Part shown: positions 1 to 64,000 of the stretch, in pieces
Layout: the number at the start of each line of letters is the position of its first letter
How positions within the stretch are numbered: position 1 is the first letter of the stretch
Origin: Sphaerodactylus townsendi
Lineage: Eukaryota
DNA length: 64,000 nt
Direction: 5' to 3'
Assembly: GCF_021028975.2 (NCBI RefSeq)
Contig: NC_059439.1
Location: 23,064,001-23,128,000 of the forward strand
The notes under the pieces: model-generated
The model's database searches: none
What the model was told of the DNA's origin: nothing
Seen by the model: only the letters and a program-made list of their open reading frames with translations
Position numbers and translations under genes: made by a program

Positions 1-240
1 TGATAATTATTTGATGTGGCCACCTTATGCCATAAATTAATCTCATCAGAGTTAGCAGCCATCTTTCTTTTCTTTTTGTATATTTCACCTCTGCTTTGCT
101 TGAAGAACTCTTCTTTGCGCTGAGGATTACTATCATATCTTCTAGTCAGTATTTCTTTTAATAAGTAAGTGTACTTTGTTATTTTATTGTGTTTCTGGAA
201 ATGAACCTTGTGATGATGTGTTTACTGCCTGTTCTTTAGT

Positions 241-302
241 TTTATTTTTTTATTTATTATTTAAATTTATAGACCACCCCATCCCCAAGGGGCTCTGGGC
301 TC
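241..302 (-). mobile_element. Very short L2-type LINE 3' tail
   Basis: Reverse complement of the GCCCAGAGCCCC..GGGGAT-GGG-GGT-TATAAAT-(TAAA)n tail seen at 2233-2298 and 15397-15491. Confidence 0.6.
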
Positions 303-1206
303 TATTATTTTACAATCTTTCTTTTCAATAAATAATAATAATAATAATAAATTGTTTTGTGTTTGAGTACTGGTTCAGAACCAAGAGCCTGACATTGCAA
401 CCACACCAAAGGCCTTGATGGGACTTTGATACCAGTACCAGATACCAGTACAGTGAGTTACCATTACAGTGTGTTAATGAGTTATCCAATTAAGCACAAA
501 CTGGAAAAGTTTCTTGTAACAGAAATGAAGAAATTCTCAATTTCAGTTAATTAAGGAAACTTGAGCAGTAGAGCCATGGGTGAGGGTCAGGCAGGTAAGC
601 ACAAAATGCACAGTGGTACTGGAAGACACGCTGGAGCAGTTCTCACAAAAGGAGGTGAAGAAATGTTCCTTGAAAGGTCATAAATTATTTTACCCAACCT
701 GGTCCCTTATCTAAACTCTAGCCTTGAGTTAAGGCTAAGTAGACAAGTTCACATCTATCTACTCAAAGGTAGAAGGGGTTGGATTGGGCAGGCTTCTATA
801 ATGCTACATATCACAATGACAAACCTCACTACACAGGCAACAAATGACAGCCAGCTGCCCCCAAAAAGAAGGCAAAGATGATGGTTTAGTTTCTTGCTAC
901 TCTCTTGCAGTAACCAGTACTACAGACTTATTTGAATAAGTGTCAAATATTGATTGAAAAAGCAACTGAAATACAATATATCCTTATTACTATCCTATGG
1001 TGTTTACAGTACTTTCATGGATGAATCAACAGCAGCAAAAAAACATTTTTTGAATAAATTAGATTTTTTTTCTTTTGCCCATATTCGATTCCATTATACA
1101 TTCACTAGACCAACTGAAAATCCAAGTATGTAAACAGAACTGAAAACATTACAGGAACAGAAATTGTTCCATACTGTAGATTTTATTCCAGACAAGTTTA
1201 ATATAA

Positions 1207-2343
1207 TTACTGTATATCACCAACAAATTGTTTAGAAATGCCACATTTGTTCACAAGTCTCCTTAAAGCTTTTTTTTTAACCACTTCATTTCTTACACTA
1301 ATAGATAAGGGGATTAATTAGTGTTAACTCCACTAGATAACTAGATAAGAACTAGATAAGATATTTTCAGTTGTCTATACAGTCTTTGTATAGACAACTG
1401 AAAATATCTTATCTAGTTCTTTCAGAGCTTCCTTTTTTGGCAGGGCATATACAAATATTAATAAACAATGAAATATGGAAACTACAATGAGGTGGGAAGA
1501 ACAGGTTGAAAAGGCCTTTCTTCTCCCATCTGAAGATGGAATTTGTGCAATGGCACCAGTTATAAACATTTAAGGCAGCAAAGACAGAAGACAAGAAGCA
1601 ACAGCATCTATTACAGAGACTGTGAGTCCCAATAGTGTCACCAGAGTTGCGTCACTGCATAATAGGTTAATCACTGGTGTGAGGTCACAAAAGAACTGCT
1701 CAATTTCATGGGGACCACAGTATTTCAGCTCTGACATCAAACTCAATAGTAAAGTAAAGTAAAGTAAATAGTAAAGTAAAACCTTCGGGGGACCGTGATT
1801 ACCCCTATATGTCTTGAAGTCGACTCCTCTGCGCCTTCGCGCAGAGGCCAATTTTACTGGAGATCCCTCTTGGCCCCTCAATGCTGTGGCTGGTTTCCAC
1901 TCGGGCTTTCATAGGGCCTTTTACGGCTCTGGCTCCCCTGCCTGGTGGAACACTCTACCACCATTAGCTGTCCTGGAATTTGCAAGGGACCTTGAGAGTT
2001 CCATAGAGGGCCTTGCAAGACTGAATTGTTCCACTCCCTGGCCTCTCGAGAGACTTCAGCCGCTGAGGGGTGCCCTGCTTTTCATCCCTCCCCCTGCTGT
2101 ATAGGGTCCCTAACATCATCGGGACCCATCATTCTTCTTGGGAGGGTTGCATATGGATTCGTGGGATACTGTTTTAGAATGAAAATTTTAAACTTTTATA
2201 TGTTTATGTTTATATATGCTTTTATATTGTTCACCGCCCTGAGCCCTTTGGGGATAGGGCGGTATATTAAATCAAATAATAAATAAATAAATAAATAAAG
2301 TCATAACTGCAATCCCACAAATCCACATTGGAGGAGCTTGCAT
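1207..2343 (-). pseudogene. OR pseudogene A (5'-truncated, TM4 to C-terminus), interrupted by an L2 insertion
   Basis: Motifs KYCGPHEIEQFFCD and KAFSTCSSHL present; frameshifts; homology stops at CKPLQ with an internal TM4 deletion; fold-back duplication in TM7. Confidence 0.9.
1781..2298 (+). mobile_element. L2 LINE 3' fragment
   Basis: Degenerate ORF2 C-terminus (PAWWNTLP), 3' UTR and (TAAA)n tail; empty site ctcaatagtaaagtcataac at 15601. Confidence 0.8.
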
Positions 2344-2589
2344 CAGTTATTTTTTTTTCTCTTTGAGCAGATATTAACATGTTTGCAGTCCCAGTTAGCA
2401 TTCTGTGACTCTTGCTTATTGGATATAATATGTTCTATATTTCCAAACCACTAATACATATTTGTCTTATAAATGTCAAATATTGCATTAAAAATTAACT
2501 GAAATACACACAACATATTCCTGTTAATATCATATGGTGTTTACAGTTGTTTCATGTATTCGTGGATGAATCAACAGCAGTATAAAAAG

Positions 2590-2838
2590 CGCCCCAGGAA
2601 TCAGCCTGCGGTGTGGTTGCGGCAGGGAAGGAATGAATGACTGCCCTCCTCCCTGCTGCCAATCAGCACAAGGCACGTGACAGGGGACCGGGTGTGTCTA
2701 TAAAAGGCAGTGCCTGATCAGCTCGGCCTCTTTCCAAGGCTAGCCAGCTTCCTATGGTGGTTATGTGGGCTGCAGCCGATTCCTATTCCAACTAAATAAT
2801 GTGTCAGTGATCAATGGAGTGAACTGCCGCACATCTGC
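2590..2838 (+). mobile_element. LTR-like terminal repeat of a DIRS/Ngaro-like element (second copy at 15900-16162)
   Basis: CCAAT, CACGTG and TATAAAA followed by gggctgcagccgattcctattcc; related to the 38068-38816 element; interrupts the OR 3' flank. Confidence 0.45.
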
Positions 2839-3033
2839 CTGCAAAAAGGTTTTTGGAAGAACATGGATTTTTTTTATTGCTCTTGATGCAATTCATAATG
2901 CCTCCAGCTGAACACTAAATGATGTAAAAGGAATGGAGACAATTACAGGACTTTTACAAGAACAAGAAACTGTTCTATCCTGTAGATTTTATTATCAACT
3001 AGTGTGATTTAATTAGGCTACCTCTCTAACAAA

Positions 3034-3981
3034 TCACTCAAAAATCCTATAGTTATTTACAAGTCTCCTTAAAGCTTTTTTAATCTCTTTGTTTCTTAGA
3101 CTATAGATAAGGGGATTGATTAGAGGGGTTAAGACTGTATAGAAGACAGAGAAGAACTTGTCAACATCTCTGAGAACATCTTTTTTTGGTAATGCATATA
3201 CAAATATCAATGAACCATAAAATATGGAAACTACAGTAAGGTGAGAAGAACAAGTGGAAAAGGCCTTTTTTCTCCCATCAGAAGAAGGGATTTGTACAAT
3301 GGCAGCAATTATACACACATAAGACAGCAAGGTCAGAAGAAAAGGGGGGAAACTGTCAATGACAGAGGCTGTGAATGCCACCAGTGTCACCAGAGTTGTG
3401 TCACTGCATGATAGATTAATCACTGGTGCAAGGTCACAAAGGAAATGGTCAATTTCATGGGGACCACAGTATTTCAGCCGGGACATCAGACCCGTTACTA
3501 AAGTCATAACTGCTATCCCACAAAGCCAAGATGCAGCTGACATCACAAAGCAGAGTCTTCTGCTCATGAGGGTTGCATACTGGAGGGGCTTGCATATTGC
3601 CAAGTACCGATCATATGACATTGATGCCAGCAGGTAGATTTCTACAAGCAGAAATGTACCAAAACAATAAAACTGGACGAAGCACCCCCCAACAGAAATG
3701 CTTCTGTCCCCTGTCAAAAAGCTGGCCAACATCCTGGGCAGAAATGTTGAACTATAGAAGGTCTCCACACAGGACAGGTTTCCAAGGAAGAAGTACATGG
3801 GAATGTGGAGGTGATGATCTAGGGTTACTAACACAATGATGGTGATGTTTCCAGCCAGGGACACACTGTAGATTATTAGGAAAACCAAGAATAGAGGAAT
3901 CTGAAGCTGAGGAGCATTTCCAAATCCCAGAAGAATAAATGTAGTTATTGTTGTTTCATTAATTGTCTTGACATGTTCCAT
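3034..3981 (-). CDS. Olfactory receptor OR1 (class II, OR11A1/family-11-like), 315 aa
   Basis: Single coding exon; NET glycosylation site, LHIPMYFFL, MSYDRYLAIC, KAFSTCSSHL, NPLIYSLRN. ATG at 3981; the ORF-track GTG at 3993 overlaps a TTTCAG splice acceptor. Confidence 0.95.
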   Translation of the reverse strand: MEHVKTINETTITTFILLGFGNAPQLQIPLFLVFLIIYSVSLAGNITIIVLVTLDHHLHIPMYFFLGNLSCVETFYSSTFLPRMLASFLTGDRSISVGGCFVQFYCFGTFLLVEIYLLASMSYDRYLAICKPLQYATLMSRRLCFVMSAASWLCGIAVMTLVTGLMSRLKYCGPHEIDHFLCDLAPVINLSCSDTTLVTLVAFTASVIDSFPPFLLTLLSYVCIIAAIVQIPSSDGRKKAFSTCSSHLTVVSIFYGSLIFVYALPKKDVLRDVDKFFSVFYTVLTPLINPLIYSLRNKEIKKALRRLVNNYRIFE

Positions 3982-5132
3982 ATTTTCAATCACTGAAAAA
4001 GAATTTCAACAACCATAAGGTCTACTAGTGAGAGTTCCAAAGCCTAAAGGTATTGTACACTTGAATAGAATTTGGCTACCTCCTTCCCATTATTAGTGCA
4101 GAAGATCATGTATATTTAGTGCTCAGATTTATAAAATGGTATCATGCTTTTTGGGGCACAGGAATACTACTTCAAATGCCCTTTTCTCTTATTAAGTTTA
4201 TTATGTGCATATTTCATCATCTACTACGCTTGGTTACTTGATGACAATATTAGATTAGGAGATTGCAATCCATTCTAGGACTGGGCTGCAAGATAGGTAA
4301 CAGGCACCATTCTTTTCTTTTTCTAAACATTTTACTTCATTGGGCTTTCATCAGTTTCTTCCCCATTTTATCCTGAATAATAGCCCTTTGTGGTAGGCTG
4401 GTAGGCTGATTTTTCACTAGCAAATTCTCAATCTGGAAGGGTTTTCTAGAGGAGTTGAATCAAAGCCTAGGAAATCATCTGACCTGTAGTTCTACAGCTG
4501 TGCTGCCACTATTTCCTCTATTCTGTCTCAAGCATTACCTGATACTCACCCCCAGCTGGTCATGGAAATAATCTGAATAGAAAAGAATATCTGAATACAC
4601 AAGCTAAATGATTTGTAAGAGAAGAAGTAGTAGATTGGACCGGACTATATTGGCAATTATGTTATATTTTCCTTCATGCCATTCATGCCACACAGCCTTC
4701 ATGCCATTCCTTACAATCCTTTTTCCTCCAGGTGCAGCATTTCATGGAGATTGGTGACCTACAGTGGAAGATAGAAAAGTTCTCGTCTGCTGTTGAAAAA
4801 TGTAGTCTGGTTTCAACCCATCATAAGTAGGATGCCTCCAACTTTCCATTCTAAAAGTACAAATATAAAAACCTTTGCTGGCATATAAAAGGGGTTCTGA
4901 AAGAGTGCAAAACTATAAAATCACACTGAAACATCTGTATTTAACACTTAAAATGGCTTCATTAATTTTCTTTGCTCACTGCAGGAACTTCGCATCTAAA
5001 TCAGTTATATAGCTATCCTGAGCAGTTTTGTCTGATTGCCATTCCTCGCTAATACGAAACTAATATGCCTGGATCAAATTATCTAATAAGAGGGGTAGTA
5101 CAGAAGGTCATGCATAATCAATTTTACATAGT

Positions 5133-5284
5133 GACTTTACTACATAGTGACCTTCAGATCCTCTGAAGATGCCAGCCACAGATGCAGGCGAAACGTCAGG
5201 AGAAAATGCTGCTAGAACACAGCCATACAGCCCGGAATCCACACGGCACCCAAGTGATTCCGGCCGTGAAAGCCTTTGACGATA
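5133..5284 (+). mobile_element. Penelope-like element 3'/pseudo-LTR fragment
   Basis: cctctgaagatgccagccacagatgcaggcgaaacgtcagg...cagcccgga...ccggccgtgaaagcc; 14-bp TSD caattttacatagt at 5119-5132 and 5285-5298. Confidence 0.8.
5159..5201 (+). ncRNA. Minimal type-I hammerhead ribozyme motif (Penelope-type)
   Basis: Helix I UCCU/AGGA, core CUGAAGA, helix II GCC/GGC, GAAA, palindromic ACGU helix III, GUC cleavage triplet at 5195-5197. Confidence 0.7.
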
Positions 5285-6555
5285 CAATTTTACATAGTTC
5301 TGGCCACAAAGCCATAATCTAGCTACAAGTGGTATTTTCTGTGTGTGGAATCTTCCACATGCAATTGCCGTCAGTAGCACATCGAGTCTCGCTAACATGT
5401 ACACCCTGTGTTGCTGTGGGTCAGTGAGGTGGTTGTCTACATCGTGCACTCCCTAGACTCACACAAACACTCTTCTTGGCTGAAGTTCATGGTCTAGCAA
5501 TCTGTATTAAATTATGCCAAACACTGATTTTTCAATATGGAGAGGCTAATGAGATTCCCATTTGTTTAATTTGGATTCAATACTTCTTGACCATCCTAAC
5601 GATTGATAATAAACCAGTATGGCTGCAATAAGACTATGAGGTCCAAATCTGAAGTGCAACTAAAGCCAAAATGTGAATGTTAACAACCACAGTTTTGTAC
5701 CTAAAAGTCTTTGACTTGTTTCTAGATAAAGAGCAGCTTGGGGGGACACAATTTGATATGCCAAGAAGTTTGCAATCAGTTTTTAAACTTTTCATTCCAT
5801 CTCAGCCTATTCCCTTTTTTATTGTAGTCCCCACAACACAAACATTCTGCCAATTCAGGTCCCATGTAACCTTTTTGGTGAAAAAAGGATCTTTCCTCCA
5901 TTTTCCGCCAGCAAAAAAAAAAAATTATTGGTGCTAACCACAAGAGAAAAACATTAGGGCCTTGTGCAGGATGAATATTTATTAATAGGGTTTCTCAGTT
6001 AGTTTTAAAAATAAGGATGGAGTGAAAACTCACTAAAATGTCACTCCCCTTGAGGTAACATTATTTACCTCCTCAAAATAAATCTATTTTTTGTTTTTTG
6101 CATGATCTTGTGCCAGACAAGAAATAGTTCTTAAACACACACACGACACACACACGACATACACAATGCAGGAATTATATTATATAGCTTCTCCTCACAA
6201 ACACATCCTGGAATGAAGTCTCAGGTTTCCTAAGATTATTAAATCTTGGAATTATTAAATTACTTTTATGTAAATTTGGGCTTGAATTGGAAAGTGGGTC
6301 ATATTTGCAGGGTACAGTCTACACCACAAATGATTAATCACTGTTAATAGATAAATGAGGCTTTCTTTCAGACATACCTCCTTCCTCCAAATGGAAGATT
6401 CTTAATTCGGTGGAATATTTTTTTTTTCACAATGTACGGGCATCATTCAATACAGCTGTATGCATTTTTCCTAGAAGTACTTTTTTTCAAAATCACACCA
6501 TCTTAAACTAGGAAAAAAGGGTGTCAAGACGTAGCAATAATAATTAAAATGTATT

Positions 6556-6830
6556 ACCTTTAATCATCAGGTGGCATCGACAAAGAATGCTTTAAAGTTT
6601 GATCCATATAACTGCTGCACACTTGCCCAGCTATTGTGTGGGATGAAAACCATCTCCTTTGGAGACAAATGTTGCCACTTCACAGAGTCTCTCATATACC
6701 AAGAAGGGGCTATAAATAGGGAATTGACAGACTGTACACAGAAAGAAATCTCTTGATACGTTAAAGAAGGAAATTTAGAACAATTAGCAAATTCCCTATC
6801 TAAAATATGTGATGGCTAATTAAGGCTTAA
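6556..6830 (-). promoter_or_regulatory. Putative OR1 promoter and non-coding exon 1
   Basis: Donor AAAG|GTAAT at 6557, TATA-like 6711-6717, homeodomain TAATTA 6817-6822; the block recurs upstream of each - strand OR paralog (~11.6-11.9, 29.0-29.1, 33.7-34.0, 51.4-51.6, 57.3-57.6 kb). Confidence 0.45.
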
Positions 6831-8659
6831 AATACTTTTATCTGTTATTTGGAACCTTTATCCAGAAATCTTATGTCCCTTCTCTCCAGATACCTGTGTG
6901 AGTTCACTTTAGCAAATGAATTGTCTTGAGGATAAGGAGATACAGAATTTTTTCAAAGATTTTTAAGTCATTTATTTTTATGCCTCTGATAAAAAAAAAA
7001 CAATTGAGTATCCAAACAGAACAGCTAATAATGAAAACATAAAATAATTAAGTTGAAGGAAATATAACGGTAAGTTAATTTTGAAGTGACTTTTAACTTT
7101 TGAGACCTAACACACCAGAAATCTTTTTACAGCCCAATGCAGAGCAGGCTGGTGGGTGGGGATGATGCCACTCTGGCACTGCACCGCCCTTTCCAAAGGG
7201 CTTTCCCACAGCACAAGAAGCCCCAAAATACAAAAAACTCTCCCAGAATACCCCATAGGGAATAACAGAGATTTGCCACAAAAAGCATGCCATATCTCCA
7301 ACCCCGACTCTGCTGGTATATGGCAGGGATGGAAAACCTTTTTGAGACCGTGCCCAAATTGCAACCCAAACCCCACTTATTTATTGCAAAGTGCCAACCC
7401 AACAATTTAACCTGAATGTTGAGGTTTTAGTTTAGCGAAAAAATGGCTGGCTCCCTCTTCCTCCACCCCACCTGCTCAAGGAAAGGCCAGCCTGCTCTAG
7501 CCTCCAGCAAGTCCCGCGCACACCACTCTATGCCTCTCTAGCATCTTTGCCTCCTCTGCGCCCCCCCTCGGGCAGCAGCCACCTGGAGCACAGGCACCAA
7601 GCCCACCAGCCGAGTCTTCCTTGATCACCGTGATGTGCACACATTGTGCTCAGTGGCCCAGGCCAGCCTAGATGTGTGTGTGTGGGGGGGGGGTGATTTT
7701 CCGCCCCCCACATGACAAACCCTATGTGTGTGTGCCCACAGAGAGGGCTCCGAGTGCCACCTCTGGCACCTGTGCCATAGGTTTGCCATCACTGGTATAT
7801 GGGAACTGGATTAACAGCGGAAGCCAACCAAAGTTAGCTTCACTGCCTGCCCATCCCATGGAATGCCCCTGTCCATGTCTGCACAACTTTTTGCACCAAC
7901 AGGCCTAGGTAAAGGTGTTGGCTTCTGGGTTGAACACTGCAAAGGTCCATGGTGTCCAACTGCCGGAGTAAGTAACAGTTGCCCTTGTACCCATGCTGGG
8001 ACAGGGCTGGGAAAGTTCCCAAAAAGTGTCCCCGTGCCCTCTTTTAAGATAATAATGGAAGCCAATCTAGATCTTCGTCTGAAGGCCACGTAGTACACTC
8101 CTGAAAGTATTTAATGAGTAGGAAGTCAGCCTGTTTACAGACGAATATTATCCCAAGCCACACCTATGGTTTTTCACTGTGAAAGTGGCCAACACAGGTC
8201 CCATGCACCCATGCCATGACTAACAGCCCCATTCAAAGGGGAGGCGAGTTTGCTGGTGGAAGCAGCATGGAGCCACACTGGCAGATTTGTCTCCAAGGAA
8301 CTTGCTCCAGTGGAGGGTCAAATCTGCTGATGAGTTGCCGCCATAGCCCTCCCTGGCGATGGGATGTCATGCTGAGTTCATGCCAGCATCCCTGCAGCCC
8401 TCTTTTTTTTAAAATTGGAGAGTTAAAAGGAGTGTTATACAGAGTTCTAGCAAACAACATAGAATGTCATGTACACAATATTTTCTATATTGGTCCAAGG
8501 TCTTAAGGCTCTGTTGTTTGGGAAAAGGAAGTTAAGGAAAGGGGGAAGAAAGGACTAAGAGTGAGAGAATTTACATAAAATCATAACATCTCGCAAAAGC
8601 CTAAAGAAAGAAGAGAGATAGGGAAGATTAGGATGGAATAAGGGAAAGAAGAAAAAGAG

Positions 8660-8742
8660 AGTTGTTGTTCCATTGACCATCTCATTATGTTTCATATTTT
8701 CAAGTACTGAAAGTGAATTTAAAAATCATAAGATCTCCAATT
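8660..8742 (-). pseudogene. Isolated 5' stub of an OR3-like gene (MKHNEMVNGTT plus acceptor)
   Basis: ~85 bp matching 27300-27381. Confidence 0.7.
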
Positions 8743-8744
8743 GG

Positions 8745-8958
8745 CTACCAATCTTGATCCTCCTTGATCTCAGATTGCAAATGCCTTAGCAGACCAGGTG
8801 CTCAGGAGCAGCAGCAGCAGCAGCAGAAGGCCATTGCTTTCACCTCCTGCAGGTGAGCTCCCAAAGGTACCTGGTGGGCCACTGCGAGTAGCAGAATGCT
8901 GGACTAGATGGACTCTGGTCTGATCCAGCAGGCTAGTTCTTATGTTCTTATGTTCTTA
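8745..8958 (+). mobile_element. CR1-type LINE 3' end
   Basis: ggactagatggactctggtctgatccagca followed by a (TTCTTATG)n tail. Confidence 0.65.
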
Positions 8959-9786
8959 GAGTTTAATACAAATTAATATTAGTAACTAAAATCCAAGATA
9001 AATAAAAAAAAGTTAAGCTAAGCTTAACTGTTAAAAACATAAAATTCACGGGTTGCGTTTTAACCAGATAATTAATTCCAGCTTGGCTTCCTGGTCTTTG
9101 CGAGATTTACATTTTTTTCTTGTGTTCACCATTTTCATATTAAGTCTATGGACTTAACTTAACCGTCCGTATACTATTGCGTCACCTTTTAAATCAGGAT
9201 GACATTTGGTGTAATACCCAGTAAGTTTGCATAAGGGTTGCTGCAGAACTTAGGTTCGGCAACCGTTTAACATATGGTTCTAACAATACAATTTAAATAG
9301 CTTATAAAGTTCTGACATAGTGTCTAATGGTCCAATCCCTGCAGCCCTCTTGCTGGTATAATAGGAGTGGTCCAGGGACCTGGCTGAGGGTGGAGCTGAT
9401 ATTAGTCAGCTTCCTCCCAGTTGTTGACCCTGTTGTGCCAGCAGCCAGGAGGTTATGTTGGTTATTATTGGTTATATGTTTTGTTTTCATACCAGTAATA
9501 AATATTTATCTGATAAGTATCAAATATGGATTTGGAAAAAAAAGTAGCCAAAATAAAACATGTCCCTATTACTATCATGTGATATTGACAGTCGATTTGT
9601 GGATTTATGGACGAATCAGCAACATAAAGAGGATTTTGGAAGAAACTGGATTTTTCTTGTGTACTTATTCCAGTCCATTATGCATCCACTACTAAAGATG
9701 AAAATCCAAGCATGTAAATAGAATGGAAAACATTACAAAAATGTAGAAGAAATTGTTCCAACCTGTATATTTTATTCCAGACCAGC

Positions 9787-9855
9787 TTAATCTAAATACT
9801 CAACATCTATAAATGTATCTACTGTTGTTTCATTGACCATCTCATTATATTTCAT
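9787..9855 (-). pseudogene. 'Empty' OR3 paralog: in-frame deletion of the 7TM body, leaving the 22-codon ORF MKYNEMVNETTVDTFIDVEYLD*
   Basis: First 16 codons match the OR3 start and join directly to the equivalent of the last OR3 codons and 3' flank (compare 26341-26376). Confidence 0.85.
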
Positions 9856-12800
9856 ATTTTCAAGCACTGAAAGTGAATTTAAAAATCATAAGATCTCCAA
9901 TTGAAAGACCAAAATCTAAAAGTCATTCTCCACTAAAACATAATTTGGCACCCTCTTTCCCACAATTAATGTTCAGATTTATAAAATGTTATCTTATGTT
10001 TTATATGGGCATTGGAAAACCACCTCAAAGGGCTTTTTTCTGTGGTTAATTGTTCAGCTATTATCTCATTTAATAGCCAATCTCATTGTTACTGGATGAC
10101 AACAGTAAATGAAGAGATTGCAATCCATTGTTAGTGATGGTCCACAAGATGGCTAGCAGGCACCATTTGTTTAGTTATTTGTTTTTCCTCATATGGCTTA
10201 CAATTGCCATTAAACCTTTACCTTTCACATACCCCTCAAGCCATTCCTTAAAATCCCTAATTGCCCAGGATCAGTATTTCATGGAGATTGGTGGGTTAAA
10301 CTGGGAAAATCCAATCCTGCTGTTGGGAATTGTAGTCTGGATACAGCCCATCATTAAGGTTGATATGTGTCTCTTGTTTTTCCCCGAATAGGCAGGGCTC
10401 TTCTTTGACTTTGGAGGTTAAGGGTCACTCAGCATAACCCTGAGGGTCTCTTTTTTCCCTAGAAGAACCCCTCTTTCCCAATAGCCATTGTTCAATATTG
10501 CTGGACACCTCTTTGTGATATTGTTTCACAGTGTGTTGTTCTTCCAGAGCAAAGCACGAGTCACTCAGTTCTGTTCATCAGATCATTCTGTTCCAAGATC
10601 AGGTGACTATAACTCTTACTTCCCCAATTCCCTGCTGCATTCAAGACCTAGTGATTCACAATCATTTAAATCCTAGGACTGTGTGCTGCTGCTTTGATTA
10701 TTATGTACCCCCGTTATCCCTAAATAAAAATTGTTAAACTTCATTTGGTCTCCTGTGGAGTTTTCTTGCATAAGCTGACTTCCATATAAGATAGGTAAAC
10801 GAGGTCTTGAGCTTGCCCAACCTTTTGCTGACCAAGAGTCTGCTATTGCTAATTCCCCATTCTAAAAGGGAGAGAGTTCCCCCTCCACTTTGGGTAACAA
10901 GGTCCCATATTCTCAAGTGTAACCTCTTTGGGGATAAAGGGGGACTATTTCTCCCTTTTCCCCCAGCAAAAAAAAAAGGGATCTAGCACCATGGGTAATA
11001 TATCACAACTCTTGACAAGATGAATCTATATCAGGGTAAGTTTCTAAGTCAGTTTACAAACAAGGAATGGAGTGGAAGTTACTAAAATATTATCTCTTCT
11101 CAAAGATGGCAGTATTGTTCTCCTCCAAGTAAACATTTTTTGTATCTTGCATTAGCTGGTGCCAGAGAAGAAATAGTTCTTTAAACGTGCAACCATTATA
11201 ATAGAATGACCTCCTCCCCCACCTCACATCCTGAAATCCTGAAATCGAGTCTCAAGTTCCATAAAAGTGTTCAATTAGGATTGTTAAATGACATATACTT
11301 AGGGGTAAATTTGGACTTGAATTGGAAAGATGGCCATATCCAGATAGACCTTGGGTATTATCAAGGGTATAAGTGATTTACACGCTAGCAATCTTTTGGA
11401 CCAATGTGGCATTCTCTTGAAGGAAGCCCTTTCTACCAATTGGAAGACCCTTCCCCCCAAATTAGGCAGATTATTTTTCACAATGTATGAGCATCATTAG
11501 ATCCAACTGCATATATTTTCCTGTAAGTACTTTCTAAGAATCACACATCTTGAAGTAGAAAAAATAAAGCAATAAATGGTCATAATAATTAAAAGAACCT
11601 TTTTACCATTTATCGTCAAGGGGCATCAATGGAGAACGGTTGAGAGTCGATTCATACAACTGCTGCACACTTGCTTAGCTACCATGTGGAATGGCAACAT
11701 ATCCTTATGGAGACTGTCAAATGTAGCCACTTCACAAGGCCTTGTATGTTACACAAAAGAGGCTTTATACAAGGGAAAAACAGACTGTCGATGGAGAACA
11801 ACCTCTTGACAATTTAAAGAGTTTCAGAACAGTCTGCTAAGTCCCATAAAATGTATGATGCAACACTCATTAAGGCTTCAAAATAACCTTGTTTGTTATT
11901 TGGAGCCATTATTTAGAAAACCTATATATCATCTCTTCAGAGACATGCTTGAGTGAGCCACAGCAAGTAAATTGTCTTGATAATAGGGGAATTCATAATT
12001 TTTTTCAAGGGTAAGTTAAAAAATCATTGTTCTATTTTTTCATGCCTCTCTGATTAAAAAAACAACAAGAAAAACTCTGAGTACAAAAGGCAACAGATAA
12101 TAATGCACAAAGAAACGTATTGACAAAATGAAGTAAATATAACACTACTTTAATGATGAAGTGAGCGCTAACTCCTGAAATCTTATACCTCAAAAATCTT
12201 GTAGTTCTCTAAGGGGGTACTGGATGGAAATCTAGATCTTGTACTGGAGACCACACAGCTGCTCTTGAAAATACAGATCTTGTACTGGAGACCACACAGC
12301 TCTTGACAGTACAGAAACTGAGGTAGCCTTCCATGGCAGTTACAATCTCAGTCCATGTGACAGGTTAGGATCAATAATCACAGAAAAATTACAGAGATGG
12401 CATCAGTTGCCCACTGGATGAATAGGCAACCTATCGGCAGACAAATGAAGACGTGAACTTTCTGCATGAAGCAAAACTCTTGAACCTGTGGGAGAATAGA
12501 TTAAGAAATATAAAGCAGCCAGTATTGGGCTGCTTTCAAGCTGAAATAATTGAGTTAAAACAAGGAATATTTGCGAGTTGCTGAACATCAAGCTAAGCAT
12601 CCTTTCAGGTTAACATATAACAAACATGATTAGGGGAGAAAACCAAGGGCATAAAAATATCCAACTGGGAAGAGAATAATCGTTTTGCTTGTGTATTGCT
12701 ATAGTTGGAAATGCTTATTAAAATCTTGTTTCTGTTTCTCTTGCATTTCATATAACTTAGAAGCAGGTGTTTATAGATAGAGACTACCAAGGGCAGATTT

Positions 12801-14600
12801 CTTATTAAGGACCAGGAATCATCTCCAGTTATTTGCTACTGAATCTAACTGGTCAGCTAAAGCCCTAATTGAAGGTTTCAAAAGGGCAAGGTAATTTACC
12901 CACCTTCCAGAGAATTCTTGTGAACTTGATACCTGATCGGTTGATTGATAATTATTTGATGTGTCTACCTTATGCCATAAATTAATCACATCAGAATTAG
13001 CAGCCATCTTTCTTTTGTCTATTTCACTTTACTTTGCTATGCATTGAGGAGTACTATCATACCTTCTAGCCAGTATTTATTTTAGTAAGTAAGTGTATTG
13101 TGTTATATTATTGTGTATCTGGAAATACACATTAGAATTTTGTGTTTACTGCCTGTTTTTTAAACTATGGCTGTTTCCGCACAGCCCAACAACAGCGCCC
13201 TAGGGATTGTAAAAACACTGTCCCTGGGGCACTTTTCACACAGCTTATGAACACTGCTTTTGAACATCACTCAGGGGGCAAGGTTTTTCAAAAGTTGAGT
13301 CTTCCACGCACTACCATGCGAATGGCAGCGAGTGGAAGGCAGCGTTGTTCCCGCGCTGGCCCCAAATGCCTGCTTATCTCCTCCCGGTTTCTGTCGCTCT
13401 GTGGAGGCCAGGGGACATGTCTCCTGGCCTCCACCCCTGCAGTGGTCGCTCTGGGCATGTCTCCTTGCTGCTACAGAGCGAAGGAAACCAGGAGAAGGTA
13501 AGGAGGTTTTTGGGATGCTGCGTGGCTTTGCAGAACCCACTCTGCCAGATGCACAGTCAGTGGGGCCATTTGTGAGAACAGCCCCGGGGCTTGCATCAGT
13601 ATGCTTCATGCCAATGCAGCCCCTCTACTCTGGCTGTACAGAAACAGCCTATTATTTTACAACCTTTTTTAAATTTAAAAAATTGCTTTGTGGTTATTGG
13701 TTCAGAATGAAGAGCCTGGTATTGCAACCACCCCAAAGGCCTCAATGGGTCTTTGATACCTGTACAATGTGTTAACTGTTTTTTTCTGTTCTCCAGTTGA
13801 GCAGAAACTAAAAAAGTTTCTTGTAACAGAAATGAAGAAACTCTCAATTTCAGTTAGTCAATTAAACTTCAGCAGTAGAGCCATTGGTGAGGGTCAGGCA
13901 GGTAACCACAAAATGCACACTGGTACTCAAAGAAACCCAGAGCAGTTCTTACAAAAAGAGGTGAACAAATCTTTCTTGAAAGGACATAAATTCTTTGACC
14001 TAATCTGGTCCCTTATCTACACAATAAACTCCAGCCTTCAATTAAGGATAATTTCACAAGTCCACATCTATCTACTCAATGAACTGGGCAGCAAAGAAGC
14101 CAGAAGGGGTTGGATTAGTCAGACTTCTATAATGCTACATATGAAAAGGACAAATGTGTCCAGGCAGGCAACAATACCAGCCAGCTGCCACCAAAACAGA
14201 GGGCAAATATGATGCTTTACAGTTTCTTCCCACTCTCCTGCAGTTCTCCAGTAATAGAGACTTATCTGATTAAGTATCAAATATTGTTTTAAAAAGTAAC
14301 TGATATACTCATAATATATCCCTATTACTATCCTATGGTGTCTACAGTACTTTCATCGGTGAATCAACAGCAGCATAAAGAGGACTTTGAAAGAAGTTGG
14401 GTTTTCCTTTATTTCCATAATCTATTTCATTATACATTCACTAGAAAAGCTGAAAATTAAAGAATGCACATAGAACTGAAAACATGACAGAAAGAAACAT
14501 TGTTCCATACTGTAGATTTTATTTGAGACAAGTTTAATATAATTATGGTGTATCTCCAACAAATGTCTTGGAAATCCCACATTTGTTTATAAGTTTCCTT
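9810..14600. repeat. Segmental duplication of ~27290-31755 (its right part also matches 1-1260)
   Basis: Colinear, highly similar sequence by direct comparison, apart from indels and TE insertions. Confidence 0.9.
13169..13649. mobile_element. Non-autonomous PIF/Harbinger-like element
   Basis: TIR GGCTGTTTC...GAAACAGCC; 3-bp TSD TAT. Confidence 0.7.
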
Positions 14601-15437
14601 AAAGCTTTTTTTAACCTCTTTGTTTCTTAGACTATAGATAAGGGGATTAACTAGAGGGGTGAAGACTGTATAGACAACTGAAAAGATCTTGTCTATTTCT
14701 TTCAGAGCTTCCTTTTTTGGTAGGGCATATACAAATATCAATGAACCATAAAATATGGAAACTACAATGAGGTGGGAAGAACAGGTGGAAAAAGCCTTTC
14801 TTCTCCCATTGGAAGATGGAATGTATATAATGGCACCAATTATACACACAAAAGACAGCAAGGTCAAAAGACAAGAAGGAACATATGCTCCTACTCGGCC
14901 TCTGCATTCGGCAGAGGCCAATTTGCTGGTGGTTCCTGGCCCCTCAATGATGCGGCTGGCCTCCACACGAGCCAGGACCTTTATGGCCCTGGCTCCGGCC
15001 TGGTGGAACACTCTCCCTCCAGCTGTCCGGGCCCTGCGGGACCTTGGCGAGTTCCGCAGGGCCTGTAAGACTGAGCTGTTCCACCGGGTCTTTGGAGTGT
15101 CCAGTCGCTGAAGTGCGCCCCCTCTCTCCCCGCCCCCCTCCTTTGCTTTGCTCCTTGGGCTTTTGCCCACTATTTTATAATCTATTTGTATATTCTTATT
15201 TTAAGGATGAGTTTGGCCGCTCCCTCCTTTTTGGGGGGCAGTTAAAGGAATTGGGCTATGGGACGCCATCACCATCGTTAATATTGTTATCGCTTCTGCC
15301 CACTGTTTAAATGGTTTTAATTGTTTTAATGGATTTTAGTGTATTTGGTCTTTATCGGGACCCTTGTTATATATTGCGTACATAGTGTTGTACACTGCCC
15401 AGAGCCCCTCGGGGATTGGGCGGTTTATAAATCCAAA

Positions 15438-15492
<55 letters not shown>

Positions 15493-15656
15493 GTCCCAAT
15501 AGCGTCACCAGAGTTGTGTCACTGCATGATCACTGGTGTGAGGTCACAAAAGAACTGCTCAATTTCATGGGGACCACAGTATTTCAGCTGTGACATTGAG
15601 CTCAATAGTAAAGTCATAACTGCAATCCCACAAATCCACATTGGAGGGGCTTGCAT
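14543..15656 (-). pseudogene. OR pseudogene B (paralog of A), interrupted by a different L2 insertion
   Basis: KAFSTCSSHL and NPLIYSLRN present; +1 frameshift after RNKEV; same TM4 deletion and 5' truncation as pseudogene A. Confidence 0.9.
14883..15491 (+). mobile_element. L2 LINE 3' fragment
   Basis: ORF2 end APAWWNTLP..RALRDLGEFRRACKTELF; long (TAAA)n tail at 15435-15491. Confidence 0.85.
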
Positions 15657-16357
15657 CAGTTATTATTTTCTCTTTGAGCAGATATTAACATGTTTGCAGA
15701 CCCAGTTAGCATTTCGTGACTCTTGCTTATTGGATATAATATGTTCTATATTTCCAAACCGCTAATACATATTTGTCTTATAAATGTCAAATATTGCATT
15801 AAAAATTAACTAAAATACACACAACATATTCCTGTTAATATCATATGGTGTTTACAGTTGTTTCATGTATTCGTGGATGAATCAACAGCAGTATAAAAAG
15901 CGCCCCAGGAATCAGCCTGCGGTGTGGTTGCGGCAGGGGAGGAATGAATGACTGCCCTCCTCCCTGCTGCCAATCAGCACAAGGCACGTGACAGGGGACC
16001 GGGTGTGTCTATAAAAGGCAGTGCCTGATCAGCTCGGCCTCTTTCCAAGGCTAGCCAGCTTCCTATGGTGGTTATGTGGTTATTAATAAACGGGCTGCAG
16101 CCGATTCCTATTCCAACTAAATAATGTGTCAGTGATCAATGGAGTGAACCGTCGCACATCTGAACGCAAAAAGGATTTTGGAAGAACATGGATTTTTCTA
16201 TTGCTCTTGATGCAATTCATTATGTCACCAGCTGAACACTAAATGATGTAAATAGAATGGAGACAATTACAGGACTTTTACAAGAACGAGAAATTGTTCT
16301 ATCCTGTAGATTTTATTATCGACTAGTTTGGTTTAATTAGGCTACCTCTCTAACAAA

Positions 16358-16712
16358 TTACTCAAAAATCCTATAGTTATTTACAAGTCTCCTTAAAGCT
16401 TTTTTAATCTCTTTGTTTCTTAGACTATAGATAAGGGGATTGATTAGAGGGGTTAAGACTGTATAAAAGACTGAGAAGAACTTGTCAACATCTCTCAGAA
16501 CATCTTTTTTTGGGGTCTTATCCACTTCCTCCAGAGCTTTTTGTTTTGGTAGGGCATATACAAATATCAACGAACCATAAAATATGGAAACTACAATGAG
16601 GTGGGAAGGACAGGTGGAAAAGGCCTTTTTTCTCCCATCAGAGGATGAAATTTGTGCAATGGAAGCAATTATACCTACGTAAGACAACAGGGTCAGAACA
16701 AAGGAAGGAACA
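16358..16712 (-). pseudogene. Chimeric OR fragment (TM5-ECL3 of one OR fused to the OR1-type TM7 and C-terminus)
   Basis: YALPKQKALEEVDKT|PKKDVLRDVDKFF: duplicated ECL3; 3' part nearly identical to OR1. Confidence 0.85.
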
Positions 16713-16805
16713 ATTTTGACTCCACTACTTAAGCCTATGATATACAGCCTGAGAAACTGGGAGATGAAGGAGGCCCTGAGAAAGTTTGTGAAGAAATGTG
16801 TCTAG
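16710..16805 (+). pseudogene. OR TM7/C-terminal fragment on the opposite strand
   Basis: Translates as TILTPLLKPMIYSLRNWEMKEALRKFVKKCV*. Confidence 0.85.
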
Positions 16806-17759
16806 CCCTTTAGACTCCAAAGAATTTGGCTGCGGAATAGGTGACTTTCTTGCTAGTTAGTGATTCTAGTGTGAGTGCTCCTCTGCGGCCATGCCTGCAA
16901 GGTAGTCCACCTTGTCCCCATAGGAACTTGGCTACTCTTGTGGAACAAACAAGAAGTGACTCTGGCATCTGTTCATCAGCTCCTTGCTTCCATCAGGGAG
17001 TTTACAGCAGTCCTGCAAACATGGAGCTATGCACCACACCAACCTCATCCCGCTTTCCCTGCCTGCCTTTTATCTGTCTCAGGAGTTTCCCACATTCTTA
17101 GAAACTCGCTGCTCCAGTCTGCTAGTTGCTGATGAGCTGTCTGTTGAGCCCTGCTGGCCTACAACTGGCTCTTCATCTTTCCTGGTTCTCCCCCTTGATT
17201 GTAGTCTGGCTGTGGTTGTGCCAGCCCTGCTCCACTGTCTAAGGCTGCTGAGGACTTATGATTGCAGCCGGGTTAGGACTGTGCTGCCTCCACCCTTTTA
17301 TCTGGAACTGCTGAGGTCTACTGTTGCTGTTCAGGAACCCTCCTGCTATTTCTCTGCAGTTCGTCCCAGCTTCTGGCTTTCTGGAAGTCCCTGCTCCTTT
17401 TGGTAAGTCAGTTGTGGTAAGTAAGGGGTACCTAGGTTGGCATTTGTGACGGGTTGCTGGGTAACTCTTGTCTTCTCAGACTGGTAACTCTTGTCTTCTC
17501 ATAATGTGACAAAAGTCTCAGTCTCAGTTCAGATTTTAGATTTTAGGCACAGTTCAGGCTTGAACTGATCTGTAACCCTTGTCTTTTTGGTGGTCCATGG
17601 TACCTACAGCATCCATTAAATTCTCCTCCTACTTTCTTCCTGCTGGTTTTCTTCAATGTCCAGGTTTATTCTTCAATATAAAGTTCAGAAAATAAAAATA
17701 TGCCCTTCATCAGAGTCTTGTAAATATTGCCCGGAATTTTAGAGAGCGAACATTTATGG

Positions 17760-17919
17760 NNNNNNNNNNNNNNNNNNNNNNNNNNNNNNNNNNNNNNNNN
17801 NNNNNNNNNNNNNNNNNNNNNNNNNNNNNNNNNNNNNNNNNNNNNNNNNNNNNNNNNNNNNNNNNNNNNNNNNNNNNNNNNNNNNNNNNNNNNNNNNNNN
17901 NNNNNNNNNNNNNNNNNNN
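17760..17919. other. Assembly gap (others at 20366-20519, 38870-39021, 55844-55984)
   Basis: Runs of N. Confidence 1.
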
Positions 17920-18386
17920 CCTATCCCCGAAGGGCTCAGAGCGGTGAACAACACAAAATCATACATAAAACATAAAATTTTTAAAACAAATATATTCTAA
18001 AATAGGGGCCCACGAGACCCATATACTGCCCTCTTCCTGAGAGAAATGAGGATGGGTCCCAATGATGTTAGGGGACCCTGCCAGCAGGGGGGGAAGACGG
18101 AGGCATTATCGGCAGCTGGACTCTCCAAAGGCCCGGCAGAACAATTTGGTCTTACAGGCCCTGCGGAATTCTCCAAGGTCCCGCAGTGCCCGGATAGCTG
18201 GTGGTAGTGTGTTCCTGGCTCGTGTGGAGGCCAGCCGCATCATCGAGGGGCCAGGGATCTTCAGCAAATTTGCCTCTGCTGAGCACAGAGGATGAACCGG
18301 GACATATGGGATAATGCGGTCCCGAAGGTACGAGGGTCCCAGGCCGCGCAAGGCCTTAAAGGTCAACACCCACACCTTGAACATGA
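17920..18386 (-). mobile_element. L2 LINE 3' fragment
   Basis: FKVWVLTFKALRGLGPSYLRDRI...EFRRACKTKLF; the tail runs into the gap. Confidence 0.85.
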
Positions 18387-18701
18387 TTAGTCACCCATAT
18401 TCGTTAGTCACCCATATTCGTTAATCTTTTGATGACATCTGTGTTGTGGCAATTTGAATCTGTGAATGAACCATTACTGTCAAATCAAAATTTATTGTAT
18501 GTTCTCATCAAGCAATATGTGTCAGGTTTCTGCCAGCAAAAGAAGGACAAGTCATCTATTTCAACCACCCATAGGGTTGTGATGGGATCTACATGGATAA
18601 AAGCCTTGTAGGGAAAGTGTTCCAGAGAAGATGGGAATTGGCCAACATCTATAGAAAAACTGGAATGATCTAACGTAATGCTTTCCCAATACAACTGACG
18701 A

Positions 18702-20114
18702 TAGGGTTGGTAAATGGGAAAAAAATTCAGCCCCAGTTCGGATTCGGGCCCAATTCGGATGTATGGGGTCGGATCCACCCATATCCGAGCCTGCCAGGCT
18801 CGGATACACCCGAATTTCCGAGATTCTCGGATGCTTTTTTATTTTTTTTGCTTTTTCCCCATTTTGGCCTGCAGGGGGAGCATTTTTAAAGTTAGCGGCA
18901 TGAAAATTTCAGGGTATCTTTGTAATACTGTTCTGATCATGCACCCCAAGTTTGGTGCAGTTTGGTTCAGGGGGGCCTATGTTATGGACCCTCAAAGATA
19001 TCCCAAATCACCCATTGTTTCCAATGGGAGCCAATGGAGATATAGGGGGCTTATCTTTGAGGGTCGCCATAGCAGCTACATGAACCAAACTGGACCTCAA
19101 ACATGATCAAAACAGTTATTCTGAAGATATCCTGAAAACTCTCATGTGCCTTTTATACTCTTTAAAATGTCAGATCCCTACAAGGCACCCCAGGATTTTT
19201 GCACAAGATTCTGTGGTTTGCATTGAATTTTTTCAATTGCTTTCAATGGAGGAATTCCTGGGGTGCCTGCGGGGGTGCATTTTTAAAGGTAAGTGGGGTA
19301 TCTTTTTTACTGGGGATTGGTTGGGAAACTGGGTGGCAAGGGTGGCATGGGTGGGTGGGTGCTTACACTTGTGTGTGTGTGTGTGTGCGTGCGCGGGTCA
19401 GGGCTTAGAAGTGGGGGCAACTTTGGAATGGGAAGGGGGTGCTAAGCTTGGCTGGGGGGGCTTGGACTTGTGTCACCCTCCCTTGCCATGCTTGCCACCT
19501 GCAGCCTAAGCCTGATCTGCACACACAAAGAAGTTGTGTGTGCGTGAGGATCAGGACTTGGAAGCCACAGGGGCGACTTTGGGAAAGGGGGTGTGTGTGC
19601 ATGCGGATTGGTGCTCGGAGGGGCGACTTTGGGAAGGGGGGGTGTCAAGAGGGCCCAGGAAGGGTAGATGGTTGCTTGGACTTGAGTCCAAGCATCCATC
19701 TACCCTCCCTGGCCAGGCTCCAGCTCGCAAGCCCCGGTCTGCACGCACACAGGAGTTGTGTGTGCGTGCGGATTGGGGCTCGGAGGGGCGACTTTGGGAA
19801 AGGGGGGGTGTCAAGCGGGGCCAGGAAGGGTAGATGGTTGCTTGGACTTGAGTCCAAGCATCCATCTATCCTCCCTGGCCAGCTTGACACCCCTCCAGCT
19901 CCCAAGCCCCAGTATGCACAGCGGTGAGTGCTTCCTGCAGCTGCCTGCCTCTTTAAAATTTTTTCCCCTGGCTGGCTCGGAAGAACCACCGCTCGGGGAG
20001 AAGGGCGCATTCGGATTGAGAAAAGTTTAGAGGGGGCGAGTTCGGACTCTTGGCTGTCTAAATCCCGGATCTCGGCCGAACTTGCAGTTCGGCCGATACG
20101 ATCCGCCATCTCTA
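18702..20114. mobile_element. Composite non-autonomous DNA element (hAT-like TAG...CTA ends) with internal ~166-bp tandem repeats
   Basis: CpG-rich subterminal (TTCGG/CCGAA) repeats at both ends; internal segment shared with 23600-23920 and 51940-52200. Confidence 0.5.
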
Positions 20115-20820
20115 GTGACAAATTACTTGCTGAGTCATTGAGTGCTGAGTAATGAGAACTGAAATGATGGGACACTCATCTGGATATTTTAAGTGGCCCT
20201 TTGAAAAATATTTTGGGTGCTCTTATATTGTTAAGGAATAACATGAATATTGTTTCTATGAAACATAATTCCCAAAACCAAGGGAAAGTTCCTTTATCCG
20301 ATTAAAAAATAAACAATTAATCGTGTGTGTGTGTGGGGGGGGGTATTTTCCTATGGGTATCCGAGNNNNNNNNNNNNNNNNNNNNNNNNNNNNNNNNNNN
20401 NNNNNNNNNNNNNNNNNNNNNNNNNNNNNNNNNNNNNNNNNNNNNNNNNNNNNNNNNNNNNNNNNNNNNNNNNNNNNNNNNNNNNNNNNNNNNNNNNNNN
20501 NNNNNNNNNNNNNNNNNNNAAATTCTCCTTAATGAAGATTATATGAAGAATGAAAAATATATACCTGTATATATAGAATATAAAATTCTCCTTAATGAAG
20601 ATTTAAAGTACCTGATGTTACCAAGAGATGGGCTCCATAGCATCCAAACTGAGAAGTGAAAAGGTCTCTGTAAGAACTGACCAGGCATCTGTCTACATTC
20701 AAGGGTATTTTCATTGTTCTCACATTTCTTTCTTATCTTGAGTTTGACTACTGTTGTTTATGACGTTCATTATGTGCACATCTTTGTTTCCCCCCCCCCT
20801 TTTTTTTCCAGATATAAGAG

Positions 20821-21771
20821 ATGACAAATATAGATCTGGGAAACCAATCACTTGTCACACATTTTATCCTTCTTGGATTTGGGGATTTCAATAAACTAGA
20901 AGTTCTGCTCTTCTTTGTATTCTTGGTGATCTACATGGCAACCATGGTTGGAAACGTTCTCATTGTGGTGCTGGTTGTGATTGATAAGAAGCTTCATAAC
21001 CCCATGTACTTCTTCTTGGGGAACTTGTCCTGCTTGGAGAGCTGCTACAGTTCTACCGTTTTGCCCAGAATGTTATTCAGCTTCTTAACAGGGGACAAAA
21101 CTTTGTCAATGGCTGGTTGTATGACACAGTTTTATTTATGTGCCTCTCTTGTAAGTTCTGAATGTTATCTCTTTGCCATGATGTCTTATGATCACTATGT
21201 GGCTATATGCAAACCCTTACGCTACACAACTCTTATGAATGACAGGCTATGCCTCCAACTGGCTGCTGGATCTTGGGTTAATAGATTCATGGTTATGTCA
21301 GTATTGCTATACCTGATGTTAAGAATGACATTTTGTGGTCCTAATATCATTGACCATTTTTTCTGTGATCTTACCCCACTCATGAAACTTTCCTGCAGCA
21401 ATATTCACAAAATGGAACTCGCAAACTACATAACTGCCCCTTTACTTACTCTGCCTCCATTCATATTAACGATAACCTCCTACGTTTCTATTATCTCCAC
21501 GATTGTTAATATCCCATCCACCACTGGAAGAAAGAAGGCCTTTTCTACCTGCTCCTCTCATCTTATTGTGGTAACTATTTTCTATGGGACTATCATCGTT
21601 GTTTATGTGCTTTCAAAGACTCCCACTCTTAAAGAACTGAACAAAGTATTCTCTGTGTTTTACAGTTTTCTCACTCCCCTGGTCAATCCCCTCATATGCA
21701 TCTTGAGAAACAGAGAGGTAAAAGATGCCCTGGAAAAAATGTGTTGGAAAATATATGTACTTGAAAAGTAA
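20821..21771 (+). CDS. Olfactory receptor OR2 (family-11-like), 316 aa, open frame but with degenerate motifs
   Basis: NQS, LHNPMYFFL and KAFSTCSSHL present; MSYDHY replaces DRY and NPLICILRN replaces NPLIYSLRN; polypyrimidine tract plus CAG acceptor ending at 20811. Confidence 0.85.
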   Translation: MTNIDLGNQSLVTHFILLGFGDFNKLEVLLFFVFLVIYMATMVGNVLIVVLVVIDKKLHNPMYFFLGNLSCLESCYSSTVLPRMLFSFLTGDKTLSMAGCMTQFYLCASLVSSECYLFAMMSYDHYVAICKPLRYTTLMNDRLCLQLAAGSWVNRFMVMSVLLYLMLRMTFCGPNIIDHFFCDLTPLMKLSCSNIHKMELANYITAPLLTLPPFILTITSYVSIISTIVNIPSTTGRKKAFSTCSSHLIVVTIFYGTIIVVYVLSKTPTLKELNKVFSVFYSFLTPLVNPLICILRNREVKDALEKMCWKIYVLEK

Positions 21772-21911
21772 GGCTCATTCCACACATGCAGAATAATGCA
21801 CTTTCAAACTGCTTTCAGTGCTCTTTGAGCTGTGCGGAATAGCAAAATCCACTTGCAAATAGTTGTGAAAGTGGTTTGAAAATGCATTATTTTGCGTGTG
21901 CGGAAGGGGCC
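21772..21911 (+). mobile_element. ~140-bp PIF/Harbinger-like MITE
   Basis: TIR GGCTCATTCC..CAC / GTGCGGAAGGGGCC; TSD TAA, whose left copy is the OR2 stop codon. Confidence 0.85.
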
Positions 21912-23190
21912 TAAGCCTTTTGGGAAACCAAGATGGTATTCGGAACCCAGATCCAGAGATCACATAGGGAAGGCTGCAATTCTGTTCCATCTTTGCATTG
22001 ATCCCACACATGGCTTAAGCTTCCCCTATTAAATTCCTTTTTGGAACTATATGATAACAGTCATCCTTCCAGATCCAGGCAAAGTGGAGATAATGAGTGT
22101 GGTTGTCATCAAGTCACAGTAACCCCGTAGAGTTTTCAAGACAAGTTAATTCAGAGGTTGTTTGCCCATTGCCTGCCTCAGTGTGGGCTAATAGAGTTCT
22201 GAGATAAATGTGACTGGCTCAAGGTCACCCAGCAGGCTTCTTGTGGAAAAATCATGTGGAGAACTGAACCTGGTTCTGCAGATTAGAGTCTGCTGCTCCA
22301 AACAAGCACAATAAATTGGCACAACAAAAACATCTAAAATTGATATATTATTTTTTTAAAGGATCGTTATATATAACTTTAAGCTGTGGTTCTCAATAAT
22401 TAAAATAATGTTCAGGACAATGAAATACCTTTAGCTTTTATATATATTAGCCTTACTCGTATGTAGACTAGAATCTAGGTGTGTCGGGTTCAAAAGTCCA
22501 CTGTGCCATGAAAGCTTGCTGGTTGACCATGGAACACTCTCAAAGGGACTAGTCGGCTTCAAGGGCTGTTGTGAGAATAAAATGGAGAAGGCAAGAAAAC
22601 TGAGGTAGAAACAAATTACTTAAATGCATAATTTTTTCCCATATTTATTCTGAATTCTTCCAGAATTTGCTGTTGTCTACCCATAATGCTTTCAACGAAA
22701 AAGATGTGAATACATGTTTGTTTATTTTAGAAGACAAATTCTATATGTAATTGTTCTGTTCAAATGCCACAGGTGTACTCAACCATTTGCCACATTTTAT
22801 CCTGAAATACTACCGGCATATAGCAAAGAGCTCTACTAAAGTTAATACCTTGAACCACTGTGTGTATTTCTCTGGAAGGACAATCGCTGCAATGAAGCTT
22901 ATATGAACTTCATAACAATTTCTGCTCATTTAGCTAAATCCAACTCTGTTTGAATAAGAATTAAAAAACGTTTACAATTTCTAGTCTTTTTTTCATCCTA
23001 TATCCCTCCCCCCACTCATCAACCAGGTATGTCTTTGATTAATATTCCAGTGGTCAATTAGCGGTAGGGTTGTTTGTTTACTTTTTTGGTCATTCCTACT
23101 ACCAAAATTTATAATTTGGGAATATTAATATATTTTTGATTCGGGAAACAGCAGTTGGGGAAATAGCTTACACCATCTTCCTCAGATGGT

Positions 23191-23590
23191 GAGAGCCAGT
23201 GTCTTGTAGTGGTTAAAAGAGGGTGGATTCTAATCTGGAGAACTGGATTTGATTCTCCACTCCACCTGAGTGGCAAAGACTTATGTAGTGAACCAGATGC
23301 ATTTCCACACTCCTACATTCCTGCTGAGTGACCTTGGGCTTGTCACAGTTCTCTCTGAACTCTCTCAGCCCCACCTACCTCACAAGGTGTCTGTTGTGGG
23401 GAGAGGAAGAAAAAGGAGCTTGTAAGCCACCTTACAGCAGAGAAACGTAGGCAGAGGTGGAATTCAAATAATTTAACAACTGGTTGTTTACAAGCACCAT
23501 TTTAACAACCAGTTCTGCTGAAGTAGTTTGAACCTGCTAAATCCCACTGAACTGAACATAGCATATAAATCCAAACTCCTCCTACTACTC
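23191..23590 (+). mobile_element. tRNA-derived SINE (Squam3-like) with a nested short hAT fragment (~23452-23549)
   Basis: Head GAGAGCCAG..GTAGTGGTTAA..GATTTGATTC (A/B boxes); ataaatccaaactc-type tail. Confidence 0.65.
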
Positions 23591-24533
23591 CTTTCAGTTT
23601 TTTTCAGTTTTTGGCCTGCAGGGGGTGCAGTTTTTAGGCTAGCAGCATCAAAATTTCAAGGCATTTTCGGGGGACCCTTCTAATAATACCACCCAAGTTA
23701 GGTGAGGTTTGGTTCAGGGGGTCCAAAGGGGGTGCCCCATCCCCCATTGTTTCCAAAGGGAGCTAATAGGAGATGGGGGCTACACTTTTGAGAGTCCATA
23801 ACTTTGGACCCTCTGACCCAAACTTCACCAAACCTGGCTGGTATCATCAGGATAGTCTCCTAAAGATACACTGAAATGTTGATGCTGCTAGCCTCAAACT
23901 GCGCCCCCTGCAGGCCTAAAACTGAAAAAACCTACTAAAAATACAAACAAACAAAACCCAGATTTTGCACTGGGCTCCATCTTCCCTAGCTACGCCTCTG
24001 AGACCCAGTTTCCTGGACTTAACTCTCAACCCCAGAGCCACAAGCATCTGCAGCAACTGCCTGTTTACGAATAAAGGAGTGTTCAATTGAACTGAGAAAC
24101 ACTGACATGGAGGAAGGAGGATCTCTTGCCTTTCACTCTGCACAGTTTTCTGAACCTTAACCCAACCAGAAATAGTTCAAGAGGCATTTTCCCTCTATTG
24201 GCTGTTCCATATGCATAGAATAATCTCATTTTTTACAATGAAATCATTAATTCTTAAGGAAATAAATCAAAGTAGGAAATAAATCCTGTAATGTAATGGA
24301 GAGAGAATGTTCCCTGTTGCCTTGCCATTGTTTGTGATAAGTATTTTGAGATTTACGAGCTTCTCTACTATTCACAAAAGTGTGGTGTTTACATTAAAAT
24401 CGAGGACCAGCTGTTTTTCTCTTTGACAAGATAATTCAATAATTGCTATCCCAATGACCATTTTGCAACCCTTCTTTATTGGTTATGTGTTCTATATGTT
24501 TTCACCAGTAATGAAAACTTATCTGGTAAGTAT

Positions 24534-26089
24534 TGTTAGCCAGAAATCTGGCCCTGGATCTTCCTCCGATGCAGAAACAAAGGAGACAGGCAGAGTTTTT
24601 TTAAAAAAAAACTTGTATTTTTACAGCAAAAGGAAGACAGCAGAACAAACCATCTCTTTAACACATTCTTCAACACAGTGAAGTTTAAGCTATAAATAAT
24701 GGAACTAGAATCAACTAGGCCCGTAATTGCGACAGGGGGCAGGACACCAGAAAAGGCTCCAGAAAAGGTGCATGCGTGTCCCTGGGCTGCCGGACGGCTA
24801 CACTCAGAGGTGGGATGCAGCCTATTCACACCTATTCGGTAGAACCGGTTGTTAAAATTTTCTCAGTTTGGAGAACCGGTTGTTAATGATTAACTCCACT
24901 AGGAACAAAGGGATAATCTCTATCCTTGGGTACAACAAATCTCATCAAGTGAGAATGGCCACCCCACTCTGGAACTGCCCAGGTCTGAAATGCCCCACCC
25001 CTGGAATGCCCAGGCCACGCCCCCACCATGTCACACCCCACCCGCACCCGTTGGCCCCACCACCATCGGAACCTATTGTTAAAATTTTTGAATCCCACCA
25101 CTGGCTACACCTTATCACCCAGTAATATGCAGGCTGACATACGTGGGCTTTAGGGTAGAGCAAGCTACCTTTATATGGCCTTGGCCTCTTTCGACACCTT
25201 GGCCTCTTTCGACGCCTTGAGGCAAACTGACTCACATGCCCTCCCAGAAGGGATGGGATATTTTAGTTTTTGCTGCACAGTCCTATGGGGGCAGTTTAGA
25301 CAGTGGAGTGCGTAGTTTTTGGGGAGACTGAGGTTGCACGCCTTTGGGGGGGTCTCTATAAGAGGCTTGGAGAGAGGTGGGCTCAGGGAGCATGCTTCTA
25401 AGGGCCTCTGCAGGCGAGCCCGACACCCCAGATGGGTGGGCCACAAAAGAATGGGGCGGATGCCCCGTGGCCCAGGAACTCTGTCCTCCCCAATAAATGG
25501 GGTGAAGCCAGGATCATCCAGGGAAGCTGATTGGCTGAGATGATGTGCTCCTCTTGATTGCCCAGCTTTGCTTTTAAGAATTACGTAAATAAAAAGGGCT
25601 GCGGCCCTATTTCAATCCAAGCCGTATCTGTAATTACTTGAGTAGCCTCTGCATTTCTGGCCACAATTTATAGTTTTCTTTACACCATGCATGATCATAC
25701 CAGGTATATAGCTATTTCATTGGTTAAAAGCTATGTTGTAGCTTTTAGATCAAGTGAGCTTGTCCACGACTAACATCTAAAGCTACGCTTATCAGATACA
25801 CTTTTTTTTTAAAAAAAACACCACACTCTTTTACTTATTGGAATTATTCTACCTGCTAAACTTTACCTTTTATGTGGACTTCCCTTCAAGTGTGGTCTTT
25901 GTCCCCTTTCACACATGCGGAACAATGCACTTTCAATCCACTTTCACAGTTACTTGCAAGTGGATGCTGCTATTCCACAAAGTAAAATCCAGCCGCAAAG
26001 TGCATTGGAAGTGGATTGAAAGTGCATGTGTGGAAGGTCTGATGATACTGTGTCATTTTATTTCTTTCTCTCTTATGCCCCCTCCATCA
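24534..26089. mobile_element. Solo-LTR-like insertion carrying nested elements
   Basis: TG...CA ends, 4-bp TSD GTAT; empty site ataagtatcaaata near 9515. Confidence 0.6.
24805..25103. mobile_element. hAT MITE
   Basis: TIR CAG(A/T)GGTGGGAT; 8-bp TSD gctacact/gctacacc. Confidence 0.75.
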
Positions 26090-26364
26090 GTATCAAATAC
26101 TGCTTTGAAAAAAGTAGCTGAAATACAACCTGTTCTGTTACTATCATATAATGTTGACATTTGGTTCATGGAATCATAAATGCATCAGCAGGATAAAGAG
26201 GATTTTGGAAGAAAATTGCTTTTTCTTTTTCTGTTACTCCATTCCATTATACATCTACTAAAAAAACCTGAGCATCCAAATATGTAAATAGAATGGAAAA
26301 CATTACAAGAACCTACAAAATTTTTTCCATATTATGGATTTTATTCCAGACTAGTTTAATCTAA

Positions 26365-27333
26365 TTACTCTGCATCCCTGACAAATAATTTAGAAATCCC
26401 ACATTTATTTACACGTCTCCTGAAAGCTTTTTTAACCTCTTTGTTTCTTAAACTGTAAATAAGGGGATTAATTAGAGGGGTTAAGACTGTGTAGAAGACT
26501 GAGAAGATCTTATCCACTTCCTTCAGAGTTTCTTTTTTTGGTAGCACATATACAAATATCAAAGAACCATAAAATATGGAAACTACAATGAGGTGGGAAG
26601 AACAGGTGGCAAAAGCCTTCTTTCTCCCATCAGAAGATTGAATTTGTATAATAGCACCAATTATATGCACATAAGACAGCAATGTCAGAAGGCAAGAAGG
26701 AACCCCATCTATGATAGAGACTATGAGTCCCACAAGTGTAACTAGGGTTGTGTCACTGCATGATAAATTAATCACTGGCGCAAGGTCACAAAAGAACTGA
26801 TCAATTTCATGGGGACCACAGTATTTCAGCTGTGACATCAAACTCAGTAGTAAAGTCATAACTGTAATCCCACAAAGCCAAGATGCAGCTGACAATAGAA
26901 AGCAGAGTCTTCTGCTCATGAGGGTTGCATACTGGAGGGGTTTGCATATTGCCAAATATCGATCATATGACATTGATGCCAGCAGGTAACATTCAGCAAT
27001 CACTAGTGTACCAAAGCAATAAAGCTGGGCGAAGCATCCTCCAACAGAAATGCTTCTGTCTCCTGTCAGAAAGCTCCCCAACATCCTGGGCAGAAGAGTT
27101 GAAGTGTAGAAGGTCTCCAGACAGGACAGATTTCCAAGGAAGAAGTACATGGGAGTGTGAAGGTGACGATCTGTGGTTACTAACACAATGATGATGATGT
27201 TTCCAGCCATGGTTGCACTGTAGATTATTAAGAAAACCAAGAAGAGAAGAATCTGAAGTTCAGGGGCATCCCCAAATCCGAGAAGGATAAATGTATCTAT
27301 TGTTGTTTCATTGACCATCTCATTATATTTCAT
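26365..27333 (-). CDS. Olfactory receptor OR3 (family-11-like), 322 aa
   Basis: All canonical OR motifs; ATG 27333 lies just after a TTTCAG acceptor; AATAAA ~20 bp after the stop. Confidence 0.95.
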   Translation of the reverse strand: MKYNEMVNETTIDTFILLGFGDAPELQILLFLVFLIIYSATMAGNIIIIVLVTTDRHLHTPMYFFLGNLSCLETFYTSTLLPRMLGSFLTGDRSISVGGCFAQLYCFGTLVIAECYLLASMSYDRYLAICKPLQYATLMSRRLCFLLSAASWLCGITVMTLLLSLMSQLKYCGPHEIDQFFCDLAPVINLSCSDTTLVTLVGLIVSIIDGVPSCLLTLLSYVHIIGAIIQIQSSDGRKKAFATCSSHLIVVSIFYGSLIFVYVLPKKETLKEVDKIFSVFYTVLTPLINPLIYSLRNKEVKKAFRRRVNKCGISKLFVRDAE

Positions 27334-30300
27334 ATTTTCAAGCACTGAAAGCGAATTTAAAAATCATAAGATCTCCAATTGAAAGACCGAAATCTAAAAG
27401 TCATTCTCCACTAAAACATAATTTGGCACCCTATTTCCCACAATTAATGTTCAAATTTATAAAATGTTATCTTATGTTTTATATGGGCATTGGAAAACCA
27501 CCTCAAAGGGCTTTTTTTCTGTGGTTAATTGTTCAGCTATTATCTCATATAATAGCGAATTTCATAGTTACTGGATGACAACATTAAATGAAGTGATTAC
27601 TAGTGATGGTTAGTGATGGTCCACAAGATGGCTAGCAGGCACCGTTTGTTTAGTTATTTGTTTTTCCTCATATGGCTTACAATTGCCATTAAATGTGCCT
27701 TTCCCTTTCACATACCCCTCAAGCCATTCCTTAAAATCCCTAATTGCCCAGGATCAGTATTTCATGGAGATTGGTGGCTTAAAGTGGGAAAATTCTATCC
27801 TGCTGTTGGGAAATTAGTCTGGATACAATCCATTATTAAGGTTGATATGTTTCTCTTGTTTTTCCTCTTTGTCTTGGGATGTTAAGGGTCACTCAACATA
27901 ACCCTGAGGGTCTCTTTTTCCCTAGAAGAACCCCTCTTTCCCAATAGCCATTGTTCAATACTGCTGGACACCTTTTTGTGGTGTTGTTTCACACTGTGTT
28001 GTTCTTCCAGAGCAAAGCACGAGTCACTCAGTTCTGTTCATCAGATCTTTCTGTTCCAAGATCAGGTGACTATAACCCTTACTTCCCCAATTCCCTGCTG
28101 TATTCCAGACCTATCGATTCACAACCATTTAAATCCTAGGACTGTGTGTGTGTTCTGCTGCTTTGATTATTATGTACCCCCATTATCCCTAAATAAAAAT
28201 TGTTAAACTTCATTTGGTCTCCTGTGGAGTTTTCTTGCATAAGCTGACTTCCATATAAGATAGGTAAACAAGGTCTTGAGCTTGCCCAACCTTTTGCTGA
28301 CCAAGAGTCTGCTATTGCTAATTCCCCATTCTAAAAGGGAGAGAGTTCCTCCTCCACTTTGGGTAAAAAGGTCCCATATTCTGAAATGTAACCTCTTTAG
28401 GGATAAAAGGGGACTATTTCTCCCTTTTTCCACCAGCAAAAAAAAAATTGGATCTAACTCCATGGGTAATATATCACAACTCTTGGAAGATGAATCTATA
28501 TCAGGGTAAGTTTCTAAGTCAGTTTACAAACTAGGAATGGAGTGGAAGTTTCTAAAATATTATCTCCCCTCAAAGATGGTAGTATTGTCCTCCTCCAAGT
28601 AAACATTTTTTGTATCTTGCATTAGCTGGTGCCAGAGAAGAAATAGTTCTTTAAACGTGCAACCATTATGACAGAATGACCTCCTCCCCCACCTCACATC
28701 CTGAAATCCTGAAACCGAGTCTCAGTTTCCAGAAGAGTGTTCAATTTGGACTTGAATTAGAAAGATGGCCATATCCAGATAGACCTTGGGTATTATCAAG
28801 GGTACAAGTGATTTACATGCTAGCAAACTTTTGGACCAATGTGGCGTTCTCTTAAAGGAAGCCCCTTCTACCAACTGGAAGACCCCTCCCCCCATTAGGC
28901 AGATTATTTTTCACAATGTATGGGCATCATTAGATCCAATTGTATATATTTTCCTGTAATGTAGCCACTTCAAAAGACCTTGTATGTTACACAAAAGAGG
29001 CTTTATACAGGGGAACAACAGACTGTCTATGGAGAACAACCTCTTAATAATTTAAAGAAGAGTTTCACAACAGTCTGCAAATTCCCATAAAATGTATGAT
29101 ACAACACTCATTAAGGCTTCAAAATAACCTTGTTTGTTATTTGGAGCCATTATTTAGAAAACCTATATATCATCTCTTCAGAGACATGCTTGAGTGAGCC
29201 ACAGCAAGTAAATTGTCTTGATAATAAAGGAATTCATAATTTTTTTCAGGGGTAAGTTAAAAAATCATTGTTCTATTTTTTCACACCTCTTTGATTAAAA
29301 AATCAACAAGAACAACAACCCTGAGTACAAAAGGCAATAGATAATAATGCACAAATAAATATATTGACAAAATGAAGTAAATATAACACTACTTTAATGA
29401 TGAAGTGAGCGCTAACTCCTGATATCTTATACCTCAAAAATCTTGTAGTTCTCTAAGGGGGTACTGGATGGAAATCTAGATCTTGTACTGGAGACCACAC
29501 AGCTGCTCTTGAAAATACAGATCTTGTACTGGAGACCACACAGCTCTTGACAGTACAGAAACTGAGGTAGCCTTCCATGGCAGTTACAATCTCAGTCCAT
29601 GTGACAGGTTAGGATCAATAATCACAGAAAAATTACAGAGATGGCATCAGTTGCCCACTGGATGAATAGGCAACTTATCGGCAGACAAATGAAGATGTGA
29701 ACTTTCTGCATGAAGCAAAACTCTTGAACCTGTGGGAGAATAGATTAAGAAAGATAAAGCAGCCAGTATTGGGCTGCTTTCAAGCTGAAATAATTGAGTT
29801 AAAACAAGGAATATTTGCGAGTTGCTGAACATCAAGCTAAGCATCCTTTCAGGTTAACATATAACAAGCATGATTAGGGGAAAAAACCAATGGCATAAAA
29901 ATATCCAACTGGGAAGAAAATAATCATTTTGCTTGTGTATTGCTATAGTTGGAAATGCTTATTAAAATCTTGTTTCTGTTTCTCTTGCATTTCACGTAAC
30001 TTAGAAGCAGGTGTTTATAGATAGAGACCACCAAGGTCAGATTCCTTATTAAGGACCAGGAATCATCTCCAGTTATTTGCAACTGAATCCAACTGGTCAG
30101 CTAAAGCCCTAATTGAATGTTTCAAAAGGGCAAGGTAATTTACTCACCTTCCAGAGAATTCCTGTGAACTTGATACCTGATTGGTTGATTAATAATTATT
30201 TGATGTGTCCCCCTTATGCCATAAATTAATCACATCAGAATTAGCAGCCATCTTTCTTTTGTCTATTTCACTTTACTTTGCTATGCATTGAGGAGTACTA

Positions 30301-30362
30301 TCATACCTTCTAGCCAGTGTTTATTTTAGTAAGTAAGTGTACTATATTATATTATTTTCCTG

Positions 30363-30503
30363 GGCTCATTCCGCATATGCAGAATAATGCACTTTCAAAC
30401 TGCTTTCAGTGCTCTTTGAAGCTGTGCGGAATGGCAAAATCCACTTGCAAACAGTTGTGAAAGTGGTTTGAAAACGCATTATTTTGCATGTGCGGAAGGG
30501 GCC
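30363..30503 (+). mobile_element. 141-bp Harbinger-like MITE
   Basis: Same family as 21772; TSD CTG; abuts the remnant of the 13169-type element. Confidence 0.8.
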
Positions 30504-31697
30504 CTGGTTTCTGTGGTTTCTTTTCCTGGTTTCTGTCGCTCTGTGGAGGTCAGGGGACATGTCTCCTGGCCTCCACCCCTGCAGTCGTCACTCTGGACAT
30601 GGGAGCATGTCTCCTTGCCCCCACAGAGTGAAGGAAGCCAGGAGTAGCTAAGGAGGTGTTTGGGATGCTACACGGCCATGCGGCGCCCACTCTGCCAGAT
30701 GCACAGCCAGCAGGGCCATTTGTGAGAATGGCCCTGGGGCAAGCAATGGCATGGTGCATGCCAATGCAGCCCCTCTATTCTGGCTGTAAAGAAACAGCCT
30801 ATTATTTTACAACCTTTTTTAAATTTAAAAAAATTGCTTTGTGTTTGAGTACTGGTTCAGAACGAAGAGCCTGCTATTGCAACCACTCCAAAGGCCTCAA
30901 TGGGTCTTTGATACCTGTACAATGTGTTAATGGTTTTTTCTGTTCTCCAGTTAAGCAGAAACTAAAAAAGTTTCTTGTAACAGAAATGAAGAAACTCTCA
31001 ATTTCAGTTAGTTAATTAAACTTGAGCAGTAGAGCCATTAGTGAGGGTCAGGCAGGTAGCCACAAATTGCACACTGGTACTCAAAGACACCCCGGAGCAG
31101 TTCTTACAAAAAGAGGTGAACAAATCTTCCTTGAAAGGACATAAGTTCTTTAACTTAATCTGGTCCCTTATCTACACAATAAACTCCAGTCTTCAATTAA
31201 GGATAAGTTGACAAGTCCACATCTATCTATTCAATGAACTGGGCAGCAAAGAAGTCAGAAGGGGTTGGATTAGTCAGACTTCTATAATGCTACATATGAA
31301 AATGACAAATGTGTCCAGGCAGGCAACAAATGCCAGCCAGCTGCCACCAAAACAGAGGGCAAAGATGATGCTTTACAGTTTCCTGCCACTCTCCTGCAGT
31401 TCTCCAGTAATAGAGACTTATCTGATTAAGTATCAAATATTGTTTTAAAAAGTAACTGAAATACTCATAATATATCCCGATTACTATCCTATGGTGTCTA
31501 CAGTACTTTCATGGGTGAATCAACAGCAGCTTAAAGAGGAATTTGAAAGAAGTTGGATTTTCCTTTTTTCCATACTCCATTTTATTATACATTCACTAGA
31601 AAAGCTGACAATTCAAATATGTAAACAAAATTGAAAACATGACAGAAAGAAACATTGTTCCATACTGTAGATTTTATGTGAGACAAGTTTAATATAA

Positions 31698-31755
31698 TTA
31701 CTGTATATCTCCAACAAATGTCTTGGAAATCCCACATTTGTTCATAAGTCTCCTT
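31698..31755 (-). pseudogene. OR deletion remnant (last ~18 codons, RRLMNKCGISKTFVGDIQ*)
   Basis: OR4/5-like C-terminus fused directly to sequence homologous to the OR4 upstream intron (~49680). Confidence 0.8.
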
Positions 31756-34586
31756 TATATTATTATATACTTAAATGTAACTTGGCACCTGAAAGACCAC
31801 TTTTTGTTGTGAAGTTAATTGTTCAACTATTAACTCATATAATAGATAGGAGTCATAACTCTTTTTTTGTATTTTTCAGGTTCAAATTTAATAGACCCAG
31901 AAATCTTTTTTTTAAAAAAAACCCAAAATATTGGTCTTTTTACCCTGCCTTGGAATTCCACATGGGTCTTACAGGCAGCAGGCATGTGGACTTCTGATTC
32001 AAGCAAAGAGTAAAATATTGGGATCAGCCAGTACTAGTCCAGTGTTTCACTGTAGGATCCGTCTAGCTGGGTCTAGCTTTCAACTGCAAGCTCAGCCTGG
32101 CCAGGTCTCGAGTTGAATGACGGGCTCTGCCTCTGAAACTCACAGAGGAGAGGTGAGGAAGTGAAAATGGACAGGACATTTTTTGTGAGGGTAATGTAGT
32201 GGGCTGAATTGCCCCCCAAAAAAATCTGAAAAAAATAGCATTTTGAGGGAATCTGTTTTGATGGCTCCTTTCTTGTCCCACCCCTTTTTAAGTGAAAAAA
32301 TACTCCCCCCCCAAAAAAAATAAACCCAAAAGTAACATGAAAGTATTTTTAAGGATTTTTCAGGTTCAAGTTTATCAAATATTTACCTGTAATAATTAGC
32401 AATCTCACTGTTACTTAATAACAACATTAAATAAAAGATTGCAATCCATTTTTAGTGCTGGGCCATAAGATGGCTAGCCAAAGATGTCAGTCATTTGTTT
32501 GTTTGTTTGTTCATTTGTTTTATATCATTGAACTGATGTAATTTTCTTCTTCATTTTATCCTAATAGCCTGTGAGGTAGGTAGCACTGACAGTGTGTGAA
32601 TAATTTTGTCTTACACTCCCATTCTGTAAAGGTTTTCTAAAAGAGTGGAAACCTAGGAAGCTTTCTGATCTGCAGTACTACTATCCATTTTGTGGAAAAT
32701 AGCTGTCGCCTGTATTTTGATATTCGCCCCAATTGGTCATGAAAATATTCTGAATGGAAAATAACAAAACACTCATTTACATCTGAAGACATAAGCTAAA
32801 TGACTTGTAAGAGTACAAGCACTGGGCTGGATCCAGATTACACTGGCAGTTGCCACCTATTGTACCTTCCCCTCTTACATGTTCCTCATGCCATTCTCCA
32901 AGGTTCCTTATTCGACAGGAGCAGCATTTCATGAAGATTGGTGACCTAAAGTGAAAGGGGAAAAGCAGGAAAGTTCTATCGTTGAAAAATCTAGCCAGGC
33001 TCTAACCCATGAGTAGAATGTATCTAACTTTTCAATCCAATCGGCATCCATGACACAAAATTTTGTCCATGCTGGTTGCAGGATCTCAAGTGTAACTACG
33101 TTGGTGATTTTCCTACATGTTCCACCAGAATTTGTTGTATCTAACGAGATATCAGGATCATGTTCTGGATGAATACACATTAAGTCCCCCCCCCCCAAAA
33201 TTTATTTTACAAACTAGGGATGGAGTGAAAGCTCACTTCAATGTAATCTTTCCTCAAAGGTTCCAAGACTGTCCTCCTCAAAATAAACCTGTTTTTCCCC
33301 TCTGTGTTGCATGAGCATTTTTTAGAGATGAGCTCATTTGTTTGTTTCTTTTAAATGTAACTATTATAATAGCATCCTCCTGTGCCCTGAAATGGAGCCT
33401 TGGGTTTCATAGGAGCGTTCAATTAGGATTATTAAATAACATCCACTTCTGTGTGAATTTCAGGTTGAATTAGAAAGTGGGTCATATTCAAAAAGACATT
33501 GAGTACAATCTGGTTAAAAGAGAATTACATTGTAGCAATCAGTTGTTTTGGACAAGTATGGCTTTGTCTTGAAGGAAGTTCTTTCTACCAAATGGAAGGC
33601 CTTTCATCTGACAGGTTATTTTTCAAAGTGTACGGGCATTATTTGATCCAGCTGTATGTATTTTCTCAGAAGTATTTTCTAAGAATCGCAAGGGGATTTT
33701 TGGGGGGCATTAAATAAGATATGTGAATAGTAATTTTAAAAACATTACCTTTAACCATCGAGTGGCATCAAAAATGGATGACTGAGAGGTAGATAACTGC
33801 TGCACACTTATCCAGCTATTGTGTGAAATGAACATTACCTCATGGAGACAATCAAATGTTGCCACTTCACAAGTTCAAGCATTACACAAAAAAGGCTTTA
33901 TAAAGGGAATCAACAGACTGTCTACAGAGAGCAATCTCTTGATAGTTTAAAGAAGGAATTTCAAAACAATTAGCAAATTCCCCATCTAAAACATGTGATC
34001 ATTAAGGCTTCAAATACTCCTGTGTGTTACTTGAAATGTTGTTTAGAAAAATGTGTCACCTCTCAAGAAACATACTTAAGTGGGTTTCATAGGATTATTT
34101 TTCAATGATTTCCTTAAAAAATAGTCCTTTTTTCATGCCTTTTAGATTAAATACCGAAACAGCCTTAACCAACATATAACAACATAAAAAGGATTTTTTT
34201 AAAAAAAATGAAGACCAAATTGAGCTCTTCTCCTGGGACAAACTAAAGTACCTTGTCTCACAGCTGATCATGGCCCCAGCAGCGACCATCTGCTTTTCTT
34301 AACCATCCAGTTTCTAACAGTGAATTGCCTGGGTTGCTTGTGAAGGTGGTCAGGGAAGTTCATCTGGTGCAAAATGTTAAGGCCAGTTGCAGAGATAGTA
34401 TTTAATGAACATTGTATCGGCTGCCCTGGTGATTTCTTGTTTCTGCCCCAGGCATATGAAGCCAAAAGAAAGGTGTAAACAGTCCCTCCTGTTTACAGTC
34501 AGGCAAAGCAGGCAGGCGTGGGATGCAAGGGAGTGTGAGCATGTGCCAAATGGACATGCTGCTTCCATAGAGGCAGAAAACACTCA

Positions 34587-35653
34587 GGCCGTTTCCGCAC
34601 GGCCAAAAGCAGCGACGCGATGACGTCGCAAATTGCGACGCATCCCAAAAAAAGCGTTCACACAGACAGGCGGAGCTGCTTGATCCAGCAGCCCGCAGAA
34701 ATGTGGCTTGGTTACGCGCGCAGGCGCTTCGCGAGGCGGCGTCTCGCTGACGTTAAGCCTGCACGCGCCTTGCGGCCGATGCAGGCCCGGCGCCATTTGT
34801 GGCGACAGCTCCGTGGCGGCTGTCCGCACGCAGTCGCGGCGTCGTAAATGCGTCACATGGGGAAAAAGAGGCGTTCCGCTTACGGCCAAAAGCAGCGATG
34901 CAGATGCGCATTTCGCAAATTGCGACGCATCCCAAAAAAAGCGTTCACACAGACAGGCGGAGCTGCGGGCGTCCGCAGCCCCCGAAATGTGGCCAGTTAC
35001 CGCACGCAGAGCGCTGCGGAAGGCGGCGTCTCCAGCGATGTGTGCGCCTATGCGCCTTGCGCAACCCGTGCAGGCCAGCGCCATTTTGGCGAGCAGCTCC
35101 CGTGGCGGCTGTTACCGCCCGCGAAGTCACCCGGCGTCGATGCGTCACATGGGGAAAAAAGAGTGGTTTTAAGCGTTTTCTGGAATACGTCTTAGCGCGG
35201 TTTAAGCGTTTTGGCGGCCAGTAGCGATGCGCCCACCTCCGCGCTGCGGCGTGCGAGGCAGCGCTCTCGCTCTGGCCTTCTTTTCCGTTCGCGGCAGCGT
35301 CATAATGGCTATTTTGCCACGTCGCGAGCTTGGCCAGAGTGGTTTTCAAGCGTTTTCTGAATACACCGTCTTGGCGCCCGGTTTGCAAGCGTTTTAGCGA
35401 CGGCGACTTCTCGCGGCACCCTCACGCCGCTGCGGCAGCTCTGGCCGCTTCTTTTTTTCCGTTAGGCGGCGTGTATTTTGCCGATGCGGAAGCGTAGAGT
35501 GGTTTCAGCGTTTTCTAGATACACCCGTCTTAGCGCCCGGTTTAGTTTTATGACGGTAGCGACTCGCCCTTCGTCGCGTCAGCGCTTATCTCAAGCTCTG
35601 ACGCTTCTTTTTCCGTTGCGACGACGTCATATTTTGCCCGTGCGGAAACGGCC
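34587..35653. mobile_element. CpG-rich non-autonomous Harbinger-like element with internal tandem repeats
   Basis: TIR GGCCGTTTCCGCACGG; ~285-bp x2 and ~170-bp x3 internal repeats; absent at the paralogous site ~58340. Confidence 0.8.
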
Positions 35654-36236
35654 CCAGCTTCCATTTGATGCCTAAGAGCTGTCTGCTTCAAAAGTGACCA
35701 GGATCATCCTCTGAGTTGAGTGCTGGCAGCTGTTCTCTGGCTATCCTAAGACTTCTCCTTCTGGCTTGCATGTCTTCTCCTATGCACCTGTGCCTCCTTT
35801 CTAAATGCAGGGGAGAGTCCAGTGTACTGGGGAAAGTGGCTGGTTCCATGGGTTCAGAATCAGGAGGGGTGAGAGGCATCAGATGACCAAAAATGATGTC
35901 CTTACCCCCCAGAGGTTTTTCACCATAGCAAGGTTTTTTTTAAATAGTAAATGTGTTTGCTCTCTTGCTCTTTGGAAGATAATTTAAAATTATTCACTTT
36001 CAAAAGGATTTTCCCAGGTGCTGACTATATAACTTTACAATTTAATGGTGACGCTGCTGATTATATAAATTTACAAGACTAGTGGAATGTGTGTATTAGA
36101 GCAATACTGAAGGGGAAACATGATACAAATAGGCTAGATCCAACCAGCTTTTCTGTGACTAAAAAAGGAGGAGGGATATATTTGATAACCAAAAATCCTA
36201 TGCTGGGGATCATCAGATCTGTGTGGACATAAGCCA

Positions 36237-36237
<1 letters not shown>

Positions 36238-36267
<30 letters not shown>

Positions 36268-36590
36268 AAGAGGAGGAGGAGGAGGAGGAGGAGGAGGAGG
36301 AGGAGGAGTTTGGATTTATATCCCCCCTTTCTCTCCTGCAGGAGACTCAAAGGGGCTTACAATCTTCTTGCCCTTCCCCCCTCACAACAAACACCCTGTG
36401 AGGTAGGTGGGGCTGAGAGAGCTCCGAGAAGTTGTGACTAGCCCAAGGTCACCCAGCTGGTGTGTGTGGGAGTGTACAGGCTAATCTGAATTCCCCAGAT
36501 AAGCCTCCACAGCTCAGGCGGCAGAGCTGGGAATCAAACCCGGTTCCTCCAGATTAGATACATGAGCTCTTAACCTCCTACGCCACTGCT
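36238..36590 (-). mobile_element. tRNA-derived SINE (Squam3-like) with a (CCT)n(CTT)n tail
   Basis: Head AGCAGTGGCGTAGGAGGTTAAGAG..GGTTTGATTCC; absent in the paralog at ~59420. Confidence 0.75.
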
Positions 36591-36900
36591 TTAGGAAAGA
36601 ATGTAATTGGGTGAGATTAAGTGGAGCAAATAGATAAAATCTACCCATTCTCAAAGAGTATTTACTACTAGATGTAACAACACTGTTCTGATGTTGTTTG
36701 AACTTTTTACAGAAACTTTACTGGTGGCATTTGATCTGTGAAAGTTATGTTTCGCACCCAAGTTAACATTTAATATTGCAATGATTACAGAGATGTGATG
36801 CCAATAAATTAGGCATTTCCTACTTCAGAAATATTGTCAAATAATATGCAGTTTATTTAAGACTACACTCAAAATACAAATATGTAAAACATATTTTCCA

Positions 36901-37863
36901 TTATAAATGTTTGGCTTGAGCACTGGCATTCTGAAGTAAAGACACCTTACTGTTCCTCTGTGGTCTTAGCACAATGATGTAGCACTTGGGGAAAAAGACT
37001 AAACCAAGTAAAGCAGTGCTGGAAGCCAAGATGGAGAAGATCTCCACAGTCACCATGGACTTGCCCCTATTGCTCCAATAAGCTGGCACAAAGGACAACC
37101 AGACACAACAAAAGACTAACATGCTGAAGGTGATGAATTTGGTTTCATTAAAAGCATCAGGCAACTTCCTGGCTAGGAAAGCCACAGTGAAGCTGACCAT
37201 GGATAGAAAACCCATGTAGCCGAGTACAGAGTAGAACATGGCAACAGATCCTTCATTTACCGTGGAAACCAAAGGTTAATTTTTTTCCATGCTCTGATGT
37301 CTTCTCCAGATTTGGGAATGGAGGTGAAGTCCCCAGCCAAACAGCACAGATGCCAACTTGAATCAGGGAGAAGAAGATAACCAAGGTCATTGCCAGTCTT
37401 TTCCCTATCCATTTACGCACCCTACTTCCTGGGTTTCTGGCCAGAAAAGCCAAGACCACAGTGATCGTTTTTGCCAAGAGTGAGGAAACTGCAACCGTGA
37501 AGACGATGCCAAAAGAAATTTGTCCAGTGAGGAGAAGGCAGGTCCATTTTTTCCTTGGTTTTTTGCAAAGGAATTATCAAGAAGAACAAAGGAAGCACTG
37601 GGGGAAGCAGAAGGGAGAAAAGAAAGAAGGAAAGTGAGGGTCTTGGTTGTTGGCTTTCCTGAATTGGTGTGTTCCCTGTAATGATTTCAATGAATATTCC
37701 CTAGAACTATAACATGTGATGAGGGAAAGAAACCCTGCAGAGGTTGTCATGATGATTCCCAAAGGCTCTTCATATGACAGAAACAAAATGACCTTTGGAA
37801 TACATTTATCTTGCTGGTCATTTGGGTATTGTTCTTCAGGGCATTCCTCACAATAATCCATAT
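36901..37863 (-). pseudogene. V2R-A exon 6 (cysteine-rich end plus 7TM), frameshifted as assembled
   Basis: [15 protein letters not shown] and AFLARNPG motifs; 963 bp versus 920 bp for the intact paralogous exon; scattered small insertions that may be sequencing error. Confidence 0.7.
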
Positions 37864-38067
37864 CTGAAATTTGCAAAAAGATATCCATGACAATTTTATT
37901 AATGAGGTTGTAAAAGAAGAGGAAGAAATGAAGCAAAGTAATTTCATATGAAAAGTAATTCTGCTTAGTATGGGATTGAACATGGCTCTGAAAATCTGGA
38001 TCTGATTAGCTGTTTGAAAAACAACGTGAACACTGATAATTGAATACTGATATTTTTAGTTGCATGG

Positions 38068-38816
38068 GGATGTTTGGAGACTCATTTCGTCAGAAAGAAT
38101 ACTAACACAACTTGTTGGAATAGAAATCGGCCGCAGCCCAAAATTTATTTAACACATAACCAAGAAACCTTGAAGCTGGGCGAGCATGCACCCAAGGCAC
38201 ATCCTATTTTGGCCCCAGGTAGCAAACCAGCTGAACCCTGGTTATAGAAGACAGCCCAAGCTAGACCCCTTAGGCCCTTTCGGACAGGAACCCTGTCCGG
38301 CACATCGAGGGAGCGGAACAGGAAGGTACTGAGGTGCCACAAGGATTGCAAACCCAATTTGTGACACCCCTCCCCTGCCGGAGACAGCGAGGCTCTCCAG
38401 GCGCGCGACCCCCCCAGGCTTGGCTTTTGAGAGCTGCTCATCATGCACCACCGGACCTCCCTTAAGGGAGGCCCCGAGGTGGGAAGGTCCGGCAATGCAA
38501 GGCTTCTGCCTTCCCCAAATAGGATGTGCTCTTATGCCATACCGCCCGAGAAGTGAACTGCGACCAAAAACATAACAATGAACAACCCCTCAAAAAACCC
38601 CTTCCAATTGGGACAGGGAGGGAGGGCCTTAAAACGATCTGGCCTTGAAAGAGGCCCAACCCCCGCCGATGCAGCCTTTTAAGGCTGCCAGAGGCCCCTG
38701 TCACGTGCCGGCACCCGGCCACGTGACCGCCTCATCCGGCCGGTGGGAGGAGGAAGAAGCCTCCAATCGTCCCTCCTCCCTTGCAACAGCGCCTCCAGGC
38801 TGAAGCCTGAGGCGCG
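38068..38816 (-). mobile_element. DIRS/Ngaro-like non-autonomous element in V2R-A intron 5
   Basis: CACGTG boxes, TTAAAAGG, AATAAA-TTTTGGGCTGCGGCCGATTTCTATTCC; same family as 2590; absent in V2R-B. Confidence 0.5.
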
Positions 38817-39224
38817 ATTAAGCTTTTAAACATACAACTATATTTGTAGATAATCACTCAGTTTCATTCNNNNNNNNNNNNNNNNNNNNNNNNNNNNNNN
38901 NNNNNNNNNNNNNNNNNNNNNNNNNNNNNNNNNNNNNNNNNNNNNNNNNNNNNNNNNNNNNNNNNNNNNNNNNNNNNNNNNNNNNNNNNNNNNNNNNNNN
39001 NNNNNNNNNNNNNNNNNNNNNAGATCTTTGTTCATATGGGTTCCATGGCCACCCAAATGTTATTTTTGCTGGTTACATACAATCTCTCTGTCTACCCAGT
39101 AAAAAAAAAATTCGAAGGTAAAATATGTATTGTAGGAGCTACATGTCTGTTAGAAGAATTTCAATCCACCTCATCAACTCCACTCCAATGTAGGCTAGAT
39201 AGTGACAGCTTAAGTGACACGTAC

Positions 39225-39348
39225 CTTTTTGGTTAGAGATTGCTCCTTCCATGCACTGGACACAATCAAAGCAACATGATAACTTCCCAAGTGGAACTAT
39301 TCTTCTAAAGCCAGAATGGCAACTTTCACTGCACACAGATGTTGGTGT
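39225..39348 (-). CDS. V2R-A exon 5 (124 bp, nine-cysteine domain)
   Basis: TPTSVCSESCHSGFRR..CCFDCVQC; AG/GT borders. Confidence 0.9.
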
Positions 39349-39817
39349 CTAAGTATAAATGTGTGCGTTATATTGATGAAAATGTATTTCAATAAGCATA
39401 AATATACAAGGAATAGAGTATTTCAGGAATAGACAAAAGGCCCATCCAATGCAGCATTCACTTACCAACAATAACTAATGTGATGTTTCCAGGAAGAATG
39501 AAAGTCAGAGCTCTCTCTAGTTGCTTGCACCCCCAGTAACTGGTATCCCAACCTTTGGAATATGAAATTCCATTTAGCTGAAAGGAATGTGTCTAACTTT
39601 TTTTTTAAAAAAAGTCATATCAGTGGTTTCTATGAGCACAGATTATCCACATCACTTGGATGTTATATGTGAATAACTAAGGACATTATTTTGCAAAATG
39701 TGAAGACATACATTCTGTGCACCACCCCAAAAAAGAAACCCCCCTAAGTTTTTCTGCAATGGGCATGTCTACCAAATGCTTTACTGTGGTTGTCAGACAA
39801 GCCTTCTGAGCAGCTAA

Positions 39818-40071
39818 GGTCAACTCTGCATGGGCCAAAAAGCATCCCTGGAATGGTAAAAATGCTGCTCCAGGGGTGCTATTTGCATGGCTTCCACGTT
39901 TGCAATGAGGCAGCGCCATGCTTTTCTCCTGAAACTAGTGGGAAAGAGTGACTTTTGGGAAACAGCATTTCCTCACCAGTGCCTCCATATCCCCCCACAC
40001 TTAGGGGCATCATACACCAGCTTCATACATGCCAATGGGAAGCTGCTTCCCTGGGCCATGCAAAGTGGACC
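39818..40071. mobile_element. Harbinger-like MITE
   Basis: TIR GGTC(A/C)ACT(C/T)TGCATGG; TSD TAA; absent in V2R-B. Confidence 0.65.
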
Positions 40072-40653
40072 TAAGATTCTTTGATCCACGTCCGCATAGC
40101 TGTGAAGATAGTTCACCTAAAATTTTAAAAAAGAAAAACTATATACTGCCAGAATCTGCAGGACAAGCTGAGTACAACTATTTACTCTTTAGGCTGAACA
40201 GGGACCAAAGATTGGAGCATAAAGAGAAAATGTCCTGGGGCAACCTGCAGTAAATGGCAGCAAGGAGAATCCCTTCTGCAGCACACAAAATATCAGGCAC
40301 AAGCCAAGGGTGAAACTTACCACTGAGGCAAATGGTCAGGCAGGAAAAATAAGACACCCCCTGACCTCCTCTGTTCCACACAGCAAGTCAGGAAACATCT
40401 TACAGGTGGGTGCATTTTTGGAATCCTCAAAAAAAGATGTCTTTCGATGAAATAAGACATTTTGAAGACATCTTTGGAAAAAAGCTGCATGGAGTTTCTT
40501 CCCTAGGCATCTTTTTTTAAATACATCTAATTTCAGCTGTGGAATTTGAAACTACTTGCTCTCTGACTGCTGAAAGCACCAGTGAACAAGTTATTCAGTA
40601 AGAAGAATGTTCCTAACACAATCCCTTCATGTCCTTCCATCATTGCTCCTGAC

Positions 40654-40881
40654 CTGGTTAAACCTGGTGTTCCACACTATAGCTTCTTCACTGATGACAA
40701 TGACTTCACTCGTGGAAATCTGAGCTGCAAGATATCCAACCTGGGTAGGAAGTGGGGTATTATTTGGCAAAATGGCCCAGTTCAGAATGTCATATCCAGC
40801 ATTCAAATCACCATTCCTGTCAAAAGATACTTCCTCACCAGCTGTGTTGTTAAAGTGGACATTCCTCAAGAGAGAATTTAG
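40654..40881 (-). CDS. V2R-A exon 4 (228 bp)
   Basis: LRNVHFNNTAGEEVSFDRNGDL..YDILNW; AG/GT borders. Confidence 0.9.
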
Positions 40882-41332
40882 CTAATTTTAAAAGAAGGAA
40901 AAAAAATACAACACAGATGTATGCATATATAACCAGGGCAGCATCAGGACTACAATGACATTACAGAAGGCCCTTTGTATTGTTTAGAAACAATTCTAGT
41001 AAAACATATGGGATGCACCCTTGGACAAGGGTACTTCTCTCACATAAAGGGATTTTCAGCATGCTTCTTGTTGATGCAGTCCCTAGTACCATCTGAAAAA
41101 AAAACTGTAAGAGGTCCTCCAGAACAGTCCCATAGACTGTATGATAATATCACCCCTACACCATAAGCATTCAGAAGTGTTTTACTTATGCAAAACATGG
41201 TGTTGAATCAATCACAATTTCCAGGAATATGGAACTCCTTTCACCACAATAGGGCATTTAATTTCTGTAATGAAAATTTACTTTGCTTTGTCAAGCAGAA
41301 TACAGTTTATTACATTATTGGTCACTCATGTA

Positions 41333-41884
41333 CCGGCGTATAAGACTACTGGGCGTATAAGACGACCCCCCCCCCCACTTTTCCGGTTAAAATATAGAGT
41401 TTGGGATATACTCGCCGTATAAGACTACGTCAAATGCTTATGGCATGCAGCTGCTGGACGTCTCTAGGAGAACTCCAAAGAATCGTGCCCCGAACAACTT
41501 GGGGAAATTTTTTCACTCCGAGGAAGAGGAGAAACTTGACCCTCCCTTTCACATTCACAAAGTTTCCAGATCATATCTCCCTCGGGGGGGGGGGGCGCAC
41601 TGACAGTTGCACTAGGATCATGGCAAGTGGTGGCGACGGGCTGAAGTTGCACAGACAGGGAGGCAGGCAGGTGGCTGGCCAAGCTAGAGTAGGGCAAGTT
41701 TCATGTTCAGGAGTGAGGAACTGAACCCAGTGTGCGGGGGGTGAGCAGCAGCATCAGCAGAGCTGCTGCTCCAGATCCTGGGCACTCAGTACCACCTGCT
41801 CAGTAGCCAGCATATAAGACGACCCCAGACTTTACAGATGATTTCCCAGGGTTCAAAAGTAGTCTTATACACCAGTATATATGG
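41333..41884. mobile_element. Tc1/mariner (pogo/Tigger-like) MITE
   Basis: TA TSD; inverted ends GG(C/T)GTATAAGACTACT; empty site catgTAacag at 63897-63906. Confidence 0.75.
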
Positions 41885-41911
41885 TAACAGTTTTCTAATA
41901 GAGGTGGTTAC

Positions 41912-42727
41912 CTGCCATGCACAACTATCATGGAGCTCCACTCTAGCTGCTTTTTTCTTTGCTGTTTGTAAACAGTACATTTCATGTAAAACATGTGCTA
42001 TTGCATAAACAGCATTGGAAATACTGTAGCTATGCCTGGATGTGTTCATATCGAAGAGGTCACTGTTAAGATCTTCCAGCTTCTCCTTTCCTGTACACCT
42101 TTTCCAGGCTCCATCCAATATGTACTCTTCCCATGAGCATTTGAATACCTGGGACCAAAACTGTTTCTGAAGAAAATCATTTTTATATTTGTTGGGGTTA
42201 AACATTTTGAGGAAATCCTGGAATCCTGGAATCTCACGCGTGTGTACTGCAAAAGAGAGAGCCCCATGGAATGTTGTCAAATTAAAGGGGATTCTGGAAA
42301 AATGAGAAGTGAAGTCCCAACTGCTTGTTGTGAGCCACACCTTGCCACTAATCTGGGTGTTATTGAGAATAACATGTAGCTGAAATAATACGTCAGTCTC
42401 TCCATGAACAAGCACTACGTTGGATGTCAGCTTTGAAACCTTCAAACCTAAGGCAATGACAGATTCCAGATCAAGCTGAACATAGATAGGCAAAAGAGCT
42501 ACAAACTCAATACAAGCATGGATTTTCCTCATTTCTTGGGTAATTGTTTGAAGAAAGTTCTTGCCATTGGTGTTATCTGAACTGATTAAACTGACCCATT
42601 TCCAACCAAAATGTGCAAGTAAACAGCTCATTCCAATGAATTGCACTGATTCACTTGGAACTGTCCGATAGAAGGAAGGGAACTGAGATTTGTCACTCAA
42701 GATGGAATCGGATGAGCCATAGCTGAT
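41912..42727 (-). CDS. V2R-A exon 3 (816 bp, Venus-flytrap domain)
   Basis: ISYGS..LSDKSQFPSFYRTVP..HFGWKWV..YSISNAVYAIAH..AWQ; phase 0/0 borders. Confidence 0.92.
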
Positions 42728-43447
42728 CTAAGAAAGAAGAGCATGGTGATTTCCCATTAAAAATCAGAACCCTGTCCATTTCTAACATTCTGTATTTTTG
42801 CACTGCTTCATATGAACCTTATATTTACATGAAATTTGGAATTTGTTACATTACATTTCAACTTGATGCCTTGTTAATATTGGTAGTACTCATCCAATTT
42901 CTGAGATCACGTATACACCGATTTAAATACAGCTTTAATCTGTGAGCCATAATTCAGCTACAAATAGCTATTTAAAAACATTTTTGATATTGAGAGCTAG
43001 GGCAGCTTTGCTGTGTTTCACATAAAGATGTTAGTAGACTGTATATTTCTCCACAGAACTCAACGTGCTGAACCTTCTATGTTGTAGAATCCTCCACCTG
43101 GGCCAAGTGCCTACCCAGCCCTACTCCCAACCATTTACTTGAAGGTTTGGTGATGGTTCTTCAATGAACTATAAATGCTCTGGTATTAAAGTACCATGTG
43201 CAATAATGCACAAAATAAAAATTTTGAGAAAGGCAGTACAAAAAATAAGCAATAATGCTCATATTAATTTGGGACTATATTCTACTGTGGAAGCATACAA
43301 TTTTCTTGACGGCTGCATCTCCACTGACCCAACTAACATCTTCATGTGAAACAGTATAATTTATTACTGCATTCAATATAATGATGGACAAATAAGAAGC
43401 GATGTGACTTTTTTTTAGTGGTGGGGAATGTTTTCTTCTGTGACTTA

Positions 43448-43561
43448 GGCACATTCCACATGGGCCAAAAATCAGTGTGAAAACAGTCTAAACCCTTTTA
43501 CACCATTTTAAATCCTTTAACACTGCATTCACACCCCTTTTTGGCCCATGCGGTATCCGTC
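43448..43561. mobile_element. Small Harbinger-like MITE
   Basis: Inverted CATGGGCCAAAA ends; TSD TTA. Confidence 0.5.
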
Positions 43562-43983
43562 TTATTTTCTTTTACATGCTGGGTGAAAGCCTTCCTTTTA
43601 ATCTAGCTTTGAAACAAAAGGGTATTTTATTTTTTAAAAACATTTTTATGCTATGCTTATGACCCAAGGTTTGTTTTATCATCTGCATTTGAGAACTACT
43701 CAAGGTGTATTTTATGATGCTATGCCTGTTTATTTAAGTGACACTGGCTTGTTTTTAGTGGCTATGTTTTATGGTCTTACTTGTAAGCCATCTTGAAAAA
43801 CTTGCTTGAAACATGAAATAAAACATTTTTAAACTAACAAGGTCTTCCATATTTCTTCACAAACCTGCTGTTAAAAGGGCTGCAACAATTCCTCCAATGT
43901 TATAACTCAGCACCAGATTAAGAAACTTGTATTCTGCCAATTTCAAAGCAGTAGTTAAGCATTTATATCTGTTTGCCTTTTAC

Positions 43984-44272
43984 CTGTGGGATCTTGTATA
44001 TCGCTAGGAAATCCGCTGTATTGATGGATAAATCAGATCGAAGACTTCCAATTACAGCCATAAGTAGTCTTCTCCTGCAGTTATAGTTAGGAACAATCTT
44101 ATGTTGACCTGAAGTTAACTGTGTAGTGCTCAAATAAACTGTCCTTGCATAAAAAAAATCTTGACAGAGGTGGATTCCAAGAGTGAAGTTAGGCAATAGT
44201 GTGGGATCTTTATTGATCTCCTGAACTGTAAACAAGAATGCCAGCAAGTACTGGAATGATTTTGGAAGTAGC
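43984..44272 (-). CDS. V2R-A exon 2 (289 bp)
   Basis: AFLFTVQEINKDPTLLPNFTLG..VPNYNC..YKIPQ; phase matches exon 1. Confidence 0.92.
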
Positions 44273-45151
44273 CTGAAACAGAAAATTGGCTTGCCTGTGA
44301 AAACAAACATCTTTATGATGAAAATTTTGTATGAACCCATTTGCCAATGCCAGTCATACTTAATAAAACATGCCATGCAAATCAGTTTGTGAGCTGAAAT
44401 AGCCAAAACAAGACTGAGGAAGAGAGTAGAAACAGCCATACCATTGACAACAAGACTGATCTACGATTGAAAAAAAAACAGATTAAACTGAAAGTGGTCA
44501 GTATATAACAATTCAGCAAGCTTAAGCACACTGAATGATCAGATCCACTGTAATGAATTGTTGCTGACAGAGAAAAGGAATCCCAACCACTAATTCAATA
44601 CAAAGAGATCAGATTGGAAACCATTAGGGTAATAATAAAAGTGCCATTTTTTTTAAATTAGAGACTTTCTGAATACAACGATTTATTTAAATATTGCACA
44701 AAATTAAAATATTACACAATAAACAGCTTTAAAATGCACTTAAAACACAGCACAATTGCTTGAAAATGTTATCTCAGCAAAGTCTAAAAAATCACTCATC
44801 CAAATCCAGTTCACTTACTTAAACTAAAAATGTCTACACACCCTTTGGTAAAAAGGCAAGATGGAACATAACATGGTGACTTGACACTTAAAGCAAGATT
44901 AGGCAACATAGGAACTTCTACCACAGGCACAGGGTGACACAATAGAATAGACTCTGTTCTTAGTAGCCACTTGTCTGACTTCAGACATTGAGGATCACAC
45001 AGAGAATGGTCAATGAAGAAGATCTTAATTATTAATCAAGAAATCATGGGAGAAGGCAGCACTTTACAGATAAGTGATCAATTGCAATAAATTGGATCCA
45101 AACCATAAATCCAGAGTTTTTGGTTGAACTAGATTAGTGAGCAGATCTTAC

Positions 45152-45369
45152 CAAGCATCAAATAAAAAGGAAGATGGATATTGTTCAAAGCTATCACTCC
45201 CATTTGGATTCAATAATGCAATGAAATTAGACATAATGCCACCAATGATAAAATCTCCATCTTCGTAGTACCCATTCTGCAGGAGTCTTCCAAAAGCACA
45301 TTTTCCACAGGAGATTTTGAAAACAGAGTGAGATACCATCAGTATCATTAATGGCTTCAAGAAGAGCAT
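45152..45369 (-). CDS. V2R-A exon 1 (signal peptide; Vmn2r26-like family)
   Basis: MLFLKPLMILMVSHS..YYEDGDFIIGGI; donor TG|GTAAGA; start codon inferred. Confidence 0.8.
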
Positions 45370-46319
45370 TGTGGCAAGTAAAAGACAGGTGATTCCACAC
45401 GGCACTAAAAATATAAAGATCTATTCCATTTCTTGGGTAGGAGTGAAATATGGAAACTCACAGTGATGATAGAACTTCAGAGAGGTAGGAGGTGAGATAA
45501 CCATAATCAAAACTCTGTAATTTCAGGAATCAAATAAAAAGTGGCAGTTCCGGAAGATTATGGTTGTGCAAATTCTTGAAAACATTGGTGTTTCCCATTT
45601 ATTAAGAAGTTAACTGCAGTTTGAACAACAACTGTGAGACTTCAGGATGCCAGATGAAATACCTATGCAATCCATAAAAACAAATCCAGCAAGTTATGGG
45701 ACAGGATAGGTATTACAGTTTTGTAGAAAGTAAAGAAGCAAGGATAGAATGTTTAATGAGTGAAAAAAGAATGTGTTATATAATAGACGATGGATTGAAT
45801 TACAGTTTCCAGTAGTTTCCATACTTATAACAGCTACCAACATCTATGAATCCTCCCAAATGGATGGAGATATTAAACTGAAAACCCAAGGGGAAAGTGG
45901 GCATTACTCGGCCTATACAGTTAAGTTAGAATTTTTCAAAGTCCCAAAATCTGTGTTATTAGGCTGACAGTCATTTCAGCAAACAGTAGTTCCATTTAAA
46001 AATACAGCATCTTTACTACTTTTCTTAAAATAATCCCTCCTATCTCGAACGTTCTCACTGATTACAGTAATCCCAGTCACACAATGACTGCTTGCAAGAA
46101 GTACATAATTCTCCCATCAGTTCGATTCCAGATCCCAGCACTCAAAGCAAAACATTTTATGGCAAATATGATTCCCTTAAGGCAGAAGAAAGAGGAAATG
46201 TGTAGGTTGCATCCAGTCAGTTATTTTGCTCAATTCTCTTCTTAACAGCAGCCCCTGTTTCTTGTGGCTTTGGTCAATGAAGGTCCCATAACCCTCATCA
46301 TAGCCTTTTGGGTGGGTAG

Positions 46320-47124
46320 AAAGAAGAAGAGTTTGGATTTATATCTCACCACTCTCTCCTATAAGGAAACTCAAGGTCGCTTAACAGCTCCATTCCTTTC
46401 CTCTCCCCAAAACAGACACCTTGGCCCTTTCCGCACAGGCGGAATATGGCGGCCTGGGGATGGCAAAAACGCTGTCCCCAGGCCCCCATTTGCACAGGGG
46501 GCACAGCTGCAGATCAGCCGTGCTGCCCTCGCGCCACCTGACCGGTGCGAAGCCGGAGTTTCCAGAGTGCGCTGGGAAACGCACTTTCCCAGAAACGCCG
46601 GCTGGGAGCCACTGCCGTGCGAACAGCAGTGGCTTCCAACCGCCTCCCCCCCCCCACTCCCTCCCTTCACTTACCTGTTCTCCAGCCCTCTGGTGCGTCA
46701 CCGGGGCCTGGGGACATGCCCCCCTGCTCTGCGATGCTGAAGCAGGTGCGTAGGGCAGGGGAGGCATGTCCCCAGGCCCCGGCGATGCGCTGGAGGGCCG
46801 GAGAGCAGGTAAGTCCACCGGGCGATGGCACCCAGCGGCGCCATCTTCCCGGTTCTTTCTGGGACCATCCAAGCGGACGGTCCTGGCGGCGTCGGGTCGG
46901 CGTCAGTAACGCCACCCCAAGCCCTTCTGCCTCCGTGCGGAAAGGGCCCTTGTGAGGGAGGTGGGGCTGAAGAATTTTGACTAACCCAAGATCACCCAGC
47001 AGCAATGCAGGAGTGTGGAAACACATTTGGTTCACCAGATAAGCCTCTGCCAGTCAGGTAGAGGAGTAGGGAATCAAACCCGGTTCTCCAAATTAGAATC
47101 CACCTACTCTTAACGACTACACCA
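46320..47124 (-). mobile_element. tRNA-derived SINE (Squam3-like) split by a Harbinger-like element
   Basis: Head GGTGTAGTCGTTAAGAG..GGTTTGATTCC at the right end; tail at the left end. Confidence 0.7.
46423..46948. mobile_element. GC-rich Harbinger-like non-autonomous element
   Basis: TIR GGCCCTTTCCGCAC; TSD CTT. Confidence 0.8.
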
Positions 47125-48392
47125 AGCAAGCCTTCTTCCTTGTACACTTACAGAAAAGTTGATTGAGTACAACCCTTTGCACAAATGTCTGCAAAAGTGG
47201 ACAAAAATATAAGTAAAATAAGGTTTTGGACATTTCGTAGCATCTGATCACAAGACATCTGATGACATACCTGCAGGACTACCGCCCCCAATATCAATCC
47301 CCACAACCAACACCTTAAACCAACACTTGTTGGTTATTCCCTCTTGTAGGGTCATTAGAATGATCACTATAGATCTAAGATTTTCAGTGGCTACTCCTAT
47401 TTCTGGAACAGCCTTCCTAAAGCTGCCACGAAGGCATCTACTTTGTAATGACATTGCAATTTGTGCAATGCAGAATTATTCAGAATGTGTTTTGACAATG
47501 ACACTTAATGTTTGGGGGAGTAATTTATATTGGGGAAAAAGCATGACATGGCACAAAAAACCCTGATCACTTTTAAATTAAAAAAAACCTGCTTTGTGCT
47601 TGAGTACAGGTTCAGACTCAAAAGCTTGGAATTGCTACCACATCAAAGGCCTAGATGGGTCTTTGATACCAAAACAAACAGGATAAAGAAAATATGTCAT
47701 TGTTAATGAGTTGCTTTTCTGTTCTCCAGCTAAGCACGAACTGGAAAAGTTTCTGGTAACAAAAATGAAGAAACTTTCAATTTCAGCTCATTAAGGAAAC
47801 TTGGGTGAGGGTCAGGCAGATAAGCACAAAAGGCACAGGAATGCTGGAATACCCCTGGAGCAGTTAAATAACAATAACAGTTATTACAAAAGGAGGCGAA
47901 CAAATGTTCCTGGAAAGGCCAACCTGGTCCCCTATTTACACAATAAAGACCAGCCTCGAGATAAGTAAAAGCTGACAAGTTCATATCTATCTACTCAATG
48001 AACTGGACAGCAAAAAAAAAAAGTCAGAAGAGCTTGGATTAGGCAGACTGTTATAATGCTAAGTATGACAATTACAAATGTCATCAGGCAGGCAGCAAAA
48101 GAAAGCTAGAAGTTGCAAAAACAGAGGGCAAAGATAATGGTTTACAGTTTCTTGCCACTCTCCTGCATTACACCAGTAATACTTATCTGATTAAGCATCA
48201 AATATTGTTTTAAAAGTAACTTAAATACTCACAATATATCCCTATTACTATCCTACTATCCTATCCACAATATATCCCTATTACTATCCTTACAGTACTT
48301 TCATGGATAAATCAACAGCACCATGAGGGTGACTTCAAAGGAAGTTGGATTTTCCTTTTTTTCCATACTCCATTTCATTATACATTCACTTA

Positions 48393-48533
48393 GGCCCCTT
48401 CCACACACGCAAAATAATGCATTTTCCAACCACTTTCAGAACTGTTTGCAAGTAGATTTTGCTATTCCGCACAGCTTCAAAGAGTACTGAAAGCAGTTTG
48501 AAAGTGCATTATTCTGCATCTGCGGAATGAGCC
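48393..48533 (-). mobile_element. 141-bp Harbinger-like MITE
   Basis: TSD TTA; empty site cacTTAgaaaagc at ~53920. Confidence 0.85.
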
Positions 48534-48638
48534 TTAGAAAAGCTGAAAATCAAAGTATGCAAATAGAACTGAAAACATGACAAAAACAATAATTGTTCCA
48601 TACTGTAGATTTTATTCCAGACAAGTTTAATATAATTA

Positions 48639-49604
48639 CTATCTATCTCCAACAAATTTCTTAGAAATCCCAGATTTGTTTATAAGTCTTCTTAAAGCTT
48701 TTTTAACCTCTTTGTTTCTTAGACTATAGATGAGGGGATTAATTAGAGGGGTTAAGACTGTATAGAAAACTGAAAAGATCTTGTCTATTTCCTCCAGAGT
48801 TTCCTTTTTTGGAAGCAAATATACAAATATCAGCGAACCATAAAATATGGAAACTACCATGAGGTGGGAAGAACAGGTGGCAAAGGCCTTCTTTCTCCCA
48901 TCAGAAGATTGAATTTGTATAATGGCACCAATTATACGCACATAAGACAGCAACGTCAGAAGGCAAGAAGGCACACCATCTATTACAGAGAGTGCGAGTC
49001 CCACTAGTGTCACCAGAGTTGTGTCACTGCATGATAGGTTAATCACTGGAGTGAGGTCACAAAAGAACTGCTCAATTTCATGGGGACCACAGTATTTCAG
49101 CTGTGACATCAAACTCACTACTAAAGTCATAACTGTTATCCCCCAAACCCAAGATGCAGCTGACATCACAAAGCAGAGTCTTCCGCTCATGAGGGTTGCA
49201 TATTGGAGGGGCTTGCATATTGCCAAATACCGATCATATGACATTGATGCCAATAAGTACATTTCCGCAATCAGGAGCGTACCAAAACAATAGAGCTGGA
49301 TAAAGCAGCCTCCAACAGAAATGCTTCTGTCCCCTGTCAGAAAGCTGGCCAACATCCTGGGCAGAAGGGTTGAAGTATAGAAGGTCTCCAAACAAGACAA
49401 GTTTCCAAGGAAGAAGTACATGGGAATGTGAAGGTGATGGTCTAGTATTACTAACAGAATAATGATGATGTTTCCAGTCATGGTCACACTATAGATTATT
49501 AGGAAAACCAAGAAGAGAGGAATCTGAAGTTCAGGGGCATCCCCAAATCCAAGAAGGAGAAACGTAGCTATGGTTGTTTCATTGACTGTCTCCATATTCT
49601 TCAT
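48639..49604 (-). CDS. Olfactory receptor OR4 (family-11-like), 321 aa
   Basis: All canonical motifs; ATG 49604 follows a TTTCAG acceptor. Confidence 0.95.
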   Translation of the reverse strand: MKNMETVNETTIATFLLLGFGDAPELQIPLFLVFLIIYSVTMTGNIIIILLVILDHHLHIPMYFFLGNLSCLETFYTSTLLPRMLASFLTGDRSISVGGCFIQLYCFGTLLIAEMYLLASMSYDRYLAICKPLQYATLMSGRLCFVMSAASWVWGITVMTLVVSLMSQLKYCGPHEIEQFFCDLTPVINLSCSDTTLVTLVGLALSVIDGVPSCLLTLLSYVRIIGAIIQIQSSDGRKKAFATCSSHLMVVSIFYGSLIFVYLLPKKETLEEIDKIFSVFYTVLTPLINPLIYSLRNKEVKKALRRLINKSGISKKFVGDR

Positions 49605-51824
49605 CGTTTCAATCACTGAAACAGAATTTCAAAAACAATATGGTCTACAAGTGAACGTTCCAAAGCCTTAACTTTATTATAAATTTATATATCATTTGGC
49701 ACCTGAAACACCATTTTTTTGTTGTAAAGTTAATATTCAACTAGTTTCTAATGTAATAGATAGGAATCACCACTCTTGGGGGGAGGGTATTTTTCAGGCC
49801 CAAGTTTAATAGACCCAGAAATGCCCCCCCCCCCAAAAAAAGTATTGGTCTTTTTTGCCTGTCTTGGAATTAATTCCACATCGGTCTCAGAGGCAGCAGG
49901 CATATGGATTTCTGATTCAAGCACATAATTAAATATTGTGATCAACCAGTCCGAGTCCAGTGTTTAACAGTAGGATTGGTCTCGCTCTGCCTAGCTTTAA
50001 ACTGCGAGCTCAGCCTAACCAAGTCTAAAGTTGAATGATGGACTCTGCCTCTTACACTCACATAAGAGAGGTAAGAAAGTGAGAATGGAAAGGGGATTAA
50101 TTGTTTTTTTTATGCAGTGGGCTGAATAGGTCCCAAAGAATTTGGGGAAAATGGCATTTTGGGGAAATTCAGTTTGATGTGTGACTAATTTTGTCTGAAC
50201 ACATTCCCATTCAGCAAACGTTTCCTAAAAGAGTGGAAGCGTAGGAAACCTTCCGATCTGCAGTTCTACCATTCATTTTGTGGAAAATAGCTGTCCCCTG
50301 TACTCTGGTCCAGCAATCCATGATATTCACCCCAACTAGTCAAGGAAATATTCTAAATACTCATTTACATCTGAAGACATAAGCTAAATGACTTGTAAGA
50401 GTTCAAGCACTGGGTTGGATCCAGACTACATTGGTAATTTCCTTCCCCTCTTACATGTTCCTCATGCCATTCTCTAAGGTTCCTAACTCTACAAGTGCAG
50501 CATTTCATGAAGATTGGTGACCTACAGTTAACGGGGGAAAGCATGATCGTTCTATCCTGCTGATGGAAAATCTAGTCAGGATTTTACTCAACATTTTTTC
50601 ATGAGTAGGTTGCATCCAATTTTTCAATCCAGCTCAGCCAATTGGACCCCTTACTGCAGCCTCCATGAAACAAAATTGTGTCTATGCTGGTGCATGATCT
50701 CAAGTGTAACTATGATGGTGAATTTTTTTTTCATTTTTCACCAGCAAAAAAGTGGCTGAATTTAACTAAATGTCAAGGCCATGTAAAGGATGAATACACA
50801 TTAAGGTTCCCCCCCCCCCACTAATTTATTTTACAAACTAGGGATGGAGTGAAAGCTCACTCAAATGTAAACTTTCCACAAAGGTTCCAGCTTTATCCTC
50901 CTCAAAATACACCTGTTTTTCTCCTCCATGTTGCATGAGCCGGTATTAGAGAAGAATTTGTTTGTTTTAAAATGTAATTATTATAATAGCATCCTCCTGT
51001 TCCCTGAAATATAGTTTTCGGTTTCATAGGAGTGTTCAATTAGGATTATTTAATATCATCCACTTTTGTGTGAATTTCGGCTTGAATTAGAAAGTGGGTC
51101 ATATTCAAAAAGACACTGAGTACAATCTAGGTACAAGAGATTTATGCTGTAGCAATCAGTTGCTTTGGACAAACATGGCTTTATCTTGAAGGAAGTTCCT
51201 TCTATCAGTTGGAAGGCTTTTCATTTGGCAGGTTATTGTTCACAATGTATGAGCATTATTTGATCAAGCAGTATACATTTTCCTTCATTACTATCTCATA
51301 ATCACAAAGGTTTTTTTAAAGTAGAAAGAAATAAGATATTAAATAAGATGTATGAATAATATATATTTAAAAATATTACCTTTAACCATCAAGTGCCATC
51401 AACAATGAATGGCAGAGAGGTAGATAACTGTTGTGCATTTATCCAGCTATTGTGAGAAATGAATAACATTACCTCATGGAGACAATCAAATATTGCCACT
51501 TCACGAGTCCATGCATTACGCAAAAAAAAAAATGCTTGTGTCTACAGAGAATAATCTCTAGATGGTTTAAAGAAAGGATTTTCAAAATAATTAGCAAATT
51601 TCCATCTAAAACATATGATCATTAAGGCTTCAAATACTCCTGTTTGTTATTTAGAGAAATGCGCCACCTATCGAGAAACATGCTTAAGTGAGCTACAATG
51701 AGTGAATTCTCTTGATCACAAGATAATTCATATTCACTTATTTTTTAAAAACAACAACAAAAGAACAGTCCTCCCTTTTTCATGCCTCTCTGATTAAATA
51801 ACAAACACCCTTAACAGATATATA

Positions 51825-52501
51825 CCATATATACTCGCATATAAGTCGAATTTTTCAGCACATTTTTTATGCTGAAAAAGCCCCCCTTGACTTATACGCA
51901 AGTGAGGCGTATATAAAAAAAAATATTTTAGGGTTTTTACTTTGTCAGCCACCAGGGGCGCAGTTTTTCGGCTAGCAGCACCAACATTTCAGGGTATCAT
52001 CAGGTGCCCCCATCCCACATTGTTTCCAATGGAAGCTAATAGTTCATGGGACTACATTTTGAAGGTCTATAACTTTGGACCCCCTGATCCAAACTTCACT
52101 AAACCTGGGTGGTATCATCAGGAGAGCCTCCTAAAAAATACTCTGAAATGTTGGTACTGCTAACATAAACATTCCTCCCCTGACAGGCACCCTCAAATTT
52201 CCCCCAGATTCTCCCTTTAAATCACCCCCTCCTTCTGAGTGGATTTAAAGGGAGAATCAGGGCTTACAGAGCTAGTTTACTGTTTTTCTTTGAAATAATT
52301 ATTATTCAAAAACATTTAACCTATTGATGCCTCAATTAATGGAATTTTATTGGTATCTATTTTTATTTTTGAAATTTACCAGTAGTTGCTGCATTTCCCA
52401 CCCTCAACTTATATGCAAGTCAATTTGTTTTCCTAGTTTTTTGTGGTAAAATTAGGTGCCTCGACTTATATGCGGGTCAACTTATACATGAGTATATACG
52501 G
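51825..52501. mobile_element. Tc1/mariner (pogo/Tigger-like) non-autonomous element
   Basis: TIR CC(A/G)TATATACTC..TATAAGT; TA TSD; absent in paralogs. Confidence 0.8.
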
Positions 52502-52784
52502 TAATAATGCAAAAGGAATTTATTAAAATGAAGACCAAATCGAGCTCTTCTCCTGGGACAAACTAAACAGCCTTGCCTGACAGCTGATCATGGCCTTGAC
52601 GGTGACCACTGGGTTTTCTTAAGCATCCAGTTTCTAACAGTGAATTTTCTGGGTTGCTTATGAAAGTGGTCAGGGAAGTTCATCTGGTGCAAAGTGTTAA
52701 GACCAATCGCAAATATAGTATTTGATGAACATTATATCAGCTGCCCTGGTGATTTCTTGTTTTTGTCCCAGGCATGTGAAGCTA

Positions 52785-53540
52785 TCCGGGACGCTCTCTG
52801 AGGTTTGCTGAGCCTCAAGGGATTGTCATACAGATGGGTGAAAACGATCTACCTGATCAAAGGGCCTTGAACTATCTTTATGGATGGTGGCCATGGTGGG
52901 CTCATGGTGCTTGCTGCGGAGGCCTCTGCAATTGAGCCTGACACCCGAGCAGTTAGGGGGCCACAAAGAGCTGGTGCCCCAGTGGCCCAGTACCTCTCTT
53001 TCCTCTCCAATAGGTATTGTGGTTTTTGCTGGGGTCAGCCAGGGGTGCTGACCAGCTGCTAAACTGATGTGCTCCTCTTGCTTGCCCAGCTTCTGCATTA
53101 ATAAAAGGGCTGTAGCCCAATTTAATTCCAAGGCTTGTCCTGTGGTTATTCACCAGTTGGAACGCTGAACATCTGGCTGCAAACTTGAGTATTTCAGGAG
53201 TAGACAAAAGTCCCATCTAACAAAAGTCCCTCAATTGCAGAGGCCTCCGCAGCAAGCACCATGAGCCCACCACACCCCAAGCTTTTTATGAAAGCCCCCA
53301 GCCATGAGGTCCAGCGCACAAGCTCAGCCTCCCCACAAGGATGCAGTCTTCTGCCCAAACCGCCAAGGCTGCAACAAATAAAGCAGGAAAAAACCCCTTC
53401 CCTTTAAAATAGGGAGGGTGGGTGGGTCAGTTTTCTCCAGGCGCTGAAGAAGGCTGGAACAACCACATGCTGCCTAATGTATAGGGAGAATGCTCCACCC
53501 ATGTGCACATCGCATGATCGTTGCCAGGTGGTGAGGCTCA
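52785..53540. mobile_element. Ngaro/DIRS-like remnants in inverted orientation
   Basis: PQGIVIQMGENDL (SGNH-like) at 52813 on +; AATAAAAGGGCTGTAGCCC-type end; 43-bp inverted repeat. Confidence 0.5.
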
Positions 53541-53549
53541 GCTGCCCAA

Positions 53550-53864
53550 AATAGCTAATGTATTGTTTCCAGGAAGAATGAAAGTCAGAGCTCTCTCCAA
53601 GTTCTTTTCACCCACAGCAACTGGTATCCCAAACTTTGGAATATGAAATCCCATTTAGCTAAAAGGAATGGGTCTAACCTTTTTAAAAAGTCATATCAGT
53701 GGATTCTGTGAACCAGCTTATCCACATCACTCAAATGTTATATGTTAATGACTAAAGGCATAATTTGGCAAAATGTGAATGCATACTTCTGTGCAGCCCC
53801 CCTCCCCCCCCAAAAAAAAACCCCTTTAAGTTTTTCTGCAATGGGCATGTCTACCCAATGCTTT
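53550..53864 (-). pseudogene. Remnant of a third V2R copy (intron 4 sequence only)
   Basis: Matches 39470-39782 and 61717-62160. Confidence 0.8.
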
Positions 53865-54020
53865 GAAGGAAGTTGGATTTTCCTTTTTTTTCCATACTCC
53901 ATTTTATTATACATTCACTTAGAAAAGCTGAAAATCAAAGTATGCAAATAGAACTGAAAACATGACAAAAACAATAATTGTTCCATACTGCAAATTTTAT
54001 TCCAGACAAGTTCAATATAA

Positions 54021-54989
54021 TTACTGTCTATCTCTAACAAATTTCTTAGAAATCCCACATTTGTTTACAAGTCTTCTTAAAGCATTTTTAACCTCTTTGT
54101 TTCTTAGACTATAGATAAGGGGATTAATTAGCGGGGTTAAGACTGTATAGAAAACTGAAAAGATCTTGTCTACTTCTTTCAGAGCTTCTTTTTTTGGTAG
54201 CAAATATACAAATATCAGCGAGCCGTAAAATATGGAGACTACAGTAATGTGGGAAGAACAGGTGGCAAAGGCCTTTTTTCTTCCATCAGAAGATGGAATT
54301 CGTACAATGGCACCAATTATACGCACATAAGACAGTAAGGTCAGAAGGCAAGGAGGAACCCCATCTATGAAACAGACCGTGAGTCCCACTAGTGTCACCA
54401 GAGTTGTGTCACTGCATGATACATTAAGCATTGTTGTGTGGTCACAAAAGAACTGATCAATTTCATGGGGACCACGGTATTCCAGCTGTGACATCAAACT
54501 CACTAATAAAGTCATAACTGTTATCCCCCAAAGCCAAGATACAGCTGACATCACAAAGCAGAGCCTTCCGCTCATGAGGGTTGCATATTGGAGGGGCTTG
54601 CATATTGCCAAATACCGATCATATGACATTGATGCCAGCAGGTAACATTCAGCAATCGCCAGTGCAGTAAAGCAATAAAGTTGGATGAAGCAGCCCCCAA
54701 GAGAAATAGTTCTGTCCCCTGTCAGAAAGCTGGCCAACATCCTGGGCAAAATGGCTGAAGTATAGAAGGTCTCCAAACAAGACAAGTTTCCAAGGAAGAA
54801 GTACATGGGAATGTGAAGGTGATGATCCAGTATTACTAAAACAATGATGATGATGTTTCCAGTCATGGTCACACTATAGATTATCAGGAAAACCAAGAAG
54901 AGAGGAATCTGAAGTTCAGGGGCATCCCCAAATCCAAGAAGGAGAAACGTAGCTATGGTTGTTTCATTGGCTGTCTCCATAGTCTTCAT
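54021..54989 (-). CDS. Olfactory receptor OR5 (family-11-like), 322 aa
   Basis: Canonical TM motifs; ECL2 YCGP changed to YRGP. Confidence 0.92.
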   Translation of the reverse strand: MKTMETANETTIATFLLLGFGDAPELQIPLFLVFLIIYSVTMTGNIIIIVLVILDHHLHIPMYFFLGNLSCLETFYTSAILPRMLASFLTGDRTISLGGCFIQLYCFTALAIAECYLLASMSYDRYLAICKPLQYATLMSGRLCFVMSAVSWLWGITVMTLLVSLMSQLEYRGPHEIDQFFCDHTTMLNVSCSDTTLVTLVGLTVCFIDGVPPCLLTLLSYVRIIGAIVRIPSSDGRKKAFATCSSHITVVSIFYGSLIFVYLLPKKEALKEVDKIFSVFYTVLTPLINPLIYSLRNKEVKNALRRLVNKCGISKKFVRDRQ

Positions 54990-55649
54990 CGTCTCAATCA
55001 CTGAAACAGAATTTCAAAAACAATAAGATCTAAAAGTGAAAGATCCAAAGCCTTAATGTTGCTAAACACTTAAATATAAATTGAAAGGCCATTTTTTGTT
55101 GTGAAATGTTATTTTGTTATTTAGCTAGTATCTCTGTGCTGAACAAATGTTTCCTGCTCTGCTCCTCCACCTTTTTAGATAAGTTTTTGTTGGATTTTAC
55201 AGCCTTGCTTGCATTCAACAGTATGGAATTCTGGGAGATCCCTATGAACATTCTAAAGATGACAATTGAAAACAGGTTGCTCCCTGCTTCTTGTTTTGGA
55301 AAAAGACATTACGTGTTCTGTTCAACCAAAAAGGCTCTGACTGAAATGTTTAATATTGTAGACTATGATTGAAATTGTAACCAAATGATGAACTGTGAAT
55401 GTATCTGTTTAAGAGTATTTTTGCCATCAAGGTACTTTTCAGAGGTGTTTTTTTTTCTGGTTCAGGTTTACCAAACACCCACCTGTAATAATAGGCAATC
55501 TCGTTGTTACTTAATTACAACATTAAATAAAAGATTGCAATCCATTTTTAGTGCTGGGCGATAAAATGGCTAGCTGCAGATGCCAATCATTTGTTTGCTT
55601 GTTTGTTCATTTGTTTTACATCATTATGCTGATGTCATTTTAGTTTAGT

Positions 55650-55843
55650 GCCCCCCCCCCCCAGTTGGCTTTTTCATCTCGGCCTATCATCTAATGGGAC
55701 TCTGCCCTCCCTCTCTCCTGGGGAGAATTTTAAAAGTGGGGTGGCGGACGCCTCTATTATTGTTATCGCTGTTTTAAAGGTTTTAGTAATTTATTTATAA
55801 TTATATTTTATGTTGTACACCGCCCAGAGCCCCTAGGGGATTG
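55650..55843 (+). mobile_element. L2 3' UTR fragment running into a gap
   Basis: Ends gtacaccgcccagagcccctaggggattg, as at 15390-15420. Confidence 0.65.
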
Positions 55844-56810
55844 NNNNNNNNNNNNNNNNNNNNNNNNNNNNNNNNNNNNNNNNNNNNNNNNNNNNNNNNN
55901 NNNNNNNNNNNNNNNNNNNNNNNNNNNNNNNNNNNNNNNNNNNNNNNNNNNNNNNNNNNNNNNNNNNNNNNNNNNNNNNNNNNNNTTTTATCCTAATAAA
56001 AGCGTGTCAGGTAGGTTGCACTGACAGAATGTGACTAATTTTGTCTAAGCCCATTCTCATTCTGAAAAGTTTTGCTAAAACAGTGGAAACCTAGGAAGCC
56101 GTCTGATCTGTAGTCCTACGATTCATTTTGTGGAAAATAGCTGTCCCCTGTATTCTGGGTCCAGCAATCCATAATATTCACCCCCATTGGTCCGAATGGA
56201 AAATAACAAAATACTCATTTACATCTGAAGACATAAGCTGAATGACTTGTAAGAGTACAAGCACTGGGTTGGATCCAGACTACATTGGTAATTTCCACCA
56301 ATTCTACCTTCCCCTCTTCCTCATGCCATCCCCTAGGGTTCCTTATTGTACAGGAGCAGCATTTCATGAAGATTAGTGACCCACAGTGAAAGGGGGAAAG
56401 CAGCAAAGTTCTATCCTGCTGTTGGAAAATCTAGCGAGGATCAAACCCAACATTTTTGTTTCATGATTAGGATGAATCCAACTTTTCATTCCACCTCAAC
56501 CAATCGGCCTCCATGACCCAAAATTGTGTCTATGCTGGTTGCATGATCTCAAATGTAACTAGGTTGGTGATTTTCCTCCATTTTTCACGAGCAAAAAAGT
56601 GGTTGTATCTAATGAGATGTCAGGGCCATATTCAGGATGAATGCACATTAAGTTTTCCCCCTAATTTATTTTACAAACTAGGAATGGAGTGAAAGCTCAC
56701 TCAAAGGTTATCTCTCCTCAAAGGTACTAGTACTGTCCTCAAAATAGACCGGCTTTCCCCCCCTCTGTGTTGCATGAGCATGTATTAGAGATGAGCTCAT
56801 TTGTTTCTTT

Positions 56811-56951
56811 GGCCCCTTCTGCACAAGCAAAATAATGCGTTTTCAAACCACTTTCACAATTGTTTGCAAGTGGATTTTGCTATTCCGCACAGCTTCAAAG
56901 AGCACTAAAAGCAGTTTGAAAGTGCATTATTCTGAATGTGCGGAATGAGCC
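56811..56951 (-). mobile_element. 141-bp Harbinger-like MITE
   Basis: Same family as 21772. Confidence 0.8.
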
Positions 56952-57678
56952 TCTGTTTTAAATGTAACGATTATAATAGCATTCTGCTGTGCTCTGAAAT
57001 GGAGCCTTGGGTTTCATCGGAGTGTTCAATTAGGATTATTAAATAACATCCACTTCTGTGTGGATTTCAGGTTGATTTAGAAGACCTTGAGTACAATCTA
57101 GGTGCAAGAGTTTTACATTGTAGCAATCAGTTGTTATGGACAAATATGGCTTAAAGGAAGTCCCTTCTACCCACTGGAAGGCCTTTCATTTGACAGGTTA
57201 TTTTTCACAATGTATGGGCATCATTTGATCAATCTGTATATATTTTCCCAGAATGACTTTCTAAGAATCCCATGGGTTTTTTTTAGGTAGAAAGAAATAA
57301 GGCATTAAATAAGATGTGTGAGTAATAATTGTTAAAAATATTACCTTTAACCATCAAGCAGCATCAACAATGAATGGCTGAGAGGTAGATAACTGCTGCA
57401 CGCTATACAGGTATTGTTTGAAATGAACAACATTACCTCATGGAGACAATCAAATGTTGCCACTTCACAAGCTTATGCCTTACTCAAAAAGGGCTTTATA
57501 AAGGGAATCAACAGACTGTCTACTGAGAATAATCTCTTGATAGTTAAAGGAAGGAATTTCAAAACAATTAGCAAATTCCCCATCTGAAACATATGATCAT
57601 TAAGGCTTCGAATATTCCTTTCTGTTATTTGGAACCCTGTTTGGAAAAAATGTGCAACATCTCGAGAAACCTGCTTAA

Positions 57679-57819
57679 GGCTCATTCCGCACATGCAGAA
57701 TAATGCACTTTCAAACTGCTTTCAATGCTCTTTGAAGCTGTGCGGAATGGCAAAATCCATTTGCAAACTGTTGTGAAAGTGGTTTGAAAACGCATTATTT
57801 TGCGTGTGCGGAAGGGGCC
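57679..57819 (+). mobile_element. 141-bp Harbinger-like MITE
   Basis: TSD TAA; empty site tgctTAAgtgag at 51681. Confidence 0.85.
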
Positions 57820-58132
57820 TAAGTGAACTATAACAAGTGAATTGTCTTGATTACAGGATGATCCATATATTTTCAATGATTTTTCCTTAAAAAATAATCC
57901 TTTCTTTTTCATGCCTCTCTGATTAAATACCTAAGCATCTTGAACACAAAAAGGAATTTATTAAAATGAACACCAAATTGAGCTCTTGTCCTGGGACAAA
58001 CTAAACAACCTTGCCTCACAGCTGATCATGGACCCGATGGTGATCATCTGCTTTTCTTTACCATTCAATTTCTAACAGTGAATTTCCTGGGTTGCTTGTG
58101 AAGGTGGTCAGGGAAGTTCATCTGGTGCAAAA

Positions 58133-58657
58133 TGTTAAGACCAGTTGCAGAGATGAAATTTAATGAACATTGTATCAGCTGTCTTGGTGATTTCTTGTTT
58201 CTGCCCCCAGGCAAGTGAAGCCAAAGGAAGGTATAAACAGTCCCTCCTTTCTAGGGTCAGGCAAAATAGGCAGGCCTGGGTTGCAAGGGAATGTGAGCAT
58301 GTGCTAAATGGACATGTTGTTTCTACAGATGCAGTAAACCCCCAGTTTCTATTTTATGCCTAAGAGCTGACTGCTTCAGATATGACCAGGATCATCCTCT
58401 GAGCTGTGTGCTGGCAGCTGTTGTCTGGCTATCCTCAGACTTCTCTTTCTGGCTTGCATGTCTTCTCATATGCACCTTTCCCTCCTTTCTAAATGCAGGG
58501 GAGAGTCCAGTGGATTGAGGACAGTGGCTGGTTCCATGGGTCCAGGGTCAGGAGGCTTCAGATTCCAAAGATCTGAGCTGCTTGTTTGTTCTGATCTGTC
58601 AGAATCAGTTTCTGCTAACAACAAGAGCAAGAGGGTCAACAGCTGACAACCATGACT
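58133..58657 (-). mobile_element. Old Gypsy-like LTR remnant (paralog ~34375-35880)
   Basis: ATTAAA..TTAACA end and an RRSLRIA-like U3 segment; boundaries approximate. Confidence 0.3.
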
Positions 58658-59758
58658 GACCAAAGTCTTCCTCCTCTTCGCCATCTGTGTCAACAGCAGC
58701 TTTGTCCGGGGAGGCCACGACAATAGAAGTTAAAGCTCAGATAATGCTGACCAACATGTTGGGTGCCACCTCCAAATACCTTGTTGGCTGTATTGCTAAT
58801 GTGTTTGCTTTGGGAGAACTCCATTCATGAATGATTCAGAGTGCTCGCCAATGTTCTTATCTGCCTTACGTGACCCTGCACATTCCTTCCTCTTAATTAG
58901 GGCCCCACCAGTTGAAAAAAGCCCTGCTTAGTTATCAAGAGCCTGCTCCTAGCTGACAATATAAAACTGGGGGTGGGGGAGGGAGAGTGGTATCAAAGTT
59001 AATTTGAAGCCCCCGAACAAAATCCTTTTTTTGGTCCAGAAGAAGTGGCTCTTCCCATTTGGACAACAAAGAGCAGGTAGAAGGGAAATATTTGCAAATG
59101 CCTGGTTGCCCTTGGCAAACCTAGATGTGGTTGCCAACTATAGGTGGGAAAATTCCTGGAAATATGGGGGTGGAGCCTCGGCAGGGAGGAGTTTGGGGAT
59201 AGGAGGAAACTCAGCCATGGTGTCATGCCATAGAGACCAGCATCTGAAGATTTACAAGACTGGTGGAATGTGTACATTACAGCAAATTTGAAGGCAAAAC
59301 ATGATACAAATAGGCTGGATCCAACCAGCTTTTCTGTGACTGAAAAATGGAGGAGGGATATATTTGATAACCAAAAATCATATGGTGGGGATCATCAGGT
59401 CTGTGCAGACAAAATCAATGAGAGATGGGTATTTTAGTAAAGAAAAAAAAAGGGTGAATTAATAGAGCAAATAGACAAAATCTACCCATGTTCAAAGAGT
59501 ATTTACCACTAGATGTAAAAAGACTGATGTGGTTTCAGCATTTCACAGAAGCTTTACCGGTGAAATTTGAACTGTGTAGGTCATGCTATGCACCATAGCA
59601 TGTAGGTCATGCTATGCACCATAGCATTCAATATTGCAGTCATTACAGAAATGTGATGCCAATAAATTAGGCATTTTCTACTTCAGAAATACTGTCAAAT
59701 AATGTGCAGTTTATTTAAGATTTCACTCAAAATACAAACATGTAAAACATATTTTCCA

Positions 59759-60678
59759 TTATAAATGTTTGGCTTGAGCACTGGCATTCTGAAGTAAAGA
59801 CACCTTACTGTTCCTCTGTGGTCTTAGCACAATGATGTAGCACTTGGGGAAAAAGACTAAACCAAGTAAAGCAGTGCTGGAAGCCAAGATGGAGAAGATC
59901 TCCACAGTCACCATGGACTTGCCCCTATTGCTCCAATAAGCTGGCACAAAGGACAACCAGACACAACAAAAGACTAACATGCTGAAGGTGATGAATTTGG
60001 TTTCATTAAAAGCATCAGGCAACTTCCTGGCCAGGAAAGCCACAGTGAAGCTGACCATGGATAGAAAACCCATGTAGCCGAGTACAGAGTAGAACATGGC
60101 AACAGATCCTTCATTGCAAACAAGGTTAATTTTTCCATGCTCTGATGTCTTCTCCAGATTTGGGAATGGAGGTGAAGTCCCCAGCCAAACAGCACAGATG
60201 CCAACTTGAATCAGGGAGAAGAAGATAACCAAGGTCATTGCCAGTCTTTTCCCTATCCATTTACGCACCCTACTTCCTGGGTTTCTGGCCAGAAAAGCCA
60301 AGACCACAGTGATCGTTTTTGCCAAGAGTGAGGAAACTGCAACCGTGAAGACGATGCCAAAAGAAATTTGTCGGAGAAGGCAGGTCATTTTCCTTGGTTT
60401 TGCAAGGAATATCAAGGAGCAAAGGAAGCAGAGCAGAAGGGAGAAAAGAAGAAGGAAAGTGAGATCTTGGTTGTTGGCTTTCACAATTGGTGTGTTCCTG
60501 TGTTCAATGAATATTCCTAGAACTATAACTGTGATGAGGGAAAGAAACCCTGCAGAGGTTGTCAAGACAATTCCCAAAGGCTCTTCATATGACAGAAACA
60601 AAATGACCTTTGGAATACATTTATCTTGCTGGTCATTTGGGTATTGTTCTTGTGGGCATTCCTCACAATAATCCATAT
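59759..60678 (-). CDS. V2R-B exon 6 (7TM domain), intact
   Basis: [45 protein letters not shown]; phase-1 acceptor. Confidence 0.95.
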
Positions 60679-60906
60679 CTGAAATTTGCAAAAGATATCC
60701 ATGACAATTTTATTAATGAGGTTGTAAAAGAAGAAGAAGAAGTGAAGCAAAATAATTTCAAATGAAAAGTAATTCTGATAAGTATGACATTGAACATGGC
60801 TCTGAAAATCTGAATCTGATTAGCTGTTGGAAAAACATTGTGAACACTGATCATTGAATATTGGTACTTACAATTATTTTTTAGTTAGCTTTAAAACAAA
60901 CACCCA

Positions 60907-61203
60907 GGCCCCTTCCACACATGCAGGGATAGGGAACCTGCGGCTCTCCAGATGTTCAGGAACTACAATTCCCATCAGCCTTTGTCAGCATGGCCAATTG
61001 GCCATGCTGGTAGGGGCTGATGGGAATTGTAGTTCCTGAACATCTGGAGAGCCGCAGGTTCCCTACCCCTGCACACATGCAAAATAATGCATTTTCAAAC
61101 CACTTTCACAACTGTTTGCAAGTGGATTTTGCCGTTCCGCACAGCTTCAAAGAGCACTGAAAGCCGTTTGAAAGCGCATTATTCTGCATGTGCGGAATGA
61201 GAC
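60907..61203 (-). mobile_element. 141-bp Harbinger-like MITE interrupted by a hAT MITE
   Basis: Family sequence resumes after 61071. Confidence 0.8.
60924..61071. mobile_element. 148-bp palindromic hAT MITE
   Basis: TIR CAGGG(A/G)TAGGGAACCTG; perfect 8-bp TSD CACACATG. Confidence 0.88.
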
Positions 61204-61472
61204 CTAGATTTGTAGATAATCTCTCATTTCATTCAATTCCCCAGCTTGCTATATAGCTCATACTCCATGAGATCTTTTTCCATATGGGTTCCATGCCCCC
61301 CATGGTATTTTAGCTGACTAAATAGAATCTCTCCATCTACCCAGTTAAAAAAAAAAACCTAGCAGGTATAATATGTATTGTAGGAGCTACATCTCTGTTA
61401 GAATAATTTCAGTCCGCCTCATCAACCCTACTCCAATGTAGGTTAGATAGTGACAGCTTAATGGACACATAC

Positions 61473-61596
61473 CTTTTTGGCTAGAGACTGATCCTTCCCT
61501 GCATTGGACACAATCAAAGCAACATGATAACTTCCCAAGTGGAACTATTCTTCTAAAGCCAGGATGGCAACTTTCACTGCACACAGATGTTGGTGT
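61473..61596 (-). CDS. V2R-B exon 5 (124 bp)
   Basis: CSESCHPGFRR..CCFDCVQC; AG/GT borders. Confidence 0.92.
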
Positions 61597-61766
61597 CTAA
61601 GTATAAAAGAGTGTGTTATATTGATGAAAATGAATTTCAATAATCATAATTATACAAGGAATAGAGTATTTCAGGAATAGACAAAAGGCCCATCCATGCA
61701 GCATTCATTTACCTACAATAGCTAATGTGTTGTTTCCAGGAAAAAATAAAAGTCAGAGCTCTCTCT

Positions 61767-61798
61767 TGCCACACAGCCCGGAAAACCCACCAGAACCA
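61767..61798 (+). mobile_element. ~32-bp Penelope-like 3' micro-insertion
   Basis: gccacacagcccggaaaacccaccagaacca with TSD ctctctct; absent in V2R-A. Confidence 0.55.
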
Positions 61799-62048
61799 CT
61801 CTCTCTAGTTGTTTGCACCCTCAGTAACTGGTATCCCAACCTTTGGAGTATAAAATTCCATTTAGCTAAAAGGAATCTGTCTAAGTCATATCAAGGGTTT
61901 CTATGAGCACCGCCTATCCACATCACTCAGATCTTATATGTTAATGACTGAGGACATTATTTGGCAAAATGTGTTTTTATTTGACATATGTTCTGTGCAG
62001 CGACCCCCCCCAAAAAAAGAAACCCAAAAGTTTTTCTGCAATGGGAAT

Positions 62049-62142
62049 TTATTTTTATTTTATTTATTATTTAGATTTTTATACCGCCCTATCCCCGAGG
62101 GGCTCCGGGCGGTGTACAACAAAACTAATATAAATCAAGTTC
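62049..62142 (-). mobile_element. Short L2 3' tail
   Basis: TSD gggaat; absent in V2R-A. Confidence 0.65.
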
Positions 62143-62552
62143 GGGAATGTCTACCTAATGTTTCTCAGTGGTTGGCAGACCAGTCTTCTGAGCTGTTAAC
62201 ATTTTCAGAACTGTGTCCACATAGCTGTGAAGTTAGCTCATGCACAATTTTGAAAAAGGAAAATTATATATTGCCAGAATCAACAGGACGAGCTGAATAC
62301 AACTACGTACTCTTTGAGCTGAACAGGTACCCTGGATTGGAGCAGGCAGAAAAAATGTATTGGGGTAACCTGGAATAAATGGCAGCAAGGAGAATCCTTT
62401 CTGCAGCTCACAAAATGTCAGGTGCAAGCCGAGGGTGAAACTGACCAGAGAGCCAAACGGGCAGGTAGGAAAAAATAAGAAACCTATTGAACTCCTGTGC
62501 TCCACACAACCAGGCAGGAAACATGTTGCAGGAGGGTGCACTTTTTAGCCTT

Positions 62553-62979
62553 GGCCCTTTCTGCACGGGCCCAATACAGCGCCCTGGGGACGGCAAAAAC
62601 ACCGTCCCCAGGGATCTGTTCGCATGGGGGGCACAGCTGTGAGGTTTTGGGGGAACAGCGGCTTCCAAACGCTGCCATGCAAATGGCAGCGGCAGGAAGG
62701 CACCATCCCTCCCCCATTTCCCAATCAACTTACCTTCCCTGCGACCGTCCGGCGTGTCGCCGAGGCCGGGGGACACGCCCCCCTGCCCTGCAACTCCGGA
62801 GCAGTTGCGCAGGGCAGAGGGGGCATGTGTCTGGCCTCGGTGATGTGCCGGATGGTCACAGGGAAGGTAAGTCAATCGGGCGACAGCACAGCGCGGCACT
62901 GTCGTTCTGGTAATTTCCGGGACCGTTCGCACGTCATGTACGCCGACTCAACCCTCACCGTGACCATGCGGAAACGGCC
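62553..62979. mobile_element. GC-rich Harbinger-like non-autonomous element
   Basis: TIR GGCC(C/G)TTTC(T/C)GCA; related to 46423. Confidence 0.75.
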
Positions 62980-63216
62980 TTCAAGTTGAAATAAGGCGTC
63001 TTGAGAACATCTTGGGAAAAAAGCTGTGTGGAATGCCTTCCAAAGACGTCTTTATTTTTGCACCTTTAATATGTGTTATTAAAGCTGTATAATGACCCCA
63101 TGTTACATTTGAAACTACTTGCTCTCTGACTGTGAAAAGCACTAGTGAAAGAGATATTCAGTAAGAAGAATGTTACTAACACATTTCCTTCATGTCTTTC
63201 CACCATTGTTCCTGAC

Positions 63217-63444
63217 CTGGTTAAATCTGGTGTTCCACACTATAGCTTCTTCACTGATGACAATGACTTCACTCGTGGAAATCTGAGCTTCAAGATATCC
63301 AACCTGGGTAGGAAGCGGGGTATTATTTGGCAAAATGGCCCAGTTCAGAATGTCATATCCAGCATTCAAATCACCATTCCGGTCAAAAGATACTTCCTCA
63401 CCAGCTGTGTTGTTAAAGTGGACTTTCCTCAAGAGAGAATTTAG
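63217..63444 (-). CDS. V2R-B exon 4 (228 bp)
   Basis: Near-identical to 40654-40881. Confidence 0.92.
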
Positions 63445-63927
63445 CTAATTTTAAAGAAGAAAAAAGAAATACAACACAGATGTATGCATATATAACAAGG
63501 GCAGCATCAGGACTACAATAATATTAGAGAAGACCCCTTGTATTGTTTAGAAACATTTCTAGTAAAACGTATGGGATGGATCCAGTCTTGGACAAGGGTA
63601 CTTTTCTCACACAAATGAATTTTCTTCTTGCTCCTTGTTGATGCAGTCCCTAGCACCATCTCTTAAAAAAACCCTGTAAGAGGTTCTCCAGAACAGTCCA
63701 TTAGAATGTATGATAATATCAGCCCTATACCATAAGCGTTCAGTAGTATTTTCACTTCTGCAGAACATGGTGTTGGATCTATCACAATTTCCAGGAATAT
63801 GGAACTCCTTTCACCACAATAGTGCATTTAATTTCTGTAATGAAAATTTGCTTTGCTTTGGCAAGCAGAATACAATTTATTACATTATTGGTCACTCATG
63901 TAACAGTTTTCTAATAGAGGTGGTTAC

Positions 63928-64000
63928 CTGCCATGCATGAATATCATGGAGCTCCACTCTAGCTGCTTTTTTCTTTGCTGTTTGTAAACAGTACATTTCA
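63928..64000 (-). CDS. V2R-B exon 3, 3' end (gene continues beyond the window)
   Basis: ..ARVELHDIHAWQ|GT, matching 41912-41985. Confidence 0.85.

What the first reader, a model, noticed from the sequence alone, without database searches (positions are those of the whole stretch)
31698..64000. An OR and a V2R are co-duplicated as one tandem cassette
Seen: all on the - strand, the order is OR remnant (31.7k), V2R-A, OR4, V2R intron remnant (53.6k), OR5, V2R-B. The OR-upstream and intergenic DNA is colinear among the three copies, so the amplified unit is one class A OR plus one class C V2R. Each V2R ends only ~2-3 kb from the next putative OR promoter. Known: ORs and V2Rs normally serve different epithelia and G proteins and usually expand in family-specific clusters. 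Inference: the cassette couples the copy number of the two families and might share enhancers, give V2R-to-OR read-through, or place these V2Rs in main olfactory neurons (or these ORs in vomeronasal neurons).
Basis: partly seen in the sequence, partly recalled or inferred. Interest (0 to 1): 0.75.

Follow-up and report, generated by a model that had tools for sequence, protein, structure and literature searches.

The report
Old OR-V2R neighbour pair, tandemly triplicated
In this gecko a roughly 18-kb block holding one smell-receptor gene (OR) and one vomeronasal-receptor gene (V2R) was copied in tandem to three copies that then lost one partner or the other; the pair is likely an old lizard neighbour pair copied passively, and shared control of the two genes is untested.

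Summary
At 30.8-64 kb lie three colinear copies of a V2R + OR unit of about 17.7 kb. Their non-coding DNA differs by 0.11-0.19 substitutions per site, and short-read contigs bridge the OR4/V2R-A junction, so they are not haplotypes. OR4 and OR5 are sisters, with dS 0.18 like the flanks.

New here: the V2R belongs to a lineage found as one cluster per lizard species. Its RefSeq accession is consecutive with this OR subfamily in 2 of 4 species checked (Euleptes, Hemicordylus), so the adjacency is likely ancestral to squamates. V2R-A's exon-6 frameshifts are assembly error. V2R-A and V2R-B exons look homogenised by gene conversion.

Both V2Rs have AATAAA 44 nt after the stop, and the ORs keep the upstream block of OR-only units.

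Best reading: passive unequal-crossover duplication at an OR/V2R cluster edge, followed by birth-and-death. Expression was not tested.

The parts
30817..31706 (-). 3' flank of the copy-A OR; left end of the repeated unit
   Evidence: matches OR4 3' flank 47571-48640; closest to the 13.7-14.4k copy, K2P 0.048
31707..31754 (-). OR remnant of copy A: last 16 codons; rest of CDS deleted
   Evidence: tblastn 81% over 16 aa; junction joins the 48693-equivalent to the 49666-equivalent
31755..34213 (-). OR upstream region, copy A; holds the conserved promoter-like block at about 33616-34080
34187..36900 (-). V2R-to-OR intergenic DNA, copy A; AATAAA 44 nt after the V2R stop
36901..45369 (-). V2R-A, six exons (45369-45152, 44272-43984, 42727-41912, 40881-40654, 39348-39225, 37863-36901); likely intact
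   Evidence: exons 1-5 give 558 aa with no stop and GT-AG introns; the 43 extra letters of exon 6 are absent from contigs of runs X1 and X3; Pfam ANF_receptor
45370..47570 (-). V2R-A upstream DNA with two repeat insertions; no match to OR upstream DNA; unit boundary at about 47571
   Evidence: boundary bridged with 0 differences by contigs 47234-48412 (X1) and 47092-48412 (X3)
48639..49604 (-). OR4, intact 321-aa class A olfactory receptor (middle copy)
49605..51830 (-). OR4 upstream region; promoter-like block at about 51233-51688
52511..52782 (-). surviving 270 bp of the middle copy's intergenic DNA
   Evidence: 86% to 34187-34462 and to 57949-58221
52890..53542 (.). repeat insertion at the deletion junction that removed V2R exons 5-6 of the middle copy
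   Evidence: matches 25104-25677 and itself inverted; high contig depth
53546..53864 (-). V2R intron-4 remnant of the middle copy, joined to the OR5 3' flank at a short AAG microhomology
   Evidence: 84% to 39465-39782, 76% to 61799-62048; junction read
54021..54989 (-). OR5, intact 322-aa class A olfactory receptor (copy B)
   Evidence: sister of OR4, SH-aLRT 98
54990..57973 (-). OR5 upstream region with two copy-specific MITE insertions and an N gap; promoter-like block at about 57198-57679
57949..59758 (-). V2R-to-OR intergenic DNA, copy B; AATAAA 44 nt after the V2R stop
59759..64000 (-). V2R-B: exon 6 (open, 305 aa), exon 5, exon 4, end of exon 3; the rest is outside the window
   Evidence: Pfam 7tm_3

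Best explanation
The three blocks are real tandem copies of a V2R-plus-OR unit of about 17.7 kb, likely made by unequal crossing-over at the edge of an OR array where an old, likely single-copy lizard V2R already sat next to this OR subfamily, and the two genes likely travelled together only because they were neighbours. Steps: (1) inferred - a squamate ancestor had this V2R beside this OR lineage; (2) shown by tree - geckos expanded the OR lineage into OR-only units; (3) shown - in this lineage the end OR and the V2R were copied together to three units; (4) shown - deletions removed the OR CDS of copy A and the V2R of the middle copy; (5) inferred - gene conversion has kept the V2R-A and V2R-B exons nearly identical; (6) inferred, untested - each gene keeps its own promoter and poly(A) site and is expressed in its usual organ (OR in main olfactory, V2R in vomeronasal neurons).
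For: Colinearity and offsets. Non-coding K2P among the three copies is 0.11-0.19 in all 4 three-way segments of OR upstream, intergenic DNA and V2R intron. OR4/OR5 dS is 0.183 against 0.33-0.35 to OR-only genes; they are sisters at 98. The V2R falls in a clade of support 100 with one cluster each from Euleptes, Eublepharis, Paroedura, Hemicordylus, Anolis and Sceloporus. Accessions: Hemicordylus V2R XP_053120532 and OR XP_053120531; Euleptes V2R XP_056720501 and OR XP_056720500. The 6 other V2Rs looked up in these two species lie 20-411 numbers away. Reciprocal losses and OR-only units. AATAAA at +44 in both V2Rs. OR upstream block shared by all 6 OR units aligned. Unequal crossover, conversion and gene death are the standard mechanisms for OR and VR clusters (PMC1995454, passages).
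Against: Accession order is only a proxy for gene order. It was consecutive in 2 of 4 species; Eublepharis has three other V2Rs between (803 vs 804, 805, 807, ORs 810 and 815) and Paroedura is at least 274 away. If the adjacency has really lasted since early squamates, neutrality explains that less easily than shared control. Local trees disagree: upstream DNA pairs A with B, the OR 3' end pairs middle with B (0.043), so history is mosaic. The right end of the array is outside the window, and no genome is held. No expression data were available.
Confidence: 0.72

Rival explanations
1. The V2R and the OR have stayed adjacent because they share cis-regulation, for example an element in the 2-3 kb between them. 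This divergent V2R would then be expressed in main olfactory neurons, or the OR in vomeronasal neurons, and the cassette duplicates a regulatory unit.
For: Likely long-lived adjacency. The V2R lineage is divergent, 44% or less to other V2Rs, and low-copy. The middle copy kept 270 bp of intergenic DNA with an O/E-like site (34229, 52549; motif recalled). In mouse VNO, canonical OR neurons and cross-class co-expression occur, and 47.7% of co-expressed pairs share a chromosome (PMC11630819, abstract and passages).
Against: The 270-bp block is no more conserved than other non-coding DNA (0.11-0.16). O/E-like matches are not above chance in the window (20 vs 13.5 +/- 4.3; 7 of 100 shuffles reach 20). 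Partners were lost in 2 of 3 copies. Corn-snake V2Rs tested keep the usual VNO pattern (PMC3590772, passages), though this lineage was not among those identified as tested.
Confidence: 0.15
2. Promoter capture or read-through, as for rodent vomeronasal FPRs: a V2R promoter or transcript drives the downstream OR.
For: Head-to-tail spacing of 2-3 kb; precedent in rodents (PMC7873101, passages). A RefSeq model (P0122) splices from the end of OR5 through 52.9k to 50.5k, but that is OR-to-OR-upstream and its RNA support is unknown.
Against: No V2R promoter or first exon lies directly upstream of an OR CDS; the middle copy lost exactly the V2R promoter and exons 1-4. ORs keep their own upstream block. 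AATAAA at +44 in both V2Rs.
Confidence: 0.05
3. Selection favours extra dosage of this one V2R, and the OR hitchhiked. Two near-identical V2R copies are kept and homogenised.
For: V2R exon 6 differs at 6 of 696 clean columns, and exon 3 end to exon 5 has dS 0.044, against 9-21% in introns and flanks. Poisson p is 0.007 or less for exon 6 and 0.007-0.08 for exons 3-5. Contig depth hints at about two copies in a second organism, D.
Against: Conversion between close tandem copies needs no selection. One of three V2R copies was deleted. Only 141 ectodomain codons could be compared (9 non-synonymous, 4 synonymous codon changes).
Confidence: 0.05
4. The copies are haplotype or assembly duplicates.
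For: The window has four N gaps and an error patch in V2R-A exon 6. The 53864 junction was not among the listed bridged places, and contigs are cut at 53794-53836.
Against: Non-coding divergence of 10-20% and copy-specific MITE insertions. The 47571 junction is bridged without differences in two samples; the 52782 junction is bridged in a second organism. Exon 3 shows two versions, each near single-copy depth (31.7 of 67.1 in X1; 78.7 of 164.2 in X3).
Confidence: 0.03

Closest known systems
Birth-and-death evolution of OR/V1R/V2R tandem clusters (review PMC1995454, passages seen)
   Same: Tandem duplication, gene conversion giving mosaic or homogenised paralogues, repeat insertions, pseudogenes.
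   Different: The review describes mostly homogeneous single-family arrays; here the repeated unit spans two unrelated families (class A OR and class C V2R).
Squamate V2R tandem clusters (Komodo dragon 10.1101/551978; rattlesnake PMC12400810; passages and figure legends seen)
   Same: V2Rs expand by tandem duplication; the Komodo cluster figure shows non-V2R genes among the V2Rs; six-exon structure.
   Different: This V2R is from a low-copy lineage outside the large expansions. The passages seen do not describe an OR+V2R repeated unit.
Rodent vomeronasal FPRs (PMC7873101, abstract and passages seen)
   Same: A class A GPCR coding exon next to vomeronasal-receptor genes in a dynamic cluster.
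   Different: There the foreign exon sits behind a V1R or V2R promoter and first exon. Here each OR has its own OR-type upstream block and no V2R first exon in front of it.
Conserved single-copy V2R-426-chrm5 of snakes and family-C V2Rs (PMC12400810, PMC3590772; passages seen)
   Same: A conserved low-copy V2R among many fast-expanding ones.
   Different: That gene is reported from fish to snakes. The window's lineage gave only lizard hits above 44% identity. It was not compared directly with V2R-426 or mouse Vmn2r1-7.

Membership tests
V2R (class C GPCR) | Six exons; ANF-receptor ectodomain plus 7tm_3; groups with V2Rs | tested here: met
   77.5% to Euleptes V2R over exons 1-5
V2R (class C GPCR) | Expression in vomeronasal neurons | not testable with these tools
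Family-C / broadly co-expressed V2R (V2R2) | Orthology to mouse Vmn2r1-7 or snake V2R-426, conserved back to fish | tested here: inconclusive
   no reference family-C sequence in the tree; best non-lizard hits are 44% or less and the clade holds lizards only, which argues against but does not test it
Class A olfactory receptor | Single-exon CDS of about 310-320 aa with Pfam 7tm_4 | tested here: met
   OR4 and OR5, E 5e-53 and 6e-54; dN/dS 0.20-0.36 among the four - strand ORs
Tandem segmental duplication (true paralogues) | Colinear head-to-tail copies with similar divergence along the unit | tested here: met
   exceptions are the V2R exons and the OR 3' end, which are more alike
Tandem segmental duplication (true paralogues) | Junctions present in other sequence data | tested here: inconclusive
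   47571 bridged in X1 and X3, 52782 in X4; 53864 not among listed pieces; 31755 outside the stretch laid
FPR-type promoter capture | Foreign coding exon placed behind a vomeronasal-receptor promoter and first exon | tested here: not met
Copy-number-coupled cassette | Both genes retained in each copy; neither duplicates alone | tested here: not met
   2 of 3 copies lost a partner; OR-only units at 0-31 kb

The most novel reading that the evidence does not exclude
A divergent, single-copy lizard V2R lineage has stayed next to one OR lineage since early squamates because the two share regulatory DNA. The V2R is then a main-olfactory V2R (or the OR a vomeronasal OR), and this gecko's partly deleted cassettes are a natural deletion series that separates the shared element from each gene.
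Probability: 0.13. Interest if true: 0.75.

Novelty: new variant of a known kind. Interest (0 to 1): 0.4.

Why it matters
On the best reading this is a clear worked example of two unrelated chemoreceptor families being duplicated together at a cluster edge and then uncoupled by deletion. It also points to a conserved low-copy lizard V2R lineage beside a gecko-expanded OR subfamily. And it corrects an assembly error that makes V2R-A look like a pseudogene, which matters for gene counts. If the pair shares regulation, the locus would give a direct test of how neighbouring receptor genes are sent to different olfactory organs. I found no report of an OR+V2R repeated unit in 10 literature searches (open-access library only, so subscription papers are not covered).

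Tried and rejected
No whole genome is held, so the dot-plot could not be extended past 64 kb.

Run search: no RNA holder listed; this is no evidence on expression.

V2R-A as a frameshifted pseudogene: rejected. The 43 extra letters are one-sided insertions in patches and are absent from contigs.

ORs nested in a V2R intron: rejected. V2R-A exon 1 lies at 45369-45152, before OR4.

The 53.5k remnant as a dispersed repeat: not supported. It has only two other matches in the window, and the homologous V2R-A stretch has single-copy-like contig depth at 90% likeness (29.6). An older repeat is not excluded.

A repeat as the crossover site at 47571: only weak matches (E 1e-12 between 46416-46946 and 13162-13647); not shown.

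O/E motif scan: not above chance.

More copies of this V2R from the window's species: none listed (length limits; only the best 120 shown).

The Policarpo 2024 supplement (PMC10869828, file 2, cut when stored): the first 18 places per term showed counts, not coordinates; two files were too large to read and might hold coordinates.

Earlier scan findings: 0 in both look-ups.

The careful V2R tree did not finish; the quick tree was used. Two long fused Phrynosoma models (P0003, P0004) were left out of it.
Full report
Source. The DNA is from a gecko. V2R-A exon 3 is 75% identical to a Euleptes V2R, and a record named Sphaerodactylus townsendi (P0122) matches OR5 at 100% over 322 aa. No whole genome is held. 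The window has four N gaps.

Anatomy. On the - strand from left to right: OR remnant 31707-31754, V2R-A 36901-45369, OR4 48639-49604, V2R intron-4 remnant 53546-53864, OR5 54021-54989, V2R-B from 59759 to the edge. Self-BLAST gives three colinear copies, which I call A, middle and B. From the start of the OR 3' flank in A (30817) to its match beside OR4 (47571) is 16.75 kb; adding the roughly 0.97 kb of deleted CDS gives a unit of about 17.7 kb. In transcription order the unit is V2R upstream, V2R, 2-3 kb, OR upstream, OR, 3' flank. In the middle copy one deletion joins the OR5 3' flank to V2R intron 4 at a short AAG microhomology. A second deletion, with a repeat at the junction, removes exons 5-6 and most of the intergenic DNA. 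Left of 31 kb are OR-only units: intact ORs at 3034-3981 and 26365-27333, several fragments, and a more distant + strand OR at 20821-21771. tblastn with four full V2Rs found no V2R exon there.

Are the copies real? Non-coding K2P distances among the three copies are 0.135-0.154 (V2R intron), 0.112-0.156 (intergenic), 0.127-0.186 and 0.145-0.181 (two OR-upstream segments). A 145-bp MITE sits at six places, different in each copy. I laid 4 of the 8 holder runs on 34500-54400. Contigs bridge the 47571 boundary with no differences in X1 and X3, two samples of one study, one of which may be the assembly source. The 52782 junction is bridged in X4, a second organism. Exon 3 shows two versions, each near the depth of unique pieces (31.7 of 67.1 where listed unique pieces are 17.6-29.6 in X1; 78.7 of 164.2 where they are 56.5-70.8 in X3), which fits paralogues rather than alleles. 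The tool warns that contig depth is not a copy number, so this is a hint. In X8 (organism D, about 95-96% identical in the cleaner non-coding pieces) exon 6 has depth 69.4 against 25-47, hinting that the duplication predates that split. The 53864 junction was not among the listed pieces, and 31755 was outside the stretch.

V2R-A is likely intact. Exons 1-5 have GT-AG introns and give 558 aa without a stop. Exon 6 has 43 letters more than V2R-B, all on the A side and in patches. The X1 contig at 37168-38083 has exactly 43 gap letters and an A-type intron end. At 37265, 37660 and 37661 no covering contig carries the window's letter. This looks like unpolished long-read gap filling (inference).

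Co-phylogeny. OR4 and OR5 are sisters (SH-aLRT 98, quick tree of 41 rows). Their dS of 0.183 matches the non-coding distances and is about half that to OR-only genes (0.33-0.35). The histories are mosaic. Upstream DNA leans to A+B (11 vs 4 and 5 shared derived sites with one outgroup; 8 vs 4 and 4 with another), while the OR 3' end pairs middle with B (0.043). V2R-A and V2R-B exons are far more alike than their introns: 6 differences in 696 clean columns of exon 6 and dS 0.044 for exon 3 end to exon 5, against 9-21% in introns and flanks. Poisson p is 0.007 or less for exon 6 and 0.007-0.08 for exons 3-5. Gene conversion is the likely cause. Polishing of the assembly could contribute, but the doubled depth of the exon-6 contig suggests the identity is also in the reads.

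Origin of the pairing. Searching with the Euleptes ectodomain gave five other clusters at 56-77% identity, one each from Eublepharis, Paroedura, Hemicordylus, Anolis and Sceloporus, then a drop to 44% or less (best 120 of 1291 shown, 8000 candidates scored). No snake or lacertid member appeared. These and V2R-A form a clade with support 100 (quick tree of 50 rows). The Euleptes cluster has two records 99.9% alike. The closest OR subfamily has one Hemicordylus hit among the best 120 but many in geckos. In Eublepharis, Paroedura and Hemicordylus the V2R and these ORs share a contig length. RefSeq accessions are consecutive in 2 of 4 species with both genes: Hemicordylus ..531/..532 and Euleptes ..500/..501 (the second Euleptes set is 4-6 apart). 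They are 7-12 apart in Eublepharis, with three other V2Rs between, and at least 274 apart in Paroedura. Six control V2Rs from Hemicordylus and Euleptes lie 20-411 away. That accession order tends to follow gene order, and that geckos and cordylids split about 190-200 million years ago, are recalled, not tested. So the adjacency is likely old, and the cassette copied a pre-existing neighbour pair.

Function. Copy number is not coupled: A lost its OR, the middle copy lost its V2R, only B may keep both, and the OR subfamily multiplies alone. Both V2Rs have AATAAA 44 nt after the stop. All six OR upstream regions aligned share one block with an invariant TAAT-core stretch; five were long enough to show a shared GT-donor-like motif (reading these as a homeodomain site and a 5' exon is recalled knowledge). 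V2R-A upstream matches only repeats. The defining layout of rodent FPR promoter capture (PMC7873101, passages) is absent. O/E-like sites in the intergenic block are not above chance. Cross-class co-expression exists in the mouse VNO (PMC11630819, abstract and passages), so shared regulation remains possible. Expression was not tested.

Comparison and verdict. The mechanisms are those known for OR and VR clusters (PMC1995454, passages) and for squamate V2R arrays (10.1101/551978, PMC12400810, PMC3590772, PMC13398492, PMC10869828; passages only). What is new is a two-family repeated unit and the likely ancient pairing of a low-copy lizard V2R with one OR lineage. Ten searches of the open library found no such report; unread supplements of PMC10869828 may bear on this. 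Verdict: new variant of a known kind, interest 0.4. The shared-regulation reading has probability about 0.13 and would deserve 0.75.

Noticed in passing
window 36901-37863 vs 59759-60678; 40654-40881 vs 63217-63444: V2R-A and V2R-B exons are 1-5% apart while their introns are 9-21% apart: exon-limited homogenisation, likely gene conversion.
   Followed up: partly
window 37260-37720: 43 one-sided inserted letters break V2R-A exon 6 in this assembly but are absent from short-read contigs; gene counts would wrongly call it a pseudogene.
   Followed up: yes
window 50950-51830: OR4 upstream carries more derived changes than copies A and B (35 vs 19 and 24; 39 vs 21 and 20; p 0.02-0.04 in 3 of 4 tests, 0.19 in the fourth) and lacks a TATA-like stretch that the other aligned copies have.
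   Followed up: partly
window 54024, about 52900, 50521-50492: RefSeq model P0122 extends OR5 by 34 residues, spliced through the repeat at 52.9k into OR4's upstream region; a similar segment lies upstream of OR 3034 at 4758. RNA support unknown.
   Followed up: partly
window 9809-14883 vs 27287-31755: A younger OR-only duplication (91-96% identical). The 14.5k OR pseudogene is the closest relative of the 31.7k remnant's 3' flank, so copy A's OR either left a daughter without a V2R or the remnant is a chimera.
   Followed up: partly
window 21769, 30363, 48389, 56807, 57679, 61066: A 145-bp MITE with terminal inverted repeats, 91-96% identical among copies, inserted after the cassette duplications.
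   Followed up: no
window 20821-21771 (+): An intact OR of another subfamily (53% to OR4) on the opposite strand, inside the OR-only array.
   Followed up: no
proteins P0254, P0271, P0299, P0256, P0257: A second small V2R clade (support 100) has Eublepharis accessions ..804..805..807 beside the same ORs, and a Zootoca member 34 numbers from its OR: the region may be a mixed OR/V2R cluster in lizards.
   Followed up: partly
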